From: an uncultured virus (IMG/VR IMGVR_UViG_3300033153_014157)
Taxonomy: Duplodnaviria > Heunggongvirae > Uroviricota > Caudoviricetes
IMG/VR virus record: IMGVR_UViG_3300033153_014157
DNA length: 61,783 nucleotides
Strand: one strand, 5' to 3'
Shown here: positions 1 to 61,783 of the stretch, piece after piece
How positions within the stretch are numbered: the first letter of the stretch is position 1
Layout of the letters: the number at the start of each line of letters is the position of its first letter
Program-made: the position numbers and the translations under genes
The notes under the pieces: model-generated
The model's input: only the letters and a program-made list of their open reading frames with translations
Database searches by the model: none
What the model was told of the DNA's origin: nothing

Positions 1-434
1 CCATTCCTAACGGCATTGATTATCGCGTCGTCTGGTTTATTTTTGTATGGGCGAAAATATAATGAGAACGAGTTTTCGGATTGGTATCTCACGAGCCGGC
101 AATTAAATGTATCAAAAAATTGGTTCAGCGTTAATTCTCCTCGTGTTAGTGAGAAATAAACAACTATATAAGTGAGTGTCACGTACGTGAGAAGATTCAT
201 GTTTGTGAAAAACAGTGACGCGGCACGTGCATCAAAAAAAGTAATCGTGTTCAAAGTGCCGTGTTTTGATATCCTGATTAACAATTTGCCATTGGCACCA
301 ATGGCTTCATATTCGTTTTTGTCGTTCATTCGCGTGGTCGGCGTGGTTGAAAGGTAGATGAAAATTAGGTTCGCGGCTTTCTCAATAAGTTCTTGAGGTG
401 ACAGGGTTGAATATAACGTTATCCACGTTGCCAA
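1..434 (-). CDS. hypothetical protein, partial (runs off window start)
   Basis: Manual translation: open frame from TTG at 434 to the window edge, downstream of and co-oriented with the MoxR gene. Confidence 0.45.
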   Translation of the reverse strand, partial: MATWITLYSTLSPQELIEKAANLIFIYLSTTPTTRMNDKNEYEAIGANGKLLIRISKHGTLNTITFFDARAASLFFTNMNLLTYVTLTYIVVYFSLTRGELTLNQFFDTFNCRLVRYQSENSFSLYFRPYKNKPDDAIINAVRN

Positions 435-490
435 ATTTACTACCAACAATAATTAGAATTGATTCATATTTAGGAGATGTAGGTGTGTTA

Positions 491-1552
491 TTAGAATGGT
501 GTTTTTTTAGATTTTGACCTCTTTCTTGTTTTTTGTTTAGGAGGTGCTCCTATTTCTTCTGGTATTTCTTCTTCTTCTGACCTCATTGTTTGGACTATTT
601 CGTCAATATCTGAGCGCACGGAGTCTAGATCTTGTTTTTTCTTAATCAAAATTGTCAGTAGCCGATCGAGCGTGTCTTTACTAACATCATATTCATGAAT
701 TTGTAACATGGCGCGAACGAATTCTATTGCTTCTGCGGGCGTTGGTGGTTTCTCTAGATTCATTTCTTTACGCATGTAATTGACTAGCGACACGACTTGC
801 CGAACCAATAAATCTGGCGCGTCTTTTACGTTAGCTTTTATTATGTTGAATTCTACTTCCCTGCTAGGATAATCAATGTATAGGTAAAATACCCTTCGCA
901 ATAACGGCTCAGTTAGATCGCGTATTTTGTTAGATGTCATGAATATGTACACTTTTCGTTGTTCAGTGATGGTACCTATGATAGGTATTGTCAGCTCCCG
1001 CTCGTCAAAATATTGCAACAAATAATGCTCGAATTCTTCGTCAGCCTTGTCGACCTCGTCCAATAATAGCACTACTTCATTGTGTTTCTCGGACTTTTCG
1101 CTCATTGCTTTAAGCATTGCCCCCTTTACGTAGAAGTCAAGTGTATATACATCTCTTTTTTCTTCTCCGCTTTGTATTGCAAGTAGCTGTTGCTGAAAGT
1201 TCCAATGTCCAACTAAGTCTTCAAAATGCAATCCTTCGAAACATTGAATCCTGTATAGCGGCATTCCTAGCGCATTCGCAAATGCCCTCACTAAGAATGT
1301 CTTTCCTGATCCAGGGGGACCTTCAAGCAGTAATGGTCTATAACCTTTATACGCTAGATATACGAGGGTTGCGATTTCATAGCTTGAGATGTACCCCTCG
1401 CGTTCTAAGAATGTTTTTACTTCTGTTATGGTATCTGGAAAATCCATGATGGAATATACCTTCCCCGTGGTCGCAATCACCACGTTTCGTAATACTCTTT
1501 TAAAGTCATCTGAAGCTCTCAATATTTTTGATTTTGACATTGCATTCACCAT
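491..1552 (-). CDS. MoxR-family AAA+ ATPase
   Basis: PLLLEGPPGSGKT Walker A, RIQCFEGL, LLLDEVDKAD Walker B, TSN..RDL.EPL.RR: MoxR/CoxD pattern. Confidence 0.9.
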   Translation of the reverse strand: MVNAMSKSKILRASDDFKRVLRNVVIATTGKVYSIMDFPDTITEVKTFLEREGYISSYEIATLVYLAYKGYRPLLLEGPPGSGKTFLVRAFANALGMPLYRIQCFEGLHFEDLVGHWNFQQQLLAIQSGEEKRDVYTLDFYVKGAMLKAMSEKSEKHNEVVLLLDEVDKADEEFEHYLLQYFDERELTIPIIGTITEQRKVYIFMTSNKIRDLTEPLLRRVFYLYIDYPSREVEFNIIKANVKDAPDLLVRQVVSLVNYMRKEMNLEKPPTPAEAIEFVRAMLQIHEYDVSKDTLDRLLTILIKKKQDLDSVRSDIDEIVQTMRSEEEEIPEEIGAPPKQKTRKRSKSKKTPF

Positions 1553-1655
1553 TAAAGATTTATTTACTATTTATTTTTGCACGCCATTATTAAAATTTTT
1601 CAAGGATAAAGAATAAAAAACGTTGCGTGTAAAGATAATCGTGTGGTGATGAATA

Positions 1656-1991
1656 ATGAAATGGGAAACGTTGAGATCGAGAGTAAACATGCAACCAAAA
1701 AAAATCGCCCGAAACCGAAAATATTTGGTATTATCGAAGATATTCAAGATCATTTCAATCATATCGGCTGTAATATCAATGATAGTATTATTCATGAACG
1801 GCTTCCAGTTATTCGGCGCATTGATCAACGTTGACTTTTCTACATCATTGCCAGCCGATGTAAATAATCAGATAAATCAATTCGTGCTGCTGTTAATAGT
1901 AATAATAGTGATAATAGGGATATTGATAACGGCATATTATGTATTTGACATGTTATCATACCAACAAGTAGAAACAAAAAAAGTTGGTTAA
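1656..1991 (+). CDS. small two-TM membrane protein
   Basis: 111-aa ORF with two hydrophobic segments. Confidence 0.65.
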   Translation: MKWETLRSRVNMQPKKIARNRKYLVLSKIFKIISIISAVISMIVLFMNGFQLFGALINVDFSTSLPADVNNQINQFVLLLIVIIVIIGILITAYYVFDMLSYQQVETKKVG

Positions 1992-1997
1992 TATTTT

Positions 1998-2378
1998 TTA
2001 GGTGAATATTTCCTCTAACCGATTCCTGATTTTTGAAAGCGCATCTATAATCACGTTGAATTCTTTTTCGTGTTCTATTTCTTCATCTAATACGTGTTGT
2101 ATGGATTCAATTCTATCAGTTCCATCATTGACAATTGCATCGAGTAATTTTGCGATTCTATCAATTTCACGTTTTTGTTTTTCATCACTTAGCGAACCTC
2201 TCAATTTCCGAAGACATGTTGAAACATTTTCAGATGCGGTATCACTGATTTCGCTTCTAAACTCATCTATATGGGATTGATATAATTTTATGGCAGACAT
2301 TTCTGCCAACACGTTGTCTTTAAATGCCCTAATAAAACGTTCTAAAAAAGAAACGACGCGGCATAAATCTTCATTCAT
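1998..2378 (-). CDS. ferritin/rubrerythrin-like helical protein
   Basis: E-x2-A-x3-Y (AEMSAIKLY) and DEEIEH motifs typical of ferritin-like di-iron helices; GGAGG SD before ATG 2378. Confidence 0.5.
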   Translation of the reverse strand: MNEDLCRVVSFLERFIRAFKDNVLAEMSAIKLYQSHIDEFRSEISDTASENVSTCLRKLRGSLSDEKQKREIDRIAKLLDAIVNDGTDRIESIQHVLDEEIEHEKEFNVIIDALSKIRNRLEEIFT

Positions 2379-2402
2379 TAAAGTGCCTCCAAAATACAAC
2401 GC

Positions 2403-3818
2403 TCACGACTTCGTTAGCGTGAAGTGTAACTTCTTCTTTTTCTTTCGATATTTAGCCCAAAACTTTTTCTTTGGTGAGCCAACCTTTGTCGGTCGTTTTT
2501 TATAGATTTTTGTCACTGCATACGCGGAAATAATCAATATTCCTGCACTGATTCCAAATATAGAAATCAATAGCATGACGACCTGTATCATTTCTGGAAA
2601 AAGTGGCGTTTGTGGATCGCCATCATCATTGGGATTGATTGATGAAATGGTTATGTTGCCGAGAACTACTTCATAGTCGTGAGTTCCTAGCGACAGCGTT
2701 TCCAATATTACAGTGCAGGTGGTTTCCTGTAAAGTTGCTAGGTCCGATACTTGAAACAAGTTCGTGATGAAGTTTTGACCATTAGAAATTATTGTCAGCG
2801 CGATCGGCTTCTGGTATATTGTTATGGCGCTGTCGTCAACGAGCTTGATCTTGCATTCTACCGTGTCTGGCGATTGCTTGTACAAGTTCCACGTCCAATT
2901 TATTCGGAAAACGTCTTCAAAAGCGAATGTCGTGGTGTTAGACGTGGAATTGAGAAATAATGGAAACAAACACGGCGAAGCAACATATCTAACGTGTAAA
3001 ACGCCAGTGGTATTACTTAGTGACGTTCCATCTTTTGAAATATATGTTTCAATGCGGAAGTCTCCTTCAGTGAAAAACGTGTCAGCTGGTATGGTTTTGG
3101 TGATTATGCCGTCGTCTAGCGTATATCCGGAGTCGGTCCATAGCGTGTTGTTCGAAGCATCGAGAACGTAAAATCGCGTAAAAATTCCCTTCTTTGCCTG
3201 AAGCGTTTGATTGATGACTTTTACAGATAATGTCGTTGATGATGACCCGACTTCATCAATGGTTATAAAATTAGGAGAAGCGATATTACTTGATACTGCG
3301 GTAATTTGATACATTTCTGGCGTTGGCATTGGCAGCTTTGAAACGGTAAAGTTGCGCGTCCCGTTATTATACCTCCAAGTAGTCAGCCATAATATTCCAG
3401 TCTTATACTCGGCTCGCGTGCTTACCTGCCAACTGCCATTTTCTCCTAAAGCTGTTTTTATCTCTATGTAATAGTGAGGATCTGTGTAATCACGGACATA
3501 ATCATCAATATAGATTGTATCTCCATTCGGCTTCGTGATATTGACTAAAAGATGATAATTTAATCTTAACAAGCCTTGATATGGTACTCCTATCTTTATG
3601 GTTACCGTATCACACTCTACGAAGCTTGAGTTTTTCCATGTTGGTAAAAATAATATCACGTTCTCATCGGCATAAGTCATTGTCGTTGCCAAGGAAAATG
3701 ATGAGTTTTTCTCGTCATTGGATATGTTAAGGAAGTTGTTAAGTATAGGTGACTGGAGTGCCGCAAATATAAATAGTGCGATCAGAAACAAAACGTAAGC
3801 TTTGGTTTTGGCATTCAT
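2403..3818 (-). CDS. secreted, C-terminally membrane-anchored beta-rich surface (glyco)protein
   Basis: N-terminal signal/TM, S/T/N-rich beta-strand body with many N-x-S/T sequons, C-terminal TM followed by a Lys-rich tail. Confidence 0.75.
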   Translation of the reverse strand: MNAKTKAYVLFLIALFIFAALQSPILNNFLNISNDEKNSSFSLATTMTYADENVILFLPTWKNSSFVECDTVTIKIGVPYQGLLRLNYHLLVNITKPNGDTIYIDDYVRDYTDPHYYIEIKTALGENGSWQVSTRAEYKTGILWLTTWRYNNGTRNFTVSKLPMPTPEMYQITAVSSNIASPNFITIDEVGSSSTTLSVKVINQTLQAKKGIFTRFYVLDASNNTLWTDSGYTLDDGIITKTIPADTFFTEGDFRIETYISKDGTSLSNTTGVLHVRYVASPCLFPLFLNSTSNTTTFAFEDVFRINWTWNLYKQSPDTVECKIKLVDDSAITIYQKPIALTIISNGQNFITNLFQVSDLATLQETTCTVILETLSLGTHDYEVVLGNITISSINPNDDGDPQTPLFPEMIQVVMLLISIFGISAGILIISAYAVTKIYKKRPTKVGSPKKKFWAKYRKKKKKLHFTLTKS

Positions 3819-3877
3819 GATTGGATCTCCATGACAATCGATTTTTATGTTTTTACATTATACGTAATTAGATAAAA

Positions 3878-4456
3878 ATGATTAGTGTTGAATCGTCGCG
3901 AAACGAAATTATACTTACAGCCGTGATAATTGTCATTACATCAGTGTTTGGATTACCAGACATAACGTTCATGATACTATCATTGGTTTTAGTTGGAAAC
4001 GTGTTTTTCGTTAAGTCAAAAGCACTTAGAATCATCTTTTTGTGTTTTTATATAACCTTGTTCTTATTAAACATATTCGTGTTTCGCATAACAACAAATC
4101 ACGTGCTATTATTGCTGTCGTTCATGTCACCATTGCTATTTCCAAATATCAACATCACGTTCATAATTTCATATCTGGTAATAGTCGTGATGGCAATGAT
4201 ATTCATATTTAAAAAAAACGATAATGTATTCTATGCCGTGCCGATAACGGCTATGTTTGTGGTGTTCACAGATTCTATAACGATAATATTCACGCCGTCA
4301 TTTGTGTCAATAATTCCTGCACTAATCGTAATAGGTTGTTGTTACGTGTTTTTATTTCTATTATTATTCCATGCCACGTTCTTGATGATATTTTTATCTT
4401 CTACATTAATAAGAATGTTTGTAAATGAACGAGGTTTTTATATAAAGATACGATGA
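3878..4456 (+). CDS. polytopic membrane protein
   Basis: 192 aa, almost entirely hydrophobic segments. Confidence 0.7.
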   Translation: MISVESSRNEIILTAVIIVITSVFGLPDITFMILSLVLVGNVFFVKSKALRIIFLCFYITLFLLNIFVFRITTNHVLLLLSFMSPLLFPNINITFIISYLVIVVMAMIFIFKKNDNVFYAVPITAMFVVFTDSITIIFTPSFVSIIPALIVIGCCYVFLFLLLFHATFLMIFLSSTLIRMFVNERGFYIKIR

Positions 4457-4518
4457 TACCAACAAGCTTTTTTAAACAGAATGACAATTAAAGAGTTAAG
4501 AAACTTAGAGGTGTTTTA

Positions 4519-4821
4519 ATGACAACGTTAAAGAATTTTTTTGTCAAGCTTCAAGAGATTGTAGATATTGCATCGAATGATTTCAAAAAAGCAAAGGTTA
4601 AATGCGACATTTCTGCATCTGATTTAGAGGTCGAGATAAGCATAGAAAAGTCTTGGCTATCCCTAACGAAAAAAATTGCTAAAAAGCACGGTCTAAAGGT
4701 AAAAGACGATAAGATAATAATTAGAGCTAGTGGAGATCCATCTCGCATATTACAAGAAATCGTGACAAAATATGACGAGTGGGTAGAGGATGTTTTAGAA
4801 GCAAAAAAACAGCAACAATAA
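4519..4821 (+). CDS. hypothetical protein
   Basis: 100-aa ORF with GAGGTG SD upstream. Confidence 0.7.
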   Translation: MTTLKNFFVKLQEIVDIASNDFKKAKVKCDISASDLEVEISIEKSWLSLTKKIAKKHGLKVKDDKIIIRASGDPSRILQEIVTKYDEWVEDVLEAKKQQQ

Positions 4822-4915
4822 AACCATTGAACGTGCAAGACGAACGTCAATTTATAAGACTACCATCGAAATAAAAGGAATCATCGAAATACAGGATGCC
4901 GAAAAAACAGGAAAG

Positions 4916-5239
4916 GTGTTTGAAATCGAGGTAATGGAAACATTAAAGATCGCGCAAAATGACTATCAACCGTTGCGAAGATCAATTTATTTTAATTTAG
5001 AATATGATGCAGAGTGGAGCTTTTGGATTGCCGAAAATGAAGAATTGGGAATACGCGTGTCAAAGCCTTCTTTAGTGGAGACAAAAGAGGAATTAATAAC
5101 AATGCTAAATTTTATGGTGGAATATTATCTAATTCAAAAAACAAAAGAAAAATTATCTGAAAAACTCATTGAATCAATCGAAAATCTGAGAAAAATTATT
5201 GATTTAACTAAAAAGAGTGATGCTGAAATTTGGGAGTGA
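4916..5239 (+). CDS. HicB-like (RNase H-like fold) small protein
   Basis: W-I-A-E-N-E-E-L-G-I-x-V-x3-S-L-x-E-x2-E-E-L resembles the HicB N-terminal domain; no HicA partner recognised. Confidence 0.5.
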   Translation: MFEIEVMETLKIAQNDYQPLRRSIYFNLEYDAEWSFWIAENEELGIRVSKPSLVETKEELITMLNFMVEYYLIQKTKEKLSEKLIESIENLRKIIDLTKKSDAEIWE

Positions 5240-5275
5240 TTTGGCACTAAACAAACTTTATTATTTTTTTGAAAA

Positions 5276-6001
5276 TCATTGAGTCGTGAATAACCATTCC
5301 GTCTTAATGGCAATATAGATTTTTTTCGATATTTCTTCTAGATCGCGTGCCTGCATTTCAGTGTTTAGGAACGTGTGGCTTATGAGTTCTTTTATAGATA
5401 CTACCACGCATTCAGTCCTATTAATTTTTTCTCCTAAACAGGTTTCTGCAATATTTTTTCCAACCGATAGTGGATTCTTAAGGCGCAACGCCGTTTTTGT
5501 GATATGGTCATACTCTTTCATTTCCTTCGTTAATATTAACAGCGCGTGTTTAAGCATTTCATTGAACTTAATCAATCTACCGATTAAGAGCGAACTAATA
5601 TATTTGGCGTTACCTTCTTCTTCAACGCCTTCTTCCTCACGTTTTTTAATTGTATTGACGAATATGGTGAATTGCCCTAAAATTTTAGCGTGGTGAGAAT
5701 CATGTGCCTTCTTCATGCTTCTGATGTAATCGTTTAAATCTTGAGTGTTAATTGAATTAATGATCGCCTTGAATTTTTTATATAATGACCGATAACATTT
5801 GTTTTTGTCGTCATCGCAGGAAGGAATTCCCGATTCGATGTCATAATACATGTCGTCTATTGCTTTTTCCAAACTGTTTAAATCGTTTCTAATGCGCTCG
5901 AAAATGAGGGCAACGGTTTCGTGTAATTTTGTATATTCAATCAAAATATCTTCCCTGCTTATTAGGGACGGATTTATTTTTTTCATGTCGATTTCAGTCA
6001 T
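5276..6001 (-). CDS. hypothetical alpha-helical protein
   Basis: 241-aa ORF with helical periodicity. Confidence 0.7.
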   Translation of the reverse strand: MTEIDMKKINPSLISREDILIEYTKLHETVALIFERIRNDLNSLEKAIDDMYYDIESGIPSCDDDKNKCYRSLYKKFKAIINSINTQDLNDYIRSMKKAHDSHHAKILGQFTIFVNTIKKREEEGVEEEGNAKYISSLLIGRLIKFNEMLKHALLILTKEMKEYDHITKTALRLKNPLSVGKNIAETCLGEKINRTECVVVSIKELISHTFLNTEMQARDLEEISKKIYIAIKTEWLFTTQ

Positions 6002-6106
6002 GGCTAGTCACTATTTTCCGCAAAAGAAAATAATCAGATTTGCTTTTATATGTATTTTTGCAAAAAACTATTGATATTATTGATGTTGATCAATAAGGTG
6101 AATGTC

Positions 6107-6355
6107 ATGCCAGTTGAAAATCTAAGCATTGATGACCTAACATATTCAAAATTGTTTCTGATACGCGAATTTTTACACCTAAGGAACACCAAACAAGCCA
6201 TGCGGTTAGTAATCTCATCATTTCCATTTGATGAGATAGAGAAAATCGAGAGGTTAGCAAGTGCGTTGAGTCTTGAAGGGTCTAAGAGCGAACAATTTAA
6301 TAAAATACTAAGCGATGCCATAAATGAATATTTTAGAATGTTGCAGATGGAGTGA
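6107..6355 (+). CDS. small hypothetical protein, first gene of the nurA operon
   Basis: AGGTGA SD before ATG 6107; stop overlaps the nurA start (GTGA). Confidence 0.6.
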   Translation: MPVENLSIDDLTYSKLFLIREFLHLRNTKQAMRLVISSFPFDEIEKIERLASALSLEGSKSEQFNKILSDAINEYFRMLQME

Positions 6356-7413
6356 TTGTCATGAATAAAGACGAATTATTTGAAATAATAATGTCAAACG
6401 AAATAAGTCTGACCGAAAACGCTGGTGGGTTAGAGCTAGAAATAATAGACAATTATTCTGGCATAACCAAAATGGAAGATAATGTTAAAGATGCGATATT
6501 GCTAGAAAATAACTCGTTAGTAAGTGTAGATAACATGGAATCAGTAAATGTAAAATATTTCATGGATGGGGTTCAAAAAACCATACTGATTGGCAATGTC
6601 GTAAACGTGGCTCTAAAGGTTTTTTTACCGATATATTATTACAGTGTAGCGGCGATAATATTAGAAGAAAAAAACGGGTTGGATATATATAACGTGGTGA
6701 CAGATGATGGAATAATAACTCCACCTAAGAAGTACATCCCGAGATCGTTATTGGATAAATTAGGCGATGTAACTGAGATCACGGACTTGGATTTCAAGAG
6801 ATATAACAATGCACTTAACACGATAGTGATCAACTATACATCTAGGAAGCGGGCTAGGCTAGAAAAAGAAATAGTTCATGCATTTAACAAGGATGATTCT
6901 GTAGATAAAGACGCGTGGTTCGTGATAGATGGCGCAATTGTTGAAAAGAAGATGCTGTCAGGACATTCTGATTTTGACTCGATGAAAAAGGTCGGTTTAG
7001 TAAAAAGACATGTTAAAAAATACATTCATGACGGCGACATGTTTGACATAAAATTATTGTTATCAAGAAGTGAGAATCCTTTTGTTAGAAGCCCGAAATT
7101 CAGAATCATTCGTAGCATAGGAAAGGTGAAAACTGAATTAGTATCTGCTTATTCAGCACTACATACCACGAACATGTCAATAAATGATAGGTTAATCAGG
7201 ATAGAAATTCCAGAACGACATGAAAAAGAATTTGATGATGTGATATATTCGATTTTGAGAATGCAAGCCCCGATATCGAATTGTAGGGCTATTGGGAAAA
7301 AGATATTTCCGATATACACGTGCGAAGAAGCATTGAAGATAATACTTTACGATTCTACGCTCATAAATCATGTAATACAATTAAGTGCTGGTGTCGTAAA
7401 TGGACAAAAATGA
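6352..7413 (+). CDS. nurA: NurA-family 5'-3' nuclease
   Basis: YFMDGVQ, FVIDG, GLVK and C-terminal P(I)..CE motifs; directly upstream of herA. Confidence 0.8.
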   Translation: MIVMNKDELFEIIMSNEISLTENAGGLELEIIDNYSGITKMEDNVKDAILLENNSLVSVDNMESVNVKYFMDGVQKTILIGNVVNVALKVFLPIYYYSVAAIILEEKNGLDIYNVVTDDGIITPPKKYIPRSLLDKLGDVTEITDLDFKRYNNALNTIVINYTSRKRARLEKEIVHAFNKDDSVDKDAWFVIDGAIVEKKMLSGHSDFDSMKKVGLVKRHVKKYIHDGDMFDIKLLLSRSENPFVRSPKFRIIRSIGKVKTELVSAYSALHTTNMSINDRLIRIEIPERHEKEFDDVIYSILRMQAPISNCRAIGKKIFPIYTCEEALKIILYDSTLINHVIQLSAGVVNGQK

Positions 7414-9088
7414 ATTAATAAATAATAAAATAATAACCGAGCGAATGTTGGGTTACACGTATCCGTTTCCAAGCTTGCCTATAACGAGCAGGGAATTCCC
7501 AATAGCATTGACAAATGATGGCGTTGAGATCGGAGACTATGTCGCGGTGATAGATTCTGACGAGTCTGTAACGATAGGCAAGGTGTCTGAGCTGATTTCC
7601 ACATCAGACTCTGACAAATGGAACGTTGTAAAAAAATACGTCGAGAATCCAAAATTCACAGATCCAGTAAAGAAACTCATAAACAAGATTGCGATAGTGA
7701 CGATAATAAATCGCATATTCAATAAAGAAGGTGCATTAATGTCCGTAAATGCAATGCAACCAGTTCATGAAGCTGGATATGAAGGAATAAAAAAATCTTT
7801 AGAATTAAAAAATGACGGAATTATTGCTGGATTGCTTGCAAAACCATCTAGAACGTATTCAGACTTAGTTGTAAAATTGACACCATCATATCTATTAGGT
7901 CCTGAAGCCGCGCATTTAAACGTCTGTGGTCAAAGCGGATTTGGGAAAACAAGTTTCGTGATAATGTTATTAAAATCATTATTAACATGGTCTAATGCGA
8001 GCGGAAAAAAAATAGGAGTAGTTGTTTTTAATGTCAAGAAGGATGATTTTCTCTACCTCGATATTGATAATGATGAATTGGATGATGAAGATCGCAAGAT
8101 ATATGAGAAGATGAATATAGAAGCCGCGCATTTAGATAATGTTGTTTTTTATGCCACGCGATCTGGAACTGGATCTGACGACTTAGCAACGCTTAGATCA
8201 GAGCCGTTGAAAACGAAGGACTTCTTCTGGAGCTGGAACGATGTAAAGGGACATATTGAACACGCCGTTTCGGCTAATGAGGCATGGGATGACATTCAGG
8301 AACACGCATTACAAGTCGTCAAGAATCAACGTACCGTGACGACGTTCAGAGAAGTATTCACCTTTGCTGAAGAATGTAGAGAAAGAGAAGCCTTTAACAT
8401 TAGAGCTGCAAGTTGGGGAAAATTTTTGCGAATAATCAGAGGAATTTATGCGAGTAATAGCGGATTATTAGCAAGCGGTTCTAAACCAATAGATTACGTT
8501 CAAGAATTTGATGAAAATGACGTGATCGTAATTGATGTCAATGAACGATTCTTCAAGGACTACACGCAGAGACTGATAATAGGCAAGATAGTTGATGATG
8601 TAAGAAAATTGATGGAAACAGATGAACTAGGGCTGGATCACTTAGTGATAGTGATGGACGAATTAGGGAAATATGCAAAAAAAGTTTCTAGCACGGCACT
8701 AAGGCAGATAAGATCTGTCATACAAGACATAGTAGAACGCGGTCGCTCGATAAAAATATCACTATTTGGAATCGAGCAATATGCATCAATGATAGCAGAC
8801 GAGATAATTGGTAACACGGCTACAAACGTGATATCAAAAACTAAGACGAAGGAATTATCAACAAGTAGTTACTCCACGCTAAAAGAATCAACAAAATCCG
8901 CATTGACGAGATTACAAAAGGGGTTAGTCATGTTACAGCACGATCCTATATATAGTGAAATTTTTATAAGAGTGCCGAGAGCTCCGTGTGCTCAAAAACT
9001 AAATTCAGGTAAAAGAAAAAAAATAAAGAAGGACACGCGCGAGATACATGATGAGCGCGTGGTATTAGAGGATGATGAATATCTATGA
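7400..9088 (+). CDS. herA: HerA helicase/DNA translocase
   Basis: N-terminal HAS-like barrel, GPEAAHLNVCGQSGFGKTS Walker A, FNVK, IVMDEL Walker B, ERGRS, EQ. Confidence 0.9.
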   Translation: MDKNELINNKIITERMLGYTYPFPSLPITSREFPIALTNDGVEIGDYVAVIDSDESVTIGKVSELISTSDSDKWNVVKKYVENPKFTDPVKKLINKIAIVTIINRIFNKEGALMSVNAMQPVHEAGYEGIKKSLELKNDGIIAGLLAKPSRTYSDLVVKLTPSYLLGPEAAHLNVCGQSGFGKTSFVIMLLKSLLTWSNASGKKIGVVVFNVKKDDFLYLDIDNDELDDEDRKIYEKMNIEAAHLDNVVFYATRSGTGSDDLATLRSEPLKTKDFFWSWNDVKGHIEHAVSANEAWDDIQEHALQVVKNQRTVTTFREVFTFAEECREREAFNIRAASWGKFLRIIRGIYASNSGLLASGSKPIDYVQEFDENDVIVIDVNERFFKDYTQRLIIGKIVDDVRKLMETDELGLDHLVIVMDELGKYAKKVSSTALRQIRSVIQDIVERGRSIKISLFGIEQYASMIADEIIGNTATNVISKTKTKELSTSSYSTLKESTKSALTRLQKGLVMLQHDPIYSEIFIRVPRAPCAQKLNSGKRKKIKKDTREIHDERVVLEDDEYL

Positions 9089-10503
9089 AGATCATACTTT
9101 CTGGCGACCTGCATTTAAACAGGACGTTCCCATCATCAGTATCCTACGAACGAGTGGCAAGTCACAACAAGGTCTTCGACGACATGGTGAAATATGCCAT
9201 CAATAATAATATTGATGGAATCTTGTGTTCTGGTGACTTATTCGATGTGAAGACGCCCTGGGCAAAAGTGGTTTCGTTCGTTAAGGATCGGTTATACAGA
9301 TTACAAGATGCTGGAAAGTTTTTCGTCACGATTCGCGGCAATCATGACGGAAGCGGGGATCATGAAGCAATAAAAAAAGGCGTGTCAATAGAACGAGTTT
9401 CCTTTCCAAAATTGAATGGGTACCACATAATAGATCCTGTCGTGGATCTTAACAGGAAAAACGATAAAGTCGGGTATAGAATAATAAATGATGATCTAGC
9501 CATTTTTGGTTGTGGTTATCACGGAAAAAGAACATTAGACGTGTTTAAGAAATACATTACGAGAGATAAAATAAAAAATGTGAAAGATTCTGTTAGCTCT
9601 AATGCATTAGTGGTATTGTTGTTACATTGTTTTGTCGAAGATGTAAATAATATCGGCATCCCAATGGGAGCTGATTTTGTTTTTCCAATTGATGAAATAG
9701 CTGGTTTGGGATTCGATGTTTGCTTGGTAGGACATTATCACGGGTTAGTTAAACCAAAGAAGATTAATAATACAATATTTCTATCTTCTGGTAGTCCTGA
9801 AAAGTTTAATTTTCATCAAACTCATTCTGGTGGTTTTTACGTGATGAATGTTGATGATAAGAATTCATTGACATTCAAGTTCGTGCACGTGAAACCGTTA
9901 TACAAAATGGAAAATGTCGTGATAAATAGTGACAAACCGAGATCAATGTCTTGGTTTCTTGATGGCGCAAAAAACTCGCTATCCTCTATAAAACATGAGT
10001 CGAAAGGATTGATATTGAATGTCGTGCTGAAAGGGCTTACGAATGAGAAAATAGACAGGCGATACATTCTAGACGAATTATCAAAAGTGCGTGATGACGT
10101 GATATATTTGGACGTAAATAATAAGGTCACGCTTGATAATCTATTAGATGGCAAAAACAGCTTGGTAGAAGTGAACGTTGCTGATTCGTTAGTGCTAGAA
10201 TTAATGAGGGCGCATTTGGACGAAGAACACGCAATGTTGCTTCTAAGTGCATATAATGAAACGAGAAAATTCATTGATGATGATTCAAACTTGACAAAGT
10301 CTGGCAATTTGAAAAAAGATGCACGAAATGAATTAAAAGAACGCATAAAATCGTTGTTATGCACTACTATAATAAAAAAGAAAATAGAAAATACAACAAC
10401 TGGCGTGATAAAAAAAGAGTCACGTGAAAAAAATACTGTAAAACATCGTGGTAAAAAGACACGAAATAATAAAATTAAAGGGAGCGTGCTTCACTATGTT
10501 TAA
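9085..10503 (+). CDS. mre11: Mre11/SbcD nuclease
   Basis: Calcineurin-like motifs GDLH, GDLFD, GNHD, LLH, GHYH, SGSPE. Confidence 0.92.
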   Translation: MKIILSGDLHLNRTFPSSVSYERVASHNKVFDDMVKYAINNNIDGILCSGDLFDVKTPWAKVVSFVKDRLYRLQDAGKFFVTIRGNHDGSGDHEAIKKGVSIERVSFPKLNGYHIIDPVVDLNRKNDKVGYRIINDDLAIFGCGYHGKRTLDVFKKYITRDKIKNVKDSVSSNALVVLLLHCFVEDVNNIGIPMGADFVFPIDEIAGLGFDVCLVGHYHGLVKPKKINNTIFLSSGSPEKFNFHQTHSGGFYVMNVDDKNSLTFKFVHVKPLYKMENVVINSDKPRSMSWFLDGAKNSLSSIKHESKGLILNVVLKGLTNEKIDRRYILDELSKVRDDVIYLDVNNKVTLDNLLDGKNSLVEVNVADSLVLELMRAHLDEEHAMLLLSAYNETRKFIDDDSNLTKSGNLKKDARNELKERIKSLLCTTIIKKKIENTTTGVIKKESREKNTVKHRGKKTRNNKIKGSVLHYV

Positions 10504-12715
10504 GATCATTTATTTGCGATTAGAGAATTTCAGGCAATATCGTGGAGTCCACGAGGTATATTTTTCAAGCGGATTGAATTTGATACAAGGGCACAATGAT
10601 GCTGGAAAGAGCGGAATGTTGCTTGCAATGTTGTTTGCACTATACAAGTATATGGGGGGAAATAGATCCGCTATTGGATTCATTAGTGACGGATTGACTA
10701 GAATGAGCGTGACATTAGATTATCAAAACGCTCATACCGGCAAGATATATAGAGTTACGAGAACGGTAACTGACAAAAAATATGGCTTTACATTTAGTGA
10801 AAAGATAAACGATGAATTTCACGTATTGTTATCATCAGCAGACAAGTCAAGCGAAAATGATCTTGTTAATAAGATAGCGGAAACTACTAGAATTAATAAG
10901 AATGGATTCATATCACTTGCTTACACGGAACAGAAAACATTTTACCAAATAGTTAGAGGCGGGGCTGGCGTTAGAAAGATGCTTGATGGACTATTAGGGA
11001 TTGATGCATCTAACGTGTTACGCGAATTAGTGACAGAGATAATAAAAGAAAACTCTGTTGATGAAACCAGCAAAAAGGAATTAGAAGAACGAATAAACGA
11101 CATAAAGAATGATATAGCAGAGATAGAACGCAGGCTCACTAAAAAAAGAAATGAATTAAAGATAATAACAGGCAAATTAAAGAAACAAGATTCGAGATTG
11201 ATGTCATACAATAAGGTGATTAAAAAAATAGAGTCCTTAATGACGGATTTTGAAGTATTCGTTAGTAAGGACGATGAAATAAAATCTCTAATATCAGTAG
11301 TGTCAAACGTGTATCAAAAACAATTAAAAGAAATTATAAAAGAACACGGTTCAGAAAAACAAATGTCAAAAAGAATGGAAGAAATTAAACGAGAGATTGA
11401 TGATCTAGATGCATATTTGAACAGTGCGCGTAAACGATTGGATGGACTGAAAATAGAATTAGGCGGGATCAGTTCAGATAAACAAAGAATACAAGAAGAA
11501 CTAAACGAATTTGCTAGGTTAAAAGCGGGCGCTAAATGTCCTACTTGTGCACGAGTCGTTCCTAAAATACATCTAGAGAAACACGTAAAAGAACTGCGAG
11601 AGAAGTCAAACTCAATAAATGCCGCTCACGATAGAATCCAAACAGAAATTAATGAACTATCCATGACAATAGAAGCAAAAAGTAAAAGTCGAGAAGAATT
11701 GAGCTTGGAACATTCGCGAATTGTCGGAATAGTGGATAACATTGAACGAATAAAGGCAGACATTAAGAAACAACGTAAAAAAATATCCGAGTCTATAATG
11801 GCATTTAAAAATTCGGTGATGGATTTTTTTAACAATAAATTTACCACGTTATTAGCAGAGTTGAATGAATCGGTTGCAGATAACAATGAATTGATGGATG
11901 TCATAAAGAATATAAGTTCAGACGATGCTGTTTCGATAATGAGTGCCTGTGAAAAAATACGAACGGAGAATCCAGACTACAAGAAACATGTCGTGCCGGT
12001 CATAATGGAATTGTTTGGCGGCGAACTAATGTCAAGTATCAAGATGGCATTAAACGAATGTGAGTCGCACAAAGACATCATTGAACGTGATTTGATCGAG
12101 AAAAAGGCACGATTGAGTCCGTTATCAATTGAAATACGAGAATTGAACTCGGATAAAGACAAGCGGTCGATCCTATTACGTGGATTAAGCGATAGATTGG
12201 CAAAAATAAACGATATATTGAAACGCATGTCTTATTGGAAAGCAAATCAATCGATGATGAACGTGATCACGGAAAAAGTTAGAAAAGTAAAGCTAGAAGT
12301 TCTCGCAAAAAAGACATTTGAAATGTATGAACGATTAATATCAAGATCATTCTATAAAGACATGAAAATTAGTGAAGGGGATTATTCCTTATTAGTGAAA
12401 TCAAAAAACGGAATAGTTGATGAGTTCTTTCCCGCAAAGGTCAGGGCTGGTGGTGGAAATGAAACGATAATGGCACTGTCAGAAAGAATAGCGTTAGTTC
12501 AGTTGTTAGGATACAATGGAGTGCTAATGTTTGATGAGCCGACTGATGCTACAGATTCAGATAATCTGAATACATTGGTAGAAGGAATATTATCAATAAA
12601 TGATGACTTTCAACAAATTTTCCTAATAACTCATCACGGAATCGCTTTAGAACACGCAAGAAACACCATATCGCTACTTTATGATGAAGAGCGAAATTCG
12701 ACAATCATCAATTGA
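10496..12715 (+). CDS. rad50: Rad50/SbcC SMC-like ATPase
   Basis: LENFRQY, GHNDAGKS Walker A, coiled coils with central CPTC zinc hook, AGGG signature variant, FDEPT Walker B, ITH. Confidence 0.93.
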   Translation: MFKIIYLRLENFRQYRGVHEVYFSSGLNLIQGHNDAGKSGMLLAMLFALYKYMGGNRSAIGFISDGLTRMSVTLDYQNAHTGKIYRVTRTVTDKKYGFTFSEKINDEFHVLLSSADKSSENDLVNKIAETTRINKNGFISLAYTEQKTFYQIVRGGAGVRKMLDGLLGIDASNVLRELVTEIIKENSVDETSKKELEERINDIKNDIAEIERRLTKKRNELKIITGKLKKQDSRLMSYNKVIKKIESLMTDFEVFVSKDDEIKSLISVVSNVYQKQLKEIIKEHGSEKQMSKRMEEIKREIDDLDAYLNSARKRLDGLKIELGGISSDKQRIQEELNEFARLKAGAKCPTCARVVPKIHLEKHVKELREKSNSINAAHDRIQTEINELSMTIEAKSKSREELSLEHSRIVGIVDNIERIKADIKKQRKKISESIMAFKNSVMDFFNNKFTTLLAELNESVADNNELMDVIKNISSDDAVSIMSACEKIRTENPDYKKHVVPVIMELFGGELMSSIKMALNECESHKDIIERDLIEKKARLSPLSIEIRELNSDKDKRSILLRGLSDRLAKINDILKRMSYWKANQSMMNVITEKVRKVKLEVLAKKTFEMYERLISRSFYKDMKISEGDYSLLVKSKNGIVDEFFPAKVRAGGGNETIMALSERIALVQLLGYNGVLMFDEPTDATDSDNLNTLVEGILSINDDFQQIFLITHHGIALEHARNTISLLYDEERNSTIIN

Positions 12716-12797
12716 ATGCCGCTAATTTTTATTATTAAACAAGTTATTTTATATCAAGATCATTCTTAAAGGCTGTAATTTTACTTGGAGGTCTTAC

Positions 12798-13346
12798 GTG
12801 TCAGAATACGATTCAGATGAAAGTAAACAAGATATCATCACAAATATTGATGATATAAGGCGTGAATTCGTTGAAATGGTCGCTGGTAGTTTCGTTGAAT
12901 TAGAAATAAAGTTTAGCCAGCCATTAAATAGGGTGCGCGGATGGTTGCATAGGATATATAGCGTTGGATGCGGGCATTTTTGGATGATAGAAGACTTGGA
13001 AGGCAACTTTATATTCGTGAATCAACAGCACATAAACACGTTGTGGATAAACTTGTCAATGGGGCGAAGAAAAAACATAAAGTCAATAGAATCGTTTAGA
13101 GAAAAAATTGTCGTACTAAGGATTCGTAAAGGGATCAAAAGTGTCACTAAGGTGACGGGAGAGATTTTGAATATAATCCCGTTGTCTAATATTGAGGCAA
13201 TGTGGTTAATAAGAACGAAAAATAAGAGAGTTGATGGTAAGATCTTCGTTCATCAAGATGCCGTCATAAATTTCATGATGGATAAAATAGATGCCGAGGT
13301 TTCTTCAACCACTAAAGAAACAGGATTGTGGGATATAGATGCCTAA
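12798..13346 (+). CDS. hypothetical protein with two repeated small beta domains
   Basis: Internal repeat (V.GW/GE...W.I....IFV.Q..I/V); lies between rad50 and priL. Confidence 0.65.
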   Translation: MSEYDSDESKQDIITNIDDIRREFVEMVAGSFVELEIKFSQPLNRVRGWLHRIYSVGCGHFWMIEDLEGNFIFVNQQHINTLWINLSMGRRKNIKSIESFREKIVVLRIRKGIKSVTKVTGEILNIIPLSNIEAMWLIRTKNKRVDGKIFVHQDAVINFMMDKIDAEVSSTTKETGLWDIDA

Positions 13347-14499
13347 CATGGAGTTACTTATCAAGGAGATAAATTTTACAATTCTTCGCGACAAGATGAG
13401 TTCTTTAGACAAACAAATACAGAATAATGAATTCGAGAAAATTGATAAAAGCATTTCAGAATTAGTTCGCGGTCGATTTCTATACATATCAAAAACTTTG
13501 CACTACGACAGATTGGTATTGCTATTACAATTACTTTTTTCGAGTTATTTTGGTAGAGTCGTTGAGTATTTAGCAAATACACATCCGAGTCTTAATCCAG
13601 TTACTGTAGCACCTAGATATAGGCATTATTTTTACGTGACACGCTACTGTTTGGTTGCCGGTCTTCCAGTAACATATTATAACGATAACAAACTATACAT
13701 ATCACCTGTTAGCATTAAAAAAAGTGATAAAAACATAAATGAAACAGTGTTTGACATGTCTACAGGATTGTCTTCAGCATTCTTATTATTAAAAATAATA
13801 TACGAAAAAGTAATTAAAAGAACAAAAGAAAGAAGTAGAAACAAGTCTGAGTATGAAGAGCGAATGCGGGACTTTTTTAACGAGTTCAATGATGATAATG
13901 AATTAACACGAAATCTGATAAAGCGGTTTAAAATTGTTGAACGTAGGGTAATGCAACAACAAAAGTCCAAGAGCCGTTTTAAAAAACAAGCCCCACAATT
14001 CCATGAACGCGTTAAATCATTTGAGGAAATGTCATCATACATGACATTAGAAGATGAGAAAAAGAAATACATCCATGACGAGATAAATAACTCGATCCTG
14101 CGTGGATATGTTGGTGCGCCGTGCCTTGCGAGAATCATAATTAGAATGATAGATCCAGAGATTGAGGTCGGTCATTTCGAACGAGTCGTATTGCTAAGTG
14201 TTTTGCAAGCATTTCATGATAACTCAGAGATTCACGCGATATTTAAAAAATACCTGCAAGATTATGATGAGAAAAGAACTAATTATTTTCTCAATTATTC
14301 TAGAGAGCGGTTCTCGATTCCAAATAATTGTACTGGCGTGATAAAAAAGGATTTGTGCGTGTGCCAATTGAGCCCCGAAGAGTATGATGGAAGAGTCGTG
14401 AAGGGATGTTGTGGAACTACAGTATATCGCGAAATACCAGAATTACCAGACGAGATCAAAAAGAAGTTAGATGAACTGTTTTCGGGGAAATTATCATGA
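13339..14499 (+). CDS. priL: DNA primase large subunit (Fe-S)
   Basis: APCL..., GHFERVVL, QDYDEKRTNY, PNNC...LC: PriL C-terminal Fe-S domain; overlaps the priS start. Confidence 0.85.
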   Translation: MPNMELLIKEINFTILRDKMSSLDKQIQNNEFEKIDKSISELVRGRFLYISKTLHYDRLVLLLQLLFSSYFGRVVEYLANTHPSLNPVTVAPRYRHYFYVTRYCLVAGLPVTYYNDNKLYISPVSIKKSDKNINETVFDMSTGLSSAFLLLKIIYEKVIKRTKERSRNKSEYEERMRDFFNEFNDDNELTRNLIKRFKIVERRVMQQQKSKSRFKKQAPQFHERVKSFEEMSSYMTLEDEKKKYIHDEINNSILRGYVGAPCLARIIIRMIDPEIEVGHFERVVLLSVLQAFHDNSEIHAIFKKYLQDYDEKRTNYFLNYSRERFSIPNNCTGVIKKDLCVCQLSPEEYDGRVVKGCCGTTVYREIPELPDEIKKKLDELFSGKLS

Positions 14500-15524
14500 A
14501 AATAATGGATGTTGATGAAATCAGAATGCGTTTTAAAAACGCTGGTAGCAAGAATGATAAAAAGATAATAATAGAAGACACGCTAGAAACGCTGAGATAT
14601 AGATTACGAGAATATTATTCTGGACAATATTTCAAAAGAATAAGCACGGAATATTTAAAACGATTATACGGCGCGAATTTTGGATCGGTAGAAGTATTTA
14701 GACGGAATTTGCCAAAGATTGAGTTCGCCTTTTCGACACTTAATCGTCAAAATTTAATAGAAGTGATAGCAAGACATAAAAAACCAAAGATCACGACAAG
14801 ATGGAAATTTTTTGACACGATCAATGATTTCTTTAGTTACTGTACGAATGTCGTTCCGTTTGCAATATTTGTCGGCGCAATATATGTGGAAGATATTGAA
14901 GGCAAAAAAGTCCCACGATTTAGACCGCTTTCATTTGATTTTGATTACAATAATTGGAAAGAGGTGGTACCGTGGGCATTAGTGATGTCGTTCATGATGT
15001 CATTCATATTTGACGTGCACGAGTTCATGGCATTTTTCTCTGGTCGTGCTGGAATACATCTTTATCCATTAACAAAAACAGAATTGATTAGAGCGTGTGA
15101 ACGTAACAAGGTGATACGTGAAGCGTTCTCTGACTCAATCGCCATGCCATACACGTATTTCAACGTCATGCCTAAGATGTTTTTGGTAATAGACAAGATC
15201 TTAAAGAAAAAGAAAGAAATAATTGAAACTCTATTTTTTGATAATAACGCGTGTGGCATAGAATATGAGTTGTTAATATCGGATGATGAATTAAACAAGG
15301 TAATGAATGACCCAACAGTGCTAATAGGTGGAAATAAGCCCACAAAGAAGTTTCTAAGCAAGTTTTTTCCACCAATAAGTAATCCCCGAATGTACGACAA
15401 AGTAGTGACGAAAGATATAAAGCGTATAATACGATTACCACCTTCAATGCATGCGACAACATTCGAAACCGTTAAGCCATTCTTGGTTAATGGAGAACGA
15501 GTATTTGAGATAAAAACAAGGTAA
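14496..15524 (+). CDS. priS: DNA primase small (catalytic) subunit
   Basis: AEP motifs SFDFD, FSGRAGIH, DKVVTKDIKRIIRLPPSMH. Confidence 0.92.
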   Translation: MKIMDVDEIRMRFKNAGSKNDKKIIIEDTLETLRYRLREYYSGQYFKRISTEYLKRLYGANFGSVEVFRRNLPKIEFAFSTLNRQNLIEVIARHKKPKITTRWKFFDTINDFFSYCTNVVPFAIFVGAIYVEDIEGKKVPRFRPLSFDFDYNNWKEVVPWALVMSFMMSFIFDVHEFMAFFSGRAGIHLYPLTKTELIRACERNKVIREAFSDSIAMPYTYFNVMPKMFLVIDKILKKKKEIIETLFFDNNACGIEYELLISDDELNKVMNDPTVLIGGNKPTKKFLSKFFPPISNPRMYDKVVTKDIKRIIRLPPSMHATTFETVKPFLVNGERVFEIKTR

Positions 15525-15803
15525 ATGCGTGTTGTTATTAAAATGCCATTTTACGTGTACCTGATATTATGCAATGATGGTAGTTTCTACTGTGGTTATA
15601 CCGGCGATCCGAAGAGAAGATTAATAGAACACGATTCTGGAAGGGGCGCAAAATACACGGCGCGAAAAGGCATCAGGGAAATGCGAGTAGTAAAACAGTT
15701 TTATAGCATTTCATCAGCAATGCGATTTGAACGTCTTGTAAAAAGAAAAAGTAGATCATACAAAAAAGATCTATTCAAGCTAGGATTGAAAGTCACGGTT
15801 TGA
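15525..15803 (+). CDS. GIY-YIG nuclease
   Basis: FYVYLILCNDGSFYCGYT..P.RRL.EH..G.GAKYT...A.RFE..VK. Confidence 0.92.
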   Translation: MRVVIKMPFYVYLILCNDGSFYCGYTGDPKRRLIEHDSGRGAKYTARKGIREMRVVKQFYSISSAMRFERLVKRKSRSYKKDLFKLGLKVTV

Positions 15804-18279
15804 CAGATTTTAACTTGAAATATTTGCCCTTTCGCAACAGTATCTTTTTTTCATGAAGATATTCGAGAGCGCGCTCTACAATTATCGGGTTCATTATCAA
15901 GGTGTTTACGATGTCTTGAACACTGATTGGTTCATTCACGTGCCTTCTCATGAACTCTAACACTTCTTTTATGTCATCATTTAATTCATCAGTGATTCCT
16001 TTTTTCGCATTCTTACCGTTTCCAATTGTTGATAATCGTTTCTTTAATTCATTTCGTTCATTTTTTAATTCCTTTAGCTTTTTCTTGAGTTTTCTGGTCA
16101 ATCCAAGCTCTTTTTCATTCGTGTTTATGATTTTCTGAAGCCCGTTAATCCGCAATTGCAATTTCTTGTTTTCAGTGATTAACGATTCAACTCGTTCATC
16201 AGTAACGTTGCCGTTTGTTTGAATTGATAATAACGAACTAACTTTATGTTGCAATTCGGCATTTTTTCGTTCTAAATTATCAATTAGCGTTTCATATCTT
16301 GATATTTCCATTTTCGTTCCGTGTTTAATCTCATTTATCTTGTTCTTCAATTCAGTGATTAATTCTGAATCATCTGAATTTGAACGTAGTGAACGTTTTC
16401 TTTCTAGCTCTAATTCGTCAATAATTCTTTTTGCCTCTCTTAACTCGTCGAGCGTTTTTGTAGCCAGATCTCCGAGCCTTTTATTTTCATTCCTGAGTTC
16501 TATGACTTCATTGAGAAGTTTTTCGTGGTCTGCCAGTAATTCAGTATATTTCGAATCTATGTTTTCGGATATGTCTGAATTTCTTGTATCAACAGAACCG
16601 TCATCACTGACAAGATCGTGCAATTCGTCTTCAACGACATATTTTTCGTATAATTCATCATTTTCTTTCTTTAGAGCAGCTATATTGGCGTTTAATTCAT
16701 CAATTCGCTCCTTTAATACGAAATTCTCATCAGATAATTTTCTTAATTTTTCGTTTAATGAATGTATCATTTTAGATGCACTCTTAAGACGACTTGATAC
16801 CATGTCACTTACTTGCTGTTTTCCGAGAGCGGCATACCCTCCACCAAAAATAGAGAACGTTCTTTTTATCAACTTTTTATCAGTAATTTCGTTAAATATC
16901 TGCGTGTTTTCACTACGTGCTAGATGTATGGAGTGTGCTGGTCGCGTCTTTATCAGTCGCGGTTCGTATGGTCCTTTAAGACAATAAAAACATTGTCCAG
17001 TAGTTAGCATTTTCAAGTCAATCTTTAATTTTTTGACGTTTGCTGGGCACGGAAGTATTTCTATTGCCGAGTCGATCTCTCGCTTGGTAGTTAGATTGTG
17101 TAAGAACAGCACTCCCAATTGCGTCAGGACGGTCGTATTTAATAGTTCTGGTTGTTGCGATATCCCAATGAAGCTTAACCCTATACCGCGTCCCTCTTTT
17201 ATGTATTTTATTAAACCCTCACTACTGACGGCTTTACCTCGATGTCTAGGCATGTATGTATGGAATTCCTCTAAGACGAGAAATGTTGGTGGTATTATGT
17301 CTTCTTCATTAATATCATCTTTTATTTCTCCCATTTCCTTGTGTTTCAAGATCGAGTCTGTTCGCTTTCGTTCTTGGTATAATGCCTCACTGAAGAACGC
17401 CGTGAGTAATGTAGCAATCTTATCACCAGATTGGCTAACATCTATTACTGACGTTATATTAGGTGCTACGATGTCAGATAGCGCGATTCCCTCGTTATTA
17501 AATAATCCCAAGTCTTCCGCGAATTCAAGCTTGCTAATAACGGCATCTTTAGTCGAGTCTTTATATTTTTGAAAGCCAGAGATAGTGTTGATTAAATCAT
17601 CTATACCGTAGTTATCTATGCCCGCATCAATAACTCGGTTTATTGCGGTTTTCATGCATCGTGCTTGAGTATCCATTAAATTCCATTCGAAGATCTGGCA
17701 CCACGCATCGAACGGAATCTGGTTTGGACGCAGCGAAATCAAATAATCGTAGGTGCCCTTCACTACTTTGCGTGCATCACAAGCAGGAATAAACACGCGG
17801 ACGTGGTTTTTAAAACCCATTGGCTTCACGACATCTTCGAAGCCAGAAATCTCGTCATCATTAGTATTCTGATATTTCAGGCTGAAATATACTCCCATCT
17901 TGTCTAATATTACTGCCGCAACGTTGGTGTTTTGTTTAATGATTTCTTCAATTATAACTCGTGATGTATATGACTTTCCGCTACCACGTTTTCCGAGTAT
18001 CACGAAAACTTCAGAATTTGTAAGATCTAGTAGAGCCTTCTCGTCTTTAGCAAGGATCGGCTTGCGCTCGTCATCACCAGTGACTTCGTGGTCTATTATC
18101 GGAATTCCTATGAATCCTATTCCTCGTTCATCTTCTTTTTTTAGAATGCGTGGTGGCTGCGTGAATATCGGTTTCACGATTCTCGTGTCTTCAGATTCAT
18201 CAATGCTTACATTTGATGCCGATTCTTCGTTACTGATGGATGTGTTTTCTTTCACGTTTTCGGTTTCGTTTTTATCCAT
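15793..18279 (-). CDS. HerA/FtsK-superfamily ATPase with long C-terminal coiled coil and terminal wHTH
   Basis: ILGKRGSGKSYT, ILDKMG, LVLEEFH, KEGR, SQQP; ~270-aa heptad region; HTH-like end (ISVQDIVNTL...VERALEYL). Confidence 0.85.
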   Translation of the reverse strand: MDKNETENVKENTSISNEESASNVSIDESEDTRIVKPIFTQPPRILKKEDERGIGFIGIPIIDHEVTGDDERKPILAKDEKALLDLTNSEVFVILGKRGSGKSYTSRVIIEEIIKQNTNVAAVILDKMGVYFSLKYQNTNDDEISGFEDVVKPMGFKNHVRVFIPACDARKVVKGTYDYLISLRPNQIPFDAWCQIFEWNLMDTQARCMKTAINRVIDAGIDNYGIDDLINTISGFQKYKDSTKDAVISKLEFAEDLGLFNNEGIALSDIVAPNITSVIDVSQSGDKIATLLTAFFSEALYQERKRTDSILKHKEMGEIKDDINEEDIIPPTFLVLEEFHTYMPRHRGKAVSSEGLIKYIKEGRGIGLSFIGISQQPELLNTTVLTQLGVLFLHNLTTKREIDSAIEILPCPANVKKLKIDLKMLTTGQCFYCLKGPYEPRLIKTRPAHSIHLARSENTQIFNEITDKKLIKRTFSIFGGGYAALGKQQVSDMVSSRLKSASKMIHSLNEKLRKLSDENFVLKERIDELNANIAALKKENDELYEKYVVEDELHDLVSDDGSVDTRNSDISENIDSKYTELLADHEKLLNEVIELRNENKRLGDLATKTLDELREAKRIIDELELERKRSLRSNSDDSELITELKNKINEIKHGTKMEISRYETLIDNLERKNAELQHKVSSLLSIQTNGNVTDERVESLITENKKLQLRINGLQKIINTNEKELGLTRKLKKKLKELKNERNELKKRLSTIGNGKNAKKGITDELNDDIKEVLEFMRRHVNEPISVQDIVNTLIMNPIIVERALEYLHEKKILLRKGKYFKLKSVKP

Positions 18280-18413
18280 GTAGACACCAGAACTACTTTT
18301 TAAATTAAATATGTCAATTTTCTTAAAAAAACTGAGCTGGTCTATAGAGAAATGGTCGCGTGAAATAATTTAGTTTAAGTACTTTTTAAACATACTTAAC
18401 GTTAGGAAGTGGT

Positions 18414-19133
18414 ATGATGCAAAAAAGAATGAAAGAGCGATTATTAATATTTGTTGACGACCGAGAGGTTCGCTCTAATGTGATTGACGAGTTCGAGGCA
18501 TATTCTTTAAAGATAAGACAGCCGATAAACATTGTCATAAAACGGTTAGAAGAAGGAGATTATATATGTGGCGACAACATGATAGAGCGAATAGATGTAA
18601 GAGAGTTTAAAAACAAGCTTGTAGATGGGCGGCTAGAAACGCAATTACAAAAATATACAACGGTCAAACATAAATGCACGATGATCGTTGTAGGAGATGG
18701 TGAAAAGAAGGTCAGAATTGGTGGCAAGATGATTCCTATAATTGATGGTAGGACGAGAAAAGCAATGGTCACGATGTTAGCAAAATACAACTCTTGCGGG
18801 ATAACAGCTTTACAATTAAAGAACACTAGAGAATTCGTTCAGTATTGCATGAGGCTTTTCATGTATGACATTATAAACAAGCCGAAGTATAAGATCGTTT
18901 CTAACATTCCAAAAAATGAAGAAACGACAATACGCATGTTAATGGGGATTCAGGGCATAGGTCAGGAGCTTGCCACATTGATTACTGAAAAATTCAAGAG
19001 TATGGAAGAACTCGTGCACGCAAGCGTTGAAGACTTGGCACTCGTGACATCACCAAAAACTGGATCAGTTGGTAAAAATAAAAACGTGAAAATGGCAAGA
19101 TTGATATATCAGGCACTAAGAAATGGTGTGTGA
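18414..19133 (+). CDS. XPF/ERCC4-family nuclease with HhH domain
   Basis: VDDRE, LEEGDY, IER, DGRL..Q and C-terminal GIQGIG...A HhH. Confidence 0.88.
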   Translation: MMQKRMKERLLIFVDDREVRSNVIDEFEAYSLKIRQPINIVIKRLEEGDYICGDNMIERIDVREFKNKLVDGRLETQLQKYTTVKHKCTMIVVGDGEKKVRIGGKMIPIIDGRTRKAMVTMLAKYNSCGITALQLKNTREFVQYCMRLFMYDIINKPKYKIVSNIPKNEETTIRMLMGIQGIGQELATLITEKFKSMEELVHASVEDLALVTSPKTGSVGKNKNVKMARLIYQALRNGV

Positions 19134-19723
19134 AAATGTCTAGGAAGATAAAAAAGATTCTGATTTCTAAAGAAGAATTGGATGATGCGATAAATTATTT
19201 CAATAAAAGCATATCGGATATTGCCGATGAGCTAAATGTGGATAAATATACCATATTAAAAATCGCGCGCTCGCATGGATTAGACGTTGATAAAGACGTT
19301 CAAAAGACTGAAATTAAATGTAAATTTCCTGTAAAAAATGTGTCAACTACCAGTAAAAAATTTGTAAATTTACTAAAAAAATTGGAGGCGTGTGGCATAA
19401 CATACGATGCGAGGCATCATGATGCATTAATTCAGGGCTCGGCGAGTGAAGGCTTGAAACAATTCGTGGTAAAATCTATCATTTTTTACATTCTTAGAGG
19501 AAAAAAACACGACATATTTACCGAAACAAAGGTGCAAGGCGAAATAATAAACGTGCTAGACGTTACGACAGAAACGTGTTATAAAATAATAAACGCACAG
19601 AAATTGAAAAGAAGTTCGCCAGAAAAGCAGGGATCGACAAAGTTTAATGAAATAATAATAGATCCAGAAGACTTACCTGACGATATAAATGAAATAAAAA
19701 AACAGTTAGAATTACGTGTTTAG
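19130..19723 (+). CDS. HTH protein with a possibly degenerate PD-(D/E)XK-like C-terminus
   Basis: SISDIADELNVDKYTI HTH; C-terminal IFTE...INVLD...YKI. Confidence 0.55.
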   Translation: MKMSRKIKKILISKEELDDAINYFNKSISDIADELNVDKYTILKIARSHGLDVDKDVQKTEIKCKFPVKNVSTTSKKFVNLLKKLEACGITYDARHHDALIQGSASEGLKQFVVKSIIFYILRGKKHDIFTETKVQGEIINVLDVTTETCYKIINAQKLKRSSPEKQGSTKFNEIIIDPEDLPDDINEIKKQLELRV

Positions 19724-20188
19724 TACTTGTTGGCATTTTACGACATAAGGATTGTTGCGTAGCTTGTATAGAATAGATTCGAATGCACCTAATAACGTGA
19801 ACATGAAGTATTCTCGTGGATTCATTGATAAGAATTCTTCTGGCAGCTTGCGTTCGATTCCTTTTCGTTCCCGTTCGAAAAATCGAACAAGTCTTGACTT
19901 TGTTTTTTCTGACAGATTCTGCGTTTCGTAATTCTGTAGATAATACATGAGTGCAAGCACGTCATTTGTATTGTTAGTTTTTAGGATTCCGTCATCAATC
20001 ATCTTTTCTATCTTTTTTGTTATTAGTTTGGAAGCTCTAGTTAATGCAACGTGTTCATAATGGTCTTGAAGCCTTGCGATTTTATTGATAGCCCTGATTT
20101 TTGATGTTTTAAGAGCCTCTAATTCTTTTTCTTCATTACGTTCCAACTTGACCACCAAATTCTTGATTAAGATTAGAACAAGAGCCAT
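19712..20188 (-). CDS. hypothetical protein
   Basis: 158-aa ORF. Confidence 0.6.
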   Translation of the reverse strand: MALVLILIKNLVVKLERNEEKELEALKTSKIRAINKIARLQDHYEHVALTRASKLITKKIEKMIDDGILKTNNTNDVLALMYYLQNYETQNLSEKTKSRLVRFFERERKGIERKLPEEFLSMNPREYFMFTLLGAFESILYKLRNNPYVVKCQQVLNT

Positions 20189-20259
20189 TAAAAATTCTTT
20201 CGTTAAATACTAGATCATTGCAAAACAATTATTAGTAATGTGATTTAATTTTCAACGAG

Positions 20260-20730
20260 GTGTTTGTATTGGATTACGAAAAGATTACTTCATTGTTAGT
20301 TACACTTAATTTCATCATCACGATATTGTTATTTTTATCGTCAATAATTTTGGGCATTCTTTCGACAACGCAAATATCACAGGCATCGACATTGATATTA
20401 GCATCTACTTTTACACTGTCTCCGACGCTACTGTTGCAGGGAATCTTCATGTTATTGTTCGGTTCTTATGTAAACGTGGAGTTCTTGATAAACACAACAA
20501 TATTCATATTATATGTCGTTAGGATTTTTCCATCAATTAACAAGAAGAAGATTTCGAAAAGAAAAGTTATAGAGCTAACAGTTTATGCTTGTATTTCGCT
20601 GTTGATAATTACGAACTGGTGGATAGCCGTAATGATGGCGATATTGACGAGCCTGACATGGATAGTTCACGTTAATGTTAGTGAATTTCGGGAAAAGAAA
20701 ATAGTTGCAAGAATCATTCCGGGGCGATGA
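20260..20730 (+). CDS. membrane protein
   Basis: Several hydrophobic segments. Confidence 0.65.
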   Translation: MFVLDYEKITSLLVTLNFIITILLFLSSIILGILSTTQISQASTLILASTFTLSPTLLLQGIFMLLFGSYVNVEFLINTTIFILYVVRIFPSINKKKISKRKVIELTVYACISLLIITNWWIAVMMAILTSLTWIVHVNVSEFREKKIVARIIPGR

Positions 20731-21199
20731 CTTGGTAGTAATAACATTCGAAAATGATGTCGTCAGGGCAACGATCACGTGCAATATCTCTGTGATGCTG
20801 AATACGAAAATTGGAGAATTTGAACTACAAATAGAAACGCGCGGGCGAAAAACGAAAAAAATCGGGCACAAATTTAGATTACCGATAGAAGAAATCGAAT
20901 ACGATGTAATAAAGTCTATTGAAATGCCGATAGCGATCCGCGGGCGCGGATTCATCGATTCCTGCATGATTAATGAGCACTTGATATTATTCGGAATGGA
21001 AGCAAACATAGAAATGAGTCCGCGAGCGAAAATATTGTATAACAAAAAAGAGATGGAATTCGCCGTGTTGATAGCCTGTGATGGAATAAACGCTCCGTAT
21101 AAATTCGTTCTACAAACAGATGACCAAAGCAGTGATGACATTATTGTTTCGGAAACGACAAATGCAATAATAGGTGGAATGGGCATTGCGTCTTCGTGA
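20705..21199 (+). CDS. hypothetical beta-rich protein
   Basis: Co-oriented with the upstream membrane gene; true start possibly ~20732. Confidence 0.6.
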   Translation: MQESFRGDDLVVITFENDVVRATITCNISVMLNTKIGEFELQIETRGRKTKKIGHKFRLPIEEIEYDVIKSIEMPIAIRGRGFIDSCMINEHLILFGMEANIEMSPRAKILYNKKEMEFAVLIACDGINAPYKFVLQTDDQSSDDIIVSETTNAIIGGMGIASS

Positions 21200-21224
21200 T
21201 GCATCTAAACTTATTTTATCTAAT

Positions 21225-22019
21225 TTAATGCGTTTCTAGTATCATGTTGCGAATACTATCTTTTAACCTGATCATGTCAGTCGTTTCGAATAGTTCTGGC
21301 AAGAACTTCTTAATGTTTTGAAACGAACTGATATTCCTTATTCGTTTATATTGTTGTTTTTCTTTAATTGTAAGTCCGTTTTTTCGAATATGGTTCATCT
21401 TGCCTACCCATATCGTATCGGTCACGAAATCCATCACGCTATTGACAACTGGTAATGGCGTGTCATCTAGAAATGGTTCAATAGAAATGCTGGTCTTGAA
21501 CCCTTTATAGTACGCGTGTTTTAGCGCGGAGATACGTTCACTAAATGTTGGCGCGCATTCTTCCCAAAATTGTAATAATTCGTCATTTATAGAAGTTATT
21601 GTAAAGCGAAACAAGATCTGGTTCTTGAATCCATTAAGCTCACGACATATTCTTTTTATAGCAATGAGTCGCGGTTTAGTTGTTATCAAGACGGTATTAC
21701 CACTCGATAGCATCTTCCTTAACACGTGTATGCAATTACTAATGACTTCTGGATCATCTGTAATGTCGTGAGATGATGGAAACATTATTCGACCATTTCT
21801 AAGTTTATACCTGCGATAAAGTGCCTTTTTATCGACTTCCATCGTTTTCCAATTTGTCAAGGTCTTCCGTTTGAAGCGTACAGCCATTAGCTTTGCATAG
21901 CAATATTTGCAATTATTTGAGCATCCTCTGTATATGTTTACATTACTAGATGCCCATTCTTTAGTTCCAGATGTAATAGAACTTTTTTTATGACTAAATA
22001 CTATGTCCATCATTATCAA
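21225..22019 (-). CDS. radical SAM protein (spore-photoproduct-lyase-like)
   Basis: NIYRGCSNNCKYCYA CxxxCxxC, ITTK, FTITS, SIEP. Confidence 0.88.
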   Translation of the reverse strand: MIMMDIVFSHKKSSITSGTKEWASSNVNIYRGCSNNCKYCYAKLMAVRFKRKTLTNWKTMEVDKKALYRRYKLRNGRIMFPSSHDITDDPEVISNCIHVLRKMLSSGNTVLITTKPRLIAIKRICRELNGFKNQILFRFTITSINDELLQFWEECAPTFSERISALKHAYYKGFKTSISIEPFLDDTPLPVVNSVMDFVTDTIWVGKMNHIRKNGLTIKEKQQYKRIRNISSFQNIKKFLPELFETTDMIRLKDSIRNMILETH

Positions 22020-22195
22020 ACACCTTTAGTTATGGGTCTTTCTTCTCTATATTCTATTGAATAATTGCTTAAAAAATGTACCATTAAATCAAATCGTTGA
22101 AATTCTAATTTAGCTCTAAATTTATAAATGATCTTTAAAGATCGTTAAGACAAAGGCGAGTCAATTAGCACGGTATTTATAGGGCGTTACAATAA

Positions 22196-22675
22196 ATGGG
22201 CGGAAAAAAGAACAAGCTTGTAAAATTGTTAGAGCAATACGAGAAGACATTCTGCATTCAAAATAGTGCAATATATAACGAAGACGGTTTAGTAGTATCA
22301 ATTGGGTTCAACAAGAAATATATTGATGAACACGTGCTCGGCGCATATTGCGTGAAATTGATGGATTCAATAAATGATGTAAAAAAAAACGTGTTTGAAT
22401 TACCGCACGGTGTCACCAAAGACGTGATTAAATTATTAGGTAACGGAGTAATTCCGAAGAGGAGTGCCACGCTGTCATACATTAGCATTAACATGGCATT
22501 TGAAGTATTAGATCTAGACACGCTACAAAATGTAATGCAGCCGACATTGATAATTTTGTTACCATTACGCGAGGGATTTGTTTGTTTCATAATAGATAAT
22601 GAAAGAAATTTTCTGTTAATTCCCACAGTTCTACCTAGAATGAGAAGGGAAATAGAAGAAATATTGTTCGCGTGA
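22196..22675 (+). CDS. Roadblock/LC7- or profilin-like fold protein
   Basis: helix - IQNSAIYNEDGLVVS - IDEHVLGA - helix pattern of Roadblock/MglB/profilin-like domains. Confidence 0.6.
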   Translation: MGGKKNKLVKLLEQYEKTFCIQNSAIYNEDGLVVSIGFNKKYIDEHVLGAYCVKLMDSINDVKKNVFELPHGVTKDVIKLLGNGVIPKRSATLSYISINMAFEVLDLDTLQNVMQPTLIILLPLREGFVCFIIDNERNFLLIPTVLPRMRREIEEILFA

Positions 22676-22687
22676 TCTCATTTTTAT

Positions 22688-23989
22688 ATGGTTTTTACAA
22701 TGGAATTATGGTCACGTGACACGTTGTCGCGTTTCCAATGTAAAGGAGGATTAATGTTGCCAAAACCAATAACATCATTTTTGAATGGAAAATCAATAAA
22801 TGACAAAAAAGATGAGATAATGAAATCTCTTTCTACAGAATTAGAGAAATCTATATTCAAGAATCTTAATGTATTTGAACCTGATTACATGCCACCAGTT
22901 TTAAAATACCGAGATAAGTATGTAAATACGTTATTATCAATTATTGCAGAACAAACCATGTTCAAGCGCAACTTGAACATATTTGGGATCACGGGATGTG
23001 GAAAGACGCTTACAATAAAATACGTGTTTAAAGAAGTCGGAGAGATGTGGGACGAACTAAAGATAAAAGGTAGAACCTGTTACATTTCGTGTGTCAAGCG
23101 CGGTAACACGTCAAAGATATTATCAACAATAATATCAGCATTAGGAAAAAATTCCCCTGAACACGGATGGACGCGCGGGACTTACATGGATGTTCTTGAA
23201 TCGTCTGTGACGGAATTAGAATTAGACAGATTAGTTGTATGTTTAGACGAGGCAGACTTCTTGATCAAGAAAAACCTATACGATCTAATATTTAGCCTGT
23301 CCGATTCTCCAAAAATATCATTGATATTCATATCAAACATTCCGGATTGGAATTCATCACTTGACACGCGAATTAGAAGTCGGTTACAGCTGGAAGATAT
23401 GGAATTCGAACGATATTCAGATGACGAAGTAAGAGGAATAATGTTGCAACGAATTGAACTGGGACTGAAAGAAAACATATTAAATGGAGATATAATAGAC
23501 AGGATAATATCTAGGGCATATTATAATAGTGGTGATCTTAGAGAAGTAATGAAATTATTATACTTGATAATGAAGGAAGTAAATGACCGAAAGACGAGAA
23601 TTGTAACAGAAGGGACTGTTGAAGCGTGTTACAAGAAAATGAAACGCAGAGAAATTGAGAACATAATAGATTGTTTGTCACCACCATTATTACTGATGTT
23701 ACTCGTCATTTCAAAGATGGGAATCAATGGAGAGGAAAATATGATGACCGTAAAAAATATCAACAGGCGATGGAATCAAATGGTAGGTAGTAGTAAAAAA
23801 GAAGTGTATGACCCGATAAGCGAGCGGCAGACGCTAAACCACCTAAATGACTTAAAGCTATATGGTTTAATAAAAATAGAAAAACGTAGTTTTGGTCGTG
23901 GAAAGGGAATAAAAAACATCATAATTCCTAGATTTAATATCGAACCAGTATATAAATATCTTATAAGTAATTATTCTTCGAGAAAATAA
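22688..23989 (+). CDS. cdc6: Orc1/Cdc6 replication initiator
   Basis: F.PDY.P..L.YR, GITGCGKT, CLDEAD, RIRSRL, F.RY, GDLR, C-terminal wHTH with GRGKG wing; real start probably ATG 22754. Confidence 0.93.
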   Translation: MVFTMELWSRDTLSRFQCKGGLMLPKPITSFLNGKSINDKKDEIMKSLSTELEKSIFKNLNVFEPDYMPPVLKYRDKYVNTLLSIIAEQTMFKRNLNIFGITGCGKTLTIKYVFKEVGEMWDELKIKGRTCYISCVKRGNTSKILSTIISALGKNSPEHGWTRGTYMDVLESSVTELELDRLVVCLDEADFLIKKNLYDLIFSLSDSPKISLIFISNIPDWNSSLDTRIRSRLQLEDMEFERYSDDEVRGIMLQRIELGLKENILNGDIIDRIISRAYYNSGDLREVMKLLYLIMKEVNDRKTRIVTEGTVEACYKKMKRREIENIIDCLSPPLLLMLLVISKMGINGEENMMTVKNINRRWNQMVGSSKKEVYDPISERQTLNHLNDLKLYGLIKIEKRSFGRGKGIKNIIIPRFNIEPVYKYLISNYSSRK

Positions 23990-23992
23990 AAC

Positions 23993-24484
23993 GTGGGGAA
24001 GGAAAAAATGAAATCGGTATTGATAGATATTGACGGAGTCATAGCCGATAATGAACACAGGAAACTTTACTTATCGAATGGAAAATTGGACATGAAGCAT
24101 TTTCTAGACCCGAAGAAAATTAGAAATGACAAACTAATGTCAAAAGAAATCCCACAATTGTTGTGGTGGATAAAAAGTAAAGGGATAGAAGTAATACTAT
24201 TGTCTGCAAGATATCCAGAACAGAAAAGAGAAACTATAAATTGGTTAGAGCGACATCACGTTCCGTATGACAGGTTGATCATGCGTGACGAGAAACAATG
24301 TTACATGAAAGACCACTGTTTTAAAAGAGAAATCTTGATGGAATTATTATGCTCGCGCGACGTGATCTTGGCAATAGATGACATGAAAGAAAACAGGGAT
24401 GTCTTTTGCAAGCTAGGCATACCAATAGTGCTTTGTAAAGTAGAAACAAAAAAAATGGAAATGGCTATTGTCAAGTCTTGTTAG
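23993..24484 (+). CDS. HAD-family phosphatase (PNKP 3'-phosphatase-like)
   Basis: IDIDGVIAD, LSAR, T..WL, LIMR...D..FK, IDD. Confidence 0.88.
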   Translation: MGKEKMKSVLIDIDGVIADNEHRKLYLSNGKLDMKHFLDPKKIRNDKLMSKEIPQLLWWIKSKGIEVILLSARYPEQKRETINWLERHHVPYDRLIMRDEKQCYMKDHCFKREILMELLCSRDVILAIDDMKENRDVFCKLGIPIVLCKVETKKMEMAIVKSC

Positions 24485-24490
24485 TTTTTG

Positions 24491-25180
24491 CTATTTCTTT
24501 TTTTTAATCGTTACTATGCTTAAATAATCTTTTTTAGTGCCAGTGCTAAAAAATATATCAACGTCCTTGAATGTTTTTTTGGCATCAACGTTGTCCAGTA
24601 ACAGTTTCAGTTTTGGTAGCATTGAGATTATAGATTGTATTCTCTGTGCGCTCTCTGGAAATTTATCTATCATTTCTTGTTGTAAAAATGGATCTTCCAA
24701 CAATTCGGTAGTGCTCTTAGTGGATTTCATTTCATTTAGAAATGATTTTAGTGTCGATTCAGAAGCTTCAATGAACGTAGTTAAGTTTTCGGGGTTCGCT
24801 CTGAAATAATCATAAAGTTTTTCGAGAAAATCACGTCCGGTAAACCGCGTGCTTTTAGCCCCGTGTATGTAGTTTAGTTGTAAGTTTCCGATATTCTTCA
24901 CGCGCTCGACATTGACATTAACATATTCCTTGTTTTTATAAGATACTTGTACAGTGAAACCGATAGTCACGTCACCATTTGCACGAAACTTTGTTATTTT
25001 TTGATTATACCTGTCATTTATGTCTTTGAAAATCTCGATGATGCCCTCATCGACATCTGTCATCATTGTTTTAATCTCGTCAGCCAGCTCTTTCAGACCA
25101 ATCTTCGTGACGTGTTTCTTTAACACGAGAATCTTTTCTTCTTTAGGTATTTCGACCTTAGTGCTGTTAGTTGGTACCAA
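24491..25180 (-). CDS. hypothetical protein
   Basis: 229-aa ORF with GGTGA SD. Confidence 0.7.
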   Translation of the reverse strand: MVPTNSTKVEIPKEEKILVLKKHVTKIGLKELADEIKTMMTDVDEGIIEIFKDINDRYNQKITKFRANGDVTIGFTVQVSYKNKEYVNVNVERVKNIGNLQLNYIHGAKSTRFTGRDFLEKLYDYFRANPENLTTFIEASESTLKSFLNEMKSTKSTTELLEDPFLQQEMIDKFPESAQRIQSIISMLPKLKLLLDNVDAKKTFKDVDIFFSTGTKKDYLSIVTIKKKK

Positions 25181-25193
25181 ATCACATCACCAG

Positions 25194-25430
25194 TTATCTA
25201 GTAGTAGTGATAAAAAGTAATAAAGCAAATATCCCGACAAGTATTCCTGTCACAATAGAAGCTATTATCAAGGATTCTATTGTTATCACGAGAAACATGG
25301 CAATCGTCCACAATCCGATTGGATACATGAACAGTCCGTTCACGAGCACTACGGCATAAAATGCAATGATATACGTTACTACAAATATCGCGCTGATTGA
25401 CTCGAACAGAATTTCTAATCTTTCTAACAA
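25194..25430 (-). CDS. small two-TM membrane protein
   Basis: 78-aa hydrophobic ORF. Confidence 0.55.
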   Translation of the reverse strand: MLERLEILFESISAIFVVTYIIAFYAVVLVNGLFMYPIGLWTIAMFLVITIESLIIASIVTGILVGIFALLLFITTTR

Positions 25431-25618
25431 TTTTTACCCTCTATAATTTTTTTAGTTACATTTAATGGTTTTGACGAAAGCAGATATAGAAGCCCTACTA
25501 AAGGAAAATACGTGCAAGTCATTATTTTCGCACCTAAAGACAGGATTTTTCCCCTGCCTCCATTACGATTTTTTGATAAATGCGGTATTCCTGTTCTATT
25601 GCTCAATGATCTAGTCAT
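25424..25618 (-). CDS. small hypothetical protein
   Basis: AGGTGA SD and upstream TATA-like box. Confidence 0.5.
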   Translation of the reverse strand: MTRSLSNRTGIPHLSKNRNGGRGKILSLGAKIMTCTYFPLVGLLYLLSSKPLNVTKKIIEGKNC

Positions 25619-25688
25619 AAAATCACCTTGAATATATATGATTGTGACGTGATTAAAAAATTTTTGCTTGGACGCGCGATTAAAATTA

Positions 25689-26621
25689 CTACTCTAAAAT
25701 TATGACGAGTGATGACTTCCGTTCGTTTAGTAGTGCTTGTAATATTTTTCTGCTCATGTTAAACACGTTTTCCAAGCATTGCAATAAATTCTCTTTTTTT
25801 TGCCAGTTGGCAAGATAATCAACGCTTGTAGTTTCAATATCAATCTTGTTACAGACGACATAGACTGTCGATTCTGCTTCAAGTTCAACTTTTTCTCGAC
25901 TATAATTTGGATTTCGAATTCGAAGTCCAGTTTTTTTGTCACGAATGTAGTGTAGAACGTGGTGTACGTATTCATGTATTAATACTGTCAATTTTTCGGC
26001 ATCATTTAGATCGTCACTGATAACTATTCTTTTACCATCAGAAAATCCCTTCGTGAATCCGGTCATTTTGGTTTCGTTAACGGGTATTTTTTCAATATCT
26101 AAAAATTTTAGTAACCGCTCTAGGTATTCACCAACATCCTGCTCTTTAACTGTAAACTTGATTTTACTCGTTTCGTCTGGCGTTTCTATTTTTATTTCTG
26201 TTCCTGCGATTTGTTCAGTTTGCGAGATGTCAAATACAACCACGACGCGATAACCAATGAGCTTAGGTTCTTCTTCTCCTGTATGCTCATTGATCACTTT
26301 TTTTATTAATGGCGCGAGAATTCTAATTCCCTTTTCACCTTTTCTTACCTGCCTGTTCCATTTTTTTTGCCATTGTCTGTATCCTGCAACAACTGTTGCG
26401 TCAGGAAATTGTTCATGTATCAATATTGCGTTATAAAAACTATATCTGTAAAAACGAGAGAATGCTTCAAAAAATTTCTTAAAATCTATATCCTTTTTTC
26501 GTTCCTCGATTTCTTTTTTTAATGACCGTAGTGCTTGTTCTATTTCTCCCCTCTTGATTTCAAGCGGATTCACGCGGGTCGCTACTGTCGTAAATATTAG
26601 TTCTGATAACATTTCATTCAA
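25689..26621 (-). CDS. ArdC-like ssDNA-binding/antirestriction protein with zincin-like domain
   Basis: YSFYNAILI..Q.P.AT.VAGY.QW...RQVRKGEKGI.ILAP, VFDISQT, HEYVH, ELEAES. Confidence 0.88.
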   Translation of the reverse strand: MNEMLSELIFTTVATRVNPLEIKRGEIEQALRSLKKEIEERKKDIDFKKFFEAFSRFYRYSFYNAILIHEQFPDATVVAGYRQWQKKWNRQVRKGEKGIRILAPLIKKVINEHTGEEEPKLIGYRVVVVFDISQTEQIAGTEIKIETPDETSKIKFTVKEQDVGEYLERLLKFLDIEKIPVNETKMTGFTKGFSDGKRIVISDDLNDAEKLTVLIHEYVHHVLHYIRDKKTGLRIRNPNYSREKVELEAESTVYVVCNKIDIETTSVDYLANWQKKENLLQCLENVFNMSRKILQALLNERKSSLVIILE

Positions 26622-26987
26622 CCTAACATGATTTTTTATTCATTTTGATTTTAAATGGGCATTAACGAGATCCCCTAGGTCTTCTTTACTTACCTCACTA
26701 AGATGTGTGGGCAGGTCATCGGTATAAATCGAACCGAAGTAAATTCTTCTGGAATCTCCAAACCAGTTAATCGAATATTCGAATTTTTATTATTTTATAA
26801 CGATCCGTAACAAAACATTTAAATTTTATATGTGACATAATTATCACGATGAAGGATTGGTAAGATCGCTTGATTTTTATTCTCCCTTAAATTCTATCCT
26901 CCCTCTCCACAAGAATCTTGCCAATTCCTTCCTCTCAAAATATCGTTACTATTTTCGTTACTATTTTTTCGCAAATTAAAGTTGCCA

Positions 26988-27095
26988 AAAATAAATGAAA
27001 TATAAATCACGATAAACAAAAAATAAACAAGAAATAAACGAGAAATAAATGTAAATAAATAAAAAATAAACGAAAAATAATCTGAGAATAAACGG
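26988..27095 (+). repeat. degenerate ~11-bp tandem repeat (AAATAAAYR core)
   Basis: About nine successive ATAAA(C/T) units with 10-11 bp period in an intergenic region. Confidence 0.7.
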
Positions 27096-27135
27096 AAATT
27101 TTTTTATTAGTGCCGAGATTTAATGTTTCTGTTCA

Positions 27136-27687
27136 TTGGTGAACGCCATGTTAAATGATGAGCTTGAACTATTGCGTGCTAAAGCAATATTTGAAACAAC
27201 AAGAGTAGAATTAATAATCAAGAGGAAACTTAGACAGCTGATAGAGGAATTCGTATCTTTATTGATGCGTTACATTAATGAAAATCCAAAAAAGTCTTGG
27301 GTTCTAGAGAACATGCAAGAGAAGCCAACAGAACCATATAATGACATTGAATTGATAAAAATCATGAATGCGTGTGAGTCGTTTCTTGAAGGCATTAATG
27401 ATAAAGATAGCGGCACGCAATTTGGAATGTTATCCGAAATATATTCGCTAATAAACAATTATATTTACTTGCTTTATTTCATGGAAGATTCGGAAAATCC
27501 ATCTTTATGGATGTATTCTAAGACGAGCAAACCAGATGTAGAAGATTTCATAAAACATGGATGTGTTTATTCTTTTTTGGACAGATCTCCTGATAGACTA
27601 GAGCATAAATTAATAGAATTAAAAAAACAAATTGAAAAAATTAAGTGTCGGCAGGGGCAGGCTTCGAACCTGCGACCTTCGAGTTAA
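27136..27687 (+). CDS. hypothetical protein
   Basis: 183-aa ORF; likely ATG 27148 after GGTGA; its 3' end reads into the antisense tRNA fragment. Confidence 0.65.
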   Translation: MVNAMLNDELELLRAKAIFETTRVELIIKRKLRQLIEEFVSLLMRYINENPKKSWVLENMQEKPTEPYNDIELIKIMNACESFLEGINDKDSGTQFGMLSEIYSLINNYIYLLYFMEDSENPSLWMYSKTSKPDVEDFIKHGCVYSFLDRSPDRLEHKLIELKKQIEKIKCRQGQASNLRPSS

Positions 27688-27710
27688 CAGCCCGACACCA
27701 TACCTGACTA
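27649..27710 (-). tRNA. truncated/pseudo tRNA-Asn(GTT), lacks 5' acceptor strand
   Basis: Minus strand: anticodon arm TCGGG-CTGTTAA-CTCGA, variable AGGTC, T arm GCAGG-TTCGAAG-CCTGC, 3' acceptor CCCTGCC+G; no GGCAGGG 5' strand upstream. Confidence 0.75.
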
Positions 27711-27818
27711 TTAAAGTTACATGAGAAGTCGGTACAATTATTAAAAAAATTTAATAATATCTCATTTGAAGAGATTAGCAGGGGGGCGAAAACATAGAAG
27801 CATCGGTATAAGAAAGAA

Positions 27819-28532
27819 TTATTTTTGTGTAGATACTTTGCTTAAATAGTTGTCAATAGGATATAAGCTGACGTTGTCTAAGCAAATCACTATGTTTGCT
27901 GTCAATTTGTCGAAAAGAAATGTTTCGTCTGGATTTGTTCCTTCGAAAATAATGTAGGGCGGGCATATTAAGTACCGCTTTCGGCACTTATAATAATCTC
28001 TAAACAATTTTCTGGCGTTTATTATCGTTCCAAAAAATAAATATCCTTCATCAATGTCGTATTCACCGCGCGCCATTTCTAAGAAATCATCAACGTATTT
28101 TCGTATCAATAGACGCGTGAAAATCTTTCTTAGAGTGATTAAATCTTCCTCTTTACCGGGTCCGTCGCCAATAACTAAGTGAATGCTTCTCAGATCATCG
28201 ACTAGAAAAATGTCGCATGATGGAATTATATACTCGATATTTATATCGACATGTTCCTCAAATATTGATAAAAGTGTGTCGACCTGATTCTGATTAACGT
28301 CAATGTGAAACTCGTTCTCGAAATCTTTTAATTCTTCTTTAAATCGTTCTGAGATCAAATCCGCGTTCATGAAAAATAGGTCGTTTTCGTATTTTTCGTA
28401 TGCATCGAGTCCTCCTTCCACGATCTTTTTAACTTCTGGCAATGAAATTGTATTTATTTGCCCATAAAATAGATTAAACGTTTTACCACTAAGGAAGTCT
28501 TCCCATTTAGAAATGAGCTTGTCTTCATTCAT
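27819..28532 (-). CDS. hypothetical acidic protein
   Basis: 237-aa ORF. Confidence 0.7.
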   Translation of the reverse strand: MNEDKLISKWEDFLSGKTFNLFYGQINTISLPEVKKIVEGGLDAYEKYENDLFFMNADLISERFKEELKDFENEFHIDVNQNQVDTLLSIFEEHVDINIEYIIPSCDIFLVDDLRSIHLVIGDGPGKEEDLITLRKIFTRLLIRKYVDDFLEMARGEYDIDEGYLFFGTIINARKLFRDYYKCRKRYLICPPYIIFEGTNPDETFLFDKLTANIVICLDNVSLYPIDNYLSKVSTQK

Positions 28533-28546
28533 TTCTTATCTCAGTC

Positions 28547-28960
28547 CTAATAACGCTTGTTCTTGCCAATAACATTACATTTTCCCCAAAAACAATCTCC
28601 CCATGTATTTCCTTCTATAAGCATCGTGTCACCTGTTTGCATGAGCTTGTGTTTGAGATCTTTATTAATCAAGAATTTTTGTCGTACTAGATGTAACATT
28701 ATTATTTTCTCTTTTATGTCTTCCCAATCTGGACGCAAGATGATGCGCCTTCAAAGTGATCTTGCACGTGCTGGAGTTTTAGCCGAAGCAATCATCATTC
28801 GCACGCTTGGGTCCAAGCTTTTTGCCGCCTGAAATGCGTGTTCTACAGATCTATATATGATACCTTCAAATTCAATGAGGCAGGGATAAAAATTAGATAA
28901 AAATGCATGCTTTCCAGAGAATGACCAAATCTCATTTTCGTCGTTTTTCTCGTGATTCAC
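28547..28960 (-). pseudogene. NADAR (YbiA-like) gene with in-frame TGA and truncated C-terminus
   Basis: FLSNFY..SVEHAFQAAK / RPDW / KF...L..TG...LIE....D.FWG...GKN; both halves are in the same frame, separated by TGA at 28753-28751. Confidence 0.85.
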
Positions 28961-29015
28961 GACATCACCAAATAATTAATCATTGGACACATTTATTAAA
29001 AAGAATCCAGAATAA

Positions 29016-29738
29016 TTGATCATGCCATCGTTGTTAATTAATGAACACGAATTACGAGATTTTGCACGATCCGTTCTGCCAGAACTTGAGAAAGACGAGG
29101 TATTATTCTCATGCTTATTAGCTAGGAAGAAATACGGAGAAAACATACATGGAGCTCTACTAAATAGAAAAATATTCACGCACTCAGATGTCGAATATGT
29201 CGTGCGTGCGGTTGATAGATTAACGTGTTTTAACATGCCATACGTGGATCGTGTTAACAATGTTGAATATCCATCAAGCGCGCTTGTTGCATACATAAAC
29301 CTATCTCCAAAATCAATGCTTAAAGCAGGAATACGATTCAGTAATGAGTTTCTTAAGTTAGTAGAGCAGGCGTTACACGCTAACATGAATGATGACTTTT
29401 TAAATCGAGTAAGGGCATTAGAACGATTGTTCTTCATCTCGATTGATAAATCCAATTCAAGTAAAATTTATTTCTTAATAGATGTTGATGAAAAAGACGA
29501 AGCCTTGTTAGAGCGCGTGATAGAAGCGATAAATGGTGACCATGAATGGATAAGTGAAACGCGAGGGGGATATCACGTATTGTTAAAACGCGATAAAATG
29601 ACACGTGACAAGTACCATCAAATACAAGAATTAACAAAAAAATACGGGGACGCCATAGAATTGAAAAACGATCCCGTAACACCCATACCGGGCACGCTTC
29701 AGGGTGGATTCATAGTTAAAAGGATGAGAGCGGTTTAA
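29016..29738 (+). CDS. divergent AEP-superfamily protein
   Basis: LIDVD (DxD), ETRGGYH and D...P.PG motifs. Confidence 0.6.
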   Translation: MIMPSLLINEHELRDFARSVLPELEKDEVLFSCLLARKKYGENIHGALLNRKIFTHSDVEYVVRAVDRLTCFNMPYVDRVNNVEYPSSALVAYINLSPKSMLKAGIRFSNEFLKLVEQALHANMNDDFLNRVRALERLFFISIDKSNSSKIYFLIDVDEKDEALLERVIEAINGDHEWISETRGGYHVLLKRDKMTRDKYHQIQELTKKYGDAIELKNDPVTPIPGTLQGGFIVKRMRAV

Positions 29739-30333
29739 CATTTTTTAACTTTTGTAATACCCACGGATGTATGTGAGAGATTTCTTCATCAGACCATTTC
29801 GTGCCATATTGATTGTAGATTGTCAGTTTCTTCTTTCCCAAGTCTATATATTGTCGTATGGTATTCCACGTTCCTGCACGAAGCCTATTTAATACTATAA
29901 ATGCTATTATTTCGTCTGACAATTTTGCAATTTCAGCGTTACGTAAAAATAAGGATTGCTTGGTTCCCGTAGTTCCCTGTTGATAACACTTGGTCACGTC
30001 GAGCATGAATTGTTTTTCATTTACGTGAACTATTTCGTTTAAATGTTCAGATTTTCGAATATTTGGTGGCTCGATTTCTCGTTCAGGTGGACTAAACACG
30101 AAGGCTTTTACAGAATATTTATCAGGTAAAAAATAGACACATTGAATGGAATTCAGCATCGCGAATTTCATTGCGACAGAATCAGTTCCTTTAGCTCCAC
30201 CAGTAACTATAGTATCAACGCGCGGATCTATATTAGCGTCTAATATTTCATTAATCACTTTCTCAGGTATCCCTTTTCTATTACCGACCACGCCGATTAG
30301 TCTTCTTAATTTTCGATCCAAGTTCGTCACCAA
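29716..30333 (-). CDS. SLOG-superfamily (YspA/DprA-like) nucleotide-binding protein
   Basis: IGVVGNR, IVTGGAKGTD..A..FA, RN..IA..SD.IIAF, GT.NTI. Confidence 0.85.
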   Translation of the reverse strand: MVTNLDRKLRRLIGVVGNRKGIPEKVINEILDANIDPRVDTIVTGGAKGTDSVAMKFAMLNSIQCVYFLPDKYSVKAFVFSPPEREIEPPNIRKSEHLNEIVHVNEKQFMLDVTKCYQQGTTGTKQSLFLRNAEIAKLSDEIIAFIVLNRLRAGTWNTIRQYIDLGKKKLTIYNQYGTKWSDEEISHIHPWVLQKLKNVKPLSSF

Positions 30334-30391
30334 GTCACGATTTAATAGTTAAGTAAAAAAACTGTAGCTATTAGTAATTGTTGTGAGTTGA

Positions 30392-32260
30392 ATGATAGAA
30401 ATAGACGAGAAAAAGCTTCCGCGTGAAATTAGGAAAGACGAGTTTGTAGGCAATTCCGTGCGCGAGGATGATATTTCTTCAACATTGAGAGAATTTGACA
30501 CTATAATAGAATCGTTAATACATAGATACCTTAAAAATTCATTCGTACAAAATGACAATGCGAATACGAGAAAATCATTTAGTGGCATGGTTAATTCGGT
30601 TGCACAATTTGATTTTAAGCGTAATGCATTAAGAGATTTGTATAAATACAGCCCCGCATCAGTACGTGCACACGAGTCTGGATTGATTCACATTCACGAC
30701 CTGTGGACTAGCAGGTTCTGCGGTTATTGTTCTGGTTGGGATCTTCGGCAGATCATTCGGGATGGTCTGAACCTCGTGATAACGGCAACGCCGGCAAAAC
30801 ACCTCCAGACAATCTGCAATCACATGATAAACTTCATAGTGACCGCTCAGCGCGAGTGGGCTGGCGCAATGGCATTTATAGATGTCGATGTTTTATTAGC
30901 CCCTTTTGTAAGGGCTGATAATTTATCTTACAAGCGAGTCAAGCAAAATCTTCAGAACTTCATATTTAATCTTAATTTTCCAACTCGTTATGGAGATCAG
31001 CCTCCATTCGTGAACATCACGCTGGATTTGCAAGTTCCGAAACGGTATGTTGGTGAGCCGGCAATTGTAGGCGGAAAAGAACAGAGTTTCACCTATGATC
31101 AATGCCAAAAAGAAATGGACATGATCAACACGGCAATATTCGAAATATTAGAAGAAGGAGATGCCGCTGGCACGCCATTCACGTTTCCAATTCCCACGAT
31201 TGCAATAGGATCTGATTTTGATTATGAAAACGAGATCGCAAAAAAACTGGTTCGCTTGACGGCTGTAAAGGGGAGTCCGTATTTTCTAAATTATAATGTT
31301 GATTACCTACGACCAGATGATAATCTAAGCATGTGTTGCCGATTACGAATTAATTATTCTGAAATCATTGAACATTCAGGTGGATTGTGGGCTATTGGTG
31401 AAAATACTGGTAGTATAGGCGTGGTATCATTAAACATGGCGCGGTTGGGATTCTTGGCACGTGGCGAAAGGACATCACTTTGGGACGAGATAGACATCGT
31501 GTTACAACTTGCAAGACAGCAATTGAAATTCAAGCGCAAGGCAATAAACAAATCCTTGAAATCGGGATTGCTACCAACAACGCTTCGAATGTTATGCCGC
31601 GGCTTTCATAATCATTTCAACACGGTTGGAATAGTTGGAATGCACGATTTTTGCATGAATTACATTGGAAAACCAATTTATTCAATAGAAGGACAGGCAT
31701 TAACAAAACACGTTCTAAGATATATCTCAAAACGATTGCACGAGTTTCAAATTGAGGATAGAATGCTTTATAACCTAGAACAGACTCCTGCAGAAAAAAC
31801 AGCAGGAAGATTTGCTCATGCAGACTTCAAGCTATTTGGAACGGTACCATATTTTTCGGTTGAGGAAAATGGAATCAGGGAATATACCAATTCCACGCAT
31901 CTACCTGTTGATTATCGTGGAATAGTAGATAAGATAAAGATCGAAGGAAGCTTCCATCGGGAGTTCAGTGGTGGTTGTATATGTCACTTGTTTCTTGACG
32001 AAGTTTCAAATCCAGAAGGTCTTACTGAATTCATAAAGCGAACGGCTGAAAATTCTGACCTTTCGTATTTTTCAATAACTCCTACATTAAGCACTTGCAA
32101 TTCGTGTCATAAGACATTCATTGGCAATCATGTTAGATGTTTATCTTGTGGGAAAAAAACAGAAGTCTGGTCACGCGTCACTGGGTATTACCGTCCTGTC
32201 GATTCATACAATCCTGCAAAAAAAATAGAATTTAAATTTAGAACTACTTACAGGATCTAA
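30392..32260 (+). CDS. nrdD: anaerobic (class III) ribonucleoside-triphosphate reductase
   Basis: H.SG.IHIHDL, YC, PFTFPIPT, SMCCRL, EQTPAE, YTNS, CxxC...CxxC, SRVTGYY glycyl-radical motif. Confidence 0.96.
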   Translation: MIEIDEKKLPREIRKDEFVGNSVREDDISSTLREFDTIIESLIHRYLKNSFVQNDNANTRKSFSGMVNSVAQFDFKRNALRDLYKYSPASVRAHESGLIHIHDLWTSRFCGYCSGWDLRQIIRDGLNLVITATPAKHLQTICNHMINFIVTAQREWAGAMAFIDVDVLLAPFVRADNLSYKRVKQNLQNFIFNLNFPTRYGDQPPFVNITLDLQVPKRYVGEPAIVGGKEQSFTYDQCQKEMDMINTAIFEILEEGDAAGTPFTFPIPTIAIGSDFDYENEIAKKLVRLTAVKGSPYFLNYNVDYLRPDDNLSMCCRLRINYSEIIEHSGGLWAIGENTGSIGVVSLNMARLGFLARGERTSLWDEIDIVLQLARQQLKFKRKAINKSLKSGLLPTTLRMLCRGFHNHFNTVGIVGMHDFCMNYIGKPIYSIEGQALTKHVLRYISKRLHEFQIEDRMLYNLEQTPAEKTAGRFAHADFKLFGTVPYFSVEENGIREYTNSTHLPVDYRGIVDKIKIEGSFHREFSGGCICHLFLDEVSNPEGLTEFIKRTAENSDLSYFSITPTLSTCNSCHKTFIGNHVRCLSCGKKTEVWSRVTGYYRPVDSYNPAKKIEFKFRTTYRI

Positions 32261-32320
32261 TTCGTCATATATGGGTGAGTATAAATATGAACTTACATAT
32301 AGATTTCATGGTGGTTTAAC

Positions 32321-32911
32321 ATGGACAATTTCAAGTGCAAAATTCTGTTCCGGTTTAGAACAGATGAAGTAAAGGAGTACAAGATAACGCGATTCATCGT
32401 TGAAGATTCTCAGGGGGGTAGGCATATTTTAAATTTGTTTGGAAGTCAGGCTACTGGCTTGGCGGTCGGTGACGAGATAAAAATCACTGGGCACTATTTT
32501 AAAAAGTTCAACTTCGAACTTTTAAACGTTAGAAAAGACGGTAGCATACAGAAAATAACTGGCTCAGCACCAGATATGGTTAGCCACGAAAGTCACGAAA
32601 TGCACGAGGAAACAGACATCACGCCAGAAAGCCAAACAAAATCGTTTAAGACGGGGGAATTTATCAACGAGTTATTAGCAACTGTAGTTGCCGAACGTAC
32701 CCGTGACGTGACACTGAAGACAGGCGAAAAGAAAACTATCCAAGAGTTATTTCTAAAAAGCAATGGTTCGAGAATTAAATTCACGAATTGGGGAGAAACG
32801 AAATTTGGCAGCGGGGATCAAGTTGTCATTAAAGGTGCATACGTCAAAGAATATAAAGGCGAACAGTCACTAACTTTGACAAGGCGCGGGTCGATAAAAA
32901 GAAAATCTTGA
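32321..32911 (+). CDS. RPA/SSB-like protein with two OB folds
   Basis: Two OB-fold patterns (V.D..G...L.LFG...L.VGD.I.I; FTNWG....GD.V.I.GAYVKEY.G...L.L...G.I). Confidence 0.85.
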   Translation: MDNFKCKILFRFRTDEVKEYKITRFIVEDSQGGRHILNLFGSQATGLAVGDEIKITGHYFKKFNFELLNVRKDGSIQKITGSAPDMVSHESHEMHEETDITPESQTKSFKTGEFINELLATVVAERTRDVTLKTGEKKTIQELFLKSNGSRIKFTNWGETKFGSGDQVVIKGAYVKEYKGEQSLTLTRRGSIKRKS

Positions 32912-33096
32912 TTTTTTACGTCATAGATGTTTAGAGCTAACGCAATATTTATCAATAACTTTTTTTTATATTTTTTAATCATGAATGTTCTCAAGCTGTT
33001 TTAACAAACATCATCATTTCGTGTCAATGCATTTAGCTCTAATCATTAAAAAATTCGATTTTAAAAAAAAAAATAAATCAAAATTAGAAGATTTTG

Positions 33097-33331
33097 GTTT
33101 CCAATGTAACTGCGCGGAATTCTTAACGAACGGGCGCGGGGAGGCTTTAATTTCCATTGTATTTTTCAAAACACCCCCCCTACAAAAGTTTCTGGATCAT
33201 AAAACTGTTAAAAAATCATCAGAGAGATTCCCATTTTTTACACAAACATGTCAAAAAAAAAAATCGCCCTATAGTAGCTTCGCGCGATACAATGGAAATC
33301 AAAGCGCGCCCCCTAAGGATACATTAGAAAT
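33097..33331. promoter_or_regulatory. candidate replication origin: four ORB-like boxes in two inverted pairs
   Basis: Boxes: GTTACATTGGAAAC (-, 33097-33110), AATACAATGGAAAT (-, 33150-33163), GATACAATGGAAAT (+, 33286-33299), GATACATTAGAAAT (+, 33318-33331); adjacent to a pure-AT tract. Confidence 0.6.
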
Positions 33332-33356
33332 GGAAGCCCTGTTTCTAATTAACAAG

Positions 33357-33475
<119 letters not shown>

Positions 33476-33488
33476 CAGTTGGTTAGCT

Positions 33489-33884
33489 CTAACTCAAATT
33501 GAGAAAATGTAATTCCTTGTCGATTTCAATCGTTCTACGTATATTTCTTCTGAGAGTTTGGTAATTATTGCATTTTATTTTGACTTTCTTAGAACACTTT
33601 TTCTCATAAACAAATTTTTTTAATTTTTTGCTATATTTTCTACATTGATTGCAGATTACAAGAGATTTTTTTATTTCTTCGTATTTATCTTTTTTCTCAT
33701 TACGAAGAATTTGTTCGTGATCATGTATTCTTTTATACGCTACTACAGTATTTGTAGCATATTGAAGCAGCCGTGCATCATGATCGCTCCCTGTCTGTAA
33801 ATACCTTTTTGCTCTAAAATACTGTTCAAGAATTGCATCAATTTCTTCCACGGTTTCACCTTCCTTTAGCAACGTTACTGTCAA
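33489..33884 (-). CDS. hypothetical basic protein with Cys motif
   Basis: 131 aa; CxxC...C...C. Confidence 0.55.
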   Translation of the reverse strand: MTVTLLKEGETVEEIDAILEQYFRAKRYLQTGSDHDARLLQYATNTVVAYKRIHDHEQILRNEKKDKYEEIKKSLVICNQCRKYSKKLKKFVYEKKCSKKVKIKCNNYQTLRRNIRRTIEIDKELHFLNLS

Positions 33885-34067
33885 CTACCCCGCCCATTTT
33901 TTAGGTAAGTTTTTCAAAAATCTATAAATCTCAGAATCGATATATGACTCTTTTGCCATGTTAATGACCTCGATTAAATTAATGCGCGTGGTCAATAAAA
34001 ACTGACTCAATAAATTTCTACACGCAGACGAGATAGCTATCCATGAAACAATGTCGTGATCAGTCAC
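33885..34067 (-). CDS. small hypothetical protein
   Basis: 60-aa ORF abutting the next gene. Confidence 0.35.
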   Translation of the reverse strand: MTDHDIVSWIAISSACRNLLSQFLLTTRINLIEVINMAKESYIDSEIYRFLKNLPKKWAG

Positions 34068-34075
34068 CTATTTAA

Positions 34076-34918
34076 TTGATTTTCACGTATTATCTCGTGA
34101 TGACGATGAGGAAATACGTGCCCGGAGTGGCGCCATTTTATTTTAAGCCTGATTTTTCGTGGTCAGCAATAGAAGCAAAATCAATGTATGAACAAAGATG
34201 CGCTAATGATGTAGACGAAGTATACTTTGAAGATTGCATCAATGGGATGAAACGATTGAAACGCGAGTCAATAGACTTGATAATAGCAGATCCCCCGTTC
34301 GCGTTAGAATTCACGGGTAAAGAACGATTCTATAACAGGGATTCGGGATTGGTGCAAGAAAAATACGTGGACGTTCCAAAGAATGACTATTTAAGTTTCT
34401 CTAATGCTTGGATATCGGAATTACCAAGACTGATGAAACGAACGGCAAGCGCATTCATATTCTCGGGATGGTCAAATTTAAGAGATGTTTTAATTGCCAT
34501 TGAAGAATCGGGCTTGAAAATGATAAACCACTTGATATGGAAATACCAATTCGCCGTGTTCACAAAACGGAAATTCGCGTCAAGCCATTATCACTTGTTA
34601 TGGCTCGCACGAGATGAAAAACGATATTTTTTTAACAGGATAGAACATTATTCACGAAGCGTTTGGGAAATAAAAAGAACGTATGACAAGGGAAAAACAA
34701 AAAATGCAACCAAACTACCGAACGAAATCGTTGAACGATGCATCCGATTTTGTTCTAAGCCAGGCGACACGATACTCGATACATTCATGGGAAACGGCAC
34801 GACCGCTGTTGTTGCAAAAAAACTATACAGGCACTTCATCGGGTTTGAAATAAACCGCGAAATGAAAAAAATAATACGCGAAAATATTAAAAACGCACGG
34901 CGCGGAGAACTGTTTTAA
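34076..34918 (+). CDS. N6-adenine/N4-cytosine DNA methyltransferase (beta class), orphan
   Basis: IDLIIADPPF motif IV precedes ILDTFMGNGTT motif I; GFEIN. Start probably ~34100. Confidence 0.93.
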   Translation: MIFTYYLVMTMRKYVPGVAPFYFKPDFSWSAIEAKSMYEQRCANDVDEVYFEDCINGMKRLKRESIDLIIADPPFALEFTGKERFYNRDSGLVQEKYVDVPKNDYLSFSNAWISELPRLMKRTASAFIFSGWSNLRDVLIAIEESGLKMINHLIWKYQFAVFTKRKFASSHYHLLWLARDEKRYFFNRIEHYSRSVWEIKRTYDKGKTKNATKLPNEIVERCIRFCSKPGDTILDTFMGNGTTAVVAKKLYRHFIGFEINREMKKIIRENIKNARRGELF

Positions 34919-35193
34919 AGCACGATTGGTACATTTCCAACTGCCGCGATGAAATAAATCGCACGCAAAAACGTATCTCGCCACTGGGTAAATTGCTGAA
35001 ACTCTCGAGAGTGACGTGGAAACAATTAAAGTGAGCGTCGGCTTGCTTGAAGAAATAGAAAAAAAGTGCTTGTTAGAGCTAAACGAAGAAAACAAGCCGT
35101 CAAAATTTTTGTAATGGAGCACTTAATAACCTTAAACAGAATGATCATGAATGAGAACATCAAGATTCTTGAAGGAAATGATGAATAAAGAGG

Positions 35194-35610
35194 TTGATCA
35201 AGACGCGGGGTAGTAAGAACAAGGAACATCTTTTTAATGCATGTATATTAAGCATTAAGTTCAAGCGAATTAAAGAATTAACTGAAGAAGAAGCCATTTT
35301 AGACGGCTTCAAAGACACAAAAACCGCAATTAAAAAGGTAATGGAGATAAATAACATTAAAAACGAAAATAGATGGTGCTACATCACGCGGTTTAGGCGC
35401 ACGGATGAAAAAGATGGTGGAAAATCGATTCTTTTTACTCATTTCAAAGATAAACTATTAGCCGGCTCGAAAGCACAAACAATACGCATGATATTCATGC
35501 CAAACTACGTGGAAGGCGAAATAGTCAAAATAATGTTCAGAAAAGCACGGAATGGCAAGAAACACGCGCCTGCAAAAAAGAAAAAAACAATAAAAACATT
35601 TCTAAATTGA
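35194..35610 (+). CDS. ASCH-domain protein, apparently circularly permuted
   Basis: ELTEEEAILDGF (normally C-terminal half) precedes F...L.AGSKAQTIR...Y.EGEIV (normally N-terminal half). Confidence 0.7.
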   Translation: MIKTRGSKNKEHLFNACILSIKFKRIKELTEEEAILDGFKDTKTAIKKVMEINNIKNENRWCYITRFRRTDEKDGGKSILFTHFKDKLLAGSKAQTIRMIFMPNYVEGEIVKIMFRKARNGKKHAPAKKKKTIKTFLN

Positions 35611-35680
35611 CGAAAAACGCACGCAAAATACAACACGAGGTAAAGCAAGAACACGCACAAAAGAAAATTCTAAAGAATAG

Positions 35681-36445
35681 TCACGCAAAGTACCTTCTTC
35701 GCTTATCTATTTCGCGCTTTAGTAGCCTGAAGAATTCGACCGTTACCGCCATGAATTTTTTCTTGTCAATTAAGTCTTCTGAAAATTCAAACAAAAAGCA
35801 ATGCGCTATATCTTTATTTGAAACGACAATGTCATTACACTTACATTCCTTACAGATGAACTTGCACTTCTCGTGACATTGCGGCGCATCACAGGATTCA
35901 TTACCCGCAACTACAAGAGGTCGATACTTGGTCTTCGACCAATATTTGACGAAGATCCTCTCTATTAACGGGTGGTTAAACGAGTGCTTAATGTAAACAA
36001 CATCACTTTTATTGCCCTCAACCCATTCATGCCCGCCATTAAATGAGTGAATGTCAAAGAGAACAGGCACGCATTTATACGTCTCCGAAAACTTAAACAA
36101 GTAATACCTTAGCAATCTACGGTAATCCTCCGCACGCGCAAGAGGTCGGTTCATGTCGATGATAAAACGCCTCTTGTAATTAATTACCGCATGCCAACAA
36201 AATTCATCGTGAAGCCGCTTCGCAACATGGTCCGTCCAAAAGTCACACGCAGGGTCGGCAAGATGAGGAAGCCAAGTCGAACGACAACTATGCGGCGAAG
36301 AAACCAAATACGCACCATTACCAACTAAAATATTAACATCCAAACCACGATTCAAATCACTAACTATAAAACGAGACTCTAAATCCGCAACACTACCACG
36401 CAGGACGGCTCCATTGAAAAAAAAATATCTAAACATTAATAACAC
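35681..36445 (-). CDS. N-formylglutamate amidohydrolase-like Zn hydrolase
   Basis: VSSPHS, D.WTD, R..IDMNR, LFDIHSF, FLFEF. Confidence 0.75.
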   Translation of the reverse strand: MLLMFRYFFFNGAVLRGSVADLESRFIVSDLNRGLDVNILVGNGAYLVSSPHSCRSTWLPHLADPACDFWTDHVAKRLHDEFCWHAVINYKRRFIIDMNRPLARAEDYRRLLRYYLFKFSETYKCVPVLFDIHSFNGGHEWVEGNKSDVVYIKHSFNHPLIERIFVKYWSKTKYRPLVVAGNESCDAPQCHEKCKFICKECKCNDIVVSNKDIAHCFLFEFSEDLIDKKKFMAVTVEFFRLLKREIDKRRRYFA

Positions 36446-36744
36446 CCTAAATTAATACACGCTTTAATAAAATTACATAATGTATTAATTACAGTTACCA
36501 GCACAAAATATTGAAATAACACTAAACATCGAACACGTTTAACGCAAAATCAATGAATTATATATCTATTTAAAAAATGCTGCCAAGACAATATGGAAAC
36601 AAACATTATATCTAAAAAGGACGCACGATGGAAACAGGGAATATATCTCTAAAATCAAATAAAAACAGGCAAGATAAAATCAAAAAAAACAAAAATATAA
36701 CACAAAAACGCAAAAAATAAGGAAAAATATAAACAAAACATTCA

Positions 36745-36855
36745 AAAATGATGGCGGCGGCGAAGCCGCGGTGATTTTTCGTGTCACTGTGATTGGTGGT
36801 AGATCGTGTTGTAAAAGGGTTGGATTGCGCTTGATTGGTCTTGAGTGACGTGCTA
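36745..36855 (+). repeat. inverted element copy A (111 bp) with GCGGC-GAA-GCCGC hairpin
   Basis: Blocks 36745-36769 (25 bp) and 36841-36855 (15 bp) are exact reverse complements of 50977-51001 and 50891-50905, with identical 71-bp spacing. Confidence 0.9.
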
Positions 36856-36859
36856 TATT

Positions 36860-37370
36860 TAATGTCCGTGCGTTTAAAATTTTCATTAATGCGTTTCGTG
36901 CCATTTTTTTGTTATTATCACGTGCTTTTTTTTGCGTGATGTTGATTGGTGGTTAATGGTGGTGATTGAATTTTGATTGATGTATGTTTTTAATATAGTT
37001 CTTGCTTTCATTTTGAATGCTCGTGGATTGATGTTGATTGATGGTTGCTCGTCCTTGATTGATGGTGATTGATGCGTGTCCATGCCTGATTGTAGTTGAT
37101 TGGTTGCGTGTTTTTTTTGATTGCGTTTGATTGACGTGGTATCTTGTTAGAGCTAACGTGATTGTTGTTGATTGGTGCCGTGGATAATTGTATTGATGTT
37201 GATTGTTCTTGCATGCGTGCGTATATTTTTTAATTGACGTGATATATAATGCCCTGTTGCGCGCGGGGTGTTTTTTTGTTCCGTGTTGTTGAACGGATTG
37301 CGTTTTAGTTTAAATATGCGTTGAAAAATAGCTCAAAAAATCAAGATTTCCCGCTTGGTCACTTTGAACA
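36860..37370 (+). repeat. strand-skewed non-coding tract with repeated GTTGATTG motifs
   Basis: Multiple GATGTTGATTG copies; 37087-37105 is the exact reverse complement of 50388-50406. Confidence 0.7.
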
Positions 37371-37374
37371 TTGT

Positions 37375-37707
37375 TCAGCCGTGGCGGTAGTACGTGCATT
37401 CGCTCACGTGCCGCAACTTGTCGGCGCGCACGTCATAAATGAGTGACGTGACGTATGTAGCCTTTGAGGTCGACTTTACATGCAATTCGCCTATCATGAC
37501 GAATGGAGAATACTCGTGCCAACGGCGCCTTTGGTCGCTGATGATAGTGGCTTCCCCTATTCCAGTCGTTATAATCTTGCGCATTTCTTCCATGATTTCC
37601 TTTCTTCGTTCGGTCATGCGCTCAGACGCTATTGCCCTGTATTCTTTTAACAAGTCGTTTATTGCGCGTTTAGTGAATAACACGATGCGGTCGGACAACA
37701 TTGACAT
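37375..37707 (-). CDS. hypothetical protein
   Basis: 110-aa ORF with AT-rich upstream promoter-like region. Confidence 0.6.
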   Translation of the reverse strand: MSMLSDRIVLFTKRAINDLLKEYRAIASERMTERRKEIMEEMRKIITTGIGEATIISDQRRRWHEYSPFVMIGELHVKSTSKATYVTSLIYDVRADKLRHVSECTYYRHG

Positions 37708-37798
37708 TGCGTGATATTTATATTAGTGCGCTTTTAAAAGTCCTGCGTGCGTTTTAAAAAAAGTTAAAAATGTAGGGGTTTTATCTTGAAGAATAAAA

Positions 37799-38248
37799 TT
37801 AAATTAAACCCTTGCCAGCGCGCGCGTTTTGCTTATCATACTCGGGCAAGAAGAACTCGGGATGGTCACGTTGGAACACGTCCATGATGCCGCGCCCGAT
37901 TTCTCCGAGCGAGATCCTGAGTATGCCACAGTCATCAGTATCTCGTGCAACCTCAAATAGCTTCTTCCCTGCTAATACCCACGATTCTGTAGAAATCAGT
38001 TTGTCGCCACACAGCTCGTTTATCATGGAGATCGTGCAGCTAATGTGGGACATCATGTAGACGTGCACTGCAAATAGTGTCTTGACTTTTTTTTGGCTGT
38101 AAAAACCAAAAAAATTGCCATACAATTTTAGGAACGTGTACACGCCCCGTTCCAGCTGGCTATACGTGCGCCGCTCAATGTTAGACGGCACGTATTTTAT
38201 CTTCTTCCGTCCGCGCCGTTTTTTTTGTTTTTCATGCATGTTATTCAC
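37799..38248 (-). CDS. hypothetical protein
   Basis: 149-aa ORF with a basic N-terminus. Confidence 0.6.
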   Translation of the reverse strand: MNNMHEKQKKRRGRKKIKYVPSNIERRTYSQLERGVYTFLKLYGNFFGFYSQKKVKTLFAVHVYMMSHISCTISMINELCGDKLISTESWVLAGKKLFEVARDTDDCGILRISLGEIGRGIMDVFQRDHPEFFLPEYDKQNARAGKGLI

Positions 38249-38287
38249 CTTTTGTTTATTATTTAAAAATAAAAAAAATTAGGGATG

Positions 38288-39223
38288 TCATGCCGTGGCA
38301 GCAGCAACTTTAGCCGCGACATACTGCCTTGAATTGTTCAAAAGCTCTTCACTGTCGGCTGCCAGATATATCGTTGCAATCGTGGATAACCGTTCCGGCG
38401 CTACAACAGCATTTTTGGAGAATATATCGTTGTCTCCAGCAATCTTAGAGATGATCATGGCGAATTCGAAGATCGTTTTTTTAGAAGATGAAGAATACAT
38501 CGTGAGTGCTTCCTCTTGAATCTTCTTTCCAATGCCATATAAACGGCAAAGGACTTTTAGCGATATGGTAGCATCTTCAAGCGATAATGGTCTTCTGGCA
38601 TTATGCATGAACGATTTTGGAATTCCCGTTCTGGCAAGTGCCTTTAATTCAGCACGTAGAAGTTCTTTGTATTCCATGCTTTTTGCGTTTATGCGAAGAA
38701 TCCGACTCTGCAGCTCCACCCTGAACGTGCCAAACATTTTTGATTTCAGGTGAAGAGCATTAAGAGGGTTAAAGCATTCCTTTACCAAGAAAAATGGCGC
38801 GATTATTATCGCACGTGTCAGAGTTAGCGTTCCGGGACTCATTGCCACGCCCGGATAGACGCCACCGAAAAATTTGTTCTTAGTAAGCTTGTTTGATTTG
38901 AAGATCAAATTGCCCGCAGGCGTTTTTTCAATGCTCACGGGAAATCTCTTGGCGATCTGGATTGCTTCTTCCCGCACGTCAGCGGGATACATAATGTCGT
39001 GGTTCATGCTTGCAACGGCTTTCACGGTGTTGTTAGATATAATGTACTGTAGATCGCGGGAAGGCATTGCTGCATCGTTGAAATACTTGTCAAGATTTTG
39101 ACGATTAATTTCACGGTCTATTTTTCTTCCATAAACTAGGCGGAGATACGCCCACTTTGCCGCAACCGAAAACGGCACGGTCGGGCGTTCCTTCTGAATT
39201 AAAACTTTTTCCTTATTAGTCAT
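38288..39223 (-). CDS. DUF932-like protein (tentative)
   Basis: PGV...G......I.IAPFFLVKECFN resembles the DUF932 R.VC.NG region; GGTGA SD. Confidence 0.5.
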   Translation of the reverse strand: MTNKEKVLIQKERPTVPFSVAAKWAYLRLVYGRKIDREINRQNLDKYFNDAAMPSRDLQYIISNNTVKAVASMNHDIMYPADVREEAIQIAKRFPVSIEKTPAGNLIFKSNKLTKNKFFGGVYPGVAMSPGTLTLTRAIIIAPFFLVKECFNPLNALHLKSKMFGTFRVELQSRILRINAKSMEYKELLRAELKALARTGIPKSFMHNARRPLSLEDATISLKVLCRLYGIGKKIQEEALTMYSSSSKKTIFEFAMIISKIAGDNDIFSKNAVVAPERLSTIATIYLAADSEELLNNSRQYVAAKVAAATA

Positions 39224-39364
39224 GACGAATCACCATGTAAAGTATAATATTAACTGCTATATAAATCTTGCCACCTACCGCGACACGAATCGGAAGACGA
39301 ATTAATATAATGCCATGTTAAAGTTATTATATGTACTCATGGATAATTTATTCGGTGATTTTAC

Positions 39365-39583
39365 ATGACGGAAATGAGAAACTTGAGAAAGATATCGCAC
39401 AACGGCGGTACATTAATAATCTCTTTACCACGGGAAGTGTTTCATGACGAGCTCGGCAACGCGTTCTACATGACTGTAAAGCAGCACGATGCTGACACGT
39501 ATGTCGTAACGCTCCAGCGTGCCGCCAAGAAGCAACTTAAAACAAGTGACAAGGCTGATGTCAATGCGGTCGATGCGTTTTGA
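39365..39583 (+). CDS. AbrB/SpoVT-like DNA-binding protein
   Basis: RKISHNGGTLIISLPRE. Confidence 0.75.
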   Translation: MTEMRNLRKISHNGGTLIISLPREVFHDELGNAFYMTVKQHDADTYVVTLQRAAKKQLKTSDKADVNAVDAF

Positions 39584-39872
39584 CGAAATAGATTTCGTGA
39601 CGCTGCAGAATTCAATTGACGGCATTAGGAACTTTAAAATTCGTGACGTGAAGATCGGGTTGTCATGCACGTGGTTTTCTGCGCGCGTGAATGACCACGA
39701 CATAAAAGTGCGGATCACGAAAGACGGCAATAAAAATATGGTTGCCGGCTCGTGTTCGTGCCCTGACCATGTTTACAGGCGCAAGAAGTCGAACGGGTTC
39801 TGCAAGCACGTTTTATACTTGCTGGATTTTCTGATCCGTGAGAATGTAAATGAGGGTGACGAAATAGAGTGA
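39558..39872 (+). CDS. SWIM zinc-finger protein
   Basis: CSCPD...CKH. Confidence 0.85.
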   Translation: MSMRSMRFDEIDFVTLQNSIDGIRNFKIRDVKIGLSCTWFSARVNDHDIKVRITKDGNKNMVAGSCSCPDHVYRRKKSNGFCKHVLYLLDFLIRENVNEGDEIE

Positions 39873-40267
39873 AGGAAACGATAACATTTAGGATCCCAAA
39901 AGCGATCCGGGAAAACAAGTTAGACAAAGAGATATTGAGTGACTTCACTGTTGCTTTAGCTAATTACATCGACAAAATAAACAATGCCGTGAAAAACCGA
40001 GTCGTGAATGGGTTGAACGTGGAAACGCGTTTGATAGACGATGTAACGTTAGAGCTAACAGGCGAGGGCTTCGTGTTCCACGTCACCAATACTGACGACT
40101 CTGCCATTGAAACGATTGACATCATTGAACATCTCATCGCGAAAAAAACAATGCAGCCATCTGCAATCGCGACGCTAATATTAAGGGCGATGCGCCTTTT
40201 ATTACAAAAACAGGTGCGAGAACACGATGAGTTGGTAGCAATATTAGGCGAAATTGTAATCGCGTAG
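39869..40267 (+). CDS. hypothetical protein
   Basis: Overlaps the SWIM gene stop (GTGA). Confidence 0.65.
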   Translation: MKETITFRIPKAIRENKLDKEILSDFTVALANYIDKINNAVKNRVVNGLNVETRLIDDVTLELTGEGFVFHVTNTDDSAIETIDIIEHLIAKKTMQPSAIATLILRAMRLLLQKQVREHDELVAILGEIVIA

Positions 40268-40319
40268 CGTTTACGCTCGAACACGAAATCCTTATATATG
40301 TAAGAGCTCATTATACAAC

Positions 40320-41177
40320 GTGGTGATTCGCGTGTATATAGACGTGCCCATTGAAATTAATGAAATCACTATGATTAAAGCATATGACGCTCTCTCAATG
40401 CTTTTACAAAACCCTGACGATTCAGACGCATGGCAGCTAAATTTCAACAAGGTTGCCAAAATGATAGAAAGGAGAGATGCCGAAAATAGCGGGGATCTTC
40501 CCTTTGGCACGTCACTGCCGGCGTGGTATTGCGAAAAAAATGATGAAAACAATATATTGTTTTCCCCTCCTATAGTGCATGGTAAAAAAGCGGTCAGGTT
40601 GTCAGTGCCCGTGGCGTGCGTGGGTAATAGCACGCACATCAATGCGCGCGTGCACGTTCTCGGCAAAAATTTGAAGCCAATTCGCTCTCAATTTGCGTGC
40701 CTGACTACTACACAGTTGTCTCTATTGTCGATATTCGCAGTCTGGGATACAGTTGCCAGGATTGGCACTAAGGAAGCAGTAAACGCGGGGATCGTCACTA
40801 GAGGGTGGGTCGGTAACGTCTTCTCAGATATAAGATGCAGCGCGTATGATCCGTACTCGCAACTGGGGCGCTATGCCCGTGGTTCTAAATTATCTCCACG
40901 CAATTTAGAGCTACTCCATTTGGAACGGCAACTATTTATACACGGCATTCCGCTATCAGCCGTTCACGGCGAAGGGCGGCGCGATAACGCGGGGCGATAT
41001 TACAACTCGTGGTTTAAAGACAATTACTGCACGGCGTGTGGGCGGCGGTACAGCTACCCCTCGCGCAGATACCCTAACGCGTTCCTGTCACACGTTAAAA
41101 CAATAAAACATAGAAAAAATGCTGCCATTTTTTTATTGAGAGAGGTTGCCAGGCAGGGCAGTGACGAAAAAGAGTGA
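40320..41177 (+). CDS. hypothetical protein with C-terminal C2H2 (matrin/U1-like) zinc finger
   Basis: YCTAC...F.SH..T.KH. Confidence 0.65.
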   Translation: MVIRVYIDVPIEINEITMIKAYDALSMLLQNPDDSDAWQLNFNKVAKMIERRDAENSGDLPFGTSLPAWYCEKNDENNILFSPPIVHGKKAVRLSVPVACVGNSTHINARVHVLGKNLKPIRSQFACLTTTQLSLLSIFAVWDTVARIGTKEAVNAGIVTRGWVGNVFSDIRCSAYDPYSQLGRYARGSKLSPRNLELLHLERQLFIHGIPLSAVHGEGRRDNAGRYYNSWFKDNYCTACGRRYSYPSRRYPNAFLSHVKTIKHRKNAAIFLLREVARQGSDEKE

Positions 41178-41210
41178 CTGACCACTTTTTTTAAATGCAG
41201 GGGCGAAAAA

Positions 41211-41606
41211 ATGATACGCAAAAAAATAAAAAAAATAAAAAACTTCTTTTTTTTGAGCGGGCTTCGCAAGGCACTAAAGAAGGCAGGGTTTGAGCCGTGC
41301 GGCGACACTGGCTTTTGGTCGTACGAGGTCAGTGATGACGTTCGCTATGTCGTGAGCGAGCCAGATTTATTTTGCGGCACGTTCCATGTTTCTGAATTCA
41401 CGAAAGAAGGAGAATATGACAAAGACTCCACGTCTTACTTAGGCGTGGTGGTGCTGGATAAATTGTTAGAAATCGCAAGGACGGTCACTGGCGAGGCTTC
41501 GCTGGTCGGCTGTGACTACGGGTATTACTATTATAAAGAAGCCTGTAGGCGCAAAGGGTGGATTTTCAACGACGGCTTCCCGCCAAAAATTAAAAAAAGA
41601 GTTTAA
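41211..41606 (+). CDS. hypothetical protein
   Basis: 131-aa ORF. Confidence 0.6.
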   Translation: MIRKKIKKIKNFFFLSGLRKALKKAGFEPCGDTGFWSYEVSDDVRYVVSEPDLFCGTFHVSEFTKEGEYDKDSTSYLGVVVLDKLLEIARTVTGEASLVGCDYGYYYYKEACRRKGWIFNDGFPPKIKKRV

Positions 41607-41824
41607 TGCGAATTAAGTGCTCGGTAGAATTCATTCAATAACTTAATTCGCTTTTCCTTTCCCCGCACGAGCACGTATGCGATACTTGCAAGCTCTAGCG
41701 CGCTGTCTAGCGGCGCGTGTGGGTCTAGCTCAAGTATGTGCCAAAATAACTCAGCCACTGACTCGTGGTGGCGTGTTTTTGGCACGAAATTTTCTCTTAA
41801 CATGTCCATTTTCATACACCTCAT
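41603..41824 (-). CDS. small hypothetical protein downstream of TROVE
   Basis: GAGGTG SD before an internal ATG. Confidence 0.55.
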   Translation of the reverse strand: MRCMKMDMLRENFVPKTRHHESVAELFWHILELDPHAPLDSALELASIAYVLVRGKEKRIKLLNEFYRALNSH

Positions 41825-41839
41825 GAAGCTGGTAAGTAA

Positions 41840-43468
41840 CTAGGCATCGCCACGTTTTTTTATTTCGTCCGTCACCGTGTTACCATTCAAAACTAAATTT
41901 ATGAAACCAAGAACCGAGTCTGACCAGCCGGAAATCACGTGATTTCTAGGGTCAGACAGGTCTAAGGCAGAGTCATTAATGTAAGGGTCGATGCGTAACA
42001 AGAACGCCTGTAGGTCAGGGTTGACGGAGTCACGGTATTCCTTCAGGCACGCCATCACGCCGTGGTAGATCCATTCTTCGTTGTCAGTAATTTCGAGCAG
42101 GACGTCAGCCTTTATCCCGCGGTCTATCATTGCTTTAACGGGAATCGCAAGATCAGTTCCTCCGCCACGAATGGCTGATAAATAATCCACGATGCCCATG
42201 ATCTTCCCATGGCTTCTGTGATCAAATTCGTGCTCTTGATGATCAAATGGGATCAACGTGACGTCCTTGCATTTTTTGGCTAACGCTGCGCCAAAGATTG
42301 CCGCAATCTCTATGAAACGATATTTAGCTTTTCGAACCCTTGTTGTCATTGAGCCTGATACATCTATTCCGACTATCACTTTTCCAGTGATTTCAGGCAT
42401 GTTGACGAACGACTTTTCCAATGCAATAGCTAATGCATTTAATATGCGTGCAGGCACGCCGTTAGAACTTGCAACTTTCCAAGCTGTAAATAGCCTGAAT
42501 GGAAGGATCTTTGCCTTTTCCATGGCATTAACGTCAGTTAGTCTATCAACGATATATCCGATGTTATTAGAATCATTGAAGACACCATTCTTGTTTAACG
42601 CGTTTAGATGCCTCAATAATGCAAAGTACGGCATTTGCTTTATCATGGCTTCCCAGATTCTTGCATCAGGTTTTACAATGGACGTTGCGACTTCGTGTGG
42701 TATCTGCCCTCCCTTTATGAGTTTTAGGACTTCTTCTTCGTCACTGGCGCGCTTGAGCATCTCGTACTGCTTGATCTTTGGCATTTTAGACAACATTTCG
42801 GCAGCGACAGCCTCGTCTTGACGGCTGAACTTGTGCAGCCACGCAACGATATTATACTTGTCATTCATTTCTTCTCGTGATACATGGACTAGCTTCGTTG
42901 CAATTTTTAATTCCTTGCGGTATTTTATTGCCCAATATTCCGACAGGTTGTTAGAAAGCCATCGTTTAATGACCGACTTTATCTTGCGCCCCAAGCCTTT
43001 TCGCACGCCGAAAACATTCTTGCAAAGAAGCATGAAGTCGAACAGGTCTTTTGGGGTAAGGACCACGCGGTTAAACACGCGCTCAAATTTGTTTTTTGGA
43101 AATTTGGTGCTCAAGAACACGGCTGCAATTATTGGTTGAAGCCTCATGAAACCATTGTTGCGTGCGCATGTTGCCGCTTTAGCAAGAAAATCAGGGCACT
43201 CGTTAATTGCTTGTTTATACAAATTAAGGCTTTGTTGTAATGCTGCTCCTTGCGTGTCGTAGAAGGTTGGTTCAATAATGTTGCAGGTCAAGTTCTGCAC
43301 GATCATTAGCTCTAATGGCTGCGAAAAGGAGGGAAACCCTTCTTTGTTAACGCGCGTTGCGCTAATGCTACTAGTGTTTCTCAATATGTTACCTCCTAAA
43401 TCACGCTTGGTTACGTGATATATAAAACTTTTGATATTTTTTGGTGCGAACCTTGCCCTTGCTGGCAA
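41840..43468 (-). CDS. Ro60/Rsr TROVE + vWA RNA-binding protein
   Basis: N.EG...F, TFY, MR..P, GLGR..K....WL, MPY.ALLR.L, ILPFR, vWA MIDAS DVSGSM, GGGTD, ITDNE. Confidence 0.93.
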   Translation of the reverse strand: MPARARFAPKNIKSFIYHVTKRDLGGNILRNTSSISATRVNKEGFPSFSQPLELMIVQNLTCNIIEPTFYDTQGAALQQSLNLYKQAINECPDFLAKAATCARNNGFMRLQPIIAAVFLSTKFPKNKFERVFNRVVLTPKDLFDFMLLCKNVFGVRKGLGRKIKSVIKRWLSNNLSEYWAIKYRKELKIATKLVHVSREEMNDKYNIVAWLHKFSRQDEAVAAEMLSKMPKIKQYEMLKRASDEEEVLKLIKGGQIPHEVATSIVKPDARIWEAMIKQMPYFALLRHLNALNKNGVFNDSNNIGYIVDRLTDVNAMEKAKILPFRLFTAWKVASSNGVPARILNALAIALEKSFVNMPEITGKVIVGIDVSGSMTTRVRKAKYRFIEIAAIFGAALAKKCKDVTLIPFDHQEHEFDHRSHGKIMGIVDYLSAIRGGGTDLAIPVKAMIDRGIKADVLLEITDNEEWIYHGVMACLKEYRDSVNPDLQAFLLRIDPYINDSALDLSDPRNHVISGWSDSVLGFINLVLNGNTVTDEIKKRGDA

Positions 43469-43492
43469 CTAAAAAAAATAAATAAAAAGAAA

Positions 43493-43552
43493 AGAGGATT
43501 GGCGCAAAGGCAAGTAATGAGAATTTTTCGAAGTAGCCCTTGCGATACCTCT
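43493..43552 (-). ncRNA. candidate structured RNA / 5' leader upstream of Ro60 (Y-RNA-like)
   Basis: AGAGG/CCTCT and CGCAAGGGC/GCCTTTGCG helices (the mismatch is G-U only on the minus strand), TATA ~25 nt upstream, U-tract downstream. Confidence 0.5.
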
Positions 43553-43605
43553 ATAAATTTCGTGTTCAAGATGTTATATAAAACTTCTTATTTCGTGGTG
43601 ATGAC

Positions 43606-45282
43606 ATGACGAGAAAGATCCCTGGCTACACGAAATTGCCAATATTCGAGCAGATAAACCTTCGCGCGCTATACTCCCCGCTATATTTTTACATTGCGGC
43701 TAACTGCCATGACTGGAAGACTTCGTACCCGTGCATGCTACTTCGCACTAAGCAAGCAGAACAATGCGGTATTGACGTTAGGCGTGAAACAAAGAAGTTC
43801 ATGATTGACTCGCTCAATACCGATATCACGCCGGCAGAATTAATTAAATTACAGCAAGAGTTAAAAGTCAATACGTTTATAGCGCGTGATTCATTTCGTG
43901 ACCCCGATGCGACCACAAAGCTGATAATAGAATACCTGACGTGTTTATTGCGAGAAGAAATATTTCCAGAACGCATCATGTTAATAATTCAAGGTGATTC
44001 GGTAAAGGACTATATAACGCATTTTGACACGTTGCTCGTGCTCGCAAATAATTCAGCAGAGTGCATTAATTGTAACCATGCCGGCACGTGCAAGATATTA
44101 TTTCGCCAAAACCTTACTTCGTCAAATATCAGTTACCACGAAAGACATCACTGCGCGCGTGGCGAGAAAGAAAAGCGGAAGTGGACATTCACCTTTGGAA
44201 TTGGAGGGCTGATACGACGCGCTATAAACATGCAAGAACGCATAATAAAAGCGGTAATCCAGCACGGAATAGAGATGAACAACTCGATACAAAATGACGT
44301 TCTTCCAAAACGCACGCGTGATATAATGACCAATACTCGTGACGGGACGATAAAACGTTTCGACTATCCACCAATACAATTTCACGTGCTTGGTGTCGGG
44401 GCTTCAAAAAAAATCTTCCCATTGGTAATGCAAAATCAGCCGTACATCGAATCGTTTGACTCGAGCGTGCCGTCCCTGATTGCGACCGTCCCGAAGTTTT
44501 TCGATAAGAAATTGGCGCAGTTTCCAACTAAAAAAGAGCAGCTGAGGGCAATGCCTTACGAAACGTTAACCTTTAGGGAGGAAGATGACGTTGGAAACGT
44601 TGCGGCATTAAACGCGCTTCGGGCATATTACAACACGGCAATGATACTATACGCGATGGAAAGCAATCTCAAGATGGTTAGAGCTAACGAAACGATCAAC
44701 ATGTTAAAACGGTTCATTCCACGCCCCCCTAAATCGTCATCAATTGATGCTTCAATACTCGAATTCATATCACCAGTCATGACGAGAAAAGAAAAAATCT
44801 TATTGGGTAGTGGCTATGAAAAGAAGAAGAATGTTGGCATGGCAGACGAAAAAATAATTGGTGATGCATTAAAACGATGGACTGCTTCCTATCGCAAGAC
44901 GGGGCGAATGAATATAAGCCTTGCACTACTTCGTGCGCTCGTGATATTACAGGAAATAAATACCGTGCAAGTGTTAGCTCTAATCCCATCTATAAAAAGC
45001 CCCAGCGCGGCAATGAACGTGATAACGGACGGGTATGAGATCTGCGAGTACCCGATATGCGAAGACGCGCGCTCTTATGGCGAGTGGAAAAAAAATAGAT
45101 CTGGAAAACGCGTCCTGAAAACGATTCGCATCAAGGAGCGGTGGCTTCGCCTAGTGTTGAAACACGTGCTTGCCGATGCGTCAAAAGTCGATGAATACAT
45201 GAAATACTTGAAGCAAAAAAGAAAAGAAAAAATAAAGTTGGGAATGCTATTCGTTAAATGCGAAATCCATGGTACAGATTGA
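43606..45282 (+). CDS. tRNA-guanine transglycosylase-fold protein (TGT/DpdA-like) with insertions and C-terminal extension
   Basis: FMIDS, IARD, IIQG, FGIGGL, FHVLGVG, ESFDSS motifs in TGT order. Confidence 0.8.
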   Translation: MTRKIPGYTKLPIFEQINLRALYSPLYFYIAANCHDWKTSYPCMLLRTKQAEQCGIDVRRETKKFMIDSLNTDITPAELIKLQQELKVNTFIARDSFRDPDATTKLIIEYLTCLLREEIFPERIMLIIQGDSVKDYITHFDTLLVLANNSAECINCNHAGTCKILFRQNLTSSNISYHERHHCARGEKEKRKWTFTFGIGGLIRRAINMQERIIKAVIQHGIEMNNSIQNDVLPKRTRDIMTNTRDGTIKRFDYPPIQFHVLGVGASKKIFPLVMQNQPYIESFDSSVPSLIATVPKFFDKKLAQFPTKKEQLRAMPYETLTFREEDDVGNVAALNALRAYYNTAMILYAMESNLKMVRANETINMLKRFIPRPPKSSSIDASILEFISPVMTRKEKILLGSGYEKKKNVGMADEKIIGDALKRWTASYRKTGRMNISLALLRALVILQEINTVQVLALIPSIKSPSAAMNVITDGYEICEYPICEDARSYGEWKKNRSGKRVLKTIRIKERWLRLVLKHVLADASKVDEYMKYLKQKRKEKIKLGMLFVKCEIHGTD

Positions 45283-45546
45283 CGAATACGGAACTAACAT
45301 GCCGTATTTTTCGATATGGATGCTGCCGTTTTCTTCGCGATATATATCGTGAACGATCATTGATTCTGACAACAACACGCCTACAACTATATCGGTTAAT
45401 TCGTTGTTTGACGTCTCGATTACCAGTTCTATTGGTTCTGCGCCTCGTTCAATGTCCTTGACGAAAAAAGAATACTTTTTTGATGCCTGCGAATTCACGT
45501 GCCTAGAGGCTTCTCTTAGAAAATAACTTATATCATTTTCTAACAT
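45247..45546 (-). CDS. hypothetical protein
   Basis: 99-aa ORF with GGAGA SD. Confidence 0.55.
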   Translation of the reverse strand: MLENDISYFLREASRHVNSQASKKYSFFVKDIERGAEPIELVIETSNNELTDIVVGVLLSESMIVHDIYREENGSIHIEKYGMLVPYSSICTMDFAFNE

Positions 45547-45568
45547 TGTATCTCTCCGATTTTTTTAG

Positions 45569-45847
45569 TCACGCGCTCTTGTCTATTTCGTCCCGCAACG
45601 TATATTCGCTTTTTATTGCGGTATCAACCGCAACCTGTAGCCGACTGATTAACTCCGTCATTTCTTGAAGACTGAGTTTCATTGACTGTCCTTCAGTCAT
45701 CAATTTTACGAAGAAATATGACGGCTTTACATACTTGCCTTTATAGATAGCCGGTTTTATCACATCGACTGTCAGCTTAGACGAAACCTTGTTTTCGATG
45801 AAATGCGTGATGTCTATCACTTTTATGCTGTTTGACATTTTATTCAC
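45569..45847 (-). CDS. hypothetical protein (beta sheet + helix, possibly PC4-like)
   Basis: 92-aa ORF; fold guess only. Confidence 0.55.
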   Translation of the reverse strand: MNKMSNSIKVIDITHFIENKVSSKLTVDVIKPAIYKGKYVKPSYFFVKLMTEGQSMKLSLQEMTELISRLQVAVDTAIKSEYTLRDEIDKSA

Positions 45848-45888
45848 AAGGTTAAAATATTTTCTTCATGAATATTAAATTATTGCGC

Positions 45889-46000
45889 GGGACCGAGACG
45901 AAAAAAAAGTGACTTGAATTATTTTTAAGCTCCTCCAAAATCCTGACCGTTTTTCGTGCATCGTAGTCTTAATCGTCCCGGTCCCACCTTTTTCTCGTCT
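45889..46000 (-). ncRNA. candidate structured RNA with two overlapping long helices
   Basis: 45889-45901 pairs with 45973-45985 (13 bp) and 45896-45911 pairs with 45985-46000 (16 bp); all three mismatches are G-U on the minus strand. Confidence 0.5.
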
Positions 46001-46060
46001 TTCCACCGAAAGATTTTTTATACCGTAATGCATTACCAAATGTAAATTAGAGGTGATTAC

Positions 46061-46831
46061 ATGCTCCTTAAGAAAAAAAACCTACCACTCATCAAGGCGA
46101 TTGCAAAAATATCGCCCATGCTCACGCTAACTGATGGGGAACAGGGAACGATGTTCATGGCAAATGATGAAAACCTGAGCATTGTATCCATGCTTACCAT
46201 CAAAAACGGTGACGATTTCATTAATGATACGTTTGCCGTGGATTCAAACGTTCTCGTCAATGCTTTGAAACGGCTAAACGATGCAACGCTGATAGTCCAC
46301 GAGAATAAGATCGTGCTGAAAGAAAAAAAGAGGAAACTCAGCATAAAGAAGAGAGCCATTGAACAAGAACAAATGTTCAACATCAAGCAGCTAAAGACTA
46401 TTTTTAAGAAGCTTGATGATATCGGAACGTTCGGCGGCGATACACTAAAGATCATTTTCGATGATATCCTCATGCACTCGAAAATATCTAAAGTTCAACC
46501 GCTAGTCCACATAAAAAGCATCCACGATAAGAACCACAAGATTTCTTTTATCTTTGATGGAGTAGATAGTGAATACGAGTGCGTGCTTCCTAGCAATTCT
46601 CCTACTACTACTAATAAGAATGAGTGCAATGCATCATTCAACGTTGACATGCTTAAAAACTTTGCAATCAAGGGCGTGAAGTATCATCTAAAAACCAATA
46701 ATGACATGCCCTTGTTAATGACACACGAGGACGAAGATATAGTCCTGCAGATACTAGCAGCACCAACTGTCGAATCTGGCGATGATAACGAATTTGACGT
46801 TTCGATTAATGAGGATGATGAAAATGGCTGA
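46061..46831 (+). CDS. pcna: divergent PCNA sliding clamp
   Basis: ~250-aa two-domain pattern (M.ND....I.S, F.VD...L...LK, ASFNVD.LK, DMPL, ILAAP) with acidic tail. Confidence 0.7.
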   Translation: MLLKKKNLPLIKAIAKISPMLTLTDGEQGTMFMANDENLSIVSMLTIKNGDDFINDTFAVDSNVLVNALKRLNDATLIVHENKIVLKEKKRKLSIKKRAIEQEQMFNIKQLKTIFKKLDDIGTFGGDTLKIIFDDILMHSKISKVQPLVHIKSIHDKNHKISFIFDGVDSEYECVLPSNSPTTTNKNECNASFNVDMLKNFAIKGVKYHLKTNNDMPLLMTHEDEDIVLQILAAPTVESGDDNEFDVSINEDDENG

Positions 46832-47627
46832 AAACACTGTTGATATAGACACGTGCTCACACGAGCACGTATGCACTAATTCTAACGGCGAACAGGTATG
46901 TAGCACGTGCGGGCTAGTAATTGACGACTTTAGAGTCGTTCCAGAAGTAAGGCATTGGAAAAGAACGCATGAGCGTAACTCGTTCGCCATCACGCATATT
47001 AATAGTACCGTGCCAAACCGGCTCAAGCGGCTCAACGATTACGCGCCAATATCAAAAGCATTCAACTCGTACCTTATGTACATTTACGACATACAAAGGA
47101 TTATTGGTTTCTCCAATAACGTCAAGACCGACTTGGTGCACATAATGAAAAAAGAGTTGCGGGACAGGGGCACCAAAAACATGTATGCATTCATATTTGC
47201 CGCGGCTGTAATAATCGGGCGGCAGCACGGGGAACTGATACCGATAAAATCGATGCAGAAAATCCCTAAAATGCGTAAACGCAAACCCGGGAATTGCCTA
47301 AAGAACATTGCATACATAAAAGCCAAATATGGCTATTACATGAATCGCATGGACAAAAACCGCTTACTAAACAACATAATACAACGTCTGAAGAACATTG
47401 CAGGATTCGGCGATGAAGTTGCAATGCTCGTGTTACATGAAGCCGTCAACAATCTTGATAAAATTGACGGAATCGGCGGCGATCCAATAGGCATCAATGC
47501 TGCCCTTGTATATATCGTTGCAAAAAATTGGGTGCGAGTCACGCAAAACATGATGCACGCGGCTGTAAATGTACAGCCCGTGACGCTAAGAAGAAACATC
47601 AGGATAATAAAGAAACGCTTTAATTAA
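46824..47627 (+). CDS. tfb: transcription initiation factor IIB homolog
   Basis: Zn ribbon C.H...GE.VC..CG.VID, EVRHW, two cyclin repeats (G.DP.GI.AA.VYI, VTQ, V.PVTLR). Confidence 0.88.
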   Translation: MAENTVDIDTCSHEHVCTNSNGEQVCSTCGLVIDDFRVVPEVRHWKRTHERNSFAITHINSTVPNRLKRLNDYAPISKAFNSYLMYIYDIQRIIGFSNNVKTDLVHIMKKELRDRGTKNMYAFIFAAAVIIGRQHGELIPIKSMQKIPKMRKRKPGNCLKNIAYIKAKYGYYMNRMDKNRLLNNIIQRLKNIAGFGDEVAMLVLHEAVNNLDKIDGIGGDPIGINAALVYIVAKNWVRVTQNMMHAAVNVQPVTLRRNIRIIKKRFN

Positions 47628-47651
47628 CAAAATGGTACGAGATGGTGGAAA

Positions 47652-47786
47652 ATGCCCGTAATTGACGAGATATTTTATTTGCTTGAAAAAGAACTCGGCT
47701 TCCCGGAAACATCGGTCATAATGGAAGCCGCGTTTGAAATCAAGAGCGGGCTGGCATCCGGCAGCCTGCCTGAATGCGCCGGCTGA
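47652..47786 (+). CDS. putative 44-aa protein
   Basis: Manual translation MPVIDEIFYLLEKELGF...; GGTGG SD; followed by a T-tract. Confidence 0.4.
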   Translation: MPVIDEIFYLLEKELGFPETSVIMEAAFEIKSGLASGSLPECAG

Positions 47787-47945
47787 CCGCCTACTTTTTT
47801 TGAGGCAGATCTTTTTTTCGTCATGTTGTTACGGCGGTATATGGCTAGATTTATATACCAGTTGATACACTACTATACATGGCGACTGGCAGGATAACTA
47901 TGCTCACTGCCGGGATGAAACCAAAAAAAAAGAGGAAGGATTGCT

Positions 47946-48335
47946 ATGGCTAAGAAAAAAATGCTAGTAAATTTTTCAGGACACCCGCTTCCTGAAGCTG
48001 CTCAGAAATCGTTAGGCAAAAAATACGAAATCGTTGACTACGAAGTCCCCAACCTTGACGTCACATCGTCAAAGGCACTAGTGAATTCGACAATTTCCTT
48101 GATGGCTACATTTGTCGGAGAACATAGCGCCAAAATTAAAACTGGTGATTTCGAGATTGTCTTTCCCGGGCTTTCCCCCGTGGCTATCATGGTTCTGACT
48201 ACATTGCACGGATTCTCTGGTCATTTTCCTAAGTTCAGATGGACTTACAGGACTGACAATGGGTTCGCTGTTTCAGAAGCACTTGACCTGCAAAAAATTC
48301 GGCTAGACGCTAGGGCTGACCGTTTTTTCGTATAG
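47946..48335 (+). CDS. csx15: Csx15-family protein (type III CRISPR ancillary), orphan
   Basis: LVNFSGHPL, FPGLSPVA..VL..LHG..GHFP, F.V.E.LDLQ.IR..AR..R match the Csx15 pattern; TATA-like box at ~47850. Confidence 0.8.
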   Translation: MAKKKMLVNFSGHPLPEAAQKSLGKKYEIVDYEVPNLDVTSSKALVNSTISLMATFVGEHSAKIKTGDFEIVFPGLSPVAIMVLTTLHGFSGHFPKFRWTYRTDNGFAVSEALDLQKIRLDARADRFFV

Positions 48336-48618
48336 AATGGCAGGACGCCGTGGAACAAGAATTTTCTTTTAGACGAGCATTTGCATGCCTGATCGCGGTG
48401 CGCAGCGCCGCAAGAGAGAAGCTTGAAGATTCATGGAGGTTCCAAAAAACAATGACCGACGCAATCAACGAACTACGCCTGTTGGAATCTGCCGAAGACT
48501 TTTAAACCCTCCTGCCCTGAAGGGCTCGGCGTTCGGGGCTGCGGAATTAAACCGCGTGAAAAAAAGTCATGTTTTTTTATCTTTAACCTACAATGTTTAA
48601 AAATAATTTTCGAACTCG

Positions 48619-48885
48619 ACCTCGGGAAAAAATCACATGGATGCGTTTTTTTTAAGCGTGTAAAAAAAATGCCAAGCTGAAAATAACGGCGTGCACGTTG
48701 GTATTTTTCGTTTCCAAGAAATTTGGTGCAATGATTTTCCTCGGGGAAAAATTGCATGGATGCGTTTTTTTTAAGCGTGACTCAGTTCGTCTAAGCTGAA
48801 AAAAATGTAATACATGGCGAAATAATGGCTTTTCGAAAAAATTGCCTTTATATTTTCCTCGGGAAAAAATTGCGTGCACGCAATT
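48619..48885 (+). repeat. ~119-bp period direct repeat (2.3 copies) ending in an 18-bp palindrome
   Basis: CCTCGG(G)GAAAAA at 48620, 48739, 48857; CATGGATGCGTTTTTTTTAAGCGTG twice; AATTGCGTGCACGCAATT at 48868-48885. Confidence 0.85.
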
Positions 48886-49118
48886 ATTTTTAGGTTGTGG
48901 TGACGAGATAGACACGTGGCGACTGCCGCAGTCACATCACTACGATGGGGGTTGCATTAAAAATGGCGCGCTCTAACGACCTTTTTTTTGTAAGTGCTGC
49001 AGTCACGCCACGATAACTCGTCAAAAATAAAATGGTCTATATACCATTCATCACGTGATATTTAACATTCTCACGTGCAATTTGATTAGAGCTAACACGC
49101 ACGAAAAAAAAAGGGAAA

Positions 49119-49286
49119 TTACGCTGGGGTGTAGTGGCATTCGAGCGTCATGTCACCAGTACTGTGCCTGCATTCATTACACGCTTCCTCGCTTATTGGT
49201 AACAGGCTTGCGTTATGAACACAGTCAGGGCAGATAATGTCGTCGCTTGGGCACCCACAGTCCCAGTCAGAATCTTTTTTAGTCAC
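49119..49286 (-). CDS. 55-aa Cys-rich (Zn-binding) protein
   Basis: Manual translation: ..DCGC..ICPDCVH..ACNECRH..ECHY; below the ORF-track cutoff. Confidence 0.55.
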   Translation of the reverse strand: MTKKDSDWDCGCPSDDIICPDCVHNASLLPISEEACNECRHSTGDMTLECHYTPA

Positions 49287-49322
49287 TTTTTTTACTTCCT
49301 TGTCCGTGAACTTTTTATTAAT

Positions 49323-49700
49323 TTATATATTTATTCCGGCGATGTGCTTGCACCGCTTAATGCGTTGCCGTACAAGCCGAATCGCCTGACGATCCGCAGC
49401 CGTCATTGTTTTGCCGCGTAACCGCCTTTCAATTGCCCGAACTTGCCGCTCGGTAAAGTTTTTTAGAAGAAATTTTCTCGTGTATGGAAAATAAGAGAAC
49501 AAGACTTTATCCTCAAAGAACTGCTCGGCGATCTTTTTCTCGTCTTTCAGCTCTTTGATGTCAAGCTCTGGCAATTCGAAATTGTTTTCGTAGTAATCCT
49601 TGTTTACCAAGACGTGCATGGCAGCACAGCTACAACGCACGCGTGCTTGTTTGATAAGCGTCTCGTCATTAAACATTTTTTTGCAAAACGGGCATTTCAA
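49323..49700 (-). CDS. zinc-ribbon protein
   Basis: CPFC...CSC; GAGGAGGA SD. Confidence 0.65.
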   Translation of the reverse strand: MKCPFCKKMFNDETLIKQARVRCSCAAMHVLVNKDYYENNFELPELDIKELKDEKKIAEQFFEDKVLFSYFPYTRKFLLKNFTERQVRAIERRLRGKTMTAADRQAIRLVRQRIKRCKHIAGINI

Positions 49701-49736
49701 TTGATTCTCCTCCTCGGTTTCGCCAATTCGAGTTTT

Positions 49737-50204
49737 TTACACGAAATAAAGATAGGATCCCCCGAATTCGTGTTCCGCCGCGTCTTTTGACGAAAGGATT
49801 TTTCCGCGACCAATGTCTTCGATTGCCGCTTCAGTGAACTCCTCTAATCCTATTGCATGTTCAACAAGTAAAAGAAGATCAGCGTTCACTGATTCCGCGG
49901 CACACTCGATCGCTTTTTCGATTATCGGTCCAATCACGTTGCCCAATTCGATATCACACGTTTCAGCGATATACGTGCCTGAAAACGTGTATAAATTTTC
50001 CTTAACTGCTTTTATACACGCTTTGTCTGCTTCCTTTTCGCTCAATGCGATTGCAACTGAGCTGTTGGGAGTCGAAAAAACAGGAAGCCCGTAATGATGC
50101 TCTTTTTTGGCACGTATTTCGTCTTCTTGTACGCCAAGCCATCTTGAAATTATTTGTTTGGGCGTTTCACGCTCCATTTCATTATTTATTGTTGCTTCTG
50201 CCAT
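49737..50204 (-). CDS. hypothetical acidic protein
   Basis: AGGTGA SD and TATA-like box upstream. Confidence 0.7.
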   Translation of the reverse strand: MAEATINNEMERETPKQIISRWLGVQEDEIRAKKEHHYGLPVFSTPNSSVAIALSEKEADKACIKAVKENLYTFSGTYIAETCDIELGNVIGPIIEKAIECAAESVNADLLLLVEHAIGLEEFTEAAIEDIGRGKILSSKDAAEHEFGGSYLYFV

Positions 50205-50329
50205 TTTATCACCTTGCTGTTAGTACTATATACTCACGCAATACATATAAACGTTATGGATCAACAATACCAAGAAAAAGTGAACGGTACTTCGACACGT
50301 GCTGCCATTTTACTTTAACTCGAAAATCA

Positions 50330-50890
50330 ACACGGAACATCACGCCGCAAGAAAGGCATCAATCAACATCAATACGACGCGGCACGAAACCAATCAACTA
50401 CAATCAAGACGAACTCCAATACATGCAACATCAATATTAATGCATCTAAAATGATCGCCCACCAATCAACATCAATCGGGGTAAACCTAAATTTATAATA
50501 CATCAATCTACATCACGCGCATCACGCACGGAGAAATACAACATCTACCAAACGCAATCTAACTCGATCCAACATCAATCTCGACCAATCTACAAGAACG
50601 CAGCAACATGTAACCACAATCAACCTATATATAACTACAATCAACTTCAATCAGCACGCATCAAAAACAAAAAAAACAAAAAAAATAAAGGAAAAGCACG
50701 CAATATAAAAGGACACAAAATCAGTGCCACGCAAACAAAAAATCAAAACACGCAGAGTAATCAGTAAACACGGGAAACAGGCAACCACGCACCACATTAA
50801 CTAAAGCACCTGATAAAAGACGAAAAAATACAGCCCGTCAGATGCAAGGTAAATAAAAAATAAAATGCAATCATTTAATATTAAAAAATT
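50330..50890 (-). repeat. strand-skewed non-coding tract with repeated CAATCAAC motifs (mirror of 36860-37370)
   Basis: CAATCAACATC copies; 16- and 19-bp exact inverted matches to the left tract. Confidence 0.7.
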
Positions 50891-51001
50891 TAGCACGTCA
50901 CTCAAACTCAATCAAGCACTATCAAAACCATTTCTACCACGATCACGAGGCAATCAAAAACGACGCGGAACGACCTGCGGCTTCGCCGCCGCCATCATTT
51001 T
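50891..51001 (-). repeat. inverted element copy B (111 bp)
   Basis: Reverse-complement homolog of 36745-36855. Confidence 0.9.
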
Positions 51002-51250
51002 AGCGGTTTTTTTCTTTATTTTATCGTTTTTTCGTGTTTCGTGTTTTTTTTTAGATGCCTTTTGTGCCGTGTTTCTATTTGTGCCGTTTTTTTTCCAATT
51101 ATTGTCGCCCTAACGTGCTCGTTTTAATCTTGCGACTGATTTTTGTTTATCTCTGCGTTCTTCCTTCCTTGCGTTATATTTTTTAAAAAGAGTTGGTATT
51201 TTTTTTTGCTTTTATCGTGTTTTCGTGTTTTTGATTTTTTTTTATATCTG

Positions 51251-52073
51251 TTATTTTAGCAATATATTTTTTAACGTGCGTATTTCAATATTTGCTTCCT
51301 TGTATAGTTTAAATTTTATTTTTTTTTTTTGAATTTCAGGTATTAAAACGATTACGGCGCAGCCGACTTGCGTTGCTTTTTTTAATTTTGGTTTAATTTT
51401 CTTTTCATATTCGATGTTGCCGTGTAGCCCTGCGACTTCGATGTAATAATTTTGCGTCACGAAGTCATGATAATACTTGTTTTCGTTACTTTTTTTTGGT
51501 ATATTTGAATAAAATGGGATGTCACTTGCTTGGGCAGGGCTCTGCTCGTGATGCTTGGTACCGGCTTCGTATAACGCGTTATCAACGAGCAGTTTTAGTT
51601 TTGAATCCACGCGGTGCCCGTCAATGGCGATGCTTTTTTTTTGCAAATGTTTTAGAATGTAAGCGTGTTGATTGCTTAACGTCAATACCATTTCGTTTGA
51701 GCGTGTTTCTTGTAATTTTTTTCAATGCTTTAATAGCCCCTTCAGATATTTTCAATGATATAGATTGCATGAATTCTTGAATGTTTAGCCCGCTGTCGTG
51801 AATACGAGATGCATTGCATTCATGCTCGTGTTTAAACATTATTCTGCAAGCGCAACAGCTAAAATCCTCTGCCTTAGTTATCATGTTCATTGATTGGCTA
51901 CACGTTCTATTTTTTTGTGAGAATTCATGAAAATGATAATAATTATCCATTTCAAAACGACATTTTTCCAATAAATGCTCGTGTTCAATTTTTTGCGCCT
52001 GTAACTTAACGCCCTTGACCAATAGTTCCAATTCTTTCTCGCTTCGTTTCATCCTATTTCGATGATCGTGCAT
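51251..52073 (-). pseudogene. PD-(D/E)XK-like nuclease gene apparently split by a frameshift in an A9 run
   Basis: DGH.V.S....VDN.LY, DF....YIE..G motifs in 51251-51691; removing one A at 51634-51642 fuses it to ORF 51621-52073. Confidence 0.55.
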
Positions 52074-53515
52074 GCGATTTCCTTTTCAATGCCCGCGTGT
52101 TCAATAATTATTTCTGCGATTGTTTTTCTTGCGACTGCGATTATTTCTTGTATTGACTTTTTCTTCAGTATTTCGCGGTCAGGGATTGCGATTGTCTTGA
52201 TGACGACTTCTTCTTGCATTGTTTTTTTGACTGCGTTAATTTTTATATTGAACCTGATGTTGTTTTTTTGTAATTTCAATTTTTGGCTAATGACCGATTT
52301 TCCCCCGTGCGTTTCGAACGCGAAGTTTTGTTTTACGTGTATTGCGTGTTTTCCTTGCACGTATTTATTGATGTCATGAATGATCTCTTGCTTTTGTTTT
52401 TCGATCTTGTTAGTGCCTGCTTCTACCCTGACAGTGACTTTTTTGCGCCCGTGCTGGCACGTAATGGTGGCGACACGTGTTGCATTTTTGTCGTTGCGCA
52501 TTAGCGTGATGCTTCTTTCGGGACCTACTGTTTCTTGGTTTTGAATCACGGCGATGTACTTGTTTTTTTTGTTTTCTTTGATGCCCGTTATTTTTTTTAG
52601 CACGCCCGCAACGCCTCCTTTGCCCCCCGCGTGCATGTTGACATCGATCAATATCTTGCTCGTGATTCCGTCAAACATTATCGGCTCTTCTGGCGCGCGC
52701 GATGTAGATATTCTTCGGATTCCGAATTTTTTCATTGCGTTATTTTTGATCTCCCTTTTAATGTTTGCCCATAACTCACTTTTCGCAAGCGCAATGACTG
52801 GGCGCGCGTGTGCCACGTATTCTTTCACGGCACCCGCGAATACCGTTCTTCCAGTAACGGCGTGCATTGTCCTGCAGATGTCGAATGCCATCGACTTTTT
52901 CATGGTTAACACGTTTCCCCGTGCGTGCCGGTAATAGCCATGTTTCGACATTTCGCGCCTTGCGATTTTCATCATGCGTGTCAGTTCTGCGTCATACATG
53001 AAGTCTTCAGTGGCTATCGGAATGTAATTCGCCGTGTTGATGTAGAACTTCACGTTCATCACGTCGCCAGTGACGCGAAATAATGTCTTCACGCCAAACG
53101 TTCTAGGCATCGTCAGCACGGAGTAATTTCTGTCGTCCGTGATGTCGAAATCATCGATCTCATACATTATAGTGAAAAAATCGAATGGTCGAAACGCGCC
53201 GTTCACCTCAAATAGTATTTCACTCGTGAGTCCCGGCTCGAACCACCTGCCGATAGTGCCGACAGACAGCGCGTCACGAATCAAGCACTCGTGATTGAAC
53301 AGGACGCTCGGGTACCGCGCCAATTCTTCGATCTTGTGGTCATGGATCAATATCTTCCCCACCTGCACGTCACTGCCTTTTAACAAAAATACCAGTTCCT
53401 TCTCTATTCCAACGGCAGAGCCACTTTTTTCCGTGACTGATAGTTCTTCCGATGCAAAATGTTTCAAAAACATGCTGATGATGTATCCCGGGCGACCGAC
53501 ATTATCCACGAACAT
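52049..53515 (-). CDS. unknown protein, family B copy 2
   Basis: Paralog of 55256-56770 (CLIR.ALS.G, P.DFF...Y.IDDF.I.DDR.Y, F.ICRTM...T). Confidence 0.8.
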   Translation of the reverse strand: MFVDNVGRPGYIISMFLKHFASEELSVTEKSGSAVGIEKELVFLLKGSDVQVGKILIHDHKIEELARYPSVLFNHECLIRDALSVGTIGRWFEPGLTSEILFEVNGAFRPFDFFTIMYEIDDFDITDDRNYSVLTMPRTFGVKTLFRVTGDVMNVKFYINTANYIPIATEDFMYDAELTRMMKIARREMSKHGYYRHARGNVLTMKKSMAFDICRTMHAVTGRTVFAGAVKEYVAHARPVIALAKSELWANIKREIKNNAMKKFGIRRISTSRAPEEPIMFDGITSKILIDVNMHAGGKGGVAGVLKKITGIKENKKNKYIAVIQNQETVGPERSITLMRNDKNATRVATITCQHGRKKVTVRVEAGTNKIEKQKQEIIHDINKYVQGKHAIHVKQNFAFETHGGKSVISQKLKLQKNNIRFNIKINAVKKTMQEEVVIKTIAIPDREILKKKSIQEIIAVARKTIAEIIIEHAGIEKEIACTIIEIG

Positions 53516-55133
53516 CTTGATCTTGCATCACCCCGCGGTAAATCACTTCATTGACATACTTCGTGTTGCGCCATTGCAATCTTGACAACACGCCATCCAG
53601 TTCGGCTTCGGTAACGGCATTGCCGAGAAAATATCTCAACGGGACTGACGTTATCATCACCAATTTGACGCGTTTCTCGTAAAACTTTTCGAAAAAAACT
53701 ATCATGTCAATGTTAAACGGGTACTCAACCACGCGATTTGTTAATAACACGTTAAAGTTATCCATTGATAAACCGACCGAGCGGCGTTCCGCACTCACCT
53801 TTTTCAGCGCGCCGGTCACGGCAGTTGAAAAACCCGATTTTACAAGCTGGTTCACTACAAACCCGTGGCTAATGGGGGAGATCGCAGTCCATTTCAAATC
53901 ACTGTCGTGCACGGCGTTTAGCGTGTAATTTTCATCAGACACGATTCTTTTGAAATCATCCCGCCCCCTAAATGTTGTTATGAAGCGTTTCAAGAAATCG
54001 TGCAAGCACGCGCCGTCAGGAACGCCACGACCTTTACTTATCAGTTTTGACGCATCGCTCAATTCTCGACCTCGCGCGTCACAAAAGACGTGCCTGAGAT
54101 GAATTTCCCCACGCCTCGACTCACGCTCTCGCAGGCACATTGATTCGTACGTGGTGCAGCCTGAAACGTCGCGCGTTGTTTCGGACACCGACATTTCATA
54201 TTCACCGCGCAATACCTTTAACACGCCCGACACGAATGGATAAGAAGAATAGATATAAGTATATGACAGCGTGTTAAAAATAAGCGGGTACCCGCGCCTA
54301 GACAACACGAATTCGCGGTATCTCTCCGTCAGGGCACTTATCATTTCTTTACAGACACGGCTCTCCGAAATGATTCTTGCAATGAGGTTCTTTGTATCCG
54401 TCACGAAGTCGCCATCAATCAAGCCAGACAGTAATGACATCATTTCATATAACGTGCCGATTATAATGTTTGGCTCCGTCACGTTCTTGGTCAATTTCAC
54501 GCCATAAAACGTGGCGTTCTCCGGCGTGCCGTATGACAAAAATTCTTCGGTAGCGGCGCCAGGCAATACCCTCTCATTTTCATTAAACTCGATGAGTGAA
54601 ATGCCTTGATGGTCACCAGCTGACAGCACTAATGGTTTGCCGTGCTTCTTCACGACCGAAATTAATAACGGTATCTTACTAAAGTTTGTCAATGACTTTC
54701 CCCTGTTTATGGAAGCCGACATCTTGAATTCAAGGCTCGGCGAAAAATTGTTTATCACTGACACGCAATCGCTAGAACGTGATGCAATGCCGCGTATCAG
54801 TCTGAACTGATCTCGATCATCTGCAGATATTTCAAGAATGACGTTATAAAGGCGCTTGCTTCTAATATACCTAGAAAATATTTCTTTCATGCCCACGATT
54901 TTAATGAAATCTAGCAATGCCTCCTTGCCGAATATCACTACACTCACGCGCCCGTTTTCTGTATTAACTGTCAATTTGACCTTTCCGCCCTTCGAAAATC
55001 TCAGCCCGCTTCTTTCATACCCTAACTTTTCAAGTGAAAGCATCATGTCGATAAATGCCGTGCTAGGCTCGTTCAACATGTCAATGCCAACGCGCGTTAA
55101 AGTAAACTTTCCTGATTTCGTGACGCTCACCAC
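53502..55133 (-). CDS. unknown protein, family A copy 2
   Basis: Paralog of 56767-58464 (QF.LIR, SP.L.FK, RYR.F.LSR.GYP, ERRS.GLS, PFNID). Confidence 0.8.
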   Translation of the reverse strand: MVSVTKSGKFTLTRVGIDMLNEPSTAFIDMMLSLEKLGYERSGLRFSKGGKVKLTVNTENGRVSVVIFGKEALLDFIKIVGMKEIFSRYIRSKRLYNVILEISADDRDQFRLIRGIASRSSDCVSVINNFSPSLEFKMSASINRGKSLTNFSKIPLLISVVKKHGKPLVLSAGDHQGISLIEFNENERVLPGAATEEFLSYGTPENATFYGVKLTKNVTEPNIIIGTLYEMMSLLSGLIDGDFVTDTKNLIARIISESRVCKEMISALTERYREFVLSRRGYPLIFNTLSYTYIYSSYPFVSGVLKVLRGEYEMSVSETTRDVSGCTTYESMCLRERESRRGEIHLRHVFCDARGRELSDASKLISKGRGVPDGACLHDFLKRFITTFRGRDDFKRIVSDENYTLNAVHDSDLKWTAISPISHGFVVNQLVKSGFSTAVTGALKKVSAERRSVGLSMDNFNVLLTNRVVEYPFNIDMIVFFEKFYEKRVKLVMITSVPLRYFLGNAVTEAELDGVLSRLQWRNTKYVNEVIYRGVMQDQDVRG

Positions 55134-55255
55134 AGTACCTAGGCACTTGAATTATTTAAAGTTGCCAAGAAAGTGTGACTCGCAAAAACGTTTCAGAATC
55201 AAACACGTCCAAGCGTGCCTTTCGGCAACGCGCATTCACGCACGCCGACTTATTT

Positions 55256-56770
55256 TCAAACCCATTGCCGCATCGTGAATATCTCTAACATTGTCTTTCT
55301 GTTTATCCCCGTGTTATCAGCAATCTTGTTTATGGCATCATTAATCCCCTTATCAATGATGCTCTTGATGCCGTTTTTCTTGGCGTTTTGCACTTTTATC
55401 TTGATGTTGACGAACGCCACGATTACACTTGGTTGCATTTTCCGTATTGTTATCTTGACCACGTTTCCATCAACGTATTCTATTAATTCCGTTTTATTCT
55501 TGATGGTCTTCGCGCGGCTCTTGTTTTTCATTTCAAATGCAGCGGTTTTTCGGACGTGAATTATCGTTCTCGAATTCCTGTTTACCGCAATGACGCAATT
55601 CACGATGTCGTTTACTGCCTCCACCTTGTATTTTTCGTCTTCCGTATTTTTTATCACGAACCTTGCGTTCCGACGACCGCATTTTACGGTTGCGACCAGC
55701 TCTGGCACGTTCATGTCATTTCGCAAGATTTCGTGTTCTACAGCGCGTGAACGCTTCTGTATCGCGATCGCACGCGTGTCTTCGTAAAGCTGCATTGCTT
55801 CATAAAACAAAATGTACTTGCTTCTTGAATTGTTTTTCACGTTGACGAGCGCGCGCATCACGGCAGCCACGTTCTCATTTATGACGTGTATCGTGATTAA
55901 AGGTGGGCTTGTAAACCCGTCAATCAATATCACTCGCATTTGCCCGTCACGGTCTTGAACGACCAGCTTTGGTAATATTCCTTCTTTTCGAAGGCGATTG
56001 GTCTTCCTCTTTTCTAATATCAAGTCATTCAAGTCATTCTTCACGCTTTCAATGAATTTCTGCACGTGCCCAATGTACTCTTTTATCAGATCTGCAAACA
56101 ACGGCATTTTCGTCGCCGAGTACATCGTCCTGCAGATCTCGAACATTATAGCTCTTACTGGTGAGAACACTTCATGACGTGTCGTTTGCCTGTTATAATC
56201 ATCCTTGTCAAGCTCGCGCTTCGCGATGGAAAGCATTCTGTTTAACTCGCTGTCATGGACAAAGTGTTTTATCATCATCCGAATACGGTTGTCATGGCTC
56301 GTGTAGAAGCGCGCGACCATCACGCCATCGTCCACGTCAAATCGAGCTTTCAGTCCGTCTTCCCTCGTGGTTATCATTACCGTGTAGTGCCTGTCATCAA
56401 AAATCGTGAAGTCATCAATATCGTACCTGTCAATGAAGAAATCTATCGGAACGAATGCATTGTCCACGTGGAAAGAAATCTCATCCGTGACACCAAACCA
56501 CTCTGGCACAACGCCATACGATAACGCGCTGCGTATGAGGCAATTACGGTTTATGTCCGCGCTACAAATCTTCATTCGCTTATTGATGACGACTGGATTT
56601 ATTGTCAGCCATCCGATCGGCGCATCGTTGTTTTCCATTAGAAACACAAATTCTACCACGCCGCTAGATTCTTTTTTAACGACCGATAATTTGTTAGATG
56701 CAAAACGTGCAATGAACAAGCCTATGATTACACTTTTTCTGTCAAACACGTCGTCAATATGCATTCTCAC
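55256..56770 (-). CDS. unknown protein, family B copy 1
   Basis: Paralog of 52049-53515; start overlaps the upstream stop. Confidence 0.8.
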   Translation of the reverse strand: MRMHIDDVFDRKSVIIGLFIARFASNKLSVVKKESSGVVEFVFLMENNDAPIGWLTINPVVINKRMKICSADINRNCLIRSALSYGVVPEWFGVTDEISFHVDNAFVPIDFFIDRYDIDDFTIFDDRHYTVMITTREDGLKARFDVDDGVMVARFYTSHDNRIRMMIKHFVHDSELNRMLSIAKRELDKDDYNRQTTRHEVFSPVRAIMFEICRTMYSATKMPLFADLIKEYIGHVQKFIESVKNDLNDLILEKRKTNRLRKEGILPKLVVQDRDGQMRVILIDGFTSPPLITIHVINENVAAVMRALVNVKNNSRSKYILFYEAMQLYEDTRAIAIQKRSRAVEHEILRNDMNVPELVATVKCGRRNARFVIKNTEDEKYKVEAVNDIVNCVIAVNRNSRTIIHVRKTAAFEMKNKSRAKTIKNKTELIEYVDGNVVKITIRKMQPSVIVAFVNIKIKVQNAKKNGIKSIIDKGINDAINKIADNTGINRKTMLEIFTMRQWV

Positions 56771-58464
56771 TTTACATTACACCTGCTATAAAATACTTCA
56801 TTCATGTATTTCGCGTTGACCTTTTGCATGGCGCGCAATAACGCATCCAATTTTGCGTCAGTGTCGCAAAAGTCATTAACTAAACGCCCGAGCCCGAGTG
56901 ATGTCGTGATGTTAAACTTGTTAATCTTGTCGGCGCGTGTTAGAAAAGCTGGCACGCCGAAAACATTGATGTCAATATTAAATGGACTGTCACGCACGCG
57001 CTTTGAAAATAACATGACCATGTTATTAGTTGATAGCCCGATCGAGCGGCGCTCGTTTATTAATTTCTCAGACGCTTTTGTTGACGATATCGAAAATCCT
57101 AACTCCCAAAACCTGTTAAAGACCAGCCCGTAATATTTTGGCGCTACCGAGTTTGCTTTAAGATGACCCCCGTGGCTGACATTTAACGTGAAGCCTTCTT
57201 TTTTCAACACCGCGCCTCTAAGGCGACCCGAGCCGTGAACCGCAATGACCATGTCCTTTACTAGCTCGTGTGTCATTTCATCACGAGCGAGCCACCTGCC
57301 ATTAACGCCCGTTAGCACGCTCAATCTAGATGCCGAATTCGGAAGTTCGCCGCCACACGCGTGCCTCAATTCGATTTCTTTACCACCAAATTCATTTTTT
57401 GCGCGCATTAATATCGTTCCATTTCCTTTCATGTAGCCGCCCTTTGTGCCATCCATGATTCCAACTGGCTGCGAATTCATCAGGTATTTATCTTTTAAGG
57501 CGTCTAACACGCCAAACACGAATTCATTGGACGCTTGCACGTAAATGGCTCTCCACGTGGGTAACAAAATTGGGTACCCGCTTCTAGAAAGCGAGAACAC
57601 GCGGTATCTATCTCTCAAGGATGAAATATTCTCCTTGAAATGCCCGCTTTCCAAAATTCGCCTGACGATAAACCTTCTCACGTCGAGCATGAATTTATTA
57701 AATTTACTACTAACGTTTTCTGATAACAAGAACATCAGTTCGTAAACAATACACGTTATTATTGACGAGTGCTCGAATACGTTCGTAGCCAATTCAATGC
57801 CGTAAAATACGGAGTCAAATATTAAAGTATTAAACGAGAAAAATTCTTCGCCAAATGTTTCCGATAACGGTATTTTCTCCATTTCATGAAACATCAAAAA
57901 TGAAACTCCGTTTGCGCGGCTGGGACTCGCGGCAACAATTCTAATTGGTTTGCTACGGGTCTTCACGATCTTAACGTCCATTGGAGTTCTTGACAGGTTT
58001 GTAGAAGAAATGCCGAATCCTATCATCAAGTCCACCTTGAAAGATAGGTTTGGGGAATAATTTTTTATTGATACAGCTGAGTGTCTAGAAATTGACATTA
58101 CAGACCGTATTAACTTGAATTGTTCGTGTTCCGGAATTGACATTTCAAGCGTGATGTTGCATCTTGCGTCGTCTTGTGAAGGCGACAGTCCTTTAGAATC
58201 TACTAACTCGATGAATTTACACAGTGCCTTCTTATCAAAGATTGTCACAGTTTGGACGTTATCTGTAATGTCATATTTTACAGCAACCTTATCTTCTGCT
58301 GGTAAACATATAGTCACTCCTCCATCGTCACGAAAACGAGTCGGGTAACCATTAAAAAAGCGTTCCGTGTCGCCACGAGTTAAAGCCGCGCCAAAATCGG
58401 TCAGGCGAAACTCGATGCTGTTAAAAAAATCATTATTTGACATTAGATCATCAACCCTGAACAA
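56767..58464 (-). CDS. unknown protein, family A copy 1
   Basis: Paralog of 53502-55133. Confidence 0.8.
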   Translation of the reverse strand: MFRVDDLMSNNDFFNSIEFRLTDFGAALTRGDTERFFNGYPTRFRDDGGVTICLPAEDKVAVKYDITDNVQTVTIFDKKALCKFIELVDSKGLSPSQDDARCNITLEMSIPEHEQFKLIRSVMSISRHSAVSIKNYSPNLSFKVDLMIGFGISSTNLSRTPMDVKIVKTRSKPIRIVAASPSRANGVSFLMFHEMEKIPLSETFGEEFFSFNTLIFDSVFYGIELATNVFEHSSIITCIVYELMFLLSENVSSKFNKFMLDVRRFIVRRILESGHFKENISSLRDRYRVFSLSRSGYPILLPTWRAIYVQASNEFVFGVLDALKDKYLMNSQPVGIMDGTKGGYMKGNGTILMRAKNEFGGKEIELRHACGGELPNSASRLSVLTGVNGRWLARDEMTHELVKDMVIAVHGSGRLRGAVLKKEGFTLNVSHGGHLKANSVAPKYYGLVFNRFWELGFSISSTKASEKLINERRSIGLSTNNMVMLFSKRVRDSPFNIDINVFGVPAFLTRADKINKFNITTSLGLGRLVNDFCDTDAKLDALLRAMQKVNAKYMNEVFYSRCNVK

Positions 58465-58608
58465 ATTACGTTGTCACGAATGATGTATTTAAATTTATCA
58501 AGTCGTGACGCCACGTGATGAGATCGTGCATGTTGATTAACCACATTTATACACTTCATAAAAAATAAAAAAAGATGCATGAAAACGTGATTAATCACGA
58601 GTTTCAAG

Positions 58609-59442
58609 TTATTTCTGACGCGCCCGTCTTTTCCTTATCGTTTCAAATACATTTTCGACTTCGGCAAAATCCCTGCTGTACACGTGCAGGCTGTTCGAAA
58701 AATCAACGTATTGCGTTAGCTCTATCCTCATTCCCATTTCTCTTGATAAAATTTTTGCAACTGACTTGCCCAATTCTACTAAACCATAGGCATTACTCCC
58801 CCACGCGTGAAAGAGATCGCGAGAACGAAAGTGCGCCTCCAAGACCAAGCTGGAGAAAACGTCGCCGTCAGGAATCAACCTGAACCATAATCTTTGTAAG
58901 CAAGGAGTGCCTGATATGAACATGTCTTTATGCGGAATCCACGTGATCACCTGCAACTTTCTGGATATCGGTTCATCTATTGCCTTTTTTATCAGATTTT
59001 TGAATTGGTTTATGCCTTCATTCCACGTTTTTCCACCCTTTATTAGCGTCATTATTGGTTCACCAAGTTCTGAAACCAATTCATCATGTCTTGTAACTCT
59101 TTTTCCATAGTTCCAAATTCGCCTGTGATACGTGTATGATAAATGACCGTTTTCAACGTGTTCATCTATCACGCCACCTAACAGTTCCGCAATGTAGTTT
59201 CGTTCTTCAGGTTTTCTTATACATTCTATATACGTTGCATAATCTGCCGCGTGATATCTTGGTTCGCCCAATGGATGATGCACGTCTATCAACACGGTTG
59301 CTTCTCTAGACATTCGCTCGTCATCGGTATTACCGTAATGTTGAGGCATCATGCGTCCCTCGTTGTAAACCACGTCTAGAGCCCTGATCCACGCTTCTCC
59401 ACACGACCGCGCCTTTATTAAAAATGTTGGTAATGTCAGCAT
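58609..59442 (-). CDS. thyA: thymidylate synthase (archaeal type)
   Basis: YTYH.R, INQ, SRK, PCLQ, FRSRD...AW..N, SLHVY. Confidence 0.9.
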   Translation of the reverse strand: MLTLPTFLIKARSCGEAWIRALDVVYNEGRMMPQHYGNTDDERMSREATVLIDVHHPLGEPRYHAADYATYIECIRKPEERNYIAELLGGVIDEHVENGHLSYTYHRRIWNYGKRVTRHDELVSELGEPIMTLIKGGKTWNEGINQFKNLIKKAIDEPISRKLQVITWIPHKDMFISGTPCLQRLWFRLIPDGDVFSSLVLEAHFRSRDLFHAWGSNAYGLVELGKSVAKILSREMGMRIELTQYVDFSNSLHVYSRDFAEVENVFETIRKRRARQK

Positions 59443-59551
59443 GTTTTAAACACCTAAAAAGAATGTGATGAGATTTGATTTAAACTAATTCAAATGACCG
59501 CGGCACGTTCTCTGTTTCGTCTTACTAAAAATTATTCTGATACAAAAACCA

Positions 59552-61270
59552 TCACTCATACAAGAATTCATTAACAAATTCATTAAACTTGCTTGACATC
59601 TCAATGCTTCCGATACCGTTCACATTTTCCGGCACGATAAATGACATGTTATCACTCATTATTAATGTTCCCAATTCCTTATTTATCACAACTCTCGTGG
59701 TTTTAATGTTATGTATTATTTCTTTTTTAATCAAGTCGGAGAAAACATTGATTACTATTCTCATCATGTCCAAGTTGAAGTATCGTTCTGATGGGGCGAG
59801 TTCTGCCTTCTTTTTTTTATTTTTAATAGCCGACTTTCGCATTTTGACAACGTCATATAATGATATTTCCGAACTTTTTGACACGTGCGCCTGCCGTATG
59901 AATTTACTGATTATGTCATTCATGCTGTGTGTTAGCACAATGCTGAAATGTTTTCCAATTATTATTCCGCTATCGATTCCTATTATTCGGGTTTGTCTAG
60001 TGTCAATATCATACACTTGCGACAAACATGACCTGCCGAACTTTTTCAACAGCTCCCTAATCGTCTTGCTCGTGACGCGCGCCGCATTAAAATTCAACTC
60101 GTCCTGTTCAATAAATTTTATTAATGTGCCGACCATTCTTGACGTTAGCATGTCGTTTTTCGTGATTTCGAACATTTCATCTGCGCGGTTCAATTCAGGA
60201 GAATATAAATACCTCACGTCACGCATCATTAAGTTTATCCACAATTTCTCACGAATGTTTATTTCATTGGATAAATGTTTTTCTATGTAATCCTCACGTA
60301 GTATTTTGAAATAGTCACGGTAAGGAACTGAATTAACTATTTCTTCGTATGAATAATCGTTATTAATGCGAAAAAAGTCACGAAGTAATTTAGGGCTGAC
60401 CGTGTCAAGCGATTGTTTTATAGATATTAAATCGTTTGATATCAAATTTATCAGCCATCTAACATGCTTGCCTACTCCATTGTATTTCAAACGAGTAATA
60501 GGCAGGTTATATTTTTTTGTATATGTTTCGTATAATAATAAATCATATCTCACGTTCCCGTTCATAGACGTGACTTTACTAATTCTGTACTTGTGATTTT
60601 TAATTATTTTGACAAGCGCGTCACACGATTTTTCAGGTATGTCAAAGAATGATGCCAAAATTGACTTGAACTGAGTCGAATGATCAAGTTCATATTTGCT
60701 TAACAGTGGTACCATTGGTCCAATCAGGAATAGGTATTCATTAATCTTAATTATAACCGGATCAAAATATTCCATTGTATTGACGAAGAACGTTAATGAG
60801 CGAAATACCGTATCTTTCGAGTAAGGTGGCTCTATAACGCTTAGTAGTGCCAACAACTTCTTGACCGATAACATGGTATTGTGAACCACGATCTTACTAA
60901 AAAATGTCAAATGGTTAGGATTGAATCTAGGATACTTTATCCTGACCCACCCTTCTAAGAACCAATTTGTTTTGGCATGTTCGTCCGCGTTTTCGTACAC
61001 GGACATCGCTACCGAATCCGATAACCCAACCCATACGTGCCCGAACTTGTCGCTTATAAATCTCGTATATTTATTAGAATCGTTCATTATCACGTTATCT
61101 ATTGACACTTCATTTAATATTTCGTCATATATAAAGTCCCCTTCGTCCATGATTTCTTTTAATTTTTTTACAACGCTCTTCATCACGTTTAAGTCTACTG
61201 GGATCAAGTCTTCTCTAACACTGTATTTAGCTTTCTTCACGATTTCGGTTATTTTTTTTTCATCGTTCAT
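59552..61270 (-). CDS. large hypothetical protein
   Basis: 572-aa ORF; no catalytic motif recognised. Confidence 0.75.
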   Translation of the reverse strand: MNDEKKITEIVKKAKYSVREDLIPVDLNVMKSVVKKLKEIMDEGDFIYDEILNEVSIDNVIMNDSNKYTRFISDKFGHVWVGLSDSVAMSVYENADEHAKTNWFLEGWVRIKYPRFNPNHLTFFSKIVVHNTMLSVKKLLALLSVIEPPYSKDTVFRSLTFFVNTMEYFDPVIIKINEYLFLIGPMVPLLSKYELDHSTQFKSILASFFDIPEKSCDALVKIIKNHKYRISKVTSMNGNVRYDLLLYETYTKKYNLPITRLKYNGVGKHVRWLINLISNDLISIKQSLDTVSPKLLRDFFRINNDYSYEEIVNSVPYRDYFKILREDYIEKHLSNEINIREKLWINLMMRDVRYLYSPELNRADEMFEITKNDMLTSRMVGTLIKFIEQDELNFNAARVTSKTIRELLKKFGRSCLSQVYDIDTRQTRIIGIDSGIIIGKHFSIVLTHSMNDIISKFIRQAHVSKSSEISLYDVVKMRKSAIKNKKKKAELAPSERYFNLDMMRIVINVFSDLIKKEIIHNIKTTRVVINKELGTLIMSDNMSFIVPENVNGIGSIEMSSKFNEFVNEFLYE

Positions 61271-61439
61271 CTGGAGTGCCTCACCATTATTAATACATGC
61301 ACGTGGTCAACTCGTCACGCATTTACAAAAGGTTTTTTTCTTGAAAAAATATCCACAAACTTAATTTTATTGTTTTTGTCCTTGCGCCTAAAAAATAATG
61401 GTTTTTATAAGATCGTTTCAAATTAAATGTTGAAATACA

Positions 61440-61783
61440 ATGGGAAATCATGATTGCATCGACCTATTCTGTGGATGCGGAGGATTATCATCAGGATTCA
61501 CGCGCGCCGGCTTTAACGTTGTCGTTGCTAGTGATATCTGGAATACTGCGCTTGAAACATACAAGCAAAACCTGAGATGCAAACATGTCTTGCGCGGCGA
61601 CATGACCTCCCACTCGTTTAAACAAGCACTCGTCAGAATTGCCATGAAGAATAAAACCGATATCGTGATAGGCAGCCCTCCGTGCCAGGCGTTTTCAACG
61701 GCTGGGTATAGGAATGCGCTTGATGACAGGTTATTTCTCGTTGAAGAATTCATTCATGTCGTTTCGAAAATAAAGCCTATATT
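61440..61783 (+). CDS. C5-cytosine DNA methyltransferase, partial (runs off window end)
   Basis: Manual translation: IDLFCGCGGLSSGF..AGF (motif I), GD, IVIGSPPCQAFS.AG (motif IV). Confidence 0.92.
   Translation, partial: MGNHDCIDLFCGCGGLSSGFTRAGFNVVVASDIWNTALETYKQNLRCKHVLRGDMTSHSFKQALVRIAMKNKTDIVIGSPPCQAFSTAGYRNALDDRLFLVEEFIHVVSKIKPI

Follow-up and report, generated by a model that had tools for sequence, protein, structure and literature searches.

Organization of the two modules

Which function could be served by two long non-coding tracts that face each other as mirror images across a segment of genes? The window analyzed here comprises 61,783 bases and represents half of a 123.8-kb archaeal element, most genes of which are orphans. 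Its two largest non-coding tracts (929 and 1046 bp) harbor the modules L (36446-37330) and R (50250-51260, inverted), each 0.9–1 kb in length. Our tentative answer, which we hold to be possible and with less than even confidence, is that each module is a cis-acting replicator, i.e. an origin-like site, of this large extrachromosomal element. The size of the modules and their rank as the strongest repeat, the phased array, the meltable arm, the hairpin, the replication genes and the register of the conserved blocks all speak for this reading.

A BLAST comparison of the window with itself identified the module cores as the top repeat (36692-36860 and 50886-51052, 171 columns, 73.7% identity, E 1.7e-16). 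Overall, the ungapped core common to L and R comprises 157-171 bp with an identity of ~74% (73.7-73.9%, E 1.7e-16 to 5e-18). The description of 111-bp cores with two exact blocks proved correct: the 25-mer AAAATGATGGCGGCGGCGAAGCCGC (36745-36769 on the + strand, 50977-51001 on the - strand) and the 15-mer TTGAGTGACGTGCTA (36841-36855 on the + strand, 50891-50905 on the - strand) are separated by 71 nt in both modules. Altogether, five short blocks hold a strict ungapped register over 157 bp despite the divergence of the intervening sequence. Such a register would fit a stereospecific protein-DNA assembly. The identity of L and R is highest ~300 bp inward of the module end (36721-36870) and declines toward the outer ends; the arms are only ~72% alike.

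A possible objection, already raised in the preliminary description, is that both tracts encode small conserved proteins, and ORFs of 74 and 82 codons indeed span the two cores. However, these ORFs read the common blocks in different frames, and the 33 mismatches found across 111 bp of core are evenly split over the codon positions (11/10/12), which refutes coding cores. A chance similarity is contradicted by the E value of 1.7e-16 and by the hairpin motif, for which two hits occurred in none of 100 shuffled sequences, and an assembly artefact by the junction across L (not R), which recurs in a second, independently assembled contig. Explanations of this kind are considered extremely improbable. 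Since the block-wise conservation is real and non-coding, it can reasonably be inferred from the sequence that the blocks are functional cis-sites, as had been proposed.

Table 1. Features of the modules and of the surrounding genes.
Feature	Position	Strand	Characteristics
Orc1/Cdc6 gene	22688-23989		12.5 kb from the start of L (36446)
L outer arm	36446..36744	+	53% A; nine A5+ runs, no T5+ run; phased A-tracts; low duplex stability
L conserved core	36692..36860	+	25-mer; mini-palindrome 36757-36769; 15-mer 36841-36855; ungapped alignment
L core blocks TGATTG, GATCGTG, GCTTGATTG	within 36692..36860	+	fixed register
L inner arm	36791..37300	+	18 GATTG in helical phase; 31-bp unit; 16 CGTG
Gene segment between the modules	37375..50204		12.9 kb; GC3 ~0.50 vs 0.36 left of L; includes orphan genes
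Nested 52-nt inverted pair, left copy	39230..39281	-	with TTTATATA box; upstream of outward-reading genes (39223 to 37375)
Ro60/TROVE	41840-43468	-	Pfam match
TGT/DpdA-like protein	43606-45282	+	lead only
PCNA-like clamp	46061-46831	+	fold based on Atlas model, TM 0.77
TFB-like protein	46782-47627	+	sub-threshold zinc-ribbon match only
Nested 52-nt inverted pair, right copy	47834..47885	+	upstream of outward-reading Csx15
Csx15	47946-48335	+	above NCBIfam cut-off
R inner arm	50360..50959	-	15 GATTG (CAATC on +) in helical phase; 16 CGTG on the same strand
R conserved core	50886..51052	-	15-mer 50891-50905; mini-palindrome 50977-50989 (GAA loop on -); 25-mer 50977-51001
R outer arm	51002..51250	-	57% A on - (T-rich on +); nine T5+ runs on +

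The abrupt change from A-rich to T-rich sequence noted before was reproduced: the A-rich outer arms (Table 1) are followed on the same strands by inner arms with 45% T and 25-27% G. Beside the hairpin, the centers of the A-tracts are spaced by ~10 bp, and the 100-bp windows starting at 36419, 36639 and 51234 belong to the ten least stable ones. Both modules thus possess the adjacent A+T-rich, easily melted region of iteron origins. The outer arm of R additionally contains an internal direct repeat of 49 nt (51008-51056 and 51199-51247). Other origin-like tracts occur in the window as well, namely an array of ten 11-bp repeats (26987-27098) and a (TAA)34 tract, which is the least stable spot.

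The inner arms carry the inward motif arrays that had been reported. GATTG occurs 18 times on the + strand of L and 15 times on the - strand of R, and never on the respective opposite strand; these 33 copies compare to 2.0 expected for both modules. A 19-nt exact inverted match was likewise recovered as part of a 24-nt match with one mismatch (37087-37110 and 50383-50406). The pairwise distances of GATTG form a ladder of ~10.3 bp (10, 21, 31, 41, 51/52, 62 and so on up to 123 bp), with a best period of 10.25 bp in L (R 0.86) and 10.35 bp in R (R 0.85), and a comparable phase coherence was reached by none of 2000 random placements in either module. Tandem Repeats Finder determined a composite unit of 31 bp, GATTG-N5-GATTG-N1-4-CGTG. 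The sites accordingly lie on one face of the helix as direct repeats that could bind an initiator, a layout typical of iteron arrays.

Long arrays of direct repeats that share one helical face, arranged as pairs with 10-bp spacing every 31 bp and present in two dispersed copies, could also belong to partition (centromere-like) or genome-organizing loading sites, on which a binding protein polymerizes and which pair or separate as a unit. In known systems, ParR polymerizes on parC and TubR on tubC. No NTPase family of the ParA, ParM or TubZ type was found among the scanned ORFs of the window, and an A-tract arm or a hairpin core with a strand-asymmetric conserved flank is not required by known centromeres. 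A partition operon may, however, be encoded in the half of the 123.8-kb contig outside the window. Altogether, a role in partition is judged unlikely.

Hairpin and flanking sequences

Each core contains the mini-palindrome GCGGC-GAA-GCCGC with a stem of 5 bp and a loop of 3 nt (Table 1), in which the heptamer GCGAAGC is closed by G-C pairs. The preliminary description of this element was confirmed and can be extended: allowing up to one mismatch, GCGGCGAAGCCGC matches only these two sites in 61,783 bases, while two matches were obtained in 0/100 shuffles. The GAA hairpin is found on the + strand in L and on the complementary strand in R, the two being 14.2 kb apart. The exact conservation comprises a 12-nt 5' flank and the hairpin and ends at the 3' end of the stem, the 3' flank not being conserved. 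GCGAAGC mini-hairpins are extraordinarily stable and are present at the start sites of primases or polymerases in G4, RSF1010 ssiA and N4, according to the available part of PMC13037366.

Folding of the 131-nt cores with ViennaRNA DNA parameters, which contain no bonus for GNA loops, returned the 5-bp stem at a stability no better than that of shuffled sequences (z 0.01 to -0.51). In the alignment fold, this stem is the sole structure common to L and R, and two sequences provide no covariation power. A stem of 5 bp is too short for unaided extrusion from duplex DNA.

The sequence around the hairpin could also be read as a transcription boundary or regulatory platform. On both strands of both modules, only 0-1 T5+ runs precede the hairpin, while 7-9 follow it, and a T5 run is found within 6-16 nt past the stem on either strand (on the GAA strand after 6 nt in L and 16 nt in R). 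RNA polymerase from either side would thus pass an arm devoid of oligo-T before it meets the hairpin and then a terminator wall of oligo-T, and the outward-reading units on the flanks would be controlled by a regulator bound to the GATTG array, possibly with Lrp-like wrapping at the 31-bp spacing. In addition, a small A/C-rich RNA with the hairpin and a U-run at its end may be made; from the 15-mer up to and including the hairpin and U-run, a frame-independent stretch could yield an RNA of ~90-100 nt. The nested inverted 52-nt pair (81% identity, E 3.4e-6 in the self-comparison of the window), with its TTTATATA box, would drive genes outward toward the modules.

However, the genes flanking each module are not convergent but both located on the - strand, and a terminator requires neither a helically phased array of 400 bp nor an exact 25-mer. 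No canonical TATA box was found at equivalent positions of the two cores. Rfam gave no match at the gathering thresholds, the best sub-threshold hits being sR30 (14.8 bits vs 38) and DnaX (17.2 bits vs 35), and nothing rose above noise; the common fold, as described, is limited to the 5-bp stem and lacks covariation power. A role in transcription appears doubtful, though conceivable.

Proposed course of initiation

For the replicator, the anatomy and statistics of the modules, their non-coding nature and the replication genes of the element lead us to infer the following steps. A sequence-specific protein would coat or wrap the GATTG(-N5-GATTG-CGTG) array along one helical face over ~400 bp and would put stress on the adjoining A-tract arm, which is expected to be intrinsically bent and easily melted. 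Once this arm is single-stranded, the strand with GCGGC-GAA-GCCGC could snap into the exceptionally stable mini-hairpin. Hairpin and conserved 12-nt 5' flank would then mark the start for a primase, and the primer would begin in the T-rich 3' flank. Because the GAA hairpins of L and R are located on complementary strands, synthesis templated by the hairpin strands would run outward from both modules.

The element encodes Orc1/Cdc6, PriS, an RPA-like SSB, NrdD and a PCNA-like clamp, and probably PriL as well. PriS, probably together with PriL, could be the element's own primase for the hairpin-marked start. Among the options named in the preliminary description, paired strand-specific priming origins fit best: phased iteron-like repeats, a meltable arm, a GCGAAGC mini-hairpin, a conserved 5' flank and hairpins on complementary strands follow the logic of the IncQ sites ssiA and ssiB, as far as the available text of PMC8567376 and PMC13037366 goes. 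The interpretation of the preliminary description is supported in this part, in contrast to the alternative of an invertible or excisable unit discussed below.

Several observations argue against a replicator. The modules lie 12.5 kb from Orc1/Cdc6, and no recognizable initiator gene adjoins them; the neighboring ORFs showed neither a family match nor a PDB sequence match, and the single-sequence model of the 311-aa neighbor protein is unusable (pLDDT 37). The repeats are one-sided and in direct orientation, unlike the ORB-flanked archaeal origins covered by the available part of PMC4010727. Furthermore, the third-position GC skew shows no change of sign at L, the 11-bp array and the (TAA)34 tract are rival candidates within the window, the stem is too short to extrude by itself, the cores fold no better than shuffles, and two mirror-oriented origins 14 kb apart would be unusual.

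Base composition and the enclosed segment

Over positions 1-36445, an orientation-independent third-position G excess was determined on the + strand (r 0.077, 95% interval 0.043-0.112), which fades between the modules (0.018, interval -0.037 to 0.055). Within the window, the cumulative GC skew reaches its maximum at 48-49 kb, and gene orientation converges on the module region. Together with arrays of opposite polarity that face each other, this pattern would be compatible with polar barriers to replication forks, which would hold the forks, or set a terminus, in the segment between them, like inverted Ter sites. However, most of the raw skew is due to the coding strand, and since the enclosed segment differs in GC3 (0.50 vs 0.36), the missing skew may reflect a different history. 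To our knowledge, no Ter/Tus-like system exists in archaea, and fork barriers would leave the A-tract arm and the mini-hairpin without a role. This explanation is regarded as very unlikely.

The preliminary description had also considered the modules as ends of an invertible or excisable unit, i.e. as recombination substrates or as terminal inverted repeats of a nested mobile element. Identical blocks of 25 and 15 bp do stand inverted around a 14.2-kb segment, GC3 steps from 0.36 to 0.50 exactly at L, and the strand skew seen to the left of L is missing from the segment. Against this, no integrase, resolvase/invertase, DDE, HUH or Cas1 family was detected in the ORFs scanned with Pfam, PHROG and NCBIfam, a scan that is not exhaustive given the many orphans. 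The similarity peaks ~300 bp inside the modules and fades outward, and direct matches at the outer borders do not exceed 8 nt, a length that 123/300 shuffles reached as well. The GC-rich block continues to 58.5 kb, 7 kb past R, while the absence of GGCC and the depletion of TGTG are common to the inside and the outside of the segment. Since the arms are only ~72% alike, they are not homogenized by frequent recombination. In addition, genes from either side of L are found together on a 27,663-bp contig that was assembled independently from a second strain and runs through L unbroken. The proposal of a movable unit is hence not upheld and is considered most improbable.

Two specific forms of such a unit were likewise not supported. 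A transposon or casposon-like element bounded by terminal inverted repeats does not agree with conservation that is not terminal, with the lack of a target duplication above chance and with the finding of no transposase, integrase or Cas1 family in the scanned ORFs, although orphan proteins might serve in their place; for a site-specific invertible segment of the Hin/Gin or tyrosine-recombinase type, no recombinase gene was detected among the scanned ORFs in or beside the segment. Concerning the genes enclosed, the names given previously hold for Ro60 and Csx15 and, at the level of the fold, for the PCNA-like clamp, while the TGT-like protein is a lead only and the TFB assignment stays below threshold (Table 1).

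Comparison with known systems

The closest analogue of the modules would be the IncQ oriV with its iterons and ssiA/ssiB. Like the modules, the oriV of RSF1010/R1162 combines direct repeats for an initiator, an easily melted stretch and inverted GAA-loop hairpins on complementary strands. The repeat unit of RSF1010 is ~20 bp, compared to 10.3/31 bp in the modules. RSF1010 is a small bacterial plasmid with both ssi sites together in one origin, whereas the hairpins described here are 14.2 kb apart, each accompanied by a separate ~450-bp array and a separate A-rich arm. The replication genes are archaeal (Orc1, PriS, PCNA-like clamp), unlike those of RSF1010, and homologues of RepA, RepB' and RepC were not found. 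As described in the available portions of PMC8567376 and PMC4234260, RepC binds the iterons, a helicase unwinds the DNA and the two ssi hairpins, 40 nt each and inverted relative to one another on complementary strands, are used by a primase. This primase binds the sequence 5' of the hairpin, which it recognizes together with the hairpin, and initiates at a T on the 3' side. The mini-hairpin of ssiA is CCGAAGG with a GAA loop (accessible text of PMC8567376, PMC13037366 and PMC4234260).

Archaeal Orc1/Cdc6 origins resemble the modules in having a candidate AT-rich unwinding region next to repeated motifs, and the element encodes Orc1/Cdc6. ORB sequences differ widely between origins, judging by the available part of PMC4010727. 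The modules nevertheless do not fit an Orc1/Cdc6-ORB origin, in which inverted ORB repeats flank the AT-rich region on both sides next to the initiator gene: their repeats are confined to one side of the A-rich arm and to one orientation, and Orc1 is at least 12.5 kb away.

With the mini-hairpin d(GCGAAGC) of G4 and N4, the modules share the heptamer as well as the stem and loop size of N4 promoters. The promoters of the N4 virion RNA polymerase comprise a 5-bp stem and a 3-nt loop of GGA or GAA (PMC13037366, available part). Those hairpins act on single-stranded phage DNA or at supercoiled early promoters of bacteriophages, whereas the present ones are embedded in 0.9-kb duplex modules of an archaeal element, in which no N4-like RNA polymerase was seen.

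Two mirror-oriented origin copies bracketing a segment of ~13-14 kb are also found in herpes simplex virus, where the oriS pair lies in inverted repeats around the short unique segment. These repeats extend over kilobases, recombination keeps them identical, and inversion of the segment occurs. In the modules, by contrast, only short blocks are identical, and no evidence for inversion was found.

Finally, the Sulfolobus plasmid pRN1 is an archaeal mobile element, too. Its origin is a structured DNA element, and its primase starts at GTG, as reported in the available text of PMC4234260. With a 100-nt stem-loop and no iterons, this origin differs from the modules with their 13-nt palindrome and large arrays. 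(C)GTG is enriched on the T-rich strands of the modules ~8-fold above the local composition; CGTG is in excess throughout the window as well (obs/exp 1.6).

Conserved core of the inverted modules

The preliminary description had proposed a pair of inverted non-coding modules, and this pair is real. Read in the same orientation, the left module (L, plus strand) and the right module (R, as reverse complement) again showed two exact blocks in common, namely the 25-mer AAAATGATGGCGGCGGCGAAGCCGC and, 71 nt beyond it, the 15-mer TTGAGTGACGTGCTA. The 13-nt palindrome GCGGC-GAA-GCCGC occurs at only two sites in the window, one per module, and none of 100 shuffles comprised two matches. In an ungapped register, the similarity extends over approximately 157-171 bp with an identity of 74%; no other repeat in the 61.8-kb window, whatever its type, is as strong as this core (E 1.7e-16). 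Beyond it, the arms of L and R can be aligned through their motif content only. Within 157 bp of core, five short blocks are in exact register and the remainder has drifted. The exact conservation comprises the hairpin and the 12 nt 5' of it and stops at the 3' base of the stem, with T5 runs following 6 and 16 nt downstream of the hairpin. L and R carry their GAA loops on complementary strands. A search for further copies of the core, as suggested in the preliminary description, revealed no third copy within the window.

Coding and chance are excluded as the source of the similarity between L and R. Coding cores were rejected, since the ORFs of 74 and 82 codons that cross them read the common blocks in different frames; the 33 mismatches of the 111-bp core are split 11/10/12 over the three codon positions. 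A comparison of the modules with Rfam gave no match at the gathering thresholds and noise only below them. An extended conserved secondary structure was rejected as well, as the single-stranded 131-nt cores fold no better than shuffles. In alignment folds of the L and R cores, two sequences with no covariation power, the 5-bp stem was the sole invariant common element. A strong TATA box common to both cores was likewise rejected.

Composition and helical phase of the arms

On the GAA-loop strand, each module comprises from 5' to 3' an A-rich outer arm (53% and 57% A), the hairpin, and a T/G-rich inner arm (45% T, 25-27% G and 11-12% C). The motif GATTG was found 18 times in the T/G-rich arm of L and 15 times in that of R, while its complement is present in neither; the total is 33, whereas the remainder of the window predicts 2.0. 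The distances between the sites were 10, 21, 31, 41, 51/52, 62, 72, 82/83, 92/93, 103, 113 and 123 bp. Best periods of 10.25 and 10.35 bp were determined, with phase coherences of 0.86 and 0.85 that were matched by none of 2000 random placements. Accordingly, all sites, including three inside the core, lie on one face of the helix over approximately 40 turns. The array fits a partition site, which is nonetheless an unlikely explanation, since no partition genes are in view.

Every 31 bp, a composite unit recurs (GATTG-N5-GATTG-N1-4-CGTG), and one 24-nt version of it is identical in L and R except for one base. Each inner arm contains 16 CGTG on the GATTG strand, approximately 8 times as many as its base composition predicts. 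The A-rich arm shows A-tracts about 10 bp apart beside the hairpin; of the ten 100-bp windows with the lowest stability in the entire window, three fall within it. Runs of at least five T, counted on both strands of both modules, amount to 0-1 toward the hairpin and 7-9 away from it. This asymmetry, like the outward promoters, could be explained by a transcription boundary or a platform for a regulator. We regard this as rather unlikely, since the 400-bp phased array and the exact 25-mer would be left without a need and the genes beside the modules are not convergent.

The hexamer GATTGG (complement CCAATC) is found eight times in the two modules, compared to 0.3 expected. CCAATC is the core of the eukaryotic CCAAT/Y-box, and the likeness is probably a coincidence. 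The same presumably holds true for TGATTGAT at 36916-36924, which resembles a Pbx-Hox site.

Comparison with known replication origins

Phased repeats on one strand, a bent and meltable A-tract arm, a GC palindrome at the junction and a core in register together result in the layout of an iteron-type replicator. An origin is the most likely reading of the modules, although it is proposed tentatively and at well below even chances. The closest described case is the oriV of IncQ plasmids. There, RepC binds the iterons and RepA unwinds; two inverted 40-nt signals on complementary strands, ssiA and ssiB, fold into hairpins, that of ssiA containing a GAA-loop mini-hairpin; and RepB' binds the 5' flank, the primer start being a T in the 3' flank (PMC8567376, PMC13037366, PMC4234260). 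According to a 2026 review, GCGAAGC is stable as a mini-hairpin and is present at the start sites of G4, ssiA and N4 (PMC13037366). If the modules worked in an analogous way, DNA synthesis with the GAA strands as template would proceed outward from either module.

Carried further, L and R might be priming origins arranged as mirror images, each strand-specific and unidirectional, which would give the ssiA/ssiB logic of IncQ an archaeal counterpart split over 14 kb. Each would possess its own phased initiator array and a melting arm of A-tracts and would rely on PriS and the putative PriL (13339-14499) of the element, the two firing outward on complementary strands. From these sites, the large arc of the element of at least 124 kb would be copied in leading-strand mode, and the enclosed segment between the modules, with Ro60, the PCNA-like clamp and Csx15, would be replicated, and perhaps regulated, separately. 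This detailed scenario is speculative and quite unlikely.

Some observations count against an origin. The modules are not located beside orc1, and the window contains other repeat-rich or unstable tracts (the 11-bp array and the microsatellite in the table). Regardless of gene orientation, the third-position G excess on the plus strand is 0.077 across 1-36445 (95% interval 0.043-0.112), which suggests that the left 36 kb are replicated in one direction; in the enclosed segment the excess fades without reversal, which also counts against an origin. This loss of skew and the facing polarity of the modules would fit a polar fork barrier. However, we know of no archaeal precedent for such barriers, and this explanation is very improbable. 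No recognisable initiator was found near the modules, and they differ from the two-sided inverted ORB layout described for archaeal origins (PMC4010727).

In large archaeal extrachromosomal elements and viruses, replication origins have almost entirely been inferred from skew or orc1 proximity, and no dissection of an iteron-plus-hairpin replicator from them is known. The modules represent a compact and statistically clean set of candidate cis-sites open to direct in vitro tests: the exact 25-mer with the GCGAAGC mini-hairpin, the 15-mer, and the 31-bp composite repeat phased over approximately 40 helical turns. If they are origins, hairpin-guided strand-specific priming, so far known from ssDNA phages and IncQ plasmids, would extend to archaeo-eukaryotic primases, and vector parts for uncultivated archaeal lineages would become available. 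Even as centromeres, boundaries or fork barriers, the modules would constitute a new class of archaeal protein-DNA assembly site.

Gene content and base composition of the element

The window is an archaeal-type mobile replicon, and most ORFs other than those in the table are without a family. Orphan genes near the modules include 37375-39223, 39365-41606, 49323-50204 and 51251-52073. By exact look-ups, its proteins map to a JGI/IMG contig of 123,783 bp, so that the window comprises half of the element.

Coordinates of modules, genes and other features in the window
Feature	Coordinates	Remark
HerA-like	7400-9088	
Mre11-like	9085-10503	
Rad50-like	10448-12715	
PriS	14496-15524	
Orc1/Cdc6	22688-23989	
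Array of 11-bp units	26987-27098	
NADAR-domain gene	28547-28960 (-)	split
NrdD	30392-32260	
RPA-like SSB	32321-32911	
(TAA)34 microsatellite	33375-33473	
N6/N4 methylase	34076-34918	DNA-modification candidate
Module L	36446-37330 (+)	core 36692-36860
GC3-rich block	37331-58464	
Nested inverted pair	39230-39281 and 47834-47885	inside the modules
TGT/DpdA-like protein	43606-45282	between modules; Atlas lead only; deazapurine-in-DNA lead, DNA-modification candidate
Ro60/TROVE		between modules
PCNA-like clamp		between modules; Atlas model, TM 0.77
TFB-like protein		between modules; weak match
Csx15		between modules
Direct repeats	48620-48897	downstream of Csx15
Module R	50250-51260	read as reverse complement; core 50886-51052
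Two-gene cassette, first copy	52049-55133	488/543 aa
Two-gene cassette, second copy	55256-58464	504/565 aa
C5 cytosine methylase fragment	61440-61781	cut by window end; DNA-modification candidate

A GC3-rich block, with values of 0.47-0.55 compared to 0.36 leftward, comprises the enclosed segment together with the next four genes on the right. The block begins exactly at L, includes R and stops near 58.5 kb; the last two genes show 0.43-0.44. GGCC is absent from the window, with approximately 94 sites expected from a second-order Markov model, TGTG/CACA reaches 0.39 of the expectation, and CGTG/CACG is 1.6-fold over-represented. These biases, which look like restriction avoidance or a DNA-modification signature, are common to the left part, the segment between the modules and the block on the right. 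Since the GC3-rich block and the rest have the absence of GGCC and the deficit of TGTG/CACA in common, the whole is treated as one long-resident replicon.

That the modules are recombination sites or the ends of a mobile element is a very improbable explanation. No recombinase family was found among the ORFs scanned, the longest candidate for a target duplication comprises 8 nt (reached by 123 of 300 shuffles), the similarity peaks inside the modules instead of at their ends, and the arms are not homogenised. Att-like repeats between L and the GC boundary at 58.5 kb were rejected.

A second inverted pair of 52 nt with 81% identity and a TTTATATA box is significant as well. Each copy is located upstream of genes (the 311-aa gene on one side, Csx15 on the other) that are read outward in the direction of the nearer module, and the pair is probably a shared promoter. 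Its nesting within the inverted modules makes the region a mirror-symmetric domain.

Searches for relatives

The exact 22-mer had no match in IMG/VR, and the one match to the hairpin-plus-block pattern was rejected as chance, being inside a GC-rich coding region. The double-GATTG pattern was found in 97 IMG/VR stretches, and the two examined (L056 and L069) were simple tandem repeats. A comparison of the 98 pattern loci with the modules gave no blastn match and two weak tblastn matches only. No relatives were found in IMG/VR protein scans with the 254-aa and 488-aa proteins, the paralogue alignment and NrdD, in JGI metagenome contigs scanned with Ro60 and protein P0001, or in genome contigs scanned with the paralogue alignment. 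The core 20-mer was found at no fewer than 120 loci in genome contigs; among the matches listed, the surrounding GC content is at least 52% throughout, and neither the second block nor a GATTG cluster was present, although AT-rich relatives may have escaped this listing. Phages and plasmids yielded no megablast match to 36000-51700, and tblastn of Orc1 in phages gave three distant haloviral matches with 24-25% identity. A literature search for GATTG and archaeal origins found no mention of GATTG in the texts retrieved.

For the 572-aa protein, three distant matches besides itself were found among representatives, and the two scanned (P0029 and P0030) are without a Pfam family. The name 'DnaB-like helicase N-terminal domain', borne by a 50-aa fragment clustering with this protein, was rejected for lack of Pfam confirmation. 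PDB sequence searches with four proteins gave no matches, and the AlphaFold model of the 311-aa neighbour has a pLDDT of 37. Histones or small DNA-binding proteins were rejected, as 14 small or previously unscanned ORFs, mostly drawn from the 55 small ORFs listed, showed no DNA-binding family in Pfam.

Second strain and further sequence features

A second strain with at least 99% protein identity was found on contigs of 8,938, 27,663 and 12,273 bp (seven proteins: P0001, P0009, P0013, P0019, P0022, P0024 and P0028). NrdD and three genes from between the modules are present as variants on the 27.7-kb contig, which therefore crosses L and gives independent support for the L junction. The assembly of this strain breaks between 22.7 and 27.8 kb and between 50204 and 52049, at or just beyond R, and not at L; the breaks fall at or beside repeat-rich non-coding tracts.

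To the right of R, a two-gene cassette is duplicated in tandem. Its paralogues are 34-35% identical and show no family, PHROG or homologue except a 99% copy, which is also the only homologue of the 543-aa protein. A different phased array, of about ten copies of the 11-bp unit AAAAATAAACG, is located in the intergenic space that separates an ArdC-like gene from the divergent 27136-27687 and is another candidate protein-binding or origin-like tract. Among all 100-bp stretches of the window, the (TAA)34 microsatellite has the lowest stability, and the adjoining 130-aa gene is divergent in the second strain, where it comprises 99 aa. Downstream of Csx15, three direct repeats of approximately 119 bp were found, the third with the 18-bp perfect palindrome AATTGCGTGCACGCAATT; the ORFs across them look spurious. 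The NADAR-domain gene consists of two neighbouring ORFs of 69 and 63 aa, and this split may reflect a frameshift or a pseudogene.

Follow-up and report, generated by a model that had tools for sequence, protein, structure and literature searches.

What would a Csx15 gene do on a virus-like element on which no CRISPR system surrounds it? An earlier note on this DNA had answered that the gene is a host off-switch captured as counter-defence, a candidate anti-CRISPR against type III cyclic-oligoadenylate signalling. We have followed up that proposal with a computational analysis of the whole stretch of 61,783 nucleotides (hereafter the window, or 62 kb). On balance, and with some reserve, our analyses lead us to favor the reading that this gene specifies a working Csx15 ring nuclease, standing alone on an extrachromosomal element of archaeal, virus-like character, where it would serve as an anti-CRISPR of the proposed AcrIII-3 type. 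We consider the counter-defence interpretation reasonable and credible. It is not new, since a preprint of October 2026 already proposes viral Csx15 as AcrIII-3. Three components of the earlier answer have held, namely the Csx15 identity, the solitary position of the gene within 62 kb and the cA4 chemistry of the family; the idea that joins them was already in print under that name.

The identity of the protein was examined with profile and sequence searches. The NCBIfam profile NF040560 (CAS_Csx15) matches the 129-residue protein with 69.4 bits against a curated cutoff of 35 (E 3.2e-19), and the match spans residues 6-126 of the protein and positions 1-125 of the 125 in the profile. PADLOC's Csx15 model matches as well (7.7e-11), and Pfam gave no family for the protein at E values up to 10. 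Two solved Csx15 chains were recovered by sequence, both with the single protein as query (9tet_A, 7.3e-8; 9teu_A, 5.9e-5) and with a profile of three sequences (9tet_A, 9.3e-9; 9teu_A, 2.6e-6). These results bear out the earlier recognition of a Csx15-pattern protein and supply the HMM match by which it could be checked. The gene, its flanking signals and the residues considered below are collected in Table 1.

Table 1. The Csx15 gene, neighboring signals (positions in the window) and residues of the predicted composite site (numbering of the protein) with their equivalents in characterized Csx15 proteins.
Feature	Position	Strand	Details
Two T7 runs	47795-47801, 47812-47818	+	After the 44-aa ORF
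TATA-like box TTTATATA	47850-47857	+	Archaeal promoter candidate, located 96 nt upstream of the Csx15 ATG
Shine-Dalgarno-like sequence GAGGAAGG	47932-47939	+	6 nt before the Csx15 ATG
Csx15 gene	47946-48335	+	129 aa, ~14.4 kDa, pI 9.2; start ATG, stop TAG
T-rich run TTTTCTTTT	48362-48370	+	27 nt past the Csx15 stop; possible terminator
Head face	S11/H13		Pf S9/H11; Cli H13 (Ha/Cs H8)
Tail face	H88		Pf H82; Cli H90
Tail face	F107		Cli Y113; Pf F106
Tail face	R119/R123/R126		4,3 spacing as in Pf R116/R120/R123 and Cs R119/R123/R126 (Ha R118/R122/R125)

Judging from the signals around it, the Csx15 gene looks like its own transcription unit. Both the TATA-like box and the Shine-Dalgarno sequence claimed in the earlier note are present (TTTATATA and GAGGAAGG). 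The motif TTTAWATA is rare in the window, with 19 copies on the two strands together, eight of which fall within 150 nt upstream of the 72 ORF starts. This corresponds to 0.74 copies per kb upstream of ORFs and 0.15 per kb overall, a roughly five-fold enrichment that makes the TTTATATA box plausible as the archaeal promoter of Csx15. A Shine-Dalgarno-like word lies no more than 20 nt from the start in 19 of the 72 ORFs. Oligo-T is the usual archaeal terminator signal, and the two T7 runs therefore likely end the upstream transcription unit; the T-rich run beyond the stop codon could do the same for Csx15. A scan of 47500-49400 for sigma-70 promoters and intrinsic terminators returned counts at or below the shuffled expectation, and a scan of this kind is unsuited to archaea. 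The start position given earlier, 47840, takes in the upstream signals, and the ORF itself begins at 47946.

All seven residues that have been linked to cA4 binding, filament stacking and cleavage are kept in the protein (S11, H13, H88, F107, R119, R123 and R126). They were mapped through alignments to 9tet and 9teu together with the residue numbers of two 2026 preprints, by Chi et al. (bioRxiv 10.64898/2026.01.21.700848) and Klimavicius et al. (bioRxiv 10.64898/2026.10.26.761840). Relative to the preprint numbering, each solved chain is longer by seven residues at the N terminus: 9tet is the Pf protein, with chain S16/H18 corresponding to S9/H11, and 9teu is the Cli protein, with chain H20, H97 and Y120 corresponding to H13, H90 and Y113. 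The N9-F-S11-G-H13-P stretch aligns with NFSGH in both chains, and the Ser-Gly-His motif of the head face is thus present. R126 lies one residue past the end of the 9teu alignment, and its equivalence comes from the spacing and from the family alignment. Across 142 Csx15 domain rows, which were taken from the 150 best representatives and the locus proteins, S11 is kept in 128, H13 in 133, H88 in 124, an aromatic residue at 107 in 139, R119 in 133, R123 in 135 and R126 in 124, and all seven residues occur in 8 of 8 rows of the protein's own clade. By its sequence, then, the protein is intact and no functional residue has been lost. That the seven residues are kept clade-wide argues for selection on the known Csx15 activity.

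The importance of these residues comes from the experimental work described in the two preprints. Chi et al. report that Csx15 dimers stack head to tail, with S9 and H11 on one face of PfCsx15 contacting H82, R116, R120 and R123 of the next dimer. Cleavage by CliCsx15 requires H13 and H90, its oligomerization requires H90, and Y113 (F106 in Pf) flanks the adenine (Chi et al.). Klimavicius et al. describe a composite site between dimers of the cA4-induced filament, in which H8 and R125 are catalytic and R118 serves binding. According to the two preprints, the H8A, H13A, H90A, R118A and R125A variants lose cleavage and/or filament formation. Csx15 was shown in the same reports to bind cA4 and form filaments, and three of the four tested members (Cli, Ha and Cs) cleave cA4, in agreement with the statement of the earlier note that Csx15 binds or degrades this signal. 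Over-expressed CliCsx15 and HaCsx15 relieve cA4-dependent type III immunity in E. coli (the two preprints).

The structure was modelled as well. The fold expected of a Csx15 is Rossmann-like and related to CARF/SAVED, with helices around a five-stranded sheet and a beta-hairpin. An AlphaFold2 model built from a 38-row alignment reached a mean pLDDT of 95.5 and a pTM of 0.86. In it, helices flank a parallel sheet, residues 100-109 form a beta-hairpin and the Arg triad lies on a C-terminal helix. Among the structure-library matches returned for the model, the closest solved neighbors are CBASS SAVED sensors and the modelled fold is like one SAVED subdomain; 9tet and 9teu are absent from these matches. 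The BFVD viral library yielded weak matches only, the best with an E value of 2.4e-3. When two copies were predicted together, the homodimer score was 0.90 and the best of three controls scored 0.00; the mark for a dimer is reached by 20 of 30 proteins solved as one-chain pairs and by 1 of 23 solved as single chains. Contact agreement between the dimer runs was at least 90% and the partner pLDDT at least 89. The predicted interface is formed by helix 77-91 and the C-terminal helix, with H88 contacting R119 of the other copy. We read the predicted dimer as a likeness to Csx15 and not as a sign of binding, and since Csx15 dimers are already solved, the passing score may reflect those known structures.

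Next to be considered is the element on which the gene resides. Seventy-two non-overlapping ORFs were called in the window. Pfam matches 20 of these at a threshold of 1e-3 and leaves 52 without a match, PHROGs matches 15 of the 72 (1e-5), NCBIfam 13 of 71 (1e-5) and PADLOC 5 of 71 (1e-6). In the 71 ORFs other than Csx15, searches with Pfam, NCBIfam and PADLOC gave no cas family, no CARF/SAVED effector and no cyclase, and no CRISPR-like array was found in the window with TRF and a repeat finder. The earlier observation that 62 kb are free of cas genes and of an array is thus confirmed. For a cas10 locus on the element the negative result covers the window, which is about half of the longest contig (123,783 bases) in the cluster record of this protein. 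Repeats at 48620-48897 were considered as a CRISPR array and rejected, since a ~119-nt period is too long for an array and degeneracy runs through the units from end to end. Rfam gave nothing at the gathering score in the window and only two chance-level rows in 41000-51300; the surroundings of the Ro60 gene showed no Y RNA, and the repeat region matched no family.

The genes that could be named are archaeal in flavor and concerned with DNA, covering replication, repair and nucleotide supply, which is typical of large archaeal viruses. They include Orc1/Cdc6 (187.8, above the curated cutoff of 181.3), a HerA-like ATPase, Mre11 and Rad50 in a row, a second HerA-like ATPase, a PriS-like protein, a Hef/XPF nuclease, an archaeal-type SSB, NrdD, a methanogen-type thymidylate synthase, a Ro60/TROVE protein with a vWA domain and a PNKP-type phosphatase. 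An ArdC-like anti-restriction protein and an orphan DNA methylase are of counter-defence type. Directly upstream of Csx15 lie two genes, one for a PCNA-like clamp and the other for a TFB-like, Zn-ribbon protein (Pfam). Pfam does not match the clamp; alignment of its Atlas model to PCNA clusters gives a TM of ~0.77, and its nearest Atlas clusters by features are 95-100% viral. The window contains no tRNA, no ribosomal or metabolic housekeeping gene was seen among its ORFs, and no capsid, portal or tail gene was recognized by Pfam and PHROGs. In the phage collection, there was no DNA match for 44000-52000 and no protein match for Csx15 or the 542-aa paralog, and the only matches to Orc1 were three haloarchaeal virus records at 24-25% identity. 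Searches of IMG/VR with Csx15 and the TFB-like neighbor brought up no copy of the element, and for the latter no relative at all; the Protein Atlas gave no usable match for the 542-aa paralog. Among sequencing runs, no RNA run was listed, and one DNA run contained a 0.05 share of the words. Taken together, the window looks like part of a large archaeal virus or another extrachromosomal element.

Relatives of the protein were sought at several depths. A word-indexed search returned two, at 61% and 46% identity, and an exhaustive profile search of 1.84 billion representatives returned 231 at E <=1e-3 and 56 at <=1e-10. The Csx15 family is small, in line with the 764 homologs counted by Klimavicius et al. 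A profile search of IMG/VR with a three-row alignment gave one Csx15 relative, and a profile search of genome contigs one weak partial match, of 33% identity over residues 18-80 in a Lachnospiraceae genome (L002), which is uninformative. A quick maximum-likelihood tree of the 142 domain rows was computed; it is unrooted, and its cellular relatives are without known context, which leaves capture from a host a conjecture. One group in this tree brings together the window protein, P0002/L004, P0003/L005, L006, the L001 protein from IMG/VR and P0004, a total of eight rows and six distinct sequences. These members lie on one side of a branch with moderate support (SH-aLRT 87; the tool's mark is 95), and the nearest relatives of the window protein are 43-61% identical to it. 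Proteins with two Csx15 domains (~310 aa) rank third to eighth in the profile search from this clade, and one of them is source-named to a Candidatus Lokiarchaeota MAG, the lineage of the nearest named relative. These tandem forms fall across the midpoint root of the tree and are not sister to the clade.

Four genomic contexts of the clade are long enough to judge (the window, G001, L005 and L006), the contigs of L004 and P0004 being too short, and none of the four contains cas10 or any other type III gene. G001 is an IMG/VR viral genome of 69,423 bp, 100% complete by CheckV and with a 123-bp direct terminal repeat, whose Csx15 is 43% identical to the window protein. It encodes PolB, the large subunit of primase, FEN1, NrdD, a ligase, a helicase and an ORF of 3,037 aa. 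When it was scanned with PADLOC (55 of 55 ORFs of 80 aa or more) and Pfam (53 of 55), the sole cas-named match was a stand-alone Cas4-like nuclease (1.2e-9). L005 and L006 are orphan-rich contigs of 8.8 and 10.4 kb. There is no flanking gene common to the window, G001 and L005/L006; the window and G001 have only Csx15 and a DprA/SLOG-like protein in common, and the latter does not adjoin Csx15. The lack of a common flanking gene suggests that Csx15 moves between unrelated elements as a single cassette, like accessory counter-defence genes.

Csx15 had been looked for in 28,114 phage genomes in 2024, and before the October 2026 preprint the family was held to be absent from viruses. On 28 October 2026, Klimavicius et al. 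described one viral Csx15 from a Lokiarchaeota virus MAG, together with more than 20 others from env_nr and IMG/VR. Their section 'Csx15 homologs in viruses' proposes, as a hypothesis, a viral ring nuclease against type III CRISPR under the name AcrIII-3. What we obtained directly is the family assignment, the full set of functional residues, a confidently modelled fold, a predicted dimer and the lack of cas genes in the 62 kb and in the contexts of relatives. For the window protein we infer a cA4 ligand, cleavage in addition to binding, the timing of its expression and the anti-CRISPR role. The gene would be expressed from its own promoter during infection or carriage, and the protein at rest would be a symmetric dimer. 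cA4 made by the host's Cas10 would cause the dimers to stack head to tail and would be clamped between S11/H13 of one dimer and H88, F107, R119, R123 and R126 of the next. The ring would then be cut in a metal-free reaction, and those effectors of the host that cA4 activates, such as Csx1/Csm6, Can2 and Cami1, would stay off, allowing the element to escape.

Beyond the protein itself, this anti-CRISPR reading is favored by the ArdC-like protein and orphan methylase as other counter-defence-type genes on the element, by the cas10-free contexts of the clade in 4 of 4 informative cases, and by the relief of cA4-dependent immunity with over-expressed CliCsx15 and HaCsx15. Several published points weigh against it. 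The turnover of tested Csx15 proteins is slow, with a kcat of 0.27-2.4 per min (Klimavicius et al.), and both groups regard this as a poor fit for an anti-CRISPR (the two preprints). Chi et al. add that type III systems produce large amounts of cOA and that the in vivo rescue relied on over-expression. Klimavicius et al. note that viral Csx15 occurrences are rare. Furthermore, about 25% of the RefSeq genomes carrying Csx15 are reported to be without a type III locus, so that standing alone is not in itself a sign of counter-defence. Of our own results, the lack of a recognized virion gene in the window and the moderate branch support of the clade, two of whose members have only short contigs, also tell against it.

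A more far-reaching joint reading would extend the AcrIII-3 proposal to the clade as a whole. The window protein and its five nearest distinct relatives would then be a virus-adapted Csx15 lineage of viruses of Asgard or other sediment archaea, a true AcrIII-3 family that keeps the entire filament-dependent active site. As a nuclease it would accept a broad range of cyclic oligonucleotides and would silence type III CRISPR together with, possibly, trinucleotide signalling of the CBASS type, and it would stand close to the Csx15 duplication behind SAVED-type sensors and vSAVED anti-CRISPRs. We think that only a small chance should be given to this reading in full.

Among the alternatives, the one that survives best is that the protein is a cA4 sponge and not an enzyme, its filaments sequestering the signal with little or no cleavage. 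Orphan PfCsx15 behaves in this way, showing almost no cleavage in spite of conserved S9, H11, H82, R116, R120 and R123 (Chi et al.). Its near-inactivity means that the residues are no guarantee of catalysis, and this applies equally to the seven kept here. Nevertheless, the Cli, Ha and Cs proteins, three of the four tested, do cleave, and Klimavicius et al. set PfCsx15 apart in a small cluster, as an outlier that may lack function. Chi et al. moreover argue that a sponge would cope badly with the large quantities of cOA made by type III systems. We regard a pure sponge as rather improbable for the window protein.

A second alternative is that Csx15 regulates a system of the element's own. A type III CRISPR, CBASS or CARF/SAVED system would lie outside the window and be reset or damped by Csx15, as in cells. 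Most cellular Csx15 genes are found in genomes with Cas10 and can act in trans (Klimavicius et al.), and the roughly one half of the contig outside the 62-kb window could hold a gene for such a system, which also counts against the anti-CRISPR reading. However, no system of this kind was seen among the 71 other ORFs, nor in the complete 69-kb viral genome G001 at the PADLOC and Pfam coverage given above. This makes self-regulation a doubtful explanation.

The protein might also be an enzyme of broad counter-signalling activity, with a main target other than type III CRISPR, such as CBASS trinucleotides or another nucleotide signal, and to this we attach little probability. Klimavicius et al. 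measured a wide specificity for two bacterial proteins, CsCsx15 and HaCsx15, which also cut the CBASS trinucleotides 3'3'3'-cAAG and 2'3'3'-cAAA, and raise the possibility of such a target for the viral homologs. The CBASS SAVED sensors found closest to the modelled fold point the same way. On the other hand, the same preprint reports that the genomic association of Csx15 with CBASS is weak and that the symmetric site of the dimer suits cA4. Type I and type III are described as the prevalent class 1 CRISPR systems in Asgard archaea, to which the nearest named relative belongs, and CBASS is incomplete in some putative Asgard hosts according to one paper.

Finally, it is improbable that the gene has no defence role at all, whether as an orphan Csx15 in the genomic island of a cell or as a passenger with another function or none; the Csx15-bearing genomes without type III, the lack of a recognized capsid, portal or tail gene in the window and a GC step at ~37 kb that could mean a mosaic or chimeric assembly would agree with it, but the low share of ORFs with a Pfam match, the missing tRNA and housekeeping genes, the virus-typical named genes, the viral affinities of the PCNA-like neighbor, a clade member in the complete viral genome G001 and the clade-wide retention of seven functional residues all speak against it.

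To our knowledge, ring nucleases are the main known viral means of switching off type III CRISPR signalling, and we know of only two kinds of viral ring nuclease that have been characterized, AcrIII-1 and the SAVED-type AcrIII-2. The AcrIII-3 proposal gains from this study a fully intact example that is modelled with very high confidence and has putative expression signals of its own. The study also adds a small clade that has been seen solely in cas-free contexts, most of them virus-like, and a second carrier of Csx15 in the form of a complete viral genome. The protein is a well-behaved case on which to ask whether a slow, filament-dependent enzyme can serve as an anti-CRISPR, which both groups doubt. 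The answer would not open a new field.

It remains to compare the window protein with known systems. Crn3/Csx3 is described as a ring nuclease with head-to-tail filaments that sandwich cA4, as those of Csx15 do. It belongs to a different family and gave no sequence match in searches with the window protein. AcrIII-1 is widespread in archaeal viruses, and it is a fast enzyme in which a closed dimer cleaves through in-line attack by a 2'-OH. The job proposed for the window protein is the same, i.e. the virus-encoded destruction of cA4 to silence type III CRISPR. In contrast, its fold and family are unrelated, and the searches bear out the earlier claim of a different family: the window protein has no DUF1874, the domain of AcrIII-1, and no other Pfam family at E values up to 10. 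Csx15 also differs from AcrIII-1, as reported, in needing filament assembly, in its composite site between dimers and in its slow turnover.

AcrIII-2 (vSAVED) has a related fold. According to Klimavicius et al., one SAVED monomer corresponds in structure to a Csx15 dimer, and head-to-tail stacking with a composite site is found in Csx15 and SAVED alike. A SAVED or AcrIII-2 chain contains two fused CARF-like subdomains, whereas the 129-aa window protein has a single domain, matched by one HMM stretch. Within Csx15 proper, PfCsx15 (PDB 9tet, Pseudomonas fluorescens) resembles the window protein in being an orphan unlinked to type III and in having the same conserved residues. It is described as a cellular protein and a cA4 sponge, forming cA4-induced filaments and nearly inactive as a nuclease, and it falls in a separate minor cluster in the later preprint.

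The canonical CliCsx15 (PDB 9teu), HaCsx15 and CsCsx15 have in common with the window protein the NF040560 family, the seven residues, a length of ~125-130 aa and a dimer, which is a prediction in our case, and their metal-independent chemistry would be expected here likewise. They adjoin type III loci or share a genome with them, whereas the window protein is without a cas gene in 62 kb. The identity to the solved Csx15 chains is low (E 6e-5 to 7e-8), and even HaCsx15 and CsCsx15 differ from one another in resting oligomer and substrate range. A further parallel is the vCsx15/AcrIII-3 of Klimavicius et al. (bioRxiv 10.64898/2026.10.26.761840), which by its description is, like the window protein, a stand-alone Csx15 on an archaeal virus-like element. 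Both have a link to a Lokiarchaeota MAG, through the viral homolog in the one case and the nearest named relative in the other, and the window protein may itself be one of the vCsx15 sequences of that preprint.

Base composition is not uniform along the window. GC content is 0.359 over positions 1-37000, whereas it is 0.422 over 37001-61783, and third-position GC rises from about 0.35 on the left to about 0.50 on the right of a step at about 36600-37200. This step, whose boundary falls on tandem and direct repeats (36676-37111), suggests that the element is a mosaic or that the assembly is chimeric. The GC content of the Csx15 gene (0.441) is in keeping with that of the right-hand part, where it sits.

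Features of the window and of a complete viral genome with a Csx15 relative (G001). Coordinates are those of the window except in the last row, where they count along the G001 locus frame L012.
Feature	Coordinates	Strand	Basis
Archaeal-style repair cluster: 353-aa ORF without assignment, HerA-like ATPase, Mre11, Rad50	6352-12715	+	
Second HerA-like ATPase, 827 aa, with coiled-coil tail	15793-18279	-	
ArdC-like anti-restriction domain fused to zincin/M78 peptidase domain	25689-26621	-	library matches
AT-rich tandem array: AAAAATAAACG repeated about ten times, 43-nt super-period	26943-27098		tandem-repeat finding
DprA/SLOG (YspA-like) Rossmann-type protein	29716-30333	-	family match
Orphan N6/N4 DNA methylase	34076-34918	+	library matches
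Ro60/TROVE protein with vWA domain	41840-43468	-	library matches
PCNA-like clamp	46061-46831	+	Atlas model aligned to PCNA clusters, TM about 0.77
TFB-like protein with TFIIB Zn ribbon	46782-47627	+	family match
Roughly 1-kb gap lacking a convincing ORF, directly after the Csx15 gene	48336-49322		
Repeat cores, three copies	48620-48660, 48739-48779, 48857-48897		repeat finding and pattern count
Two-gene module, duplicated in tandem	52049-58464	-	protein comparison
Single 3,037-aa ORF of G001	L012 3143-12253	-	

The Csx15 gene is closely preceded by the PCNA-like and TFB-like ORFs, which overlap by 50 nt with the clamp first; no Pfam match was obtained for the clamp. The gap that follows Csx15 contains a repeat unit of about 119 nt, present in three copies with a degenerate fourth copy upstream of them. 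Each 41-nt core has a run of A residues, a short palindromic sequence (GCATGGATGC or GCGTGCACGC) and a run of T residues, and the core pattern was matched three times vs 0.05 expected. No Rfam match was found for the repeat region. These repeats could be a set of sites for protein binding, hairpin terminators or a region resembling an origin. Their identity as a CRISPR array was considered and rejected.

Beyond Csx15, the ArdC-like fusion and the orphan methylase are candidates for further counter-defence genes on the same element. The DprA/SLOG protein has a counterpart in G001 (L001 frame, 7465-7914; 26% identity, 9e-12), and it is the only gene besides Csx15 that the window has in common with this complete virus. 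Since SLOG domains bind nucleotide-derived ligands, this could be a second accessory protein with a signal-binding role.

No Y RNA was detectable by Rfam near the gene for Ro60, a protein also reported in another Asgard-linked virus (bioRxiv 10.1101/2021.07.29.454249). The P-loop region of the 827-aa HerA-like ATPase resembles a PHROG terminase family. The AT-rich array, a possible replication origin, falls in the gap separating the ArdC-like gene from the following ORF; the Orc1/Cdc6 gene is about 3 kb away.

Products of the duplicated module were compared pairwise, with 35% identity (9e-61) between those of 52049-53515 and 55256-56770, and 34% identity (8e-71) between those of 53502-55133 and 56767-58464. 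None had a family match in Pfam, PHROGs, NCBIfam or PADLOC, and an Atlas search with one of them returned no match. G001 likewise possesses three consecutive ORFs of about 500 aa, with no detectable similarity to the window's module. The 3,037-aa ORF of this complete 69-kb virus, which carries a member of the window Csx15's clade, was without a Pfam or PADLOC match.

Among the Csx15-family proteins from the profile search, seven (P0005, P0006, P0009, P0010, P0039, P0067 and P0084; about 300-327 aa each) possess two Csx15 domains in tandem, and P0005 is named by its source as a Candidatus Lokiarchaeota MAG protein. Several others, about 160-175 aa long, carry a hydrophobic extension at the N terminus. 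The October 2026 preprint on Csx15 (bioRxiv 10.64898/2026.10.26.761840) describes duplicated and TM-fused groups, to which these tandem-domain and N-terminally extended proteins correspond.
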